DNA of 29,223 nt, taken from the IMG/VR virus record IMGVR_UViG_3300020048_006428, positions 247,178 through 276,400 of that record. The stretch is one strand, 5' to 3'. Numbering within the stretch: the first letter of the stretch is position 1; the number at the start of each line of letters is the position of its first letter. Origin of the DNA: a virus. Taxonomy: Duplodnaviria; Heunggongvirae; Uroviricota; Caudoviricetes. The notes under the pieces were generated by a model. The model searched no databases. It saw only the letters and a list, made by a program, of their open reading frames with translations, and was not told where the DNA came from. A program made the translations under genes and the position numbers. This document shows positions 1 through 29,223 of this stretch, one piece after another.

Positions 1-40
1 TTTGGGTGTAATTTTTAAAGAAAAAGGAATATATTAAAAT

Positions 41-622
41 ATGAAAAAAATAGAACTTAAAATATTTGGACTATCATATAGTCACACACAAGCAGGATCA
101 TATGTCTTGGTTTTATCAGAATTGATTGGTAATTTAAAGTTACCAATCATTATAAAACCAGGTGATGCTCAATATATTGCTATGAAAACGGAAGGTTTGT
201 CAGCAAATAGACCAGTTATCCATGACTTGGTTAAAATGATTACTGATCAAGTTGGGGTTGATTTGCATCAGATATACATATCACATATCCTTGAAGGTGT
301 GTTTTATTGTAAATTGATTTTTGATTCAAATGGTGAAGATATAGAAATAGAATGTTCTGTTGGTGATGGTGTTTGTTTAGCATTATCATATGGTTGTCCA
401 ATTTTATGTTCAGAAGAAGTTTTAAAGCTATCTGGTATTAATATAAGTGATGATGGAACTACAAGTGAAGAGCAGATGGAGTTGAATAGAAAAGAACGTG
501 ATTATAAAGCCACTTCAACAGTTGATGATTTGGAAAAACGTTTGAGTCAAGCAATTGATAATGAAGAATATGAAATTGCATCACAAATAAGAGATAGAAT
601 TAAAGAACTTAAAAAGACATAA
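41..622 (+). CDS. Bifunctional nuclease family protein (DUF151/BFN) with C-terminal UvrB/UvrC (UVR) motif
   Basis: N-terminus GLSYSHTQAGSYVLVL..LPIII..AQYIA..RPVIHDL and later GDGVCLALSYGCPI match the DUF151 pattern. C-terminus LEKRLSQAIDNEEYEIASQIRDRIKEL is a typical UVR coiled coil. This architecture is common in Bacteroidota. Confidence 0.85.
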   Translation: MKKIELKIFGLSYSHTQAGSYVLVLSELIGNLKLPIIIKPGDAQYIAMKTEGLSANRPVIHDLVKMITDQVGVDLHQIYISHILEGVFYCKLIFDSNGEDIEIECSVGDGVCLALSYGCPILCSEEVLKLSGINISDDGTTSEEQMELNRKERDYKATSTVDDLEKRLSQAIDNEEYEIASQIRDRIKELKKT

Positions 623-627
623 TTATA

Positions 628-900
628 ATGCTTTCTAAAAAAATAGTTTTAAGGGATTTGTCTATTAAAATAATGGTAGGTGATTTAGTAACAGTCTTTA
701 GAAGAAAAGCAAATGGTTATCCAAAAAAGTTAAAAGACGATGAGTTATTCAAAGTTCTTAAAGTAGATGGTGATAAAATCTATTTGGATTTAAATGGATA
801 TGGACATGGTATAGCTTTTCATAAAGACTTTTTTATCACCAAAGAGTATAAAAGGGAATTAGTTTTAAAAGAATTATTGGAATGGCATTCTAAAAATTAG
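628..900 (+). CDS. Hypothetical protein (possible SH3/KOW-like barrel) with C-terminal tag KRELVLKELLE
   Basis: Operon-packed ORF; VGDLVTV...FKVLKVDGDKIYL suggests a small beta-barrel; ends in the recurrent C-terminal motif. Confidence 0.6.
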   Translation: MLSKKIVLRDLSIKIMVGDLVTVFRRKANGYPKKLKDDELFKVLKVDGDKIYLDLNGYGHGIAFHKDFFITKEYKRELVLKELLEWHSKN

Positions 901-908
901 AACATAAA

Positions 909-1163
909 ATGGAAATAAAAGATTTAAACGAAGTTGTTAAATATTTCAAGGAATATACAAGTAAAGAAGATGGTAAATACTATTTTCACAAGGAAGATGA
1001 TAATTTTAATATTATTATAACACCTGATAATAATCTTTACCAATTAAACACAGACCACGAAATTTGGGGAATAGAATTAGATACAATAGATAAACTAAGA
1101 ATTAGGTTTAAATCTTTTACTGGTGACGAATTGGAAAATTTATCTGATAGATGGTGTAATTAA
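909..1163 (+). CDS. Hypothetical protein
   Basis: 84-aa ORF in operon context with A-rich start; no recognisable motif. Confidence 0.6.
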   Translation: MEIKDLNEVVKYFKEYTSKEDGKYYFHKEDDNFNIIITPDNNLYQLNTDHEIWGIELDTIDKLRIRFKSFTGDELENLSDRWCN

Positions 1164-1174
1164 ATTTTAATAAA

Positions 1175-1618
1175 ATGTTAGCTTTCTTAAAAAGTAACTT
1201 AGGTATAATAACTGCCTTACTTGCATCTATATTATGGGGATTGAATTATGTTCTTTTTGAAAAGGTGATGAATAGAGTCAATATTTTCACTATGATGTTT
1301 TTTGAATATTTAATTTGTACAATCATAGTTGGAATATTGTGTTTAATATTTGGAAATATCAAAAGTGATTTACAAAACATTTATGATATAAAATATACAT
1401 TTATTGTTAATGTTTTTGTCTATCTTTTAGCAAGTCTAATGATAGCTTCATCAATAAAACACAGTAATGCAGTTGTGGCTGGATTGGTTGAAATAAGTTA
1501 TCCATTATTCATAATATTTTTTTCTTTTTTAATATTGAAAGATGTTAATATTGATATGAAAACAATTATTGGTGGATTACTTATATTTATTGGGGTTTTA
1601 ATAGTTTCTCTTAAGTAA
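1175..1618 (+). CDS. EamA/DMT-family small membrane transporter (single domain)
   Basis: About five hydrophobic helices; ALLASILWGLNYV at the N-terminus and AGLVEISYPLFIIFFSFLILK..IIGGLLIFIGVLIVS at the C-terminus match EamA signatures. Confidence 0.75.
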   Translation: MLAFLKSNLGIITALLASILWGLNYVLFEKVMNRVNIFTMMFFEYLICTIIVGILCLIFGNIKSDLQNIYDIKYTFIVNVFVYLLASLMIASSIKHSNAVVAGLVEISYPLFIIFFSFLILKDVNIDMKTIIGGLLIFIGVLIVSLK

Positions 1619-1634
1619 AAATAAAAATAATAAT

Positions 1635-1892
1635 ATGCCAACATTTGAAAATGAAATAGATATTGATGTAGATGATTTTATATCTTCTTGTTCAAAAGAT
1701 GAGATTAAAGAAATGATTGAGATCTTAAAAGAGGAATATAAAGAAGAAGTTAAAGAAGAAATTGGTTATATTAAACCAAAGACATTTCTTGAAGAATTAT
1801 TCTTAAACAATTTAGATAAAATTAAAAATAATTATTTATCATTAAGTCAAGAAGAAATAGAATATTTTGAAAAGATTTCTAAAAGATTTTAG
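1635..1892 (+). CDS. Hypothetical acidic protein
   Basis: 85-aa D/E-rich ORF with AATAATATG start context. Confidence 0.6.
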   Translation: MPTFENEIDIDVDDFISSCSKDEIKEMIEILKEEYKEEVKEEIGYIKPKTFLEELFLNNLDKIKNNYLSLSQEEIEYFEKISKRF

Positions 1893-1942
1893 AGGGCTTC
1901 CATAATTTAATAAATAGTTTATATAAAATTATGTATTAAATT

Positions 1943-2164
1943 ATGGAATTTAAACCAGGTGATAGTGTAATAAAAAATACAGGAGGTAATAAAATGAAAA
2001 TAATATCTTGTGATGATGTAGTTGCTGAATGTGTTTGGTATACAGAAAAATATAATCAATATATTTTTAATATAGAAGATTTAATACCATATAGTTTATA
2101 TCAAAAAGTTCTTATATCTGAAAAAAGGGAAGATTTAATAAAAAACATATTAGAATGGAAATAA
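1943..2164 (+). CDS. YodC/DUF2158-like small protein with C-terminal tag KREDLIKNILE
   Basis: FKPGDSV..TGGNKMKI...AECVWY resembles the DUF2158 pattern F-x-x-G-D-x-V-x-x-x-x-GG-x-x-M-x-V...C-x-W-F. Confidence 0.6.
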   Translation: MEFKPGDSVIKNTGGNKMKIISCDDVVAECVWYTEKYNQYIFNIEDLIPYSLYQKVLISEKREDLIKNILEWK

Positions 2165-2502
2165 AAAAAGTAACATATTCAGAAGTAGAAAAAGAATTCT
2201 ATTCAATAAAACCAGATTTATTGGATGAATATGCAACCTATTATGGATGCTTTGTTAAAGATATATTAGTTGGTATTGTTTCGTATGTTGAACATAAATC
2301 AGTTATTTATTTATGTCATGCTTTTGTAAAAGACGAATATAGAGGCAGGGGAATATACAAAATGTTATGGAATTATAGGGATGCTAAAATAAAAGAATCT
2401 GATAAAGTTGTATATGCACATTGTAATGTTGATAGTTTGAAGTATTTTATAAACAATGGCTTTTCAATAGAAAAAGCTCTTTTTAAAGTTGTTAGGGAAT
2501 AA
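2155..2502 (+). CDS. GNAT-family acetyltransferase
   Basis: Acetyl-CoA motif A FVKDEYRGRGIYKML and C-terminal N..SLKYFINNGF. Confidence 0.85.
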   Translation: MEIKKVTYSEVEKEFYSIKPDLLDEYATYYGCFVKDILVGIVSYVEHKSVIYLCHAFVKDEYRGRGIYKMLWNYRDAKIKESDKVVYAHCNVDSLKYFINNGFSIEKALFKVVRE

Positions 2503-2878
2503 TTATTCCCAATATTTTTTATCTTTATTTCGTTTAAGTATCTTTTTATATTTTAATACTTCATCAACATTTATGAATGTAATCCCATTATATTCAAATG
2601 ATTTATTATCAATTAAATCATCTATATCCATAGATAGCCAATTATTAAAGAATTCAATACCATCTGTCCTATACTCATTATTATCACCAAATGTCCACTT
2701 AGATGGTTTTATTATTACATCTAAATCATTCACATCATCTAATAATCCTTTTATAACTAAGGGCGGATCCAAAAACTGCATAATCACCTTTTTCTAAATT
2801 AAATTGTTTTAATTTATCTAATAGATATTCCAAACGTTCTCCACTTTGGAAGTTTTCAAATAATTTTAAGTATTTCAT
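2503..2878 (-). pseudogene. Frameshifted gene: N-terminal MKYLKLFENF tag fused to a minimal nucleotidyltransferase-like domain
   Basis: Manual translation from the ATG at 2878 (ATGA overlap with the upstream stop) gives MKYLKLFENFQSGERLEYLLDKLKQFNLEKGDYAVFGSA, stopping at 2735. The +1 frame continues LVIKGLLDDVNDLDVII...VLKYKKILKRNKD to 2503. Joined, these give a G-S...D-x-D Pol-beta-like signature. The shift maps to GCCC at 2761-2764. Confidence 0.65.
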
Positions 2879-3453
2879 ATATAAGTATATCCCTTTATTT
2901 TTTCTGGTAATTTTATATCAGTTTCATAATATTCATTGTAATCTTTAATTGCTTCTTCTAATAAATGCTTAACAATTTTACAATCTTTTCTTAAAAAATT
3001 ATAAGTTTCTTGATAGTCTAAATATATATCAACAGTAAAAAATATTTTTATTATTTCAATTATTGGATTTCTACCAAAATAAAACCCACCACCTATTTCT
3101 TTAGGACAACCTTCTAAACTGGTTAATTTATTATTAACGCATATAAAATTATTACCAACATAATTTGGACAACCATCTAAATTCGTTAGATTATTATCTG
3201 AACAATTAAACCAATCACCAACATAATTTGGACAACCTATTAATGTAGTTAAGTTGCAATTTGAACAATAAAAATGACCAGTTACTTTATTAAATTTAAT
3301 TGGCAATTCAGTGAATGTTTTTCCATCTAAATCAACATTACCATCAACATCAACAGATCCATCTGGATTTATTGAATATTTTTTTATGTTATATGTCCAA
3401 AGTGTATCAACAATGGATTCATTGTAACTTTCAAATAATTTTAAATATTTCAT
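2875..3453 (-). CDS. LRR-like protein with 21-aa repeats, paralogue 1, N-terminal tag MKYLKLFESY
   Basis: Three full units of V-x-x-x-F-x-C-x-x-x-x-L-T-x-L-x-G-C-P-x-x (e.g. VGDWFNCSDNNLTNLDGCPNY) plus partial units; N- and C-caps shared with 7931..8518. Confidence 0.8.
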   Translation of the reverse strand: MKYLKLFESYNESIVDTLWTYNIKKYSINPDGSVDVDGNVDLDGKTFTELPIKFNKVTGHFYCSNCNLTTLIGCPNYVGDWFNCSDNNLTNLDGCPNYVGNNFICVNNKLTSLEGCPKEIGGGFYFGRNPIIEIIKIFFTVDIYLDYQETYNFLRKDCKIVKHLLEEAIKDYNEYYETDIKLPEKIKGYTYI

Positions 3454-3460
3454 ATATTTC

Positions 3461-3470
3461 TATATATTAA
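3461..3470 (-). promoter_or_regulatory. TTAATATATA motif, putative phage late promoter
   Basis: Lies 7 nt upstream of the ATG at 3453; the same motif and spacing recur at 8526 and 9566. Confidence 0.6.
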
Positions 3471-3494
3471 TTTTTTTATTCCAAATATTATTCT

Positions 3495-3502
3495 TATCTT
3501 TG
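3495..3502 (+). promoter_or_regulatory. TATCTTTG, match to the Bacteroidota sigma70 -7 element TAnnTTTG
   Basis: In the divergent intergenic gap 21 nt upstream of the 3524 ATG; no clear -33 TTTG seen; could be chance in AT-rich DNA. Confidence 0.35.
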
Positions 3503-3523
3503 ATAAACTAAATCTATAAAAAT

Positions 3524-4402
3524 ATGAGTCTACGTAAATATGGTTTTTTAACTTGGGATAAAGATGAAGCATTGAAGAAGATTAATGCCATTGAAATTAT
3601 CAGAACAGATAATCAAATAGTTACCAAATATTTTGGGACTGTTAAGAAAGTCTGTAATGTATCAAATAAATATGAAGTATTTGATATAAAAGAGTTCTTA
3701 AAAGCTAAGATTGAACAAATTGAACAAAATTTTGACATTAGCCATTATAAATTAAAAATAAAAGGTGGTATTCAAGAACTAATCCTATTATCGGATGATG
3801 TAACTATTAATTCTTCAACTTACTATAAGTCATTTTATATACTAAATTCATCTGATAAATCCAGGCGTCTTAGTATGTATATGGGTCTATATAGAAGTGA
3901 TAATAATAGTTATATGGTTGGTTCTATTAAGAATATGTCCTTGCATAAAAAACACTATAAAGGTGTTACAGAAAAGGCAGAAGAAGCATCTTTGGTTATT
4001 GATGGTGAAACTTTTGATGAACAGATAAAGGCAATTCAATCATTAGTTGGTGAATCAGTTATGTTATCTAAAGTCCGTGATATATTAATTGATGAAGATT
4101 CAAACATAAATCACAAAAAATTTGATGCTTTTAAAAACTCATTAAGATATTCAAATTCTGATAAAGTAAAAGGTCTATCAGATACACAAGTAAAAACATT
4201 AAGCACACCATCTGAAAGATTGGAAATAGATTATAAAAATGACTTCTCAATTGACGCTTACCGAGTTTTTAATTGTTATATTCAACTATTCTATAACCAA
4301 GATTCACATGTTGTTAAAAAGGAAACTGATAAGATTCTGAAGATAACAACTTGTTTTATTAGAGATTCTAAAATAGAAGAAATTTTAAATTTCCTGGATT
4401 AA
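3524..4402 (+). CDS. DUF932-like protein with C-terminal tag IRDSKIEEIL
   Basis: VSNKYEVFD, FYILNSSDKSRRLSMYMGLYR and a downstream KKH resemble the DUF932 motifs VS..Y, L.NS.DGS....G..R and H, but the match is degenerate. Confidence 0.45.
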   Translation: MSLRKYGFLTWDKDEALKKINAIEIIRTDNQIVTKYFGTVKKVCNVSNKYEVFDIKEFLKAKIEQIEQNFDISHYKLKIKGGIQELILLSDDVTINSSTYYKSFYILNSSDKSRRLSMYMGLYRSDNNSYMVGSIKNMSLHKKHYKGVTEKAEEASLVIDGETFDEQIKAIQSLVGESVMLSKVRDILIDEDSNINHKKFDAFKNSLRYSNSDKVKGLSDTQVKTLSTPSERLEIDYKNDFSIDAYRVFNCYIQLFYNQDSHVVKKETDKILKITTCFIRDSKIEEILNFLD

Positions 4403-4414
4403 ATAAATATACAA

Positions 4415-4558
4415 ATGAACAAATTCAAATATATTACTACAACCTTAAATAGTATGAAAAAATATTACAGTAACCAAATACCATTACCTAAAAATAGTAT
4501 TTCTAAACTTAGAATAATTTTAGCAAAATTAAATGTTTTGAAAAAAGATGGAAATTAA
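4415..4558 (+). CDS. Micro-ORF 1 (47 aa) with degenerate C-terminal module SISKLRIILAKL
   Basis: Manual translation: MNKFKYITTTLNSMKKYYSNQIPLPKNSISKLRIILAKLNVLKKDGN*; overlaps the next start. Confidence 0.5.
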   Translation: MNKFKYITTTLNSMKKYYSNQIPLPKNSISKLRIILAKLNVLKKDGN

Positions 4559-4634
4559 ATGGTCAATTGGAAAATTAAAAAGAGTTTCAAAAATTAGAAA
4601 AATTTTAGAAAAATTAAAACAATATGGATCCTAA
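4548..4634 (+). CDS. Micro-ORF 2 (28 aa), cationic amphipathic peptide
   Basis: MEIKWSIGKLKRVSKIRKILEKLKQYGS*; overlaps both neighbours by 11 nt. Confidence 0.55.
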   Translation: MEIKWSIGKLKRVSKIRKILEKLKQYGS

Positions 4635-4734
4635 AGCAATTGATGAACTATTAAATGAACACGATAACTGGATAGATAGATATAAAATCCTATATAGAAT
4701 TTCAAAAATCAGAAAAATTTTAGAAAAAATATGA
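4624..4734 (+). CDS. Micro-ORF 3 (36 aa)
   Basis: MDPKAIDELLNEHDNWIDRYKILYRISKIRKILEKI*; ATGA overlap with the next ORF. Confidence 0.55.
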   Translation: MDPKAIDELLNEHDNWIDRYKILYRISKIRKILEKI

Positions 4735-4826
4735 AATACTTAAAATTATTTGAAAACTTTAATCAATCAGAAATTAATAGAATTTCAAAAATTAGAAAAA
4801 TTTTAGAAAAATTAGAAAAATTTTAG
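4731..4826 (+). CDS. Micro-ORF 4 (31 aa): N-terminal tag fused directly to the C-terminal module
   Basis: MKYLKLFENFNQSEINRISKIRKILEKLEKF*. A 20-bp tandem duplication (4791-4810 = 4811-4830) changes the ending from KLKQYG* to KLEKF*. Confidence 0.55.
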   Translation: MKYLKLFENFNQSEINRISKIRKILEKLEKF

Positions 4827-4841
4827 AAAAATTAAAACAAT

Positions 4842-5009
4842 ATGGGTGAAAATAATATGTTTGATTATGACTATTGGAAAGCACAATTTATAATTGAATC
4901 TGATAAGTGGACTTGCTCGCGAATGAGTGGGAGGCTGATGAGCTGGAAAGATCAATATAAAAATAGTAATAGAATTTCAAAAATCAGAAAAATTTTAAAC
5001 AAACTTTAA
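4842..5009 (+). CDS. Micro-ORF 5 (55 aa; alternative start 4857)
   Basis: MGENNMFDYDYWKAQFIIESDKWTCSRMSGRLMSWKDQYKNSNRISKIRKILNKL*; contains a GC-rich segment at 4907-4950. Confidence 0.55.
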   Translation: MGENNMFDYDYWKAQFIIESDKWTCSRMSGRLMSWKDQYKNSNRISKIRKILNKL

Positions 5010-5027
5010 TTTTTCTATATAATTTCT

Positions 5028-5768
5028 ATGAAAGAATTAATTTTAGAAAAATTAAAATGCTTTGAACAAGATGATAAATTTTCATTCAATCCCAAGTATC
5101 ATAAATATACATATGATGGTGAAGTTTTAAAATCAGTAACAACATTGGTTAGTGAATTACATATTAAATTTGATTTTGAAGGAAAATCTAAAAAGAAAGC
5201 CGAAGAAGTCGGTGTTGACCAAAATTGGATAAAAGCAGAATGGTATGAAACCAATAGATATGCCAATGAAATTGGGACAGCCACACACCAATGGATAGAA
5301 GATTATTATAATCAAAAGTGGAATCCATTACCAACCAATCCAGATCTTATACATAGAATAAATAAATTCAATAAGATATACTGTAAATACTTACATAAAT
5401 TAACACCTGTTAAATTTGAAGTAAGGCTTTTTTCTAAAAAATGGAAGTTAGCTGGAACATTAGATGGTTTATTCCTTATGAATGATAAACTTTATATTTT
5501 AGATTATAAAACAAATAAAGTATTTAAAGATGATAATCATGAAGATGGTAGATGGAGAAAATTACTACCACCATTCAATTCTTTTTATGAAAACCACCAC
5601 AATGAATACTCAATACAATTATGTCTTTATGCCTTGATTTTAGAAGAATGGGGTATAAATGTATCAAGTGCTTATATAATTTATATTGGTCCTGATGACG
5701 AAGATGCAAAATTTGTAAAAGTAAAAGATATGCGTGAATATATTAAACAATATTTTGAAAGCCTCTAA
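5028..5768 (+). CDS. PD-(D/E)XK exonuclease, RecB/Cas4-like phage type
   Basis: HKYTYDG..LKSVTT, GTATH, FEVRLFSKKWKLAGTLDGL, ILDYKT and YSIQLCLYALIL motifs. Confidence 0.85.
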   Translation: MKELILEKLKCFEQDDKFSFNPKYHKYTYDGEVLKSVTTLVSELHIKFDFEGKSKKKAEEVGVDQNWIKAEWYETNRYANEIGTATHQWIEDYYNQKWNPLPTNPDLIHRINKFNKIYCKYLHKLTPVKFEVRLFSKKWKLAGTLDGLFLMNDKLYILDYKTNKVFKDDNHEDGRWRKLLPPFNSFYENHHNEYSIQLCLYALILEEWGINVSSAYIIYIGPDDEDAKFVKVKDMREYIKQYFESL

Positions 5769-5785
5769 TAATTAGAGGCTTTTTT
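5758..5785 (+). terminator. Intrinsic terminator between convergent genes
   Basis: AAAGCCTCTA-ATAAT-TAGAGGCTTT followed by a T-run. Confidence 0.75.
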
Positions 5786-5787
5786 AT

Positions 5788-6159
5788 TTACATTTTTACA
5801 ATAAAAAAATGATTTAATGGACATCCACCACCATAGGAATCATATCTAATCTGATCAAAACTTGGCCATATCTTAAGAATACTTTCAAAAGGTTTTACCC
5901 CATTGCCAGGAAAGGAAAGTCCTAAATTATCACCAACTGTAAATATTTCACCATCTGCCTTTCTTTTAACTGAATATATTTCAATATTATCATCTTCTGT
6001 TCTATCAGCATTATTTACACATATTGAAATAAGTCTATCAGTTGGATCTACAATATCATCACCATCTTTAATAGATAGTATATCAAAATATCTTAGAAAT
6101 TCCGTTTTAGCATCTGGTTCTGATTCTTCAAAAATTTTATAATGTTTTAAATATTTCAT
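5788..6159 (-). CDS. Hypothetical protein with N-terminal tag MKYLKHYKIFEES
   Basis: 123-aa ORF at the end of a minus-strand operon; tag-like N-terminus. Confidence 0.65.
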   Translation of the reverse strand: MKYLKHYKIFEESEPDAKTEFLRYFDILSIKDGDDIVDPTDRLISICVNNADRTEDDNIEIYSVKRKADGEIFTVGDNLGLSFPGNGVKPFESILKIWPSFDQIRYDSYGGGCPLNHFFIVKM

Positions 6160-6174
6160 ATAAGTCTATTTTTT

Positions 6175-6882
6175 TTAAGCATAAGAATATGTGAATGATT
6201 TTATAAAATCAATCGCTAAACTATATTTATCTGATAGTGAATAAGTATTATCATCAATCATTAGATATGAATATGTTGGTGCGTATATTTCAGACCAATG
6301 TGTTGAATATGTTGGTGTTATTAAATTATTAACAGAATATGTATATGATGTTATACAGTCATATATTTTATTATTATAAATCATATGATTTCCAATATTA
6401 TAAGCAATTGGCTTTCTTCTATCATCTATAAATTGTGGTATAGAAGCACTTGTAGAACTTGGAATACCAACCATAGATTCTACATCAATATATAATTCAA
6501 TATATTTTTTATTTATTAATGATACTTCATTTTCTATTTCTTTTATATCACCTAAATAGTGATTATTAGTTTTATCATAGAAATGAAAACCTATTTGATA
6601 TACATTTTTTGTATTAAATAAATTATTTAATACTAATGCTGTATTTGTTATTGTATTTAATCTAACAATATCATATGAGTTTTTCTTAAAATCATCAATC
6701 GTTTTAAATTTATCTATATCAATCTTATATTTGGCAGACATAACATCTTCCAATAGATTATATTGTCCATTACTAATAAACTCATCAATTAATAAATAAT
6801 AATCAAATGTAGCATCAATTCCTTTTTGTGCTAATTTGTTTATTTTCTTATACATTTTGTCGTATTCTCTTCTATAATTCAT
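6175..6882 (-). CDS. Hypothetical protein with a C-terminal CBM5/12-like module
   Basis: AYNIGNHMIYNNKIYDCITSYT..P..STHW resembles the Y..G..V.Y.G..Y.C...H...P...W pattern of carbohydrate-binding module family 5/12. Confidence 0.5.
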   Translation of the reverse strand: MNYRREYDKMYKKINKLAQKGIDATFDYYLLIDEFISNGQYNLLEDVMSAKYKIDIDKFKTIDDFKKNSYDIVRLNTITNTALVLNNLFNTKNVYQIGFHFYDKTNNHYLGDIKEIENEVSLINKKYIELYIDVESMVGIPSSTSASIPQFIDDRRKPIAYNIGNHMIYNNKIYDCITSYTYSVNNLITPTYSTHWSEIYAPTYSYLMIDDNTYSLSDKYSLAIDFIKSFTYSYA

Positions 6883-7934
6883 TATTTACCTAATATTTTA
6901 TCAATTTGATCAATTTTGGCTTTATTATTATCATCAGAAATAAATTCGGCAAAATTGGCAACTTTAGACATTTTTTCTTCATCATTTTTAATTTTCCCTA
7001 ATGCGTCTGCTGCTTTTTTAGCATTGTCACCCATATCATTTTCAGCAACACCTATAATATCTTTATAACCCTTTTTAATGGTTGGTGAATTGTTTTTATC
7101 CAAAAATACTACACTTTGATCAGTATCATTTTGATCTAAACTATTTATTACTTTAACACCAACTATATCTTGTTGTTCAGTTGGTTTTTTGTTTTTATCA
7201 TAGTCATTTTTATCTTTATCTTTAAGTAAATATATAACAGGTGTTTTCTTATCAAAATATTCTTTTAATTTATCATAAGTCATTTCATCAGCATTTTCAC
7301 CTGATTTAGATTTAAGTTCTTTATAAAGTTTATCAATTTCTTCTTCTGTAATATCTTTTCTTAATTGATTTTTAATTTCCTTTTGAAAATTATCTAAGAA
7401 AGTAGATGCTATCTTCTTTTTTGCATTTATATCTTTTCCTTTATTTACTTCAATTATATAGTTAGATTTTGAATATTTAAATTTTATATCCTTTTTTAAT
7501 AATCCTTTTTGTGGATCAATTAAACCAACTAATCCAACAAAATCCATTTCTTTATTACCCATTAATATAGCTTTTGATAGTTCTATAACTGCTTTGGATT
7601 TACCTTTTCCTAAAGCAGTTTCAATATCCTTTCCTATATTATTTGATAGTTGGACTAAATTAATAGAAAAATTATCTACAATTCCTAATATAGATGTTTC
7701 ATCTTTTATATTAATTATTTCTTTTTGTGCCGAGTCTATTGCTTGATCTAAATTAGTTGTTATTACATTTACTAATGAATTTGGATCATCTTCTTTAAAC
7801 ATCTTTTTAAAATCATTGGCTAAGTCTTTAAATGGCCCAGCAAACATATTAGCAAGTTTTCCCAAAGCACCCTTTAAAGCAGGTAAAATGAATTCTTCAT
7901 TTAATTTAAATTCTTCGTATTTTTTAATTTTCAT
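6882..7934 (-). CDS. Hypothetical helical protein with N-terminal tag MKIKKYEEFKLNEE; candidate internal virion protein
   Basis: 350 aa; ATGA-coupled to LRR paralogue 2; amphipathic segment ILPALKGALGKLANMF follows the tag. Confidence 0.65.
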   Translation of the reverse strand: MKIKKYEEFKLNEEFILPALKGALGKLANMFAGPFKDLANDFKKMFKEDDPNSLVNVITTNLDQAIDSAQKEIINIKDETSILGIVDNFSINLVQLSNNIGKDIETALGKGKSKAVIELSKAILMGNKEMDFVGLVGLIDPQKGLLKKDIKFKYSKSNYIIEVNKGKDINAKKKIASTFLDNFQKEIKNQLRKDITEEEIDKLYKELKSKSGENADEMTYDKLKEYFDKKTPVIYLLKDKDKNDYDKNKKPTEQQDIVGVKVINSLDQNDTDQSVVFLDKNNSPTIKKGYKDIIGVAENDMGDNAKKAADALGKIKNDEEKMSKVANFAEFISDDNNKAKIDQIDKILGK

Positions 7935-8518
7935 ATGTAGGTATATCCTTCTATTTTTTCTGGTAGTTCTACCTGTTTATCATAATATTCATTGTAATCT
8001 TTAATAACTTCTTCTAAAAGATGTTTAACTATTTTACAATCTTTTCTTAAAAAGTTATATGTTTCTTGATAGTTTAAATATATTTTAACATTATAATCAA
8101 ATAATCGTATGACCCAATGTGTTATTGGATTTTCATGTGGAAAAAAATCACCACCTATTATTTTTGGATATCCATCCAAACTAGTTAATTCATTATCTTC
8201 CATATCAAAATCACCAACAACTTCTTTTGGACCACCTATTAAATTTGTTAATTCATTACCTATACAATAAAAATCATCACCTACATAATTTGGACTATTT
8301 TCTAATGTAGTTAATTCATTTCCACAACAATCAAACCAACCTGAAACTTTATTAAATTTAAGTGGCATTTTTGTTAATTTTTTACTATTTAAATCAACAT
8401 CACCATCTACATCAATTGATCCATCTGAATTAATTATATAGTTTTGTATACCATAATATTCACAAATATCATCAATTTGTGATTGATTGAAGTTTTCAAA
8501 TAATTTTAAGTATTTCAT
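7931..8518 (-). CDS. LRR-like protein with 21-aa repeats, paralogue 2, N-terminal tag MKYLKLFENF
   Basis: Units VSGWFDCCGNELTTLENSPNY / VGDDFYCIGNELTNLIGGPKE / VVGDFDMEDNELTSLDGYPKI; C-cap YQETYNFLRKDCKIVKHLLEE is shared with paralogue 1. Confidence 0.8.
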   Translation of the reverse strand: MKYLKLFENFNQSQIDDICEYYGIQNYIINSDGSIDVDGDVDLNSKKLTKMPLKFNKVSGWFDCCGNELTTLENSPNYVGDDFYCIGNELTNLIGGPKEVVGDFDMEDNELTSLDGYPKIIGGDFFPHENPITHWVIRLFDYNVKIYLNYQETYNFLRKDCKIVKHLLEEVIKDYNEYYDKQVELPEKIEGYTYI

Positions 8519-8525
8519 ATATACT

Positions 8526-8535
8526 TATATATTAA
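8526..8535 (-). promoter_or_regulatory. TTAATATATA motif, putative late promoter
   Basis: 7 nt upstream of the ATG at 8518. Confidence 0.6.
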
Positions 8536-8556
8536 ATAAACAAACCTAAAATTTAT

Positions 8557-9558
8557 TTATATAATATACTTAAATTTATAACCATTCCTTGACTTACATT
8601 CCTCTATATACTTAGATATAGTAGATCTTTTCATACTAAAATGATTAGATGCTTCTGTCAGTGAGTTAAATTCCATATATTCATTTTTATTTTCATTATA
8701 TGCAGAAACTTTAAACCCTTTTGTCTTTTTATTAAAAAAATTATTATAATCCACATCACTAATTTCAGATTCATATATCCACGCAAAATCACCACAAGTT
8801 TTCCTTTTTTTATTAAGACACAACCATATATTTTTGAAGCTTAAATTGTTTTCCCTTGATGCACACATTAAATTATCATAATTAGTAAAAATACCATACT
8901 TATCTATCCGATAAATCTTTTGTCCTAATTTTGTTGTTTTAGATATCCTAATTTTAAGTTTTTCTTCAATATTTGTATCATCTTGAAAGAAAAATGTATA
9001 ACCCCTATTGAAATTCATCCCCCCATTTAATATATCAGATATATTTTTATATGATACATTCAATTTCTCACTGGCTCTTCTTGAATTATTAAAATATTCA
9101 ATTAAATTCTCATTAATATCATAACATACTATTTTTTTACCGCTATTGTATGTAGCTATAAAAATTTTTTCTTTAGTTTTCTCTGACATTTTTCTACCTC
9201 TACTCTTTTCACCAATTTTTCTCCTAGTTTCGGCTGATGGATTTTGTAATCCATCACCACCTTCTGTCATATTTAATAAATTTACACCCAAATATCTAAA
9301 TAATCTAATATAGTGTATTTCCCAATAATCAATTTCAGATTCAAATTCATCTATTATAAAAAATTCTGGTTTCAAATTATCCAAAAATAAATGATGTTTC
9401 CACATAGATAGTCTTGTAGCATAATGGTTTTTATCTTTACTACAGTGGTTTTTATACCTATTTTTAGGATTTTTTGTTTTTCCAATATAAACAACCTCAT
9501 TTGTAATTGGGTGTGATAAACAATAAATATAATTTTTCATAGTCGGTAGTTTCTTCAT
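8557..9558 (-). mobile_element. Free-standing GIY-YIG homing endonuclease gene with NUMOD3 and three NUMOD1-like DNA-binding repeats
   Basis: YIY..VYIGKT..R..H and E...I...LLNMTEGG catalytic domain; SAETRRKIGEKSRGRKMSEKTKEKI (NUMOD3); three I/V..yd....F.s...As repeats (NUMOD1). No flanking intron or split host gene is evident. Confidence 0.9.
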
Positions 9559-9565
9559 TTAATTT

Positions 9566-9574
9566 TATATATTA
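9566..9574 (-). promoter_or_regulatory. TAATATATA motif, putative late promoter
   Basis: 7 nt upstream of the endonuclease ATG at 9558. Confidence 0.55.
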
Positions 9575-9619
9575 TTAAACTTTTATTACCCTTTCTAATA
9601 AAATAATAAAAAATAAAAT

Positions 9620-10165
9620 ATGAATTTACAAGAATATATTAATTTATCAGAAAAAACATTATCTACTGAATTTCATTCAGATAAAAAGATGGAAAATATT
9701 TTACATGCTGCAATTGGTCTTGCTACAGAAATTGATGAGCTACTTGATAACTATGAAAATGAAATGGATCCAATAAACCTCTTAGAGGAAGTTGGTGATA
9801 TTTATTGGTATTTAGCAATATTTTATAGGGAATATCCTGGTTCTGAAAAATTTAATCAATTTTTAGAAAAAAAATCACCTGAAAAAATAGTTATGGATAT
9901 ACTAAAATCTATACTAAAAATTCAAGATATGATAAAGAAGAAACTCTTCTACAATAAAAATATTGATAGTGAATCACTAATTGGATTAGTAATTTCAATT
10001 AATTCTAATTTATCAATATATTTAGAAAAATATAACTTAAATATAGAAGATGTTTGGTGTAAAAATATCAATAAATTAAAAGCTCGTTATGGAGATAAGT
10101 TTTCATCTGAAAAAGCTATAAATAGAGATTTAGTAAAAGAAAAAAATATTTTAGAAAATGAATAA
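9620..10165 (+). CDS. MazG-like nucleotide pyrophosphohydrolase (all-alpha NTP-PPase)
   Basis: LHAAIGLATEIDELLD...LLEEVGDIYWYLA and C-terminal NINKLKARYGDKFS..A..RD. Confidence 0.85.
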   Translation: MNLQEYINLSEKTLSTEFHSDKKMENILHAAIGLATEIDELLDNYENEMDPINLLEEVGDIYWYLAIFYREYPGSEKFNQFLEKKSPEKIVMDILKSILKIQDMIKKKLFYNKNIDSESLIGLVISINSNLSIYLEKYNLNIEDVWCKNINKLKARYGDKFSSEKAINRDLVKEKNILENE

Positions 10166-10514
10166 TTTAGTACAATTAATGCAAACTATTTCAGTTAGAA
10201 ATAAACTACTTTCTAATGATTTGAAATCAATGAAAAATGAATTAGAGGCTATTTTTGAAAATAAAGTTTTAGAAGCTGGCGTAACTACACCAGGTTATTT
10301 CCATTACTTCTTACCCACTTTAGATAAATATCAATATAATAGAATTATAACTTCATATCATATGTCAGAAGAACAATATAGTGATGGTACAACTGGACAA
10401 AATATTAAAATACCAATAGTTGATGTTATGTCAAATGGTAATTCAATTAGGATTTTTATAACACCAAGAACATTTTTAAGAAATCTAAAATTAGAACATT
10501 TATTAAATGAATAA
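10158..10514 (+). CDS. Hypothetical protein with C-terminal tag LRNLKLEHLL
   Basis: Overlaps both neighbours by 8 nt. Confidence 0.6.
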   Translation: MNNLVQLMQTISVRNKLLSNDLKSMKNELEAIFENKVLEAGVTTPGYFHYFLPTLDKYQYNRIITSYHMSEEQYSDGTTGQNIKIPIVDVMSNGNSIRIFITPRTFLRNLKLEHLLNE

Positions 10515-11277
10515 AATATATTTAGGTGATTGTTTGGAATTGATGAATGATATACCAGATAAAAGCATAGACCTTATATGTTGTGATTTACCATATGGAA
10601 CTACTAAATGTTCTTGGGATTCAATTATACCATTAGATAAATTATGGGAGCATTATAAAAGAATTATCAAGAACAATGGTGCGATAATATTATTTGCACA
10701 AACACCATTTGATAAAGTGTTAGGGTGTTCAAACTTAGAATGGTTAAGATATGAATGGATATGGGAAAAAACTCAAGCAACAGGATTTTTAAATGCAAAA
10801 AAAATGCCCCTAAAATCACATGAAAATATATTAGTTTTTTATAAAAATTTACCAACATATAATCCACAAAAAACATTTGGTCATAAGCCAATAAATAAAT
10901 ATACTAAAAAAGCATCAGTTCAAAATAAAACCGAAGTATATGGTAAAGTTAAAACTGATGTTAGTGGTGGTGGTGAAACAGATAGATATCCAAGAAGTGT
11001 TCAGATATTTTCATCTGATAAACAAAAAAACAAATTAAATGGTACAATTCACCCTACGCAAAAACCATTAAAACTATTAGAATATCTAATAATGACATAT
11101 AGTAATGAAGGTGATGTTGTATTAGATAATTGTGCTGGATCATCAACAACAGCAATTGCTTGTATTAATACAAATAGAAATTGGATTATGATGGAAAAGG
11201 AAGAAAAGTATTTTGAATTATCAAAAGGAAGAATTACAGAACATTTTAGGGATAAACAAATTAAATCAATAATATGA
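10507..11277 (+). CDS. Site-specific DNA methyltransferase (N6-adenine/N4-cytosine, beta class) with appended C-terminal tag FRDKQIKSII
   Basis: Catalytic motif DLPYG (DPPY variant) near the N-terminus; HPTQKP and VVLDNCAGSSTT SAM-binding region near the C-terminus. Confidence 0.9.
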   Translation: MNKIYLGDCLELMNDIPDKSIDLICCDLPYGTTKCSWDSIIPLDKLWEHYKRIIKNNGAIILFAQTPFDKVLGCSNLEWLRYEWIWEKTQATGFLNAKKMPLKSHENILVFYKNLPTYNPQKTFGHKPINKYTKKASVQNKTEVYGKVKTDVSGGGETDRYPRSVQIFSSDKQKNKLNGTIHPTQKPLKLLEYLIMTYSNEGDVVLDNCAGSSTTAIACINTNRNWIMMEKEEKYFELSKGRITEHFRDKQIKSII

Positions 11278-11351
11278 ATTGGACTAAACTCCAAGAATTA
11301 CTGCCGACTCAGCGATTTGGTTGGAAAGAAAATAATATGAATTGGACTAAA
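11268..11351 (+). repeat. 21-bp direct repeat AATAATATGAATTGGACTAAA flanking a 42-bp unique insert
   Basis: Exact copies at 11268-11288 and 11331-11351 (63-bp period, in frame); the insert is 19/42 G+C. Confidence 0.9.
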
Positions 11352-11723
11352 AATATTTTATTAAGTGAAACTGGTTTGGATTTTGATTTTCTTTATATTA
11401 AATCTAAAAAGGTATTATTTAATTATCATAGTCTTTGTGAAACAATAAGAATTGTAGAACTTAACAATGGAAAAATAAATTTTTTCTATTATAGTGGTTT
11501 AATTCACAAAAATAATTTCTTCTATAAAAATAAGCTAAGTTATAAATATTTATGTTTTCGATTTTATAAACTTTTTAATAATTTTTATCTAAAAGATGAA
11601 AGAATTGATGACTTCACAAACAGTGATAAATTCAAAAAATATATGGAAAAATATCCATTTTTAGTGGAACATTTTCCTATATTTAAAAGAGAAGAAAAAC
11701 TAAAACAGTTATTAGATGAATAA
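11274..11723 (+). CDS. Hypothetical protein with a duplicated start (MNWTK twice) and C-terminal tag KREEKLKQLL
   Basis: ATGA-coupled to the methyltransferase; alternative start at 11337. Confidence 0.6.
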   Translation: MNWTKLQELLPTQRFGWKENNMNWTKNILLSETGLDFDFLYIKSKKVLFNYHSLCETIRIVELNNGKINFFYYSGLIHKNNFFYKNKLSYKYLCFRFYKLFNNFYLKDERIDDFTNSDKFKKYMEKYPFLVEHFPIFKREEKLKQLLDE

Positions 11724-12048
11724 AGTTATTTATAAAACAAAATTTGAAATATTACCAACAAGGAAAATATCAGCAGATAGGGAAAATAAATTGAATCTAC
11801 TTGAAATAGATTGTTTCTTTTCAGATTCACAAATTAAATTACCAGAAGTTGATAGCTTATTCGTCTTAAATGGTAATAAATATAAAGTTGAAGGGTTTAA
11901 ATATAGTCTCTCAAAAGAAGATGATGAAACAATATATGAAACAATAATTGTACTAATGGATTTTTTAAATAGACAAACACCTGATACTGGTGCTAAATAT
12001 AAACCTTATATGGATATATATTTAAATCCAAATAAAAAAATAATATAA
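11716..12048 (+). CDS. Hypothetical protein with an internal tag-like segment DRENKLNLL
   Basis: Operon-coupled 110-aa ORF. Confidence 0.6.
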   Translation: MNKVIYKTKFEILPTRKISADRENKLNLLEIDCFFSDSQIKLPEVDSLFVLNGNKYKVEGFKYSLSKEDDETIYETIIVLMDFLNRQTPDTGAKYKPYMDIYLNPNKKII

Positions 12049-12054
12049 AAAAAT

Positions 12055-13227
12055 ATGAATAAATTAGCTTTAAATTTCATTTGTAAAAATGAATCAAAAG
12101 TAATAGAGCGGATGTTAAATTCTGTTAAAAATATAGTTGATTTAATAGTTGTTAATGACACTGGTTCTACTGATGGTACACAGGATATAATTAAAAAATT
12201 TGGAATTGATAATGATATACCAACTTTTGTTTTTGAACGAACTTTTGATGACTTCCAAAATAGTCGGAATTTTGCAATGCAAAAATTAAATGATGTTGTT
12301 AATGATATTGGTTGGGATAAAGACAAAACCCATGGGTTTTGGATAGATTGTGATGAACAACTTGTTATTGATCACAATTTTAACAAGACACAATTTACAA
12401 AAGATTTATATATGATAAATACATATATTGGATCAATGAAATATACTAGAAATACATTTTTTAAGCTTTCAAAAAGTTTTGAATGGTATGGTGTAGTTCA
12501 TGAATTTATTATTTCAAAAGAAAGTGGATTGACATCAGGGTTAGCAGAAAATATTTCTGTTAAGGTTAGTATGGATGGACATTCTTGGGATGGAAATATA
12601 TCAGATAAATATTTTAATCATTCTCAAATTCTTGAAAAATATTTATCAAAGGATAAGAGAGATCCAAGGTGGATTTTCTATTGTGCTCAATCCTTTCATG
12701 ATTCAGCTTCTAGCCAAGATAGACTTGAAAATGAAGAAAGATTAAGACGTTCTATGAAATATTATAAAGAACGTGTTAATAGAACAGATGGTTATGAAGA
12801 AGAAAGATTTTACTCACAATTCCGTTTAGGAACGATTAAAAGAGCTTTGGAATATCCTTGGGCAGAAACTATGCAAGAGTTGCTTAAAGCCTATGCAATG
12901 GATCCAATGAGGGCTGAACCTATAAAGGTTATAATTGATTATTACTTATCTGTAAATGAATGGAATTTAGCTTATCTTTATAGTAAAGCAGCTAAAGTAA
13001 CTTTCCACGGAAAAAACCCATATCCAACCAGATTATTATTTGTTGATGAATCATTATATACATGGAAATTATTAGAAGTGCATGCGGCAGCTTGTTATTA
13101 CACAGGTAGAAAAGAAGAAGCGGCAGCGACTTATAAAGAACTACAAGATATAATTAAAAAGATGCCACAAATATTTTCACAAGATGATATGAATAAAATT
13201 AATGCAAATGCACAATTCTTTAGATAA
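12055..13227 (+). CDS. Glycosyltransferase family 2 with C-terminal TPR-like repeats
   Basis: ICKNESKVIERMLNSV..IVVNDTGSTDGT, DxD motif (WIDCDE) and W.GVVHE, followed by helical TPR-like repeats (RWIFYCAQSF, P.RAEP). Confidence 0.88.
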   Translation: MNKLALNFICKNESKVIERMLNSVKNIVDLIVVNDTGSTDGTQDIIKKFGIDNDIPTFVFERTFDDFQNSRNFAMQKLNDVVNDIGWDKDKTHGFWIDCDEQLVIDHNFNKTQFTKDLYMINTYIGSMKYTRNTFFKLSKSFEWYGVVHEFIISKESGLTSGLAENISVKVSMDGHSWDGNISDKYFNHSQILEKYLSKDKRDPRWIFYCAQSFHDSASSQDRLENEERLRRSMKYYKERVNRTDGYEEERFYSQFRLGTIKRALEYPWAETMQELLKAYAMDPMRAEPIKVIIDYYLSVNEWNLAYLYSKAAKVTFHGKNPYPTRLLFVDESLYTWKLLEVHAAACYYTGRKEEAAATYKELQDIIKKMPQIFSQDDMNKINANAQFFR

Positions 13228-13230
13228 AAT

Positions 13231-13788
13231 ATGGCTAAATTAATATGTATTTTAGGTGCGCCTGCATCTGGGAAATCTACTTTGGCTTCTGATGTTCACA
13301 CTGAACTAAAGAAGCTGGGTAAGAATTCAATCTATATAACGGAAGCCGCTACAGACTTTATCGCAGAATTCGGAATACCAAATAGTCCAATAGATCAATT
13401 AGTTATATTCTATCAACAATTAAATAGAGAAAGAATGTATTTGGATTCTAAGGATTATATAATATGTGATTCATCTGGAATTTTAAATTATTTCTATTTT
13501 AGGGGTTTATTTGGTAACAAATTATCTAATAAAGATATAGCAGTTATCAATCACTTACAAAAGGAAATACTTAAAACTATCAATCAGTGGTCAAATATAT
13601 TTTATATACCACCAATTTTAAATAATAAATCATCTAATGATGGAATAAGATATCACAATGATGATCAAATAGTTAAATTAGATCGTTGGATAAAATCTTA
13701 TTTGGAATTGGAAAATATTGAACACGATGATTTGTCTGATGTTAAAATTAATGATAGGGCAAATGTAATTATACAAAAAATATTATAA
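13231..13788 (+). CDS. P-loop NTPase/kinase, AAA_28 (NadR/Ttd14-like)
   Basis: Walker A GAPASGKST, EAATDFI, IICDSS, and a late DGIRYH segment. Confidence 0.75.
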   Translation: MAKLICILGAPASGKSTLASDVHTELKKLGKNSIYITEAATDFIAEFGIPNSPIDQLVIFYQQLNRERMYLDSKDYIICDSSGILNYFYFRGLFGNKLSNKDIAVINHLQKEILKTINQWSNIFYIPPILNNKSSNDGIRYHNDDQIVKLDRWIKSYLELENIEHDDLSDVKINDRANVIIQKIL

Positions 13789-13790
13789 TA

Positions 13791-13823
13791 AAAAAGACTC
13801 TTATATTTTATAAGAGTCTTTTT
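13791..13823. terminator. Bidirectional intrinsic terminator
   Basis: AAAAAGACTCTTATA-TTT-TATAAGAGTCTTTTT, a perfect 15-bp stem between convergent genes. Confidence 0.85.
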
Positions 13824-13825
13824 GT

Positions 13826-14443
13826 TTATTTACTTAGAAGTTTAATTAAATCTTCTGTTATTTTAGAAATCATTTTTTTACCTTCAAATTCAACTAATGG
13901 TATATTCTTAATCCAAGAGTATTTATCATTTCCATCAATTTTGATATTTTCGATTAATTTACACATTTTTGGATTTTTTGAAAATTTAGCAACATAAAAA
14001 GATTTCAATTCATTTAAGAAGCTACCTAAATCAACACCCTTTTTGTAGTTATATTTTACCATCTGTAATTCATTATCTTGTTTTTCAACCATAATATACC
14101 AAATAGATGATTTAGAAACTTTAACATTTTCTAAAAAATTAAATCCTTTAGAAGCCTTTACACCTTTTGGTAGTTTTGCAACTTTTCCAAAAAATTGAAC
14201 TTCTTCATTAGTTAATTCGGTTTCTTCTTGTTCAGGCTTTAAATATTTAGTTGAAGCAGGTTTTTCTTGCTTACTTTTATTCAAAGGTAAATTTGGATTC
14301 ATAGGAATATCTTCATCATTAAAAGGTTTTTCAGTTAATTCAGGATTATCTTTAGGTTCTTTAGTTTTATTACCTGATGTCATATCAGAGAATTTTTTAA
14401 ATGATGAAATCTTATTATCAGTTTCGTTATTTTTCTTAATCAT
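13826..14443 (-). CDS. Hypothetical protein (tag-like ISSFKKFSD near the N-terminus)
   Basis: 205 aa; low-complexity N-terminal region then a globular C-terminal region; TTTATATATA upstream. Confidence 0.65.
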   Translation of the reverse strand: MIKKNNETDNKISSFKKFSDMTSGNKTKEPKDNPELTEKPFNDEDIPMNPNLPLNKSKQEKPASTKYLKPEQEETELTNEEVQFFGKVAKLPKGVKASKGFNFLENVKVSKSSIWYIMVEKQDNELQMVKYNYKKGVDLGSFLNELKSFYVAKFSKNPKMCKLIENIKIDGNDKYSWIKNIPLVEFEGKKMISKITEDLIKLLSK

Positions 14444-14466
14444 TTTCTATAATTGTTTTGTATAAG

Positions 14467-14476
14467 TATATATAAA
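14467..14476 (-). promoter_or_regulatory. TTTATATATA, variant of the putative late promoter
   Basis: Upstream of the 14443 start. Confidence 0.45.
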
Positions 14477-14517
14477 TATTATATAGCTGTTTTTTAATTT
14501 TTAATAAATTATTTTTT

Positions 14518-14772
14518 TTAATTCTTGTGTTTATAATAATATTTATCAACATTATAATTTTTAAGATTCTTAAGGATATTGAAATTATCAAATAACATTG
14601 ACACAGGTCTTTGTAATAATTTCAAAAAATTATTCATTAAATTGTTATTATAAATGTGTGGTGAAAGACTCTTATCTAAGATATTCTTTTCGTAATCTAC
14701 ATAATCTGTATCATCATCATGACGATGTTTCATATAGTGTAATTCTGGTAATGATTGTTCTTCGTAGTACAT
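14518..14772 (-). CDS. Hypothetical protein
   Basis: 84-aa ORF downstream of the membrane protein; next to the baseplate locus, but a structural role is unproven. Confidence 0.55.
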   Translation of the reverse strand: MYYEEQSLPELHYMKHRHDDDTDYVDYEKNILDKSLSPHIYNNNLMNNFLKLLQRPVSMLFDNFNILKNLKNYNVDKYYYKHKN

Positions 14773-14780
14773 AAGTTATA

Positions 14781-15503
14781 TTATTTTTCTATATATTCTT
14801 TTCCATTATCTATAAATTTCATTCCTTTTAATTGACCATTTATAGAATTGCATATTAAATCAGAATTACATATAGTATTTTCTAATATTGATAGCAATAT
14901 ATTCAATATAGAATATATTTTTAGATAATTTTTATCTGAATCATAAAACTGCGAATTACAAACACCTTCTATTAAATCAATTGTTAGTGATATAGTATCA
15001 TTATTCTTAACTTTCATTTTTTCAATAATTATCATCGGTATTCCAACTGATAACATTTCTTTTTCATAGTTATATATAATATCATTAATTAATTTCAACA
15101 AACTTGTCCATAATTGAGAATCATCCATTTTTTCAAATTCTTTATTTTCAATAAATTCTTTTATTTTATCTTTATGTGTTTTTAAGAAAATACTAAGATA
15201 TCTTCTAAAAACAACAGTTCTATATTCAGATGAAAATTTAAATGTAGGTATTTTTGAATATATCCAAAAATCAATATAGCTAAATATGTCATGATTTACT
15301 ATATCTGATTCTGCAATTACCTTTTCTCTAGACTTATTTTTAGACTTAACTATTTTTTCAATTATTAAGTCACTAACTTTTGTCATGAAATTAGCGAACC
15401 AAGTAGATTTAATAATTAACCATAACAAAAGTATAATACAAGCTAAAATTGTTCCGCCAATCCCAAATGATTTAAAAGCCCCCAATATCTCATTTATCCC
15501 CAT
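14781..15503 (-). CDS. Membrane-anchored hypothetical protein (single N-terminal TM helix)
   Basis: FGIGGTILACIILLLWLII hydrophobic segment; ATG at 15503 preferred over the TTG at 15506. Confidence 0.65.
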   Translation of the reverse strand: MGINEILGAFKSFGIGGTILACIILLLWLIIKSTWFANFMTKVSDLIIEKIVKSKNKSREKVIAESDIVNHDIFSYIDFWIYSKIPTFKFSSEYRTVVFRRYLSIFLKTHKDKIKEFIENKEFEKMDDSQLWTSLLKLINDIIYNYEKEMLSVGIPMIIIEKMKVKNNDTISLTIDLIEGVCNSQFYDSDKNYLKIYSILNILLSILENTICNSDLICNSINGQLKGMKFIDNGKEYIEK

Positions 15504-15527
15504 CAAAATATAATATTTTTCTTATTG

Positions 15528-15581
15528 TATATATTATATTTAAAAAACATTTTAATTAAGATCTTAGATTTTTAATATATA
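15528..15581. promoter_or_regulatory. Divergent pair of putative late promoters
   Basis: TAATATATA on the minus strand at 15528-15536 and TTAATATATA on the plus strand at 15572-15581, upstream of the baseplate gene. Confidence 0.6.
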
Positions 15582-15605
15582 ATTAAATAAATAATATAAA
15601 ATAAA

Positions 15606-17324
15606 ATGAACTTAACCGAAATTAGTTTTAACCAAGTTAAAACAGAAATAGAATTATACTTAAAACAAGAACATTCTAAAGCTAATATGTTATACAGCAT
15701 AAGTTCACCTTATGGTCAAATATTGTCTGTTTTAGAAAATCTATTTCAATTGTCTATTTTATATCTTAAAAATAGTATAAAACAATTTGACTTATCAGAT
15801 GTAAATTCCAATAATGCAAGGGTAATTAGAAATGCTGCTATATTTGCTGGTCATATACCTGGTAGAAATGTTAGTGCTACAGGAACATTAAAAGTAAACT
15901 TAAAAACATCATCCGATATATCAAAAGATATTCCTGGTAGTAGAATAACTTTAACAAACAGATCATTAATGAAAAACAAAACAAATGGTTTAGAATATTC
16001 GTTAAATTTAGGATCAGATTCAGTTGCTTATAAAATAACAAGCAATTCACAATTTTTTATTTCAATCATACAAGGCAAATGGCTTAGAAAAAATTTCACA
16101 GGAACAGGTCAGCAAAATCAAACATATAATGTTGGATTAAGAAGTAAAACAAAAGATGTTGAAAATTTCAATTATGAAATATTAGTTAATGGTGAGTTTT
16201 GGACAACAAAGAAACATTTATATGATTTGCTACCAGATGAAAAGGCTTGTGTCGTTAGAACAGGTTTTAATAGTGGAATTGATATAATATTTGGAAATGG
16301 TGGATTCGGTGCTATACCAAAAATTGGATCTGTTATTGAAGTAAATTATTTATTGAGTGATGGTTCAAATGGATCCATATTTAGAAGAACTATTAATGAT
16401 TGGACATTTGTTGATCCAATTGTTGATGGATTTGGTAATTCAATAGATTTATCTGATTTATTTGATGTTACCATAAATACTGATATAAACTTTGGTGCAG
16501 ACAAAGAAACAACTGCTTTTACCAAAAACTTATTACCTATTTCAAGTAATAATTTTGTATTAGGTTTACCACAACAATATGCTTATCAAATAAAAAAATT
16601 AGGTGTTTTTTCACATGTTAATGCTTATGAAAAATTTGAAGTTATCTATATTGTAGCTACACCAAATATAAAATTATTTAAAAATCAAAATTCAAACTAC
16701 TTTACAATTGATAAAAGAGCTTTTGAATTAGATTCATATGAAAAATCAAAGATAGATCAATATTTAAGAATTGGTGGTAATATAATGCTTACAAAACGCT
16801 ACCAAATTGATTCACCTGTCTTGTCTTATTATGTTATGAATGTTTTCATAATGACATATTCTGATGCACTGGATGATAGTGTAAATGCGCAAATTTATGA
16901 AAAGGTATCTGAATATTTCTTAGATTTTAATAGATTAGGTAGAGTGCCTAAAAATGAATTAATTGTTGAATTATCAACAATTTCAGAAATACATTCAATT
17001 GATATATCATTTGTAAGTAAAAAGAATGAAGATTATCACAGAGCACAAATATTAAAAGATGTAAATAAGAAAAATGATTTTGCTTCAAAAGAAGCTTTGA
17101 AGTTAGAAAGACCAAATCCAAATTATAATCCAGACACTATGATTGGATTGGATCCAGTTTTAGGTGATATAGTATTTGAACCAAGTGAAATTCCAATAAT
17201 AAGAGGTGGTTGGTATGATAGAAATACAATTTATTATTCTGACGATATAGAAGACAAAGGGTTGAAATCAATTAATATAATTAAAAAAGGAACAGTTGAT
17301 CCAACTAACAAACAGAAAATATAA
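15606..17324 (+). CDS. Baseplate wedge subunit, T4 gp6-like (baseplate J superfamily)
   Basis: N-terminal ISFNQVKTEIELYL..SPYGQIL..ARVIRNAAIFAGHIPGRNVSATGTL and central IFGNGGFGAIPKIGSVIEVNYLLSDG match gp6-type motifs (FGDG..G..P..G..I.V.YL). Confidence 0.8.
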   Translation: MNLTEISFNQVKTEIELYLKQEHSKANMLYSISSPYGQILSVLENLFQLSILYLKNSIKQFDLSDVNSNNARVIRNAAIFAGHIPGRNVSATGTLKVNLKTSSDISKDIPGSRITLTNRSLMKNKTNGLEYSLNLGSDSVAYKITSNSQFFISIIQGKWLRKNFTGTGQQNQTYNVGLRSKTKDVENFNYEILVNGEFWTTKKHLYDLLPDEKACVVRTGFNSGIDIIFGNGGFGAIPKIGSVIEVNYLLSDGSNGSIFRRTINDWTFVDPIVDGFGNSIDLSDLFDVTINTDINFGADKETTAFTKNLLPISSNNFVLGLPQQYAYQIKKLGVFSHVNAYEKFEVIYIVATPNIKLFKNQNSNYFTIDKRAFELDSYEKSKIDQYLRIGGNIMLTKRYQIDSPVLSYYVMNVFIMTYSDALDDSVNAQIYEKVSEYFLDFNRLGRVPKNELIVELSTISEIHSIDISFVSKKNEDYHRAQILKDVNKKNDFASKEALKLERPNPNYNPDTMIGLDPVLGDIVFEPSEIPIIRGGWYDRNTIYYSDDIEDKGLKSINIIKKGTVDPTNKQKI

Positions 17325-17328
17325 AATA

Positions 17329-17357
17329 AAATGCAATCAATTTAATTGATTGCATTT
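17329..17357. terminator. Hairpin between convergent genes
   Basis: AAATGCAATCAAT-TTA-ATTGATTGCATTT, 13-bp stem. Confidence 0.75.
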
Positions 17358-17359
17358 AT

Positions 17360-17896
17360 TCATAAATTTTTAATAAAATCTTTAAAAGTCATTATTATTT
17401 TTTCATTTATATAAGAATTTAATATATGTTGGCTATTAATGAAATAACTTTCTATATCTAAATTGTAGCCATCATCATTTCTTTTATAAATTTCTTTAAT
17501 TATTGTTTTGTAATTATCATTTGATGGTGGATGTTTTAGATAATTAAATTTAATATGTTGTCCACTTTCATTCCAAATTAAGTACCACAATAATACAAAA
17601 CCATCATTTAAATGTATATGATATATACCAAATAATTCAGAAGTGTTTGGATTTTTAAGTTCAATTCCATTTGTTGGTTTAGGATTTATTGTTGGTGGAT
17701 TTATTGAATCACATACTAACATCTGGTGTATTGTATATAATATTATTTTAATATTTGATTCATTAGATAAATCTATTAATTTGGCTATTTCCAACTTATT
17801 TATATCAAATGATATAAATTTAAATGTGTTTATAAAATTAATAAACCAAGCATTTTCATAATTTTTGAATGGTTTTGGGATTTTTGCAATATTCAT
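17360..17896 (-). CDS. Possible RelE/YafQ-fold protein
   Basis: ELFGIYHIHLNDGFVLLWY...IKFNYLKHP aligns by eye with YafQ-type G.RECHI.PD.LLIY...L.L.R.G.H; the match is weak. Confidence 0.4.
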   Translation of the reverse strand: MNIAKIPKPFKNYENAWFINFINTFKFISFDINKLEIAKLIDLSNESNIKIILYTIHQMLVCDSINPPTINPKPTNGIELKNPNTSELFGIYHIHLNDGFVLLWYLIWNESGQHIKFNYLKHPPSNDNYKTIIKEIYKRNDDGYNLDIESYFINSQHILNSYINEKIIMTFKDFIKNL

Positions 17897-18093
17897 TAAC
17901 TGTTTGGAAATTTTTTCTTAAGTAAATCCAAGATTTCTTGGAAATCTTCATCAGACCAATTTCTAAATGCACTACCACGAACAGGATCAGGTAAATGATC
18001 AAATTTACCTGGATTGTTTAGTTTTATTTGTTTTATCCTTTCTTCTAATGTTAATTCTTTTTTTGTGTCTAAGAATTCATTTATCTTTTTCAT
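17896..18093 (-). CDS. Small protein with N-terminal tag MKKINEF
   Basis: 65 aa; TAATG-coupled to the downstream gene. Confidence 0.65.
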   Translation of the reverse strand: MKKINEFLDTKKELTLEERIKQIKLNNPGKFDHLPDPVRGSAFRNWSDEDFQEILDLLKKKFPNS

Positions 18094-18100
18094 AATTTAG

Positions 18101-18278
18101 TTAATAAATTTTAAATATTAATTCTTTTGGATCCATTGATTCTTCTTTTTCGAAAACTTTGTGGTGGTATTTTACCTGATCTTCTCCAATCAGAAACACT
18201 TGGCTTTCCAACGGAAAAATATTCATCAATTTATTGATTGTATTTTTTTATATAAAATTTTAAAAATAAAAAGTCCAT
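18101..18278 (-). pseudogene. Disrupted small Cro/HTH-like gene
   Basis: From the ATG at 18278: MDFLFLKFYIKKYNQ*IDEYFSVGKPSVSDWRRSGKIPP, with an in-frame TAA at 18231-18233. IDEYF.V.K.SVS.WR.SGKIP is HTH-like. The +1 frame gives KVFEKEESMDPKELIFKIY*. TAATATATA abuts the start. Confidence 0.45.
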
Positions 18279-18361
18279 ATATATTATATTCTATAATTTT
18301 GTTTTGTTTAATATTCATATTATTAAAATCTATTTCTTCATTTAGACGAAATTCTGCATTT

Positions 18362-19114
18362 TTATTTTATATTTAATATCTTAACATTTCCTGTTTCCAC
18401 AAAACAATATTCAATTGTTATATTCATACCTTCTCTATTGTAACTTGGGCTTGTTGTATCTTCTTCTTTTATATTTCTATTAATTATAATTAACATTGAA
18501 TCATAATTCCCATAATAAACATTATCATCATCCATATTTGGATTTAAATAAATATTCATATTATCAAGATGTCCAATTGATGTTTTCTTTTTGTTACTAT
18601 GGAATTTATCTGAATTTTTTATTATGTTCAAAATTCTTTTAGAAACGATTATCCAAGATGAATTCTTTCCATTTTTTAATATTCTTTCAATTAAATCATA
18701 TTCTGAATTTTCATTCAATAATTTTTTAAAAAAACCTTGTTTAAAAAAATTATAAGTAGAATTTTCTACATTTTTAAATTTTGATATTTCAGATATAAAT
18801 ATATTCATTATATCATATGATGCGCATTGACAAGGTGATCTATTTATACAGATAGTTTGTGATAATGGTTGATCAGATATAGTCATTTTTGAATTATCGC
18901 AACTATCTTCCTTAACTAATATTCTATGTGATTTTAGCCTATAAATTATTTTTTCTGTTATGTTTCTAACAGAATTATATTCTTTTATTGTTTTACATAT
19001 AGAAATTTCACCACTTGATTCATCAACATATATTGTTTCAACCAATTCATTTATGGATTTTAATCTATTTAATATCTTTTCGCCATACCCAATTTCACTT
19101 GTTAATGTTGTCAT
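18362..19114 (-). CDS. Hypothetical protein, possibly a truncated T4 gp23/gp24 capsid-fold homologue
   Basis: SWIIVSKRILNII..KFH..SIGHLDNMNIYLNPNMDDDNVYYG resembles the gp23-family C-terminal N.II.S..V..L...G.L.G...VY.D.....G segment. Confidence 0.35.
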   Translation of the reverse strand: MTTLTSEIGYGEKILNRLKSINELVETIYVDESSGEISICKTIKEYNSVRNITEKIIYRLKSHRILVKEDSCDNSKMTISDQPLSQTICINRSPCQCASYDIMNIFISEISKFKNVENSTYNFFKQGFFKKLLNENSEYDLIERILKNGKNSSWIIVSKRILNIIKNSDKFHSNKKKTSIGHLDNMNIYLNPNMDDDNVYYGNYDSMLIIINRNIKEEDTTSPSYNREGMNITIEYCFVETGNVKILNIK

Positions 19115-19115
19115 A

Positions 19116-19709
19116 TTATTTATTTAAATGTTTTGACCTTTCTAAATAAGCATTGGAAAACTTATTTAATTTAGTTTTTGATAGATTGTTATAGTTTATA
19201 TCATTTGACATTTTATCAGCTATAAATGATCTTTGAAATGCTTCTGATGAAGAATCTATTCTATTACAATGTTGTTCTAATAAAACATCAAACATTTCAT
19301 CATTTTCATATTTCTTTATAAAAGATGATATACTATTGACTAAATTTTTATTGTTTTCTAATAATTTCTTATCATCAATTGTAGTATTAATTTGATCTAT
19401 TTTATGATCTAATAAATTCCAATCCCTTATATCATTTTTTAAAGATTCCAATACTTTTATATCAGACTTCAATAACTTTTCTCCTAATAGGTCTATAAGA
19501 GCTTCTGCGAGCATTTCTTTTCCAGAAATAGTAACGCTACCATTTAACAATTCAGTCCTTGCTGAACCAAATGATTGAATAGATAATATGTTATCCATAA
19601 GATCCATTATGTTATATTTCAATTCATTTAATTCCTGTTCCTTTTTATTTATTTTAATTTCTGGTTCGGAATTAACTTTTTGTCCTGTTATATTACTAAA
19701 TTTTTTCAT
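19116..19709 (-). CDS. Hypothetical helical protein, N-terminus MKKFSNI
   Basis: 197 aa; late-type motif upstream. Confidence 0.65.
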   Translation of the reverse strand: MKKFSNITGQKVNSEPEIKINKKEQELNELKYNIMDLMDNILSIQSFGSARTELLNGSVTISGKEMLAEALIDLLGEKLLKSDIKVLESLKNDIRDWNLLDHKIDQINTTIDDKKLLENNKNLVNSISSFIKKYENDEMFDVLLEQHCNRIDSSSEAFQRSFIADKMSNDINYNNLSKTKLNKFSNAYLERSKHLNK

Positions 19710-19731
19710 TAGTTATTTTTTAGATTTTACT

Positions 19732-19741
19732 TATATATTAA
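19732..19741 (-). promoter_or_regulatory. TTAATATATA motif
   Basis: Upstream of the 19709 start and downstream of the 19772 terminator. Confidence 0.55.
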
Positions 19742-19771
19742 AAAATCAGATTGTATTTAATTAATTATTAA

Positions 19772-19804
19772 AAATACCAACCAATAATTTTTTGGTTGGT
19801 ATTT
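19772..19804 (-). terminator. Intrinsic terminator after the Hc1-like gene
   Basis: AAATACCAACCAA-7 nt-TTGGTTGGTATTT, 13-bp stem. Confidence 0.75.
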
Positions 19805-19852
19805 GAAACATTTTGCAATCTTTTCTTAAAAAATTATATGTTTAAGTCATTT

Positions 19853-20074
19853 CTAAATGTCTTTTTTGAAATCTTGAACATTTTTTCTGATATCTTCTGC
19901 TTCTTTTCTGATAAGTTGCATAATTTTTCTTATTCTTGTTCCAGCAGTTTTATTACTTTTAATAAAGAATTTTTCAAAATCTTCTTTTAAAGAAACCTTT
20001 TTACCATCAATTTCTATTTCCTCAGTTATCAACTTTACTAAAGCATCAAACTTATCTAAGTATTCATTGTTCAT
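19853..20074 (-). CDS. Histone H1-like (Hc1-family, Bacteroidota type) small DNA-binding protein
   Basis: DFEKFFIKSNKTAGTRIRKIMQLIRKEAEDIRKNVQ matches the F..KGNK.AGTR.RK.M..L...A..IR..VQ pattern. Confidence 0.75.
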   Translation of the reverse strand: MNNEYLDKFDALVKLITEEIEIDGKKVSLKEDFEKFFIKSNKTAGTRIRKIMQLIRKEAEDIRKNVQDFKKDI

Positions 20075-20095
20075 ATTTTTATTTATATTTTATTG

Positions 20096-20105
20096 TATAT
20101 ATTAA
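20096..20105 (-). promoter_or_regulatory. TTAATATATA motif
   Basis: Upstream of the 20074 start. Confidence 0.55.
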
Positions 20106-20121
20106 AAATATGCTTTTTCTT

Positions 20122-20973
20122 TCAATAATTCATTATAATTACTTCTTTTGTTTCTTTATCTTTTCCACTCTTATTTATCTTTTCATAATTAAAATCCAAT
20201 AGCTTATAATTAAACCCATCAGAAATTAATTTATCCAATATCCAAGTTGTTTTTCCAGAATGTTCTAAAACACCTGATAACATAAATGTTGAACCAATAT
20301 CATTTATCTTTTTACAATAATTATAAAGATTTATATCATCATCCTTATAATAAAAGCAATTATATCCAGCTTCGCTTATTTGTTTATTTCCAATATCATC
20401 ATTTATATCTTTAATATAACCATAAGGCGGATCAATATAATAAAATGAATCTGTTAATAATGGAACATCATTAAAGTTAGAACTATTAAATTTTATTTTA
20501 TCTTTAAAATTTCTTATATAACTTGTTAAAATTTCAACTTTTTTATCAGTATTTAGATTCCAACCCCTTTTACCAAAGGTTTGATTGAATTCGCCTTTTT
20601 GATTGAATCTAATCAAATTAGAATTACAAGATAAAATCAATGCCCATAATTTTTCAGGTGTTTTTTCTATATTATAACTTTTTCTTAATTGTATAAAAGC
20701 ATCAGAATCATCTTTGGATGGACATATATCTTTTGTCTTATTAATTATATCATCACTTTGGATTATTGATTTATGAATTCCAATCAAATCAGATATTACA
20801 TCATTAATTAATATTTCATCATAATTTTGTACTGAATTTATAAATATAGAACCACCACCTGTAAATAAATCAATTAGTCTTTTTTTGGTATAATCAAAAT
20901 TAGGCAATAATTGAGGCAGCAATTTATATTTGCTGCCTGTATAATTTAATACACTATCAATATATTCTTTCAT
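20122..20973 (-). CDS. dam: DNA adenine methylase, T4/E. coli Dam family (D12 class)
   Basis: LNYTGSKYKLLPQL, LIDLFTGGGS, INDV..DLI, RFNQKGEFNQTFGKR and FYYIDPPY motifs. Confidence 0.88.
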   Translation of the reverse strand: MKEYIDSVLNYTGSKYKLLPQLLPNFDYTKKRLIDLFTGGGSIFINSVQNYDEILINDVISDLIGIHKSIIQSDDIINKTKDICPSKDDSDAFIQLRKSYNIEKTPEKLWALILSCNSNLIRFNQKGEFNQTFGKRGWNLNTDKKVEILTSYIRNFKDKIKFNSSNFNDVPLLTDSFYYIDPPYGYIKDINDDIGNKQISEAGYNCFYYKDDDINLYNYCKKINDIGSTFMLSGVLEHSGKTTWILDKLISDGFNYKLLDFNYEKINKSGKDKETKEVIIMNY

Positions 20974-20974
20974 A

Positions 20975-22099
20975 TTAGTTTATCTTAAAATGTGTTCTTA
21001 GTATTTCTTGTGCCATATCTTTACTCTTTGAAATATATTTATTGCTGCCTGATGACTTAACAATACCTATTGATATAAATAATTTAAACATATCAGCCAT
21101 ATCTTTATTAAGTAATATAACACCATTCACTTTACATAAATCTTGAATATTTTTACCACTTGATAATTTATAATTTATTTTAGTTTCTTCTGTATAAATA
21201 ACATCTAATACTGAATTATATGTAACCCATTTTTGGAAATTAACATCCTTTTCCATTTTTCTTCTGAACTCCATATAAGAACGATATTTGTAGTATTCAT
21301 TGAAATAAACACCTGATAATATAACAAGTTCTATAATAGTAGATATTATAACAAATAAGAATGAATTTGATTTATTTTCTTTCTTTTGATCTTTTTCTTC
21401 TAATTTAGATTTTGATTCAAATTCCTTTATTTCCTTTTCTAATTCTAATTTAAGTTCTTTCTTCTTAGATTCAAATAGCGAAATTTCATTTTTTAAATCC
21501 GCTTTTTCAGACTTCAAATCTTTTACTCTATTCTTCTGTTGTATAGTTAAAGGATCGTTGCTTTCAATAGATGTTTGTTCTTTATCTTTATTGTTTATCT
21601 TTTCCTTAGCTAACACCACATCGCTATCAATCATTCTAAAGGTTGAATCATATTTAGCGGTTAAGCTGTCTTGATATGTTTTAATATTTGTATCAACTTT
21701 CTTTTCAATTTCTTTAGCTTTAGATGAAAACTCTTCTGCGCCACTCAAAGATGAATAAAATGATAATCCAATAAGTAATATACTAAAAAAACCAAGTGGT
21801 AAAACCTCCTTACTTACAAAGGATTTAAATTTTAAATGTTGAATACTAAATTTATCGAATATTTCCCTTTTTAATAATTCAAGTCCACCTAATAAAATTA
21901 TTGAAGCTATACTAACAATAATTTTATTATCAATTGCACTTGCTAAAACACCATAAAGAAGAAAGTATGCTAAGAACATTGAAGCTATATTACCGAATAT
22001 AGACAAGTAGAACATTACATCATTTATGTTCTTATAGCTTTTATTGAAGTCCTGTTCTTTTATTGACTCTTCAAGCTTTTTAAAATCATTTAATTTCAT
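20975..22099 (-). CDS. Membrane protein with about four TM segments and a long coiled coil
   Basis: Three N-terminal hydrophobic helices, a K/E-rich coiled coil, then a fourth hydrophobic helix SFLFVIISTIIELVILSGVYF. Confidence 0.7.
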   Translation of the reverse strand: MKLNDFKKLEESIKEQDFNKSYKNINDVMFYLSIFGNIASMFLAYFLLYGVLASAIDNKIIVSIASIILLGGLELLKREIFDKFSIQHLKFKSFVSKEVLPLGFFSILLIGLSFYSSLSGAEEFSSKAKEIEKKVDTNIKTYQDSLTAKYDSTFRMIDSDVVLAKEKINNKDKEQTSIESNDPLTIQQKNRVKDLKSEKADLKNEISLFESKKKELKLELEKEIKEFESKSKLEEKDQKKENKSNSFLFVIISTIIELVILSGVYFNEYYKYRSYMEFRRKMEKDVNFQKWVTYNSVLDVIYTEETKINYKLSSGKNIQDLCKVNGVILLNKDMADMFKLFISIGIVKSSGSNKYISKSKDMAQEILRTHFKIN

Positions 22100-22421
22100 T
22101 TTTATTTATAATAATTTTTCCTGAAAACCTTTCTTTCCACGAAAGTTTCCTACCCACTAACCTATTATATTCCTTTTCAGCCTTTTGTTTATCAATTGTA
22201 ATAGATTTTATAGTATTTTCATATTGTAATTTCAAAGAATCAATCTCTTCTTTTTGTTTATCAATTTGATATTTAGAATTTTCAAATTTACCATTTGCTA
22301 ATCTATATTGATATCTAAATTGCTTTAAAAGAAATATAAATTCATCAGGTGTTAATCCATCAATGAATTCTGATGTCATTAGATAATTTAAAATTTCATT
22401 TTCAGATAATACATTTACCAT
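22086..22421 (-). CDS. Hypothetical coiled-coil protein
   Basis: 111 aa; overlaps the downstream gene. Confidence 0.65.
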   Translation of the reverse strand: MVNVLSENEILNYLMTSEFIDGLTPDEFIFLLKQFRYQYRLANGKFENSKYQIDKQKEEIDSLKLQYENTIKSITIDKQKAEKEYNRLVGRKLSWKERFSGKIIINKNEIK

Positions 22422-22432
22422 TTTAATACTTT

Positions 22433-23521
22433 TTATTTAAATCCTAATTCTTCTTTATTAGGTAATACTACTTTTTTCTTTAAAATGTTCACTAACTTAG
22501 TATCAAATTTATATTTATTCTTTTGTCCTAAGTGTTCACATAATTCATTAACCTTATTAGATTTCAAGTATTCAACTTCTATAATATCTATTAAATTATT
22601 ACATTCCATTAAAGTATGATCAATTTCACTTATATCATTTACATTTAATATTGTAATTATATTTAAATCAAAATTATCAGATTGAAACCCATCAACTAAT
22701 TGTAATAAATTATTAGTAAATATACTAGCTTTTGAATGCAATTCACTGAAATATATTTCACAATCATCTATAACTAATACTGAATTTTTATATCTACTAA
22801 TTAGACTCTTGAAATCTGAATTGTTTAAAGTTAATTCAATCATATTACACGGTATGTATATTACAATTTTATCAACCATTGATGATATATGATTTACTAA
22901 TGTTGTTTTACCTGTACCTCTTTCCCCATAAATAATTGATAATCCTTTATTAGATTTTTTAATCTTTTTAATTAGCTTATTTGCCTTTTTAATTGTATCA
23001 TCATTGAAGTATAAATCAATATTTTCATAATCACCTTTTAGTAAATCTATTGGATCTAATTCAAGACCATTTTGTGTTAGAATGGGGGTGTTTATTTTGT
23101 TAGTTATTTGTTCTTGTTCCTTGTTATTAATAAATTCATTTATATTTTCCAATATTTCATTTACTTTATCACCAAGTTCAGTAGCATAATAAAATGAAAC
23201 ATCTGATATAACACCAAGTTCATTATCCTTATCAAAGTGTATATAAGATAAATATATATTTTGGCTAACTTTAATTAATGTTTTTTCATTAACAATATAA
23301 TCAATTTCGGTTGGAATAATATCTGTGTGTGTTCCACAATATTCTGGCACTAATGTATCAATATAATCAAGAAATTCATCTGTCTTATAAAAGTTATGCA
23401 AATTTATTTTATTTGGTCTTTGATCCATTTGTGACCAACAATATAAATAATCATTCAATATTGGATCATCTTCATTTATATTAATCATTATATTTTTTTT
23501 CAATTTTTCGTCTTTACTCAT
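22433..23521 (-). CDS. AAA+ family ATPase
   Basis: Walker A GERGTGKTT, Walker B VLVIDDCE and LLQLVDG; acidic N-terminal domain. Confidence 0.8.
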   Translation of the reverse strand: MSKDEKLKKNIMININEDDPILNDYLYCWSQMDQRPNKINLHNFYKTDEFLDYIDTLVPEYCGTHTDIIPTEIDYIVNEKTLIKVSQNIYLSYIHFDKDNELGVISDVSFYYATELGDKVNEILENINEFINNKEQEQITNKINTPILTQNGLELDPIDLLKGDYENIDLYFNDDTIKKANKLIKKIKKSNKGLSIIYGERGTGKTTLVNHISSMVDKIVIYIPCNMIELTLNNSDFKSLISRYKNSVLVIDDCEIYFSELHSKASIFTNNLLQLVDGFQSDNFDLNIITILNVNDISEIDHTLMECNNLIDIIEVEYLKSNKVNELCEHLGQKNKYKFDTKLVNILKKKVVLPNKEELGFK

Positions 23522-23538
23522 AAAATTAGTTTTTTATT

Positions 23539-23548
23539 TTAATATATA
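23539..23548 (+). promoter_or_regulatory. TTAATATATA motif
   Basis: 14 nt upstream of the 23563 ATG. Confidence 0.4.
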
Positions 23549-23562
23549 CAATTTAGAATGCT

Positions 23563-23748
23563 ATGATAAATAAAGATATAAAGCCAATATTAAATGTTTT
23601 AAGGTATTTAACTATTTTTAAGTTAGATACTAAACGTCATACATTAGGCAGAAAATATCTAACTTATAAAATACAAAAGTCATTACAAAAGTCATTACAA
23701 AAGAAAGAATCCTTTTATATTATAATTGTAAATTTATTTTATATCTGA
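23563..23748 (+). CDS. Small basic hypothetical protein (uncertain)
   Basis: Fills a gap between minus-strand genes and has the late motif upstream; contains the 12-bp tandem repeat (KSLQKSLQK). Confidence 0.35.
   Translation: MINKDIKPILNVLRYLTIFKLDTKRHTLGRKYLTYKIQKSLQKSLQKKESFYIIIVNLFYI
23672..23703 (+). repeat. 12-bp tandem repeat TACAAAAGTCAT x2.7
   Basis: Directly visible in the sequence. Confidence 0.85.
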
Positions 23749-23951
23749 GGTCCATTAAAATCACTTAAATTCGGAACATCAAAACCAGACATTGGTTGAA
23801 CCGGTGAATTAAAAGCCCCTTTTTCCTTTTCCATATTTATTAATTGCATTAGGAAGTCTTTTTGAATTTTATCCATTCTGTTTCTTTCCTGTTTGATTCT
23901 ATCATTTCTTTTAGAAACCTTTTTCTTATGTTCTTTAGTTTTCTTTCCCAT
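23739..23951 (-). CDS. Small basic hypothetical protein
   Basis: MGKKTKEHKKKVSKRN, a K/R-rich N-terminal helix. Confidence 0.7.
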   Translation of the reverse strand: MGKKTKEHKKKVSKRNDRIKQERNRMDKIQKDFLMQLINMEKEKGAFNSPVQPMSGFDVPNLSDFNGPQI

Positions 23952-24001
23952 ATTGTTACGTTTTCTTTTTTATATTTTTTTATTTAATTAAGTTTTTTAA
24001 T

Positions 24002-24009
24002 CAAATATA
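24002..24009 (-). promoter_or_regulatory. TATATTTG, match to the Bacteroidota -7 element
   Basis: About 50 nt upstream of the 23951 start, at the head of a long minus-strand run. Confidence 0.3.
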
Positions 24010-24129
24010 AATTGCAAATCTTTATTTTCTTCTATAAACACATAAATATATATACAATGTCTTTCTGATTAAGTTTTATCAATAAAAAGATAAAAGGTTT
24101 TAAAGTGGAAATACAATTGTGGTTAATAG

Positions 24130-24178
24130 TTTTAAGGTGTTAATAATATCATTGGATTAAATTATTAACACCTTAAAA
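24130..24178. other. Long inverted repeat (18-bp perfect stem, 13-nt loop)
   Basis: TTTTAAGGTGTTAATAAT (24130-24147) and ATTATTAACACCTTAAAA (24161-24178) in the largest intergenic gap without a supported gene. Confidence 0.85.
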
Positions 24179-24215
24179 ATCCAAATGAATACAACCATAA
24201 ATATTTAAATTAAAT

Positions 24216-25391
24216 CTATTTAGTTGTTATATCTTCTATTCCTTCTAATACTAAATTATAGATTCTTCTCAATTCTTCTAAATCTTCTTCAGTTTGATTG
24301 CGTAAAATCGTACCATTTGGCAACTTAACTTGATAAATAGGGAAATAACTATTTTCTATATTTTTAGGTATATTTATATCAGGGGATTCATTGACTTGAT
24401 CTTTGAGTTGATTCAAAAGTTCTTCTGGATTTATAGAATCGTTTTTATAATCAATTACTTTTTTATTGACAACTTTATATGTGTCTATAAAATCTTTAGC
24501 TTCTTCGGCATCTTCTAAACTATTTGCTCTGATATCATTTCCATCAATATTATATGTGTTATTATCATCTTTGAAGTTACCAAGTTTCTTAAGTTTTCTA
24601 GTTGCCTTCCTAAAAATCTTTTGCTTATTTTCCCCACTTAATAGTTTAATAATAAAGTCTAATAAAAACTTAATCAATAGTTCAAAGCTATTCAACTTAG
24701 ACCATAATTCTAAAACTATATTGATATTTGTATTCAATATACTACACAATATTGATAAATTTTTACTATCAACAACAAAGTGAAGTTGATCAAAAATAAA
24801 AGTCAATGGGATAATAGCTTTCAAATCTGAAATCAAAGCCAATAATATATCAACAATCGCCATCGTATATGAAACAGCAAGTGGTATATTCCAAGGTGGT
24901 GCAGCTAATACAATTGATATTGCAGCGATTGATGTACCCGCCTGAACAAAAGCTGCTATCACTTTCTTGTAAATAGTCTTTACTTCTTTGATTAAGTTAT
25001 AAAAAGCAATTTTTATTTCTTTGCGTATTTCTTTTGCTTGTTTTTTTAATTCTGTAACTTTTTCTTTGTAAGCTACTTTCATTTGTTTTATTCTTTCTTC
25101 TTTTCTAATTCTTTTTTCTTCAGGAGTTAATTTATAATTATTCCTATTTTCATTTCCATTTTCATTTTTATCTTCTTCATCTAGTTCTTTTTTCATTTTT
25201 TCTAGTGAAATTTGTTCAGAATCTATAATCATGTCAATATCATCTATTGGCATATTTGGATTTTTTTGCTTAAGTATTTTTTTAGCAACATCATCAATAG
25301 ATAACAGATATGGATCCAAATTAAACACACTATTGAATCCAAGCTCCTGTAATTTTTCTATATTATCTAGTAGTTTTTTATATTCGCTCAT
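24216..25391 (-). CDS. Hypothetical protein with a coiled coil and a central hydrophobic hairpin
   Basis: Charged coiled coil followed by AAFVQAGTSIAAISIVLAAPPWNIPLAVSYTMAIVDILLALIS. Confidence 0.7.
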   Translation of the reverse strand: MSEYKKLLDNIEKLQELGFNSVFNLDPYLLSIDDVAKKILKQKNPNMPIDDIDMIIDSEQISLEKMKKELDEEDKNENGNENRNNYKLTPEEKRIRKEERIKQMKVAYKEKVTELKKQAKEIRKEIKIAFYNLIKEVKTIYKKVIAAFVQAGTSIAAISIVLAAPPWNIPLAVSYTMAIVDILLALISDLKAIIPLTFIFDQLHFVVDSKNLSILCSILNTNINIVLELWSKLNSFELLIKFLLDFIIKLLSGENKQKIFRKATRKLKKLGNFKDDNNTYNIDGNDIRANSLEDAEEAKDFIDTYKVVNKKVIDYKNDSINPEELLNQLKDQVNESPDINIPKNIENSYFPIYQVKLPNGTILRNQTEEDLEELRRIYNLVLEGIEDITTK

Positions 25392-25395
25392 AATT

Positions 25396-25405
25396 TATAT
25401 ATAAA
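25396..25405 (-). promoter_or_regulatory. TTTATATATA, late-motif variant
   Basis: 4 nt upstream of the 25391 ATG. Confidence 0.45.
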
Positions 25406-25629
25406 ATGCTTATATTTTCCTATATTGTAAATTCATAAAAACGAAAAAAAATTATCACATTCATTCACTATTTTATAAACAAAAAATCCATCTAATATCA
25501 AAACAATTATTGGGTATAATTGATACAGGGATAGAATTCTTCATAGAAGATGGTATACCTATTGACTGTATTATTGCTGAACTAAATTTAAAAATAAAAT
25601 TTATAACTGTGGAATGCAGAAGTGGATTT

Positions 25630-27129
25630 TTACCCAAATTTAAAGTTGGCTAAACTACATATCTTACCTTTTACAAGTCCCCTTTCACAACAAGTTCTAA
25701 CTAGTTGAATTGCGGCTACAACTATGAGTGTATATTTTAAAATAGTTAAAACTGGACCGATTTGTGTTTCTAAAATTGCTACTAAACTAGCACCTATGAT
25801 TGGGGCAACTACTTTAGCAAATCCGCTAAAAATAGACTTTAATTTTTGATTTTTATTTATCGATATCTCTCCAGCTCGTTCAATTGATTCTTCTGACACT
25901 TGGCTATTGTCTACTTCATCTTCTGCTTCTCCTGCTTCTCCCGAAATAATTTCATCAACTTTTGGTAGAACTTTACCAAATTCTTTATATTTATATGCCT
26001 TATCTAATCCTCTTCTAGCAATACCCGAGATTAGATATAATGCACCATTTGTTCCATATTTAACGGCTTTTAAAACAAGATAGTCTATAGGTCTAATAAT
26101 TAATTTGAAACATTCTAAAACCCAACCCATTACACCCATTCTACCTTTTACTTTTTTATCAGAAGACTTTGATATTATATCACCACTCTCTTTGTAGAAT
26201 TCATTTCCTTCTTTATCTTTAAAATAGAATTTATCCCCATCTATCTTTGTTATTTCTTTTTCTATTTCTTTTCCGGTTTTAGATTTATACTTTACCCTAT
26301 CACCTACTTTATATTCTTCGGATTCTTCTTGAGATTCATTTAGTATCATATCAACATCACTCAAGTTACCCCCTTCAAATAAAAAACCTTTGAGTGAATA
26401 GTAAACCCTTTCAAAATTGAATTTGCTATAAAGATTGAGTGAATCCTTAACTAAATCTTCAACTTTGTCTAAATCATCAACCCCATCATATTCTGATGCT
26501 TCTTCTTCTAATTTCTTTTTTACATCATCAGAGGTGTTACCCATTTCGCCTTTTGAAAATCTATTCTTTACACCGTTTAAATCTGAAACGACTTCCGCTG
26601 TTTCGGTTGAGAAAGCTTCGTCTGAAATAATTTCAGATAAGGCTTCTACTGATGAACTTTTTTGGTTTTTGATTATCCATCCACCTAAACTTTTAACTAA
26701 TGTGATTCCAGTAGTTTTTGTGATTTCCCAAAGAGCTATAAAGACTTGACTAATTTTTTTAAAGATATTTGATATGGTATCTTTGATATTTTTTAAAAAT
26801 TCAGTGAAACTATTATAAGCTTTTCCGACAAGGTTAATACCTCCTTTCCAAGCATTTTTTGTTGCGTTCCAGACTTTACCAAAGATATTTTCTTCTTCTA
26901 AAATAGAACTATCATTATTTAAAAAACTTTGATAAATTTCTTTAATGATAAATTTATCTAATTTTTTGAAATTTATATTTTTTTTAAATTGAGTAATGTT
27001 AATTCTTTCTGATATGAGACTGCTTTCAAAAATCGATTTATTAGATTCCTTACCAATATTATAATAATAGTAAAGATTGTCAGTTTTTATACTTTGACTA
27101 AAACTTGAATAATTTTTTATATATCTCAC
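25630..27129 (-). CDS. Large tagged protein (MRYIKNYSSF) with amphipathic helices, an SH3-like insert and C-terminal hydrophobic helices; candidate ejection protein
   Basis: GTG start; amphipathic FGKVWNATKNAWKGGINLV; YKVGDRVKY..KEITKIDGDKFYF barrel; C-terminal VVAPIIGASLVAIL..VLTILKYTLIVVAAIQLV. Confidence 0.7.
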   Translation of the reverse strand: MRYIKNYSSFSQSIKTDNLYYYYNIGKESNKSIFESSLISERINITQFKKNINFKKLDKFIIKEIYQSFLNNDSSILEEENIFGKVWNATKNAWKGGINLVGKAYNSFTEFLKNIKDTISNIFKKISQVFIALWEITKTTGITLVKSLGGWIIKNQKSSSVEALSEIISDEAFSTETAEVVSDLNGVKNRFSKGEMGNTSDDVKKKLEEEASEYDGVDDLDKVEDLVKDSLNLYSKFNFERVYYSLKGFLFEGGNLSDVDMILNESQEESEEYKVGDRVKYKSKTGKEIEKEITKIDGDKFYFKDKEGNEFYKESGDIISKSSDKKVKGRMGVMGWVLECFKLIIRPIDYLVLKAVKYGTNGALYLISGIARRGLDKAYKYKEFGKVLPKVDEIISGEAGEAEDEVDNSQVSEESIERAGEISINKNQKLKSIFSGFAKVVAPIIGASLVAILETQIGPVLTILKYTLIVVAAIQLVRTCCERGLVKGKICSLANFKFG

Positions 27130-27203
27130 GTCTTTCTCATTCTTTTTTTCTCTGCAAACACACTAACAGTTTTTCTAACCCATATGTTAGATGGATTTTT
27201 TTT

Positions 27204-27518
27204 CTATGTTAATTTATTATAAAATGATGTTGGATTTTGAACTTTATTTGATAATTTCCATTTTCCTAATTGGATACTATATTTTTTATTAAATTCACCC
27301 CTTAAATTGCCTGATTGTAAATCAGTTAGATATATATGAAATTTTTCAGAATAGTCATTATCATCAACAGGATTCAAAAAATATTCTTCATTATTTTCAA
27401 AATCATCTATTGATTCAATAATACCCATTCCCCAACCATATGACTTTTTTAATATTTTTAATATTTTGGTATAGTCATACTTTTCCATATACATTTCATT
27501 AAATCTTTTAATCTTCAT
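27204..27518 (-). CDS. Hypothetical protein with N-terminal tag MKIKRFNE
   Basis: 104 aa; overlaps the upstream gene. Confidence 0.7.
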   Translation of the reverse strand: MKIKRFNEMYMEKYDYTKILKILKKSYGWGMGIIESIDDFENNEEYFLNPVDDNDYSEKFHIYLTDLQSGNLRGEFNKKYSIQLGKWKLSNKVQNPTSFYNKLT

Positions 27519-28923
27519 CTTTATACTTTTTAATCTTATTTAAAACTAATAAATTAAAATTATCACTAGGTTCTATCTTATATGTAGCTGATAGTTTACT
27601 TGAAATTTCACCACCAGTAAATTTAACAATTATATCACAATCAATAAATGGTTGTTCATCTAATTCCATTCTTAATTTTATTAAGAAATTATTTTGTTCT
27701 TCTTCTTCTTTAATTACAAGTTTAACATGATAATCAAATTTTATTTTTAAATCATCATAAAATTCTCTGAAAAATTGTCTGCTTGGAACTTGATAAAAAT
27801 CATTACCTTTATTACCTAAATAATATATAGTCCTTTCTAAACAACCTAATTTATCAACGATAGATTTAATAAGTTTCATTTTAACTTTTCCCGAAGCTTC
27901 TTTAAATCCATTATCTAATTTCTTAATTTCTTTTAAATTATTTTTGGTTAGTGAATCTGTTAATATATGCTCTAATATTTTTGAATTTAATAAGAATATT
28001 TTTTTCTCAATCCATTCTTTATAAACTCTTTCTTGATCTAAAAAACAAGATTCTCTATTTTTCCAAATTTCATTCATTAAGTCTGAAAGATATAAAATAT
28101 TTTTATCAAATTCTCTTATATGTTCACCTAAATTTCTAAATTTCAAATCTTTATGTTTTAAATTAAAATATTGAAACCAATCTAAAGAATCCATACGTGT
28201 TGGATCAATAAACTTTTCTATATGAATTTGGAAATTCTTATTTGCGTTTTCATATATTATTTTAACCCAATTTTGTATTAACTTATCCCATTTTGGTGTG
28301 TATTCTTCCGAATGTAAATTTTCATATTCATCACCTATCAAATCATCAGCAAATGAATTAAATGAAGCTGTTTTTGTTGCATTTAATTTTTTATTTAGAT
28401 AAAAGCTATATTGTTTACCATTAGTTGCTTCAATTACAATATCTTCATTTATATCTTTAGATTTATTTGGACCAATCCAATATATTTTTCTAATTAAATC
28501 ATCTGTTAATTTTTCATCAACTAATAGTTTATCAATTATATTTCTTGCAGTTATCCTTGCATTAACTAAGTCATTCCAATTTTCTTCAATTGAAAAATCT
28601 ACTGATTCAAATATTCCATTTATTTTAGATGTTTCTTCATCAGATACAAATTTATCATCTTGAAATTTACCTAAATTTAAACGGTTTTTAGCCATTAATA
28701 TGTTTTTTAAATCAGTTATAAAAACTTGTGAGTTTTCGCTATATCTAGCTTTCAAACCTTTATCCAAAAGGTTATCTAAAAATTGATTATTTAATAATAC
28801 CATACTTACACATATTTCTGATATTATATTATCAGGTTTATATGTATTCTTTGGTTTTTCTAAATCGTTTTGAACTTCTGTCAATGATTCAATAAATAGT
28901 TTATATGATTTAAATAATTTCAT
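27508..28923 (-). CDS. Large hypothetical protein with N-terminal tag MKLFKSYKLFIES; possible degenerate restriction-endonuclease-like fold
   Basis: ISEICV...YWIGP..DINEDIVIEATNGKQYSFYL loosely resembles the E...W.G..D-I-V....S-L-K PD-(D/E)XK layout but lacks the canonical K. Confidence 0.6.
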   Translation of the reverse strand: MKLFKSYKLFIESLTEVQNDLEKPKNTYKPDNIISEICVSMVLLNNQFLDNLLDKGLKARYSENSQVFITDLKNILMAKNRLNLGKFQDDKFVSDEETSKINGIFESVDFSIEENWNDLVNARITARNIIDKLLVDEKLTDDLIRKIYWIGPNKSKDINEDIVIEATNGKQYSFYLNKKLNATKTASFNSFADDLIGDEYENLHSEEYTPKWDKLIQNWVKIIYENANKNFQIHIEKFIDPTRMDSLDWFQYFNLKHKDLKFRNLGEHIREFDKNILYLSDLMNEIWKNRESCFLDQERVYKEWIEKKIFLLNSKILEHILTDSLTKNNLKEIKKLDNGFKEASGKVKMKLIKSIVDKLGCLERTIYYLGNKGNDFYQVPSRQFFREFYDDLKIKFDYHVKLVIKEEEEQNNFLIKLRMELDEQPFIDCDIIVKFTGGEISSKLSATYKIEPSDNFNLLVLNKIKKYKDED

Positions 28924-28938
28924 TATTTAATTAATATT

Positions 28939-28956
28939 TTTAATATATATATTAAA
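28939..28956. promoter_or_regulatory. Perfect 18-bp palindrome TTTAATATATATATTAAA containing TTAATATATA on both strands
   Basis: Sits in the 51-bp gap between the divergent tagged genes at 28923 (-) and 28975 (+). Confidence 0.65.
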
Positions 28957-28974
28957 TACCATAAACCAAAAGAA

Positions 28975-29223
28975 ATGAAATTCATAAAACTTTTTGAAAA
29001 CTTTAATAAATCAGAAATTGAAGATATTTGCAGAAAATATGAAATAGAAAATTATACCATAAATCCCGATGGATCTATTGATGTAGATGGTGATGTTAAT
29101 TTATATTATTTGAAATTAACTAAATTACCATTGAAATTTAATAAAGTTTTTGGTGATTTTAGTTGTTCTAATAATGAATTAACCAGTTTAGATGGATGTC
29201 CTAAAGAAGTTGGTGGTGATTTT
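28975..29223 (+). CDS. LRR-like paralogue 3 (partial, runs off the window end)
   Basis: Manual translation: MKFIKLFENFNKSEIEDICRKYEIENYTINPDGSIDVDGDVNLYYLKLTKLPLKFNKVFGDFSCSNNELTSLDGCPKEVGGDF; open to the end of the window. Confidence 0.85.
   Translation, partial: MKFIKLFENFNKSEIEDICRKYEIENYTINPDGSIDVDGDVNLYYLKLTKLPLKFNKVFGDFSCSNNELTSLDGCPKEVGGDF

Follow-up and report, generated by a model that had tools for sequence, protein, structure and literature searches.

A recurrent C-terminal helical tag on unrelated small proteins of a Mahaphage-type huge phage and its relatives

Tagged genes in the window and the source contig

In this study, a 29,223-nucleotide stretch of DNA (the window) was analyzed, which is the terminal part of a 276-kb huge-phage fragment of the Mahaphage type with 25% G+C (G000). 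Plus-strand genes of the window repeatedly ended with a short motif, R-x3-[IL]-x2-[IL]-[IL] (Table 1). The seven C-terminal instances listed in the first-pass annotation were all found at their genes, fitted this pattern and lay 0–6 residues before the stop. The micro-ORF array was encoded by a 42-nt direct repeat in six copies. The three RISKIRKIL copies were counted as one instance because they are near-identical copies of this DNA repeat. The 31-aa ORF at 4731–4826 consisted of an N-terminal tag, MKYLKLFENF, and the C-terminal tag, and nothing else.

Table 1. Positions of the tag cores and the micro-ORF array in the window.
Feature	Position	Strand	Carrier and details
RELVLKELL core	853–879	+	90-aa protein, 628–900; 6 residues to stop; PWM score 20.9
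REDLIKNIL core	2126–2152	+	73-aa YodC-like protein, 1943–2164
RDSKIEEIL core	4361–4387	+	292-aa protein, 3524–4402
Micro-ORF array	4492–5008	+	ORFs of 47, 36, 31 and 55 aa and others, each with a terminal R/K-ISKIRKIL module
RISKIRKIL cores	4696–4722, 4779–4805, 4971–4997	+	micro-ORFs
RNLKLEHLL core	10479–10505	+	118-aa protein, 10158–10514
RDKQIKSII core	11248–11274	+	extreme end of N6/N4 DNA methyltransferase, 10507–11277
REEKLKQLL core	11688–11714	+	149-aa protein, 11274–11723

Three similar sequences were not accepted as instances. DRENKLNLL in the gene at 11716, which had been taken for an internal copy, and NRDLVKEKNIL at the end of a MazG-like protein were dropped because of wrong spacing. 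IRDRIKEL at the end of the gene at 41–622 belonged to a Pfam UVR domain, whose spacing differs from that of the tag. The UVR domain (PF02151; ..A-A-x-L-R-D-x-I-x-x-L..) had no match in any tag carrier scanned, and its profile matched only the untagged 41–622 protein. A carrier described earlier as DUF932-like obtained no confirmation from Pfam.

Of the 375 G000 proteins, 26 (about 1 in 14) had the motif no more than 10 residues from the C-terminus, and the fuller consensus was h-R-[DE]-x-K-[IL]-x-x-[IL]-L-[EDN]-(0-3 aa)-stop. Nine tagged proteins were observed within the window, against 0.13–0.2 expected. The rest of the contig, an independent test since the pattern had been found in the window, contained 17, against 1.3–1.5 expected (Poisson p = 6.6e-13). 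Shuffling the last 25 residues of the proteins outside the window gave at most five tagged proteins in 500 shuffles. The observation of the first-pass annotation is real, and its extent is considerably greater than had been noticed. The rate per position in G000 was 6.3e-3 at C-termini and 4.0e-4 internally, a 16-fold difference. The distance from motif to stop ranged from 0 to 10 residues with a mode of 1–2, and the residues after the motif were mostly E, D, N or K, giving polar or charged ends. About 20% of strong tag matches were internal in the protein.

Carriers, structure and coding of the tag

The carriers were small, with a median length of 111–114 aa, and were mutually unrelated by BLAST except for two paralogue groups. 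In the 642-kb relative LR756502, 95 of the 100 largest carriers had no Pfam match; the others matched riboflavin kinase, NUDIX, BtpA and DUF6011. The folds and families seen among carriers were the N6/N4 methyltransferase, metallophosphatase, NUDIX, riboflavin kinase, the YodC-type barrel and DUF6011. In the window, the tag of the methyltransferase was added beyond the end of the Pfam domain. Its homologues stop at ...KRI/L, and independent versions of the tag were found only on the G000 protein and two others, in agreement with the earlier remark that the motif follows the usual end of the fold. The tag of the YodC-like protein was kept in four homologues at 59–63% identity, while YodC-type homologues elsewhere were without it. 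Judged from sequence comparison, the tag is an add-on on both proteins.

The AlphaFold2 model of the YodC-like protein showed a 23-residue terminal helix (residues 50–72) after the β-barrel, with the tag as its end. In the methyltransferase model, a helix of residues 233–255 extended beyond the domain end, again with the tag at its end. The confidence of the models fell toward the tag. The six conserved tag residues (K3, I7, R0, I4, L8 and D1) shared one helix face, and the remaining three positions were free.

The coding of the tag was investigated at the nucleotide level. In a six-frame search, all 17 matches of the strict motif in G000 and 62 of 69 in LR756502 lay in the gene frame; intergenic DNA and the five remaining frames had next to none. 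The tag arginine was encoded by four different codons and the I/L positions by up to nine. At position 0, arginine was found 14 times out of 14 and 53 times out of 56, and lysine, although 3.5 times commoner, did not occur there at all. Among 21 orthologue pairs with a body identity of 39%, the constrained tag positions were 76% identical and the free positions 37%; the comparison is not fully independent of the pattern itself. Different codons encoded 45% of the identities at the constrained positions. The tag is under selection as a peptide. The main proposal of the first-pass annotation, a portable peptide-level signal on unrelated proteins, was supported by the frame specificity, by codons that vary while residues are kept, by the BLAST-unrelated carriers and by the add-on position relative to homologues.

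Three explanations that need no transferable peptide signal were considered. A compositional accident of AT-rich coding could be imagined, as the G000 proteome is rich in the residues concerned (10% I, 10% K and 8.5% L) and the pattern was defined post hoc. The enrichment outside the window and that in the 642-kb relative (p ~1e-131) refuted this, and the equally AT-rich genomes LR756500 (24% G+C), LR756501 and Tenacibaculum phage pT24, which are outgroup or nested, had the motif at background only (at most 1.3% of proteins); chance has practically no probability left. The alternative of a nucleotide or mRNA element translated incidentally, either a promoter or an A-rich initiation and coupling region for the next gene as the first-pass annotation had considered, was already contradicted and is rejected as very improbable. 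The next same-strand gene started within 15 nt for 62–67% of tagged genes in G000 and LR756502 but only for 28–41% of untagged ones, several gene junctions had the overlap ATGAATAA in common, and the RISKIRKIL copies are DNA repeats. However, besides the near absence of the motif from other frames, conservation was at codon positions 1–2, with many synonymous and I/L codon changes, and the register of the motif was set by its own stop and not by the next start. Moreover, about 25–45% of tagged genes had no close downstream gene on the same strand, some of them being followed by terminator-like hairpins. The third explanation, in which one or a few paralogous families expanded and diverged extremely to give the carriers, the helix being their best-conserved remnant, is unlikely. 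It would agree with the arrayed order of tagged genes (24 adjacent tagged pairs versus 9 expected) and with the two paralogue groups, and a common origin would be conceivable for the 95% of carriers that are orphans. Against it, the tag occurred on clearly distinct folds and families, and homologues of these carriers elsewhere were without it.

Relatives, dialects and the N-terminal tag

Tag-bearing relatives had 40–171 tagged proteins per genome, up to about 1 in 6 proteins: 109–171 of 1010 in LR756502 (40-fold enrichment), 80–87 of 976 in LR756504 and 40–55 of 650 in an IMG/VR genome of 483 kb. LR756502 and LR756504 had 163 orthologues in common, none of which was tagged in both. At position +1, the main clade had D, E or N, whereas LR756504 and G014 had K, and the endings were ..LGI, ..IL-x or ..LL-stop. 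Orthologues of the 292-aa protein (48% identity), for example, ended with VRN[SA]VLE[AS]LGI. The shift of dialect was concerted over about 100 proteins of one genome. These results showed that the tag is clade-wide with lineage-specific dialects.

The tag-bearing genomes also had an N-terminal tag, resembling the capsid-targeting sequence of T4, on a comparable number of proteins. In LR756502, 97 proteins were C-tagged, 96 were N-tagged (MKYLKLFENF-type) and none had both (p = 7e-5); the C-terminal tag therefore marks a different protein set. The earlier observation that no N-tagged gene ends with the motif was thus strictly valid in LR756502, and held in the window except for the 31-aa ORF, the sole protein there with both tags. 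The concerted dialects and the mutual exclusion of the two tags in the 642-kb relative suggested two separate address systems. The early/middle class suggested for the carriers was examined through a TAnnTTTG box of the Bacteroidota type, sought ahead of transcription units. The box was more frequent for C-tagged than for N-tagged genes in two genomes; in LR756504, C-tagged genes were depleted in this box compared with other genes.

Comparison with known systems and proposed function

The tag was compared with known short terminal peptides. The C-terminal Clp degrons and tethers include ssrA (..LAA-COOH), the MuA C-terminus (RRKKAI-COOH) and the SspB XB peptide (LRVVK-COOH). They are short, C-terminal and portable like the tag and are read by one proteolytic machine, and the tag-bearing phages encode ClpS, ClpC and ClpP. 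Unlike them, the tag is a 2.5-turn helix with an invariant arginine, placed 0–10 residues from the end and sometimes internal, without sequence resemblance. Degrons of the ssrA/ClpX type (C-motif 1) have a fixed position at the extreme C-terminus, non-polar last residues and a free carboxylate. The tag does not belong to this type, in view of its variable distance to the stop and the mostly E, D, N or K residues that follow; in addition, one tag-bearing genome lacks ClpP and ClpC. MuA-type C-motif 2 and the SspB XB tether are short basic-aliphatic C-terminal peptides binding the ClpX N-domain. The tag combines basic with aliphatic residues. The phage unfoldase is ClpC-like and without N-domain.

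The encapsulation peptides found in bacterial microcompartments (BMCs; PduP, PduD, EutC) and the cargo-loading peptides of encapsulins are short terminal peptides on unrelated enzymes, which they dock as cargo. Those of BMCs dock on one shell protein. Like the BMC peptides, the tag lies on a predicted terminal amphipathic helix extending from the enzyme fold (AlphaFold2 helices 50–72 and 233–255), with similar hydrophobic spacing (..I-x-x-I-L..). Unlike BMC and encapsulin peptides, it has an invariant arginine, an acidic +1 and lysine +3, and is present on 7–17% of the proteome. The BMC shell domain PF00936 had no match in G000, LR756502, LR756504, G001 and G014, whereas control genomes matched, and the encapsulin shell PF04454 had none in tag-bearing genomes. 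The G-S-L-type consensus of encapsulin cargo-loading peptides was unrelated to that of the tag.

The T4 capsid-targeting sequence is N-terminal, occurs on internal proteins and is cleaved by the prohead protease. It resembles the present tag as a short, phage-specific peptide that addresses unrelated proteins; the tag, however, lies at the C-terminus and in LR756502 was absent from every N-tagged protein. The poxvirus PRANC/F-box-like module is a folded domain of about 40–50 residues on ankyrin proteins and binds host Skp1. Like the tag, PRANC is a constant C-terminal module on many fast-evolving viral proteins with variable bodies, and it ties its carriers to a proteolytic system; the tag, in contrast, is found in a bacterial virus and is a helix of 10 residues. 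Clamp-binding motifs such as the PIP-box are often C-terminal short linear motifs with h-x-x-h-h spacing that bring many clients to one hub (PMC6881253). Unlike the PIP-box (Q-x-x-[ILM]-x-x-[FY]-[FY]), the tag has arginine at position 0 and I/L at positions 7–8, with no glutamine and no aromatic pair, and its carriers are mostly orphans rather than DNA enzymes.

The tag is best described as a portable C-terminal helix of roughly 10–15 residues, carried in these Mahaphage-type phages by numerous small accessory proteins that turn over fast and are unrelated in fold. Because of the one-sided conserved face with three free positions, it was read as a docking motif. Our preferred interpretation, which is probably but by no means securely correct, is that the tag is an address label bringing all carriers to one common partner, and we infer one single reader. 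Since the dialects shift in concert across a genome, this reader is probably lineage-specific, either phage-encoded or a host factor differing between hosts.

As the most likely specific reading, the tag may link its carriers to the phage-encoded Clp-type proteostasis module; this link is putative and speculative. The module comprises ClpS, two ClpP and a ClpC that has a VGF loop but no N-domain. All nine near-complete tag-bearing genomes had ClpS and/or a strong ClpP, compared with none of six tagless genomes, and the VGF ClpP-docking loop was present in ClpC of tag-bearing genomes and absent in the homologue of tagless LR756501. In the baseplate tree, a single node with support 97/94 marked the appearance of both tag and Clp, and both had disappeared in the nested LR756501/G013 subclade. 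As this amounts to roughly one shared gain and one shared loss, the association is phylogenetically confounded. Besides its tags, G014 had ClpS without ClpP and ClpC, and G012 had ClpP without ClpS; G007 had the whole module without an HMM match to the tag. G014, G012 and possibly G007 contradict a strict dependence of the tag on Clp. The profile of presence in tag-bearing and absence from tagless genomes was found for 34–38 of the 1010 LR756502 genes, including ClpS, GrpE, FKBP, a Zn-protease-like protein and RNase R. Two conserved proteins of unassigned family failed as readers on a wider panel: a 160-aa protein was absent from tag-bearing G014 and G003, and an 84-aa protein had no match anywhere in that panel.

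Through Clp, the tag could label its carriers for degradation or for timing, or could tether them in an SspB-like way. The variable end distance, the polar or charged termini and the internal strong matches speak against a classical Clp degron, and the 34–38 genes with an equal phyletic profile weaken the link to Clp. In its furthest-reaching form, the system would work at the scale of the proteome: the C-helix of more than 100 small, rapidly replaced accessory proteins per genome would hand these proteins, or host targets bound to their variable bodies, to ClpS/ClpC-ClpP, as F-box/PRANC-like adaptors or for programmed clearance of early proteins. This last scenario is doubtful. There is a similarly small chance that the tag is a portable self-association helix spread by recombination, which would form dimers or bundles of small proteins with no dedicated reader. 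The one-sided amphipathic character of the modeled tag, which ends a protruding terminal helix, the very small carriers, the tag-only micro-ORFs and the failure of phyletic profiling to yield a reader are in line with this, and module shuffling could also spread a sequence serving self-association, which counts against a common partner. However, a stable coiled coil needs more than 9–10 residues. Oligomerization also needs neither an invariant arginine (never lysine), acidic +1 and lysine +3 on unrelated proteins, nor a dialect change concerted over about 100 proteins of one genome.

No description of the C-terminal tag was found in full-text literature searches, nor of two separate phage address systems in the literature searched. 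The huge-phage paper PMC7162821 contained no mention of Clp or of any C-terminal motif. If one helix addresses 7–17% of huge-phage proteins to a single partner, it would organize much of their functional "dark matter", as 95% of the carriers match no known domain. The tag would then also be an experimental handle, with pull-downs for the hub and tagged reporters for stability and localization, and it could flag accessory and host-takeover genes in metagenomic phage genomes.

Source genome and C-terminal enrichment

The source contig, G000, is 276.4 kb long with 25% G+C and a CheckV completeness of 47%; the window is its final 29 kb. Its baseplate wedge protein showed 64–67% identity to those of the uncultured phages LR745206 and LR756502 (634–642 kb). 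Both are among the genomes above 634 kb that have been placed in the Mahaphage clade, with Bacteroidetes hosts assigned (PMC7162821). ORF calling in G000 relied on a crude greedy rule that takes the longest ORF; it gave 375 ORFs (92% coding), and all gene counts are approximate. LR756502, LR756504, G001, LR756501, LR756500, and Tenacibaculum phage pT24 were taken whole for comparison.

Every C-terminal instance listed by the first-pass annotation matched R-x3-[IL]-x2-[IL]-[IL], 0–6 residues ahead of the stop. The RISKIRKIL copies matched as well, but count as one instance, not three, being copies of a 42-nt direct repeat. DRENKLNLL of the 11716 gene was dropped for its wrong spacing, and the "DUF932-like" label of one carrier was not confirmed by Pfam. 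The end of the 41–622 protein was ruled out as a tag; it is a genuine UVR domain.

The pattern occurred 57 times in G000, and 26 of these ended within 10 residues of the C-terminus. The per-position rate was 6.3e-3 at C-termini versus 4.0e-4 internally. Since the pattern had been defined on the window, the rest of the contig served as the fair test. There, 17 tagged proteins were observed, whereas the internal rate predicts 1.5 and shuffling the last 25 residues of each protein predicts 1.3 (Poisson p = 6.6e-13); the highest of 500 shuffles gave 5. A weight matrix above 14 bits found 28 matches in G000, 26 of them C-terminal, versus 0.6 per shuffled proteome. The consensus was h-R-[DE]-x-K-[IL]-x-x-[IL]-L-[EDN], with 0–3 residues after it.

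Carriers and selection on the peptide

The tag had been proposed to be portable, and the carrier bodies were indeed unrelated by BLAST, two paralogue groups excepted. Known domains were N6/N4 methyltransferase, metallophosphatase, and DUF6011 in G000, and riboflavin kinase, NUDIX, BtpA, and DUF6011 in LR756502, where 95 of the 100 largest carriers had no Pfam match. C-tagged proteins of LR756502 were small (median 111 aa) and clustered. The tag of the methyltransferase lies beyond the usual end of the fold, as suspected: the Pfam domain stops at residue 240 of 256, and nearly all of 120 homologues (59–100% identity) end right after ...KRI/KRL. The homologues P0025 and P0027 carry their own tag versions. 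The YodC-like protein and four homologues have a common barrel, then about 20 extra residues ending in the tag. In the AlphaFold2 models, which lose confidence there, the tag makes up the final 2.5 turns of a terminal helix; this helix spans residues 50–72 after the barrel of the YodC-like protein, and residues 233–255 continue from the last helix of the methyltransferase. A helical wheel would place K3, I7, R0, I4, L8, and D1 on one face, leaving positions 2, 5, and 6 exposed and variable. In one orthologous pair (G000 106802–107206 and LR756502 315773–316270), a strong tag copy lies 37 and 53 residues ahead of the C-terminus, respectively, which shows that the helix can stay internal, upstream of a C-terminal extension.

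The motif might instead be a nucleotide-level element, an A-rich initiation region for the next gene. A close downstream gene followed 62–67% of tagged versus 28–41% of untagged genes in G000 and LR756502, but 25–45% of tagged genes had none. The strict motif R-[DEN]-x-K-[IL]-x-x-[IL]-[IL], scanned in all six frames, fell in the called-gene frame in 17/17 cases in G000 and 62/69 in LR756502. The Arg was encoded by AGA, AGG, CGT, and CGA, the aliphatic positions by up to nine codons, I and L exchanging freely, and information was concentrated at codon positions 1 and 2. Position 0 was Arg in 14/14 and 53/56, and never Lys, though Lys outnumbers Arg 3.5-fold in the proteome. In 21 orthologue pairs of LR756502 and G001 (median body identity 39%), the six constrained positions were 76% identical, with different codons in 45% of the identities, and the three free positions 37% identical, a comparison partly conditioned on the pattern. 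The initiation-region explanation was therefore rejected, and the evidence from these sequences favours selection on the peptide rather than the nucleic acid.

The 42-nt repeat tiles a micro-ORF array in which each micro-ORF terminates in the tag. ORF 4731–4826 consists of the C-tag and the N-tag (the N-terminal MKYLKLFENF-type tag) and nothing else. At window 11274–11360, the MNWTK start of a 149-aa ORF is followed by 21 residues and a second MNWTK; this is an in-frame gene-start duplication flanking an insert. The three hairpins with T-runs look like intrinsic terminators.

Coordinates of features in the window and of the proteostasis module
Feature	Location	Strand	Remarks
42-nt direct repeat array	window 4492–5008		six copies, 71–83% identity, consensus AGAATTTCAAAAATYAGAAAAATTTTAGAAAAA
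G+C-containing short hairpin, then T-run	window 5769–5790		directly 3' of 5028–5768 gene stop
GIY-YIG + NUMOD homing-endonuclease gene	window 8557–9558	minus	between LRR-type N-tagged gene and MazG-like gene
G+C-containing short hairpin, then T-run	window 13789–13825		directly 3' of 13231–13788 gene stop
G+C-containing short hairpin, then T-run	window 17325–17360		directly 3' of 15606–17324 gene stop
Proteostasis-module locus	G000 69712–69993	minus	
Proteostasis-module loci	LR756502 58607–59281, 112095–112763, 205052–205333, 440544–442667		

Distribution and candidate partner

Tagged proteins numbered 109–171 of 1010 in LR756502 (642 kb), 80–87 of 976 in LR756504 (636 kb), and 40–55 of 650 in G001 (483 kb, IMG/VR), which is 26–40, 19–33, and 19–29 fold over the internal rate. 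LR756501 (735 kb, 5–10 tagged), LR756500 (462 kb, 4 tagged), and pT24 (235 kb) were near background, at 2–3 fold in the first two and 5–8 fold on 3–4 proteins in pT24. Each lineage has its own dialect: R-[DEN]-x-K-[IL]-[ND]-x-[IL]-[L/G]-(I) in the main clade, [WY]-T-L-x-E-[YH]-R-K-x-[KI]-I-x-[DEN]-L-[LI]-stop in LR756504, and R-K-x-K-I-K-E-I-[LF] in the IMG/VR genome G014. None of the 163 orthologues common to LR756502 and LR756504 was tagged in both; therefore, the tag persists while its carriers get replaced. No LR756502 protein carried both the C-tag (on 97 proteins) and the N-tag (on 96) (p = 7e-5).

The full proteostasis set of tag-bearing genomes comprises two strong ClpP paralogues, ClpC, ClpS, GrpE, and FKBP. 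Their ClpC has lost the N-domain and retains the M-domain along with the VGF ClpP-docking loop; in tagless LR756501, the sole equivalent is a ClpB-like ATPase with Clp_N and without VGF. A tag HMM that matched nowhere in 1.4 Mb of tagless genomes served as a proxy for tag counts and was applied to a panel of 18 IMG/VR records. ClpS and/or ClpP occurred in every near-complete tag-bearing genome and in no tagless one. G007 (IMGVR_UViG_3300020045_008999, 597 kb), within the tag-bearing clade, has ClpP, ClpC, and ClpS and no tag-HMM match; either the tag has been lost there naturally or the genome uses an unrecognised dialect. In the baseplate tree, tags and the Clp trait both arise at one node (support 97/94) and are jointly lost in the nested LR756501/G013 subclade.

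This association is suggestive but weak, because it rests on about two events, 34–38 other genes have an identical phyletic profile, and some genomes are discordant: G014 has tags with ClpS only, G012 tags with ClpP only, and G007 the whole Clp module with no tag-HMM match. The tag is also unlike classical Clp degrons, as its termini are polar and it lies at varying distances from the end. On a wider genome panel, another two candidate genes for the partner failed. No microcompartment or encapsulin shell gene was found in tag-bearing genomes, and full-text literature searches found no published description of the tag.

The C-terminal helix tag is real, peptide-selected, modular, and clade-wide. 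Most likely, it serves to dock the carriers on a single shared partner; the best candidate, though unproven, is the Clp module of the phage.

What the first reader, a model, noticed from the sequence alone, without database searches (positions are those of the whole stretch)
2735..29223. Shared N-terminal MKYLKLFENF-type tag, a candidate capsid-targeting and protease-cleavage signal on diverse cargo
Seen: related starts at 2878 (MKYLKLFENF), 3453 (MKYLKLFESY), 4731, 6159 (MKYLKHYKIFEES), 7934 (MKIKKYEEF), 8518, 18093 (MKKINEF), 27129 (MRYIKNYSSF), 27518 (MKIKRFNE), 28923 (MKLFKSYKLFIES) and 28975 (MKFIKLFENF), plus weaker cases at 19709 and 14443. The attached domains differ (LRR, nucleotidyltransferase-like, helical, nuclease-like). 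Most of these genes sit in transcription units headed by TAATATATA. Established: T4 internal proteins use a ~10-aa N-terminal capsid-targeting sequence (MKTYQEFIAE in IPIII) that the prohead protease removes after Glu. Inference: these proteins are packaged into the head and injected, so the tag would predict the phage's injected proteome.
Basis: partly seen in the sequence, partly recalled or inferred. Interest (0 to 1): 0.8.

Follow-up and report, generated by a model that had tools for sequence, protein, structure and literature searches.

The report
Head-address tag on megaphage proteins
Many unrelated proteins of this uncultured giant phage begin with the same ~10-residue peptide, which resembles the label phage T4 uses to load proteins into its head, so the phage probably carries dozens of different proteins in its capsid, although nobody has tested this.

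Summary
Eight genes in the window, plus one 31-codon remnant, start with a shared leader. Three listed cases (18093, 19709, 14443) do not fit.

**Source:** the window ends a 276-kb fragment of a Mahaphage-type huge phage, related to the 634-735 kb genomes.

**Genome-wide pattern:**
- 49 of 358 proteins start M-[KR]-x-[ILFV]-[KR].
- Given that anchor alone, positions 7 and 10 are aromatic in about 80%, and the first Glu falls at 8-13 in 45 of 49.
- The strict tag sits on at least 6 unrelated families and at none of 1,144 internal Met.

**Tag behaviour:**
- It is kept in 120 orthologues of the 471-aa window protein.
- It is unplaced in two confident AlphaFold models.
- It is present on phage SET-domain enzymes whose flavobacterial homologues lack it.

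**Head machinery:** the phage has a T4-type capsid protein. Its T4-type prohead protease is fused to about 13 repeats of 14 residues whose core resembles the T4 capsid-targeting sequence.

**Best reading (0.6):** a capsid-targeting leader, probably removed by the protease. Injection is a further inference, and nothing has been tested experimentally.

"Diverse cargo" is partly paralogues (three LRR genes), and "nuclease-like" was not supported.

The scan reached the same reading on other windows of this genome and on other megaphage genomes. I found no paper describing it.

The parts
2735..2878 (-). Exact tag on a 47-codon ORF. This is the N-terminal piece of a frameshifted gene that continues as 2503-2787.
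   Evidence: Translation. The frame change lies near 2745-2760. No Pfam match for either piece.
2503..2787 (-). Second frame of the same broken gene. A G-S ... D-x-D spacing is seen across the break.
   Evidence: Three-frame translation. The 'nucleotidyltransferase-like' label is only an impression from the motif.
2875..3453 (-). Tagged LRR protein of 192 aa.
   Evidence: Member of a 15-gene paralogue family. Aligned in A3.
3461..3469 (-). TAATATATA promoter-like motif, 8 nt before the start codon.
4731..4826 (+). 31-codon remnant: the first 15 residues of the LRR family fused to a local repeat unit.
5788..6159 (-). Tagged 123-aa protein of unknown function.
   Evidence: Its homologue in the 642-kb relative shares 11 of the first 12 residues but only 29% identity overall. 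No Pfam match.
6882..7934 (-). 350-aa protein with a weaker tag. Its start overlaps the stop of the LRR gene upstream.
   Evidence: Its orthologue in the relative also has a leader-like start. No Pfam match.
7931..8518 (-). Tagged LRR protein of 195 aa.
   Evidence: AlphaFold model with pLDDT 93.5. Residues 1-7 are below 50 and the fold starts at residue 12. Residues 1, 2, 3, 6, 7 and 8 are nonetheless invariant in 20 paralogues.
8526..8534 (-). TAATATATA promoter-like motif, 8 nt before the start codon.
25630..27129 (-). 499-aa protein with a tag-like start, but only if the GTG start is used. The C-terminal part is hydrophobic.
   Evidence: No Pfam match.
27204..27518 (-). 104-aa protein with a moderate tag.
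27508..28923 (-). Tagged 471-aa protein that is widely conserved in huge phages.
   Evidence: More than 1,100 homologues. The best 120 (59-73% identity) keep the leader pattern. AlphaFold model with pLDDT 86.7: residues 1-26 are below 50 and the fold starts near residue 28. No PDB fold match.
28946..28954 (-). TAATATATA motif, 23 nt before the start at 28923.
28941..28949 (+). TAATATATA motif, 26 nt before the start at 28975. It forms a divergent pair with the motif on the other strand.
28975..29223 (+). Tagged LRR paralogue, cut by the end of the record.

Best explanation
The shared start is a portable N-terminal address peptide of huge T4-type (Mahaphage) phages.

Composition of the tag:
- A basic start, M-K-x-[LI]-K.
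- Two aromatic residues three apart, at positions 7 and 10, or Y-x-x-F in a second class.
- A Glu within residues 8-13.

It is not part of the folded cargo.

Most likely mechanism (inferred):
1. During prohead assembly the tag docks on the internal scaffold. In this lineage the scaffold is a run of about 13 repeats of 14 residues, fused to the prohead protease.
2. The core of each repeat (Y-S-E-Y-[LI]-A-E) looks like the T4 capsid-targeting sequence and like the second class of tag.
3. The cargo is therefore enclosed when the capsid shell forms.
4. The protease then cuts after Glu. This releases the cargo inside the head and chops the scaffold into short pieces.
5. The cargo would leave with the DNA at infection. 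This last step is the least certain.

Shown here:
- The tag exists, is non-random and is conserved at the protein level.
- It is portable between unrelated proteins.
- AlphaFold does not place it in the fold.
- It co-occurs with T4-type head genes.

Inferred: binding to the scaffold, cleavage, packaging and injection.
For: 1. Non-random and N-terminal only.

2. Selection acts on the protein, not the DNA.
- Codons 3, 4, 6, 9 and 10 of 61 distinct copies vary synonymously.
- Positions 7 and 10 exchange F with Y rather than with one-base neighbours such as Leu.
- The pattern persists in relatives of 31% and 36% GC.
- It persists in 120 orthologues of the 471-aa window protein.

3. Portable.
- At least 6 families unrelated beyond residue 14 carry the strict tag in this genome.
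- The exact 10 residues head at least 25 different proteins on about 40 IMG/VR contigs.
- Phage SET-domain enzymes carry the tag plus an acidic linker, while Winogradskyella homologues at 58% identity lack it.
- A Vibrio-phage LRR homologue also lacks it.

4. Conserved but unfolded. pLDDT is below 50 for residues 1-26 and 1-7 in two models of pLDDT 86.7 and 93.5.

5. Head machinery.
- Gp23-type capsid protein and S77 protease domain.
- Protease ORF of 718 aa with the 14-residue repeats, conserved in five relatives.
- In T4, residues 4 and 7 (Y, F) give targeting and residues 8 and 10 give processing (PMC9026906).
- The capsid-protein propeptide has conserved V-L-E-N and I-N-E-N, while the strict tag has L-F-E-N.
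- [LIVFYM]-x-E within residues 4-16 occurs in 84% of anchored proteins against 32% of others.

6. Distribution and context.
- 16 of 30 tag-bearing contigs have a Gp23-type capsid gene, including 3 of the 4 that are at least 90% complete.
- In a complete 348-kb relative, three genes with leader-like starts lie directly after the capsid gene.
- Tagged genes are enriched behind TAATATATA (odds ratio 5.2, p=4e-7).
- That motif heads the portal gene and a unit of two tagged genes followed by the tail sheath gene. Variants of it precede the sheath and capsid genes themselves.

7. Capacity. One copy each of the 95 tagged proteins of the 642-kb relative totals about 1.8 MDa. SPN3US packs more than 40 MDa of ejection proteins (PMC7411985 abstract).
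Against: - No virion, proteome or cleavage data exist for any phage of this lineage.
- The resemblance to the T4 signal covers about 7 residues, which is too short for a homology statistic.
- The cut site is ambiguous. With Glu-8 as P1, the P3 residue (position 6) is Leu in only 19 of 49.
- A use on 10-14% of all genes has no precedent.
- Across 8 tagged orthologue pairs, the first 12 residues were not significantly better conserved than the rest (0.55 against 0.48, p=0.25). Untagged pairs showed the same bias.
- The promoter-like motif also heads a run of genes that includes a probable ribonucleotide reductase, named only from its N-terminus, and several homing-endonuclease genes.
- No early-gene class could be defined, because the host-type TAnnTTTG motif is not enriched.
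- One window protein (25630-27129) ends in a hydrophobic, membrane-like stretch.
Confidence: 0.6

Rival explanations
1. The shared start is mainly a by-product of gene duplication and recombination. On this view, paralogue arrays and a conserved 5' junction let cassettes be copied and swapped, and the peptide itself has no addressing role.
For: - Three of the strong window cases are LRR paralogues, and 15 such genes exist in the genome.
- The conserved LRR 3' end overlaps the next tagged start at six junctions with near-identical DNA.
- The 4731 remnant is a tag fused to a local repeat.
Against: - The tag is on families with no similarity beyond residue 14.
- Its synonymous sites vary.
- It is kept as a pattern in 120 diverged orthologues of a single-copy protein and in relatives of different GC content.
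- Upstream DNA is not conserved apart from the short promoter-like motif.

Recombination explains how the tag spreads, not why it is maintained.
Confidence: 0.12
2. The conserved first ten codons act at the RNA level. They would be a translation-initiation or repressor-binding region, needed for example on nearly leaderless mRNAs that start a few bases after the promoter-like motif.
For: - In several tagged genes the motif ends only 5-8 nt before the ATG, so the mRNA would have almost no leader.
- The second codon is AAA in 60 of 61 copies.
- C-ending Tyr and Asn codons are over-used in the tag: TAC is 57% in the tag against 9% genome-wide.
Against: - The tag also occurs on operon-internal genes whose starts overlap the upstream stop.
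- The best-conserved positions are codons 7 and 10, and they conserve aromatic character (F or Y) rather than bases.
- Leu codons at positions 4 and 6 use five or six synonyms.
- The same peptide pattern is kept in genomes of 25%, 31% and 36% GC.
Confidence: 0.08
3. The peptide is an address or handle for something other than the capsid. Possibilities include a degron or protease-recognition signal, a docking helix for a shared partner or chaperone, or a signal for a membrane or another compartment.
For: - It is a conserved, unfolded linear motif on many proteins. That fits any short recognition signal.
- No experiment ties it to the head.
Against: - It has no hydrophobic core like a secretion signal.
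- Its closest sequence matches are the phage's own scaffold repeat and the T4 head signal.
- It co-occurs with T4-type head genes.
- In one relative, leader-bearing genes sit in the head operon.
Confidence: 0.15
4. The tag is compositional chance. In a 25% GC genome, Lys-, Tyr-, Phe-, Leu- and Asn-rich starts are expected.
For:
- A loose pattern matches 3-4% of control windows.
Against: - The strict pattern is at 24 of 358 N-termini, against 0 in 1,144 internal Met, 10,270 other positions and 17,900 shuffled N-termini.
- The reversed-pattern control gives 0 hits against 22.
Confidence: 0.02

Closest known systems
Capsid targeting sequence (CTS) of phage T4 internal proteins IPI, IPII and IPIII (Mullaney and Black 1996, as reviewed in PMC9026906 and PMC3012670)
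   Same: - An N-terminal peptide of 10-20 residues on otherwise unrelated, fast-evolving proteins.
- It starts M-K and has two aromatic residues three apart, which are the targeting determinants in T4.
- A Glu follows, of the kind a gp21-type protease cuts after.
- The phage encodes a Gp23-type capsid protein and an S77 protease.
   Different: - Three extra residues precede the aromatic pair.
- The Glu lies between or just after the aromatics, and the [LI]-x-E rule is met only in part.
- It is used on 10-14% of all genes (about 95-107 in a 642-kb relative) instead of a handful.
- The scaffold is a repeat array fused to the protease, not a separate gp22.
- Nothing has been tested experimentally.
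Propeptides of inner-body and ejection proteins of phiKZ, 201phi2-1 and SPN3US giant phages, cut by gp175/gp245 (PMC5694885, PMC9026906)
   Same: Giant myoviruses with a T4-related prohead protease that cuts after Glu. Many head-internal proteins are loaded through N-terminal propeptides, and paralogues share identical N-termini.
   Different: - Those propeptides are mostly longer than 100 residues and are not one short shared tag.
- Their cleavage motif is [SAG]-x-E or A-x-E.
- They belong to a different phage lineage.
- Those cases rest on mass spectrometry.
N-terminal packaging signal of phage P1 DarB (PMC9024508)
   Same: A short N-terminal stretch is sufficient to send a protein, including a reporter, into a myovirus capsid for delivery to the host.
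   Different: It is a single known cargo in a stepwise Dar assembly pathway. There is no sequence resemblance and no large tagged gene set.
Cargo-loading peptides of encapsulin nanocompartments (from my own knowledge, not checked here)
   Same: A short conserved terminal peptide on diverse enzymes docks them to the inside of an HK97-fold shell, so cargo can be predicted from sequence.
   Different: They are usually C-terminal and bind the shell protein rather than a scaffold. There is no proteolytic removal, and it is a cellular compartment rather than a virion.
Protease-scaffold fusions (herpesvirus assemblin-scaffold, lambda C/Nu3, P2 gpO; from my own knowledge)
   Same: The maturation protease and the internal scaffold are made as one polypeptide, as in the 718-aa ORF of this phage.
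   Different: Here the scaffold part is a regular array of 14-residue modules, each ending in a candidate cut site and resembling the cargo tag.

Membership tests
T4-type capsid targeting sequence (CTS) | Located at the extreme N-terminus and about 10-20 residues long. | tested here: met
   The pattern is found at N-termini only: 24 of 358, against 0 of 1,144 internal Met. Folded domains start at residues 12 and 28 in two models.
T4-type capsid targeting sequence (CTS) | Two aromatic residues spaced i, i+3 that carry targeting (Y4 and F7 of IPIII; PMC9026906). | tested here: met
   Positions 7 and 10 are aromatic in 78% and 82% of anchored proteins, against 16% background. A second class has Y-x-x-F. 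This is a pattern match only; function was not tested.
T4-type capsid targeting sequence (CTS) | A processing site of the gp21 type ([LI]-x-E, cut after Glu) at the end of the tag. | tested here: inconclusive
   The first Glu is at 8-13 in 45 of 49, and [LIVFYM]-x-E occurs in 84% against 32%. The strict tag has L-F-E-N, like V-L-E-N and I-N-E-N in the capsid propeptide. However, position 6 is Leu in only 19 of 49, and no cleavage data exist.
T4-type capsid targeting sequence (CTS) | The phage encodes a Gp23-type capsid protein, an S77 (gp21-type) prohead protease and an internal scaffold. | tested here: met
   PF07068 at E=2.4e-25 and PF03420 at E=7.6e-8, over the cut-off. PHROG head maturation protease at E=2.6e-31. 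A repeat scaffold is fused to the protease.
T4-type capsid targeting sequence (CTS) | Carried by proteins that are otherwise unrelated. | tested here: met
   At least 6 families have no similarity beyond residue 14. At least 25 different cargoes occur across IMG/VR. A SET-domain enzyme gained the tag.
T4-type capsid targeting sequence (CTS) | The tag is sufficient for incorporation into proheads and is removed there. | not testable with these tools
   This needs virion proteomics or a packaging assay.
T4-type capsid targeting sequence (CTS) | Common descent with the T4 signal. | not testable with these tools
   About 7 comparable residues is too short for any statistic (T4 sequences read).
   This applies to this window only. 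The local repeats at 4496-5003 fold weakly (z -0.3 to -2.5). The window Pfam scans matched no recombinase family. The tagged genes here are not bounded by these repeats.

The most novel reading that the evidence does not exclude
Huge Mahaphage-type phages may have scaled the T4 capsid-targeting principle into a general loading system. A roughly 10-residue tag that mimics the 14-residue modules of a protease-fused scaffold would load on the order of 100 different proteins into each head. These include enzymes captured from the host, such as a SET-domain methyltransferase. The whole pre-packaged and probably injected proteome of uncultured megaphages could then be read from sequence alone.
Probability: 0.45. 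Interest if true: 0.85.

Novelty: new variant of a known kind. Interest (0 to 1): 0.65.

Why it matters
If the tag is a head address, three things follow.
- It gives a sequence-only way to list the proteins that the largest known phages carry into their hosts.
- It gives a first functional handle on roughly a tenth of their genes, nearly all of which lack any annotation.
- It suggests that very large capsids are used to deliver a broad set of ready-made effectors.

It would also supply a short natural tag and a modular scaffold for loading foreign proteins into T4-type capsids.

The prediction is directly testable in viral-fraction metaproteomes from freshwater samples. The signal would be semi-tryptic peptides that begin just after the tag's Glu.

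Tried and rejected
- **Megablast against cultured phages:** the window matched only a DNA methylase gene of Cellulophaga phages.
- **Family searches of tagged proteins:** Pfam on the window's tagged proteins found nothing above cut-off. Of 41 non-LRR tagged proteins genome-wide, only 4 had Pfam hits and 4 had PHROG hits, none informative.
- **The 471-aa protein:** Foldseek gave a best E of 0.055, VIA-align gave a best Z of 4.3, and the ESM Atlas returned only unnamed viral clusters. 'Nuclease-like' is therefore unsupported.
- **Conservation test:** I asked whether the first 12 residues are better conserved than the body in orthologue pairs. The result was not significant and is biased by how pairs were chosen. 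I do not use it.
- **Early-gene class:** I tried to define one from the Bacteroidota -7 motif TAnnTTTG. It occurs upstream of 32 genes, about what chance gives.
- **Local repeats at 4496-5003 as hairpins:** folding is weak.
- **Literature search:** searches for the tag sequence and for capsid targeting in huge phages found no description.
- **Mistake:** one search used a mistyped reference and returned an error.
- **Composition as an explanation:** rejected.


Full report
**What the window is.** The window is the last 29.2 kb of a 276.4-kb IMG/VR virus record with 25% GC. CheckV puts the record at 47% complete. Its capsid gene is closest (67-78% nucleotide identity) to GenBank records of 634,780, 636,363, 642,428 and 735,411 bases. 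These lengths match the four largest genomes of Al-Shayeb et al. 2020. Those genomes belong to the 'Mahaphage' clade and are predicted to infect Bacteroidetes (PMC7162821). The genome encodes:
- a Gp23-type major capsid protein;
- a portal, a tail sheath and a tape-measure-like protein;
- an S77, T4 gp21-type, prohead protease domain.

**Check of the observation.**
- Strong: 2878, 3453, 4731, 6159, 8518, 28923 and 28975.
- Moderate: 7934 and 27518. Also 27129, which depends on a GTG start.
- Not tags: 18093, 19709 and 14443.

Two qualifications apply.
- The genes at 3453, 8518 and 28975 are paralogues of one LRR family with 15 members in the genome.
- The start at 4731 is only a 31-codon remnant. 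It has the first 15 residues of that family joined to a local repeat.

The gene at 2878 is split by a frameshift and has no Pfam match.

**More than chance.**
- The strict pattern occurs at 24 of 358 N-termini. It occurs at none of 1,144 internal Met, 10,270 other positions or 17,900 shuffled N-termini.
- As a degenerate DNA pattern it hits 22 times in the genome, against 0 for the reversed control. It also hits 2-5 times in three of the four relatives.
- A cleaner test anchors only on residues 1-5, M-[KR]-x-[ILFV]-[KR]. This picks 49 of 358 proteins here and 107 of 967 in the 642-kb relative.
- In those proteins positions 7 and 10 are aromatic in 78-85% and 50-82% respectively, against about 16% background.
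- Glu is almost absent before position 7. The first Glu falls at 8-13 in 45 of 49 and 89 of 107.

**Protein level, not DNA level.**
- Among 61 distinct copies of the exact ten residues, codons 3, 4, 6, 9 and 10 vary synonymously.
- Upstream DNA is not conserved apart from a short promoter-like motif.
- Positions 7 and 10 swap F and Y rather than one-base neighbours.
- The pattern is kept in genomes of 25%, 31% and 36% GC.
- The 471-aa window protein (27508-28923) has more than 1,100 homologues. The best 120, at 59-73% identity, nearly all keep a leader of the form basic start, Y/F-x-x-F, one residue, E, then A or S.

**Portable and outside the fold.**
- In this genome the strict tag heads at least 6 families with no similarity beyond residue 14.
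- The exact ten residues occur in 56 IMG/VR stretches from about 40 contigs, on at least 25 different downstream sequences.
- One of these is a SET-domain enzyme. The phage copies have the tag plus an acidic linker. Homologues from Winogradskyella (Flavobacteriaceae), at 58% identity, start differently.
- A Vibrio-phage LRR homologue also lacks the tag.
- In AlphaFold models built from family alignments, the tag is not placed in the fold.
  - 471-aa protein: residues 1-26 are below pLDDT 50, in a model of mean 86.7.
  - LRR protein: residues 1-7 are below pLDDT 50, in a model of mean 93.5.
  - Six of the first eight LRR residues are nonetheless invariant in 20 paralogues.
- Between this genome and the 642-kb relative, the 471-aa protein keeps the tag but has an 11-residue gap between tag and body.

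**Link to the head machinery.**
- The protease ORF is 718 aa long. After the protease domain come about 13 tandem 14-residue units with the core Y-S-E-Y-[LI]-A-E followed by N, S or T.
- The same array is present in all four huge relatives and in a complete 348-kb relative.
- In T4, genetics place targeting at residues 4 and 7 (the two aromatics) and processing at residues 8 and 10 (PMC9026906).
- The repeat unit therefore looks like a T4 targeting sequence with its cut site. The second class of tags here (Y-x-x-F-[LI]-x-E-S) looks like the repeat unit. That pattern is about ten-fold enriched at N-termini.
- The capsid protein's N-terminal propeptide aligns with that of T4 gp23. It has conserved V-L-E-N and I-N-E-N, where T4 has I-F-E-N. 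The strict tag has L-F-E-N.
- I reached the repeat array before reading the scan's earlier notes, which report the same thing in other genomes.

**Distribution and expression context.**
- Sixteen of 30 tag-bearing IMG/VR contigs encode a Gp23-type capsid protein. These include 3 of the 4 that are at least 90% complete and the seven with the tagged SET gene.
- In the 348-kb relative, three genes with leader-like starts follow the capsid gene directly.
- TAATATATA occurs 129 times in the genome, and its 10-base form about four times more often than expected.
- It lies 5-30 nt before many starts. It heads the portal gene, several large structural-looking genes, and a unit of two tagged genes followed by the tail sheath. 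Close variants precede the sheath and capsid genes.
- Tagged genes are enriched directly behind it (27 of 49 against 59 of 309, p=4e-7).
- It also heads a run that includes a probable ribonucleotide reductase (named only from its N-terminus) and heads homing-endonuclease genes. I could not define an early class. 'Late' therefore remains likely but unproven.

**Cargo.**
- None of the window's tagged proteins has a Pfam family above cut-off. Ten of the untagged window proteins scanned do: two DNA methylases, a GIY-YIG endonuclease, a PD-(D/E)XK nuclease, a glycosyltransferase, ATPases and others.
- Genome-wide, 41 non-LRR tagged proteins gave 4 Pfam hits and 4 PHROG hits.
- The 471-aa protein has a confident model with no match in the PDB.

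**Mechanism and rivals.** The best-supported reading is a capsid-targeting leader that docks on the repeat scaffold and is removed by the attached protease (confidence 0.6).
- Capacity is not an obstacle. One copy each of the 95 tagged proteins of the 642-kb relative is about 1.8 MDa.
- Recombination clearly spreads the tag but does not explain its maintenance.
- An RNA-level role is weakened by the amino-acid pattern of conservation, though the excess of TAC and AAC codons in the tag is unexplained.
- A different destination cannot be excluded without experiments.
- The weak points are listed in the Against line. The main ones are the ambiguous cut site, the non-significant conservation test and the complete lack of virion data.

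**Comparison and novelty.** The principle is that of the T4 CTS. Related principles are the giant-phage propeptides (PMC5694885) and the P1 DarB signal (PMC9024508). The differences are:
- the tag's form;
- the apparent mimicry of a repeat scaffold fused to the protease;
- the scale, at 10-14% of genes.

I found no paper that describes it. The scan itself has reported the same tag on other windows of this genome and on other megaphage genomes. Those are unchecked AI notes and were not counted as evidence.

Noticed in passing
window 4496-5003 (+): Five clear copies, and up to seven with two degenerate ones, of a 33-42 nt repeat found nowhere else in the genome or in the 642-kb relative. Each copy forms the C-terminal ~12 codons of a tiny ORF. 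One of these is the tag remnant at 4731. Similar sequence lies at the 3' end of gene 3524-4402 and at the 5' end of gene 5028-5768. Folding is weak. It looks like recombination scars or decayed mini-genes.
   Followed up: partly
window 2503-2878 (-): A tagged gene is split by a frameshift near 2745-2760. Across the break the sequence reads G-S ... D-x-D, as in small Pol-beta-type nucleotidyltransferases, but there is no Pfam match. It could be a pseudogene or an assembly error.
   Followed up: partly
G000:C1:88884-91040 (outside the window; locus L052): The prohead protease is fused to about 13 tandem 14-residue repeats, then an acidic stretch and a conserved C-terminal domain. No separate scaffold gene lies between the protease and capsid genes. 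The arrangement is conserved in five relatives.
   Followed up: partly
window 7931-7934, and five other junctions in the genome: The conserved C-terminus of the LRR family ends in a stop that overlaps the ATG of the next tagged gene (ATGA). The DNA is near-identical across junctions. This is a likely site for unequal recombination within tagged-gene arrays.
   Followed up: no
tag codons 3 and 9, genome-wide and in IMG/VR copies: Tyr is TAC in 57% and Asn is AAC in 62% of tag copies, against 9% and 13% genome-wide. This codon bias inside the tag is unexplained.
   Followed up: no
G000:C1, upstream of 88884 and of 91133: The protease and capsid genes are each preceded by a similar element: a run of A, then a short GC-containing inverted repeat, about 40-70 nt before the start. 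It may be a shared regulatory or terminator-like structure.
   Followed up: no
window 8557-9558 (-): A GIY-YIG/NUMOD homing-endonuclease gene sits directly behind its own TAATATATA motif, between the tagged LRR gene and a plus-strand block with two DNA methylases.
   Followed up: no
loci L088, L094, L099, L107, L108, L118, L124, L130, L137 (IMG/VR): A 150-aa SET-domain protein carries the tag in many megaphage contigs. Its nearest cellular homologues are in Winogradskyella (Flavobacteriaceae). This fits a Bacteroidota host and capture of a host gene.
   Followed up: partly
window 18362-19114 (-): A 250-aa protein gives a weak, sub-threshold match to the Gp23 capsid family (E 0.002-0.02). It is probably noise but was not examined further.
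   Followed up: no

Follow-up and report, generated by a model that had tools for sequence, protein, structure and literature searches.

The window, i.e., the whole 29,223-nt stretch of DNA analyzed here, comprises bases 247178 to 276400 of a 276.4-kb IMG/VR virus record with ~25% GC and an estimated completeness of 47%. All three stop codons are in use in the record, and it therefore follows the standard genetic code. Contigs of the same phage reach 354 kb, and the runs that hold it are labelled aquatic, marine, or freshwater. Deposited phages that resemble the record at the DNA level are few; all are huge and uncultured, with sizes of 634 and 642 kb.

Our subject is a slot between two genes that we call the anchors. 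The first-pass annotation had described this apparently noncoding 625-nt gap as tiled by five ORFs, four of them linked by overlaps of 11, 11, and 4 nt; the ORFs were confirmed, at 47, 28, 36, 31, and 55 aa on the plus strand, and so were the overlaps. Each of the five carries a copy of a short repeated module, and the upstream anchor ends in a related peptide, here termed the tag. The features are as follows.

3524-4402, plus strand: upstream anchor gene, 292 aa; ends in the tag ..CFIRDSKIEEILNFLD, with tag codons at 4361-4387
4415-4558, plus strand: micro-ORF1, 47 aa; diverged module copy 1 at 4493-4531
4548-4634, plus strand: micro-ORF2, 28 aa; module copy 2 plus the tail AAAACAATATGG at 4578-4627
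4624-4734, plus strand: micro-ORF3, 36 aa; module copy 3 at 4693-4731
4731-4826, plus strand: micro-ORF4, 31 aa; 5' end of a gene family (45 nt), then module copy 4
4842-5009, plus strand: micro-ORF5, 55 aa; module copy 5 at 4968-5006
5028-5768, plus strand: downstream anchor gene, PD-(D/E)XK exonuclease, 246 aa (phrog_298, 3e-33; PF12705)

The 292-aa protein has 835 homologues, and all of those sampled keep CF[IV]R[DE]EK[IL]..[IL]L at the C-terminal end. Its AF2 model (mean pLDDT of 82) has the tag as a C-terminal helix at residues 281 to 291, with pLDDT below 50 at residues 279 to 287. Sequence searches of Pfam, PHROG, and PDB gave no match. Fold searches gave a best Z of 4.8 in VIA-align and, in Foldseek, weak RAD52 rows only (E ≥ 0.075), which leave a role as an SSAP unsupported. 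The N-terminal [ILV]L.KLK.[FY][DE]D of the exonuclease is ancestral and is shared by distant homologues.

A homing endonuclease gene of the GIY-YIG/NUMOD type sits on the minus strand of the window (8557-9558), at a distance of 3.5 kb from the slot. A distant relative (contig L036; 6491-7345, 2426-3022) has a LAGLIDADG-like gene after its exonuclease gene; it also has a resolvase gene ~500 nt upstream of its homologue of the 292-aa gene, from which one small gene separates it. Such mobile nucleases may play a part in DNA breakage and repair near the anchors.

Coupled micro-ORFs and their repeated module

In the window strain the array starts 12 nt past the stop codon of the 292-aa gene, and the exonuclease ATG follows 18 nt after its end. 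The overlap of ORF3 and ORF4 is an ATGA, and the ATG of ORF3 is supplied by the ORF2 tail AAAACAATATGG, which occurs in the whole record only at 4616 and 4834. Together, ORFs of 25 aa or more account for 92.8% of the 625 nt. This degree of tiling was reached by 0 of 5,000 Markov-1 sequences, 0 of 2,024 antisense-of-gene windows, and 0 of 5,000 runs in which the modules were held fixed and the unique parts were shuffled. Frame-specific codon scores of the micro-ORFs are positive in frame 0 only and fall in the low tail of real genes (quantiles of 0.01 to 0.28). On the reading favored below, the micro-ORFs would be translated.

The module of ORF4 is lengthened by a 20-nt tandem duplication (4787-4806 = 4807-4826), which shifts the frame to a TAG. 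It had been proposed that ORF5 would also overlap its neighbor if this duplication were absent, and a natural variant shows as much: contig L028 is identical save for the missing 4787-4806, and its ORF4 has 32 aa, ends in ...EKLKQYG, and overlaps ORF5 by 8 nt. The array minus the duplication was independently assembled in a 41-kb ENA contig, and parts of it are found in Logan contigs, so it is not an assembly artifact. Contig breaks within the array, considered as a sign of heterogeneity, were discounted, since repeats of at least 31 nt lead one to expect such breaks in the source-sample contigs.

A 36-nt in-frame insert in ORF5 (4911-4946; 58% GC) encodes 12 aa, TCSRMSGRLMSW. GC-rich 36-nt islands number only 25 in the 276 kb, this one among them, and the record holds no second copy of the insert. 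A hammerhead-like CUGAUGAG within the insert has no Rfam match and was treated as chance.

Signals for transcription and RNA structure are sparse in the slot. The terminator scan returned 0 terminator-like sites, and the promoter scan, run with the sigma-70 form, which may not be that of the host, returned 11 sites compared to 7.8 ± 2.8 in shuffles. With the same sigma-70 form, the module copies have no recurring promoter match, only isolated 9-of-12 matches that touch copy 3. Folding of the array RNA revealed no structure (z = +0.99), and the Rfam scan gave nothing relevant, its one chance-level match (RefA9, 4084-4132, E = 1) lying outside the array.

The in-frame module that had been noticed in all five ORFs is indeed present in each, as ~36 nt at the 3' end. 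Its 29-nt core, TTTCAAAAATYAGAAAAATTTTAGAAAAA, has 5 matches at up to 3 mismatches, compared to 0 in 100 shuffles; the five take in the extra copy made by the 20-bp duplication and leave out copy 1 (4493-4531), which has diverged to 79% identity, with S for R and A for E. The module has a single open reading frame, the other two containing TAG. Weaker copies are found at the end of the 292-aa gene, in its last codons (4357-4389), and at the start of the exonuclease gene, in its first codons (5038-5073). A search for the repeat beyond the locus drew a blank in the rest of the 276-kb record, where the 23-nt core does not recur. Exact scans of the databases for this core did give single, scattered matches, at 2 loci in IMG/VR and 12 loci in the JGI/ENA metagenomes, one of the latter (L016) being a contig of the V2 strain described below; neither collection yielded a second array family. 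The copies are irregularly spaced (85, 115, 83, 20, and 172), the module has an internal periodicity of 10 to 11 nt (TAGAAAAATTT / TAGAAAAATTA), and no dyad was found in or beside it beyond the trivial AAAATTTT.

Direct repeats of ~36 nt with unique segments between them bring to mind a CRISPR-like or other noncoding RNA array, and some huge phages do carry CRISPR arrays. Here, however, the spacers would range from 44 to 133 nt, plus one 20-nt slip, neither a repeat hairpin nor RNA structure is present (z = +0.99), and the region is tiled by ORFs. A CRISPR array was rejected on its irregular period, on this tiling, and on the lack of a relevant Rfam match, and we give the whole class of explanation next to no credence.

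The module peptide as a C-terminal tag

The short, amphipathic peptide encoded by the module is an instance of a genome-wide motif, R-x-x-x-[IL]-x-x-[IL]-[IL]. Over the called proteins of 60 aa or more (357 genes were called in all), this motif has 51 occurrences, and 22 of the 51 lie no more than 8 residues from the C terminus, compared to 1.9 expected. Control motifs, reversed, respaced, or with K for R, show no C-terminal enrichment. Within the window, C-tagged genes end at 900, 2164, 4402, 10514, 11277, and 11723. The fuller form of the tag is [FIL]-R-[DE]-x-K-[IL]-x-x-[IL]-L-[EDN], located 0 to 8 aa before the stop. It is not confined to this phage: in 100 kb of the 634-kb relative (LR745206, 490000-589999; L056/L057), 20 of 151 called genes are C-tagged, against 1.4 expected.

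The codons of the tag track genome usage (AGA/AGG/CGT for R; TTA/CTA/TTG/CTT for L), and it therefore looks like a protein motif. The distance from the tag to the next start is anywhere between -10 and +143, and in two cases the gene after a tagged gene is convergent, which argues likewise for a peptide motif and not a DNA site. Its carriers are mostly small unknown proteins, plus one N6/N4 DNA methylase; Pfam and PHROG searches with 10 other tagged proteins showed no shared function, and a literature search for a C-terminal tag in huge or jumbo phages found nothing relevant. The tag may dock its carriers onto a shared, putative partner.

ORF2 to ORF5 fit the tag definition (R...[IL]..[IL][IL] within 8 residues of the C-terminal end). 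ORF1 of the window strain fails it (SISKLRIILAKL), and the ORF1 counterpart in contig L024 fits, with the consensus tag NRIFKLRKILEKL. Tagged micro-ORFs also stand alone between genes elsewhere in the genome, at 134582-134686 (plus strand, 34 aa) and 159500-159607 (minus strand, 35 aa) of the whole record (G000). The second of these begins MDPK, as does ORF3, and may be a distant paralogue.

An N-terminal motif, MK[YH][LI]K.FE.F, was observed as well. It starts more than 25 genes (in the window at 4731, 3453(-), 6159(-), 8518(-), and 28975; also in G000), and its carriers include a family of ~11 to 13 members ending in ..GYTYI and several unrelated proteins. We take it to resemble the capsid targeting sequence of T4. 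ORF4 (MKYLKLFE..) is the only array ORF to have this motif, and it bears the C-terminal tag too.

Strain variation in the slot and the sources of its pieces

For the comparison of strains we used contigs that match in their 292-aa protein at 99% identity or more. At this level of identity the slot is found in four to five states, and the unit content of the array is thus polymorphic between near-identical strains.

V1, window strain: ORFs of 47, 28, 36, 31, and 55 aa
V1', contig L028: as V1 minus the 20-nt duplication; ORFs of 47, 28, 36, 32, and 55 aa
V2, five contigs from several studies, including that of run X3: GC hairpin, 114-aa gene, 42-aa tagged ORF, and a 43-aa ORF5
V2b, contig L024: 114-aa gene joined to an ORF1-like unit at the 8-nt microhomology CTTAAATA
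V3: ORFs of 37 and 66 aa

The contig of run X3, from an independent metagenome, has 663 unlike nucleotides in place of window positions 4405 to 4943, between flanks that are ~96 to 98% identical. Comparison of V1 with V2 shows that identity ends 3 nt past the stop codon of the 292-aa gene and restarts exactly at the 5' edge of the pre-ORF5 module. Only this one of the mapped boundaries falls at a module; the others fall at microhomologies. In L024 an A6-to-A5 change carries the ORF1-like frame on into ORF2-like and ORF3-like sequence. The remodelling events include microhomology joins, indels of 1 and 9 nt, a 36-nt insertion, and the polymorphic 20-nt duplication. Two module-to-module joints in run X4 (4628>4808 and 4821>4968) were left uncounted, their sides being only 25 and 21 nt at 80% likeness.

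Exact look-ups with ORF1, ORF3, both exonuclease variants, and the 112-aa variant turned up no further arrangements. A search for close relatives through the exonuclease found none in IMG/VR, and one through the 292-aa protein matched only at 48 to 49% identity. Distant relatives (48 to 65% identity) keep both anchors, with 1 to 3 large unrelated genes between them. The slot differs in close and distant relatives and is thus variable at every comparison depth.

ORF5 is the sole unit common to V1 and V2. Its 36-nt insert is absent from the 43-aa form in V2, and the frame is open either way. Homologues of ORF5 are limited to its own forms of 55, 43, and 38 aa, in a database that seems poor in proteins below ~38 aa. 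For ORF1, the only alignable diverged unit, our own count of changes between the window strain and L024 is ~8 nonsynonymous and 1 synonymous, a ratio that gives no sign of purifying selection.

Other differences between the strains lie beside the slot. V2 has a 295-aa gene directly downstream of the exonuclease (L022 5903-6790, minus strand) that is absent at window 5768-5788; it is a second presence/absence polymorphism adjoining the same anchor. A 125-aa gene of V2 (L022 2488-2865, minus strand) is split into 92 and 47 aa in the window (2503-2878, minus strand) and in L028, which indicates a frameshift. V2 also has a GC hairpin (gccgg..ctggc) and a T-rich run after the 292-aa gene (L025 2216-2250), absent in the window strain, which likely form a terminator.

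These comparisons bear on two explanations in which the peptides themselves would be beside the point. The first is that the repeats form an array of DNA-level sites, with A-tracts phased at ~10 to 11 nt, which an origin, a partition site, or a regulator would use as binding sites or bent DNA, the ORFs being incidental. The near-identity of the 29-nt cores, the 10- to 11-nt periodicity within the module (TAGAAAAATTT / TAGAAAAATTA), and the recombination/replication-type genes that adjoin the slot would all suit such an array. Yet the module is present in 5 copies in V1 and 2 in V2, in near-identical strains with flanks ~96 to 99% identical, on which ground an iteron-type origin was rejected. 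The spacing is irregular (85, 115, 83, 20, and 172), the open frames are strongly kept, and the same peptide motif recurs, in varied codons, in dozens of other proteins. We therefore hold a DNA-level array to be very improbable.

The second is a regulatory relay, in which the coupled micro-ORFs would act as a leader that hands ribosomes from the 292-aa gene to the exonuclease gene. It accommodates the overlaps of 11, 11, and 4 nt (and of 8 nt in the duplication-free variant), the 18-nt gap to the exonuclease ATG, the lack of a terminator or of promoter enrichment in the slot, and the unstructured RNA. The hairpin and 114-aa gene of V2 and the large genes of the distant relatives show, however, that a relay is not conserved, the coupling is broken by the 20-nt duplication in the window strain itself, and the conserved tag is left unexplained. 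A relay thus seems improbable, less so than a DNA-level array.

Some of the pieces of the array can be traced. The genome has three occurrences of the 18-mer ATTTTAGAAAAATTAAAA. Two are the 3' halves of module copies 2 and 4, and the third is at codons 5 to 10 of the exonuclease gene (5040-5057). Because the exonuclease N terminus is ancestral, copying ran from the exonuclease gene to the 3' half of the module. The 5' half is 73 to 76% identical over 33 nt to the tag codons that end the 292-aa gene (family D4). The module is a mosaic, in which the 3' half derives from the exonuclease gene start and the 5' half resembles the end tag of the 292-aa gene. The tail of ORF1 (4515-4550) is a diverged copy of exonuclease codons 4 to 15, 78% identical to 5038-5073 (family D5), and this homology is plainer in L024. 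The first 45 nt of ORF4 are the 5' end of a multicopy gene family starting MKYLKLFENFNQSEID: they are 100% identical to G000 77972-78016 and have 21 matches at 88.9% identity or more (E ≤ 2e-5), which proved to be gene starts wherever a comparison was made; the window has two of these (3453 and 8518, both minus strand). The N-terminal part of ORF4 thus has counterparts elsewhere. The other N-terminal parts have no match in the rest of the record or in the protein database.

Such origins lend some weight to a third explanation, namely, that the array is recombination debris: young gene fragments joined illegitimately or homologously, whose peptides have no function and whose frames would be open since the pieces came from coding frames and the module has only one open frame. 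ORF4 is a family 5' fragment plus a module, and the ORF1 tail copies the exonuclease start with a frameshift. Purifying selection shows no sign, codon scores are low, and the micro-ORFs have no homologues outside the lineage. Frames are also broken and fused between strains, by the 20-nt duplication that truncates ORF4 and by the A6-to-A5 change in L024. On the other side, 5 of 5 units sit in the single open frame of the module and are start-stop coupled, and the tiling was never reached in three nulls. Both strain types have ORF5, whose frame survives a 36-nt insertion; stand-alone tagged micro-ORFs exist elsewhere in the genome, and the tag is conserved throughout the clade at the protein level. 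We consider debris an unlikely explanation, though less so than a relay. The narrower idea that the units are fragments of one decayed gene, raised at the outset, does not hold.

Proposed modular shuffling and its known counterparts

The reading that we favor, as on balance somewhat probable, is that of a hyperplastic, strain-variable slot between conserved anchors in which tagged micro-genes are shuffled via a coding junction module. The near-identical module repeats would act as portable homology, at which the homologous recombination of the phage itself and replication slippage would add, delete, replace, or resize units, and the rest of the slot would be remodelled by microhomology joins and small indels. 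The ~36- to 48-nt module encodes the tag and the stop and, in two of its copies, also the ATG that comes next, and so a segment joined through it inherits both tag and stop, often together with the following start codon. Use of the module as a handle is suggested by its place at the V1/V2 boundary and by the polymorphic 20-nt slip that it hosts, and we infer that recombination at the module is the main driver of slot variation.

How far the initial description carries over can be judged from the same data. That variable parts are fused in frame to a constant tag-plus-restart module is supported. Their generation by recombination between repeats fits at least one boundary, which lies exactly at a module, and does not fit several other events, which are microhomology joins, indels, and an insertion. 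Nothing was found to show that the array is a purposeful peptide library. Frame and coupling statistics, the retention of ORF5, the stand-alone tagged ORFs, and clade-wide conservation of the tag speak for a function of the peptides; the gene-fragment units, labile frames, low codon scores, and ~8:1 changes in ORF1 speak against one.

The layout was also thought to match no described system, a view that overlooked the PeSL cassettes of T4 (PMC2839356) and the T4 internal-protein loci (PMC3012670). PeSLs (promoter-early stem-loop elements) are conserved repeated junctions that flank small ORFans in the hyperplastic regions of T4-type phages (Arbiol et al. 2010, PMC2839356). It is at these elements that near-identical phages differ by an insertion, a deletion, or a replacement; each element carries the start of the next gene, and the phage machinery is proposed to recombine the short patches of homology that they provide (PMC2839356). 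PeSL-mediated modular shuffling is the closest known system in function: here, too, a repeated junction lies by ORFans in a hyperplastic region, and the right boundary of V1/V2 falls at the 5' edge of a module. PeSLs, however, are intergenic and about 100 bp long, with a sigma-70-like promoter, a stem-loop, and an SD (PMC2839356), whereas our module is coding and forms the last 12 to 16 codons of each ORF. It has no sigma-70-like promoter match, although the promoter type of the host may differ, and no stem-loop (0 terminator-like sites; fold z = +0.99). Its units have only 28 to 55 codons, and it is confined to one locus.

Integron cassettes share with the array one-directional, promoterless small ORFs, a repeated element, and strain-variable content. 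The repeat sits within coding sequence here, unlike in an integron, and has no attC-like imperfect palindrome. No integrase of the tyrosine-recombinase type was found among 20 proteins scanned in window 41-13788 (a set that leaves out ORFs 909-1163, 1635-1892, and 2489-2797), in which only the GIY-YIG homing endonuclease appeared, and an integron array was rejected on these two grounds. Gene-converted clusters of tandem paralogues likewise have near-identical segments inside diverged, neighboring small genes. In the array, by contrast, the unique parts are not homologous to one another, which means that it is not a duplicated gene family, and its pieces have at least three sources.

The tag of the T4 internal proteins is N-terminal and is cleaved off by the prohead protease; it is known to act in capsid loading. 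Its likeness to ours is that of a short terminal peptide on otherwise unrelated proteins; the differences are that our tag is C-terminal and that its carriers in the array are far smaller. At the T4 internal-protein loci, the capsid targeting sequence is all that the diverse proteins have in common (Rao and Black 2010, PMC3012670). From these comparisons, the array would seem to resemble both PeSLs and T4 internal-protein loci in its working and to belong to neither.

A bolder version, which we put forward as speculation and think rather unlikely, is that the module works as an address peptide and that the slot is a nursery, itself evolving fast, for minimal proteins with the tag. The products would be tag-only adaptors, decoys, or cargo for a tag-reading machine, and the tag coding sequence would itself be the recombination handle, so that new N termini would be born in frame, addressed, and restart-coupled. 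If this were true, the slot would be a coding counterpart of PeSL and integron cassettes, by which small proteins could arise de novo.

Small ORFans number in the hundreds in huge phages, and the natural strains compared at this locus show how such genes can assemble: existing gene ends are joined in frame via a repeated coding junction that holds a tag and the next start. The C-terminal tag marks ~6 to 13% of proteins in the clade. If it is an address or docking signal, the array is a natural experiment in new tagged mini-proteins; if it is not, the slot is a well-delimited case of hyperplastic-region dynamics outside the T4 group.

Follow-up and report, generated by a model that had tools for sequence, protein, structure and literature searches.

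How does a 31-residue ORF come to begin like one gene family of its phage and to end like its own neighbours? This is the question raised by ORF D, one of a run of micro-ORFs in the window, by which we mean the whole stretch of DNA analysed (29,223 nt)—the final 29 kb of an IMG/VR virus record (C1; 276.4 kb, G+C 25%) whose completeness is approximately 47% by CheckV estimate. The original prediction read the ORF as a peptide made of two tags, and the repeats around it as an array that captures gene starts. We find that ORF D is a genuine, strain-specific recombinant micro-gene in which the start of an LRR gene is joined to a local micro-ORF tail; most likely, with a probability of about 0.6, it is a tolerated by-product of recombination at a leader that is present in many copies and conserved at the nucleotide level.

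The phage that carries this locus is an uncultured, huge marine phage of the T4 type. The record encodes a gp21-family prohead protease (PF03420, 29.3 bits, above the cut-off) and a gp23-type capsid protein (PF07068, 85.6 bits), which together point to T4-like head assembly; one related contig carries the label marine metagenome, and among isolated phages, DNA similarity was limited to a methylase in Cellulophaga phages. Shine-Dalgarno sequences precede 10 of 216 long genes in the record, against a background of 2.5%, and genome-wide the positions -22 to -1 ahead of the start are rich in A, and position -1 favours T. We take this pattern, A-rich upstream and without Shine-Dalgarno sequences, to fit a Bacteroidota host.

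The micro-ORFs lie in a slot between two conserved genes, with the following layout:

3524-4402, plus strand: conserved 292-aa gene, left border of the slot
4415-4558, plus strand: micro-ORF A, 47 aa, with the most diverged copy of the constant module; a 41-aa variant occurs in another assembly
4548-4634, plus strand: micro-ORF B, 28 aa
4624-4734, plus strand: micro-ORF C, 36 aa, its module truncated at the D junction, 8 nt short of canonical
4731-4826, plus strand: ORF D, 31 aa, with 16 leader-derived residues and then the constant 15-residue tail
4731-4775, plus strand: leader copy in D (CTS-like leader plus NQSEI), 45 nt, the consensus 5' end of the LRR family
4776-4841, plus strand: constant module copy in D, enlarged by a 20-bp tandem duplication and ending immediately upstream of the ORF E start codon (ATG at 4842)
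4790-4829, plus strand: two tandem 20-nt units, phase ambiguous, the sole difference from the ERZ27262919 allele
4842-5009, plus strand: micro-ORF E, 55 aa, the sole unit common to all strain types
5028-5768, plus strand: PD-(D/E)XK nuclease gene, right border of the slot, its N-terminus conserved in relatives

These tandem, translationally coupled ORFs behave as a family of small genes. They fill 93% of the 625-nt gap, compared with a mean of 8.5% in dinucleotide shuffles (none of 1000 reached the observed value), and their starts score like real gene starts. The repeat DNA that links them is present in six irregularly spaced copies (85, 115, 83, 20, and 172 nt apart): five are in one frame and form the tails of the five tiling micro-ORFs, and the sixth is an out-of-frame 20-bp tandem duplication. 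Likeness extends beyond the repeat, since B, C, E, and a sixth member found in other strains (F) have a Trp and approximately 20 further residues in common, and are thus paralogues. Alignable in this way and seen in three strain configurations, the units constitute a tandem paralogous micro-protein family. The family is an orphan; a profile search of 1.84 billion representative proteins returned members of this lineage only, the ESM Atlas held no look-alikes of ORF E, and an exact-pattern scan for the repeat gave no match in IMG/VR and one known contig in metagenomes. A reading of the repeat as an RNA or regulatory element was rejected—Rfam families were absent from the array, fold z-scores ranged from -0.3 to +0.9, and there was no excess of promoters or terminators.

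The constant module ("C-tag") encodes a basic amphipathic helix; because it is A-rich and closes with the next ATG, it also serves as the region where translation of the following ORF starts. The 3' half of the module equals codons 5-10 of the nuclease gene at 5028 (19 nt exact, in the same frame), and the 5' half is 73-76% similar, over 33 nt, to the 3' end of the 292-aa gene. Judging from these similarities, the module may have arisen from the genes on either side of the slot; a pattern search for the nuclease start gave no match in the species genomes. The original prediction had treated the tag DNA as a mobile unit. This stands for the leader, which is portable (see below), whereas the DNA of the C-terminal repeat is confined to 4499-5006 and occurs nowhere else in the 276 kb.

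What does recur genome-wide is a looser, ordered peptide motif at the C-terminus, roughly hydrophobic-hydrophobic-R-[DE]-x-K-[IL]-x-x-[IL]-[IL], after which come zero to five residues and the stop. Among 315 protein tails it closes 12, whereas shuffling the tails gives 0.5 on expectation and at most 4 in 2000 shuffles, and it is enriched approximately 10-fold or more in the last 10 residues relative to any bin farther from the C-terminus. Copies in the window lie at 4363-4402, 10476-10514, 11245-11277, and 11685-11723; they differ in their codons, which indicates conservation at the protein level, and a DNA methylase and the 292-aa gene are among the carriers. The two sorting pathways for which ORF D had been proposed as a decoy are not supported by anything that we found. 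Separately, ORF E contains an in-frame, G+C-rich insertion of 36 nt between direct TGGA repeats (4912-4947, with a phase uncertainty of 4 nt); the insertion is absent from the 43-aa allele of E in three other contigs, and its sequence had no match in the record, the metagenome contigs, or the species genomes.

Within this family, ORF D stands out by its front half. The proposal that it joins a gene start to the local repeat as a chimera is borne out by independent assemblies with the same junctions. The 31-aa allele is present in the window and in the ENA assembly ERZ27262918 (a 354-kb contig); ERZ27262919 (a 41-kb contig) carries a 32-aa allele that lacks the 20-bp duplication, has the canonical tail, and overlaps E by 8 nt. 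Over 799 aligned nucleotides the window and ERZ27262919 show no mismatch and a single 20-nt gap, so the difference is an indel polymorphism inside D; the duplication alters the C-terminus of D and uncouples it from E. The start of D overlaps the stop of C by ATGA, its context scores at the 87th percentile of long genes and is the best of the array, and D is probably translated. An aromatic residue of D occupies the alignment column in which B, C, E, and F carry their conserved Trp. Diverged orthologues of this ORF were not found.

The sources to which the front half had been assigned are two genes on the minus strand of the window:

7931-8518, minus strand: LRR paralogue, one of at least 11 full-length paralogues with a common 5' end
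2503-2878, minus strand: leader-bearing nucleotidyltransferase-like gene, its first 29 nt in common with D; frameshifted here

Both matches are real: 4731-4775 equals 8474-8518 (minus strand) at 43 of 45 positions, where none of 100 shuffles gave any match, and D and the gene at 2878 have their first 29 nt in common. (Support for the LRR assignment itself is weak and comes from an internalin J match with E = 0.001.) The common junction was correctly seen in so far as AT precedes the ATG at all three sites; however, it is not distinctive, since A is found at -2 in 58% of long genes and T at -1 in 58% as well, and AT-ATG is the commonest start context in the genome. As observations on the neighbourhood of the two genes, the reading frame at 2503-2878 (minus strand) is split by a 2-nt deletion, with the same split in the gene calls of ERZ27262919 and an intact gene of 125 aa in strains of the L041 type, and a GIY-YIG homing endonuclease with NUMOD domains (8557-9558, minus strand) lies directly downstream, in window coordinates, of the LRR start at 8518.

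The further claim, that identity at this level reflects recent copying from the two named donors, is not supported, because better matches lie elsewhere and the leader is conserved throughout the family. Outside the window, the 45 nt of D are matched at 45 of 45 positions at C1:77972 and at 44 of 45 at both C1:110790 and C1:150249, while eight further LRR paralogues differ at two to five positions. Pairwise nucleotide identity among the paralogues is 94% over codons 1-10, 84% over codons 11-16, and 69-76% downstream; the first 45 nt thus remain 84-94% identical over all of them, rare codons included. Of 18 leader genes, 13 have the codon TAC, which has a share of 9% genome-wide, and AAC is found in 12 of 15 against 12%, although leader bearers are partly paralogous and these counts are not independent. 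Codon bias alone would give identical codons for the leader peptide with a probability of 2.4e-4. The leader is therefore held or homogenised at the nucleotide level, and D carries the family consensus; with rare codons kept in this way, identity neither dates the copying nor names a donor.

The leader is not restricted to LRR genes. Approximately 30 ORFs in the record begin with MKYLKLFENF or near variants on unrelated bodies, and the exact leader 30-mer is present in 16 IMG/VR loci (contigs of 13 to 676 kb), again on diverse and unrelated bodies; in the window, its first 29 nt head the nucleotidyltransferase-like gene. In one relative (G001), an extended leader of the LRR type, with 16 residues (48 nt), heads a 226-aa methyltransferase-like protein, with a break at approximately nt 48, close to that of D, and a longer version is fused to an 82-aa protein. 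The presence of the same leader on different bodies in this relative and in the window argues that in-frame transfer of the leader recurs. ORF D is the smallest leader-fusion product seen.

A literature search did not find the leader sequence; by analogy, it resembles the capsid-targeting sequence (CTS) of T4 in position, length, diversity of cargo, a candidate hydrophobic-x-Glu site (L-F-E, residues 6-8), and the presence of an encoded protease. As with the T4 CTS, a peptide of approximately 10 residues sits at the extreme N-terminus of unrelated proteins in a phage that encodes a capsid protein of the gp23 type and a protease of the gp21 type. For the T-even phages, the CTS is described as the sole conserved part of otherwise diverse internal proteins (PMC3012670 and PMC9026906, which cite Mullaney and Black 1996). 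There are also differences: the leader described here occurs on approximately 30 genes in half a genome, in contrast to three or four for the T4 CTS, and it cannot be aligned to the T4 sequence beyond MK and Phe7. In D, moreover, it precedes a 15-residue tail and not a folded cargo.

Comparison of strains places D in a slot that is hyperplastic. In three further contigs, a 118-aa gene and micro-ORF F stand in place of A to D, with a shorter E and the nuclease kept; one breakpoint of this replacement coincides with the stop of the 292-aa gene and the other lies within the module, which thus marks the right breakpoint. Eleven more distant relatives hold ordinary genes of approximately 45, 160, and 427 aa in the slot, and none of them has the array. 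A 68.6-kb contig of GCA_041447055.1 shows a third strain configuration, with the 41-aa variant of A, a 37-aa ORF, and then a 66-aa ORF that shares 4 nt with the 37-aa ORF and stops 18 nt short of the nuclease; this layout may include a further fusion where D would otherwise stand. ORF A was also compared with a 46-aa gene at the same position in another relative (G002); BLASTP gave no alignment, and homology was rejected.

Several other explanations of D have to be weighed against this background. An assembly error comes to mind in low-complexity, repeat-rich DNA; the region is AT-rich and repetitive, and assemblers can create differences such as the 20-bp duplication. We give a chimeric artefact next to no credence, however, since the C/D and D/module junctions are carried by both the 354-kb and the 41-kb ENA contigs, with no substitution over the aligned stretch. 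The capture of gene starts or other DNA between the repeats, possibly through the neighbouring Cas4-like nuclease, would account for repeats that alternate with unrelated variable segments, for the identifiable sources of one of these, and for the PD-(D/E)XK gene next to the array. This proposal now seems highly improbable. Searches of the 276-kb record with blastn-short and tblastn (approximately 47% of the genome) gave chance matches only, of 16 nt or less, for the variable parts of A, B, C, E, F, and the 118-aa gene at the DNA or protein level; in a DNA search of five related records the leader part was matched and the other variable segments were not. A source was thus found for one of six variable segments, that of D, an outcome that the original prediction had itself named as refuting it, although donors for the others could lie in the part of the genome outside the record. 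In addition, the repeats are read in frame and spaced irregularly, B, C, E, and F are paralogues of one another, the repeat has no significant hairpin, and the nuclease is not specific to the array: it occurs with the 292-aa gene in relatives without one. The nearest recombinase-like gene seen is the GIY-YIG endonuclease, 3.5 kb away. Two known kinds of array were considered and set aside: a CRISPR-like or spacer-capture array, given the lack of regular non-coding repeats and of array-specific acquisition genes and the single sourced segment, and an integron or PeSL-type cassette boundary, given the lack of a hairpin and of a promoter or terminator excess in an operon without a recombinase. 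The cassette-boundary system (PMC2839356; PMC4122927) is nonetheless alike in that a short, conserved motif bounds small exchangeable ORFs in a strain-variable region, with a breakpoint in the motif; in contrast to that system, the module has neither a promoter/terminator signature nor a significant stem-loop, and is both translated sequence and translation-start region.

More is to be said for a product under selection, in which D would be a minimal cargo or adaptor, its 23-residue basic helix carried into the capsid by the leader, or would compete with other proteins that bear the N-terminal or the C-terminal motif (the "decoy"). Two in-frame junctions, a start coupled by ATGA in the best context of the array, the aromatic residue at the family Trp position, and persistence in at least two assemblies all fit such a role, as does the ordered C-terminal motif found genome-wide (12 tails against 0.5 expected). 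We nevertheless find a selected function doubtful: D is absent from the three contigs of the other strain type, which keep E and the nuclease, and its C-terminus varies between alleles through the 20-bp duplication. A broader version, which we think improbable, takes the slot as a diversification locus in which the module would join arbitrary N-terminal peptides to one docking helix and to the next start signal, D being the adaptor that would bring the helix, or its binder, into the virion through the capsid-targeting leader.

We therefore return to D as a tolerated by-product of recombination at the leader. The leader is the most repeated and best conserved stretch of the genome, which makes it a natural substrate for short-homology recombination or template switching. 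In such an event, the 5' part of one unit would have been swapped in frame for the first 45-48 nt of an LRR-family gene, with microhomology presumably provided by the AT-ATG start context on the left and by 1-3 nt on the right; insertion of a patch and insertion of a whole LRR gene followed by deletion would fit equally well. T4 amplifies and deletes DNA at microhomologies of 6-10 bp (Srikant et al. 2022, PMC9391042), and by analogy microhomology recombination of this kind is the likeliest mechanism here. Tandem units, short common junctions, and copy-number or indel polymorphism in a T4-type phage are alike in the two cases; in contrast to T4, the repeated unit here is a coding module of 35-45 nt, and the variable parts are unrelated and not amplified copies. 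If the leader works like the T4 CTS, it would take the remaining 23 residues of D into the prohead.

For the reading of phage genomes, the locus carries two lessons: arrays of small ORFs in phage gaps can be tandem micro-gene families whose common end is the next start signal, and need not reflect capture; and identity inside leaders such as this one cannot be read as recent copying from one donor. For the biology of the phages themselves, ORF D is a clean natural example of an N-terminal leader moving between genes in a huge T4-type phage, and it supports a view already put forward for the internal proteins of T4, in which a capsid-targeting leader serves evolution as a handle by which new cargo is recruited.
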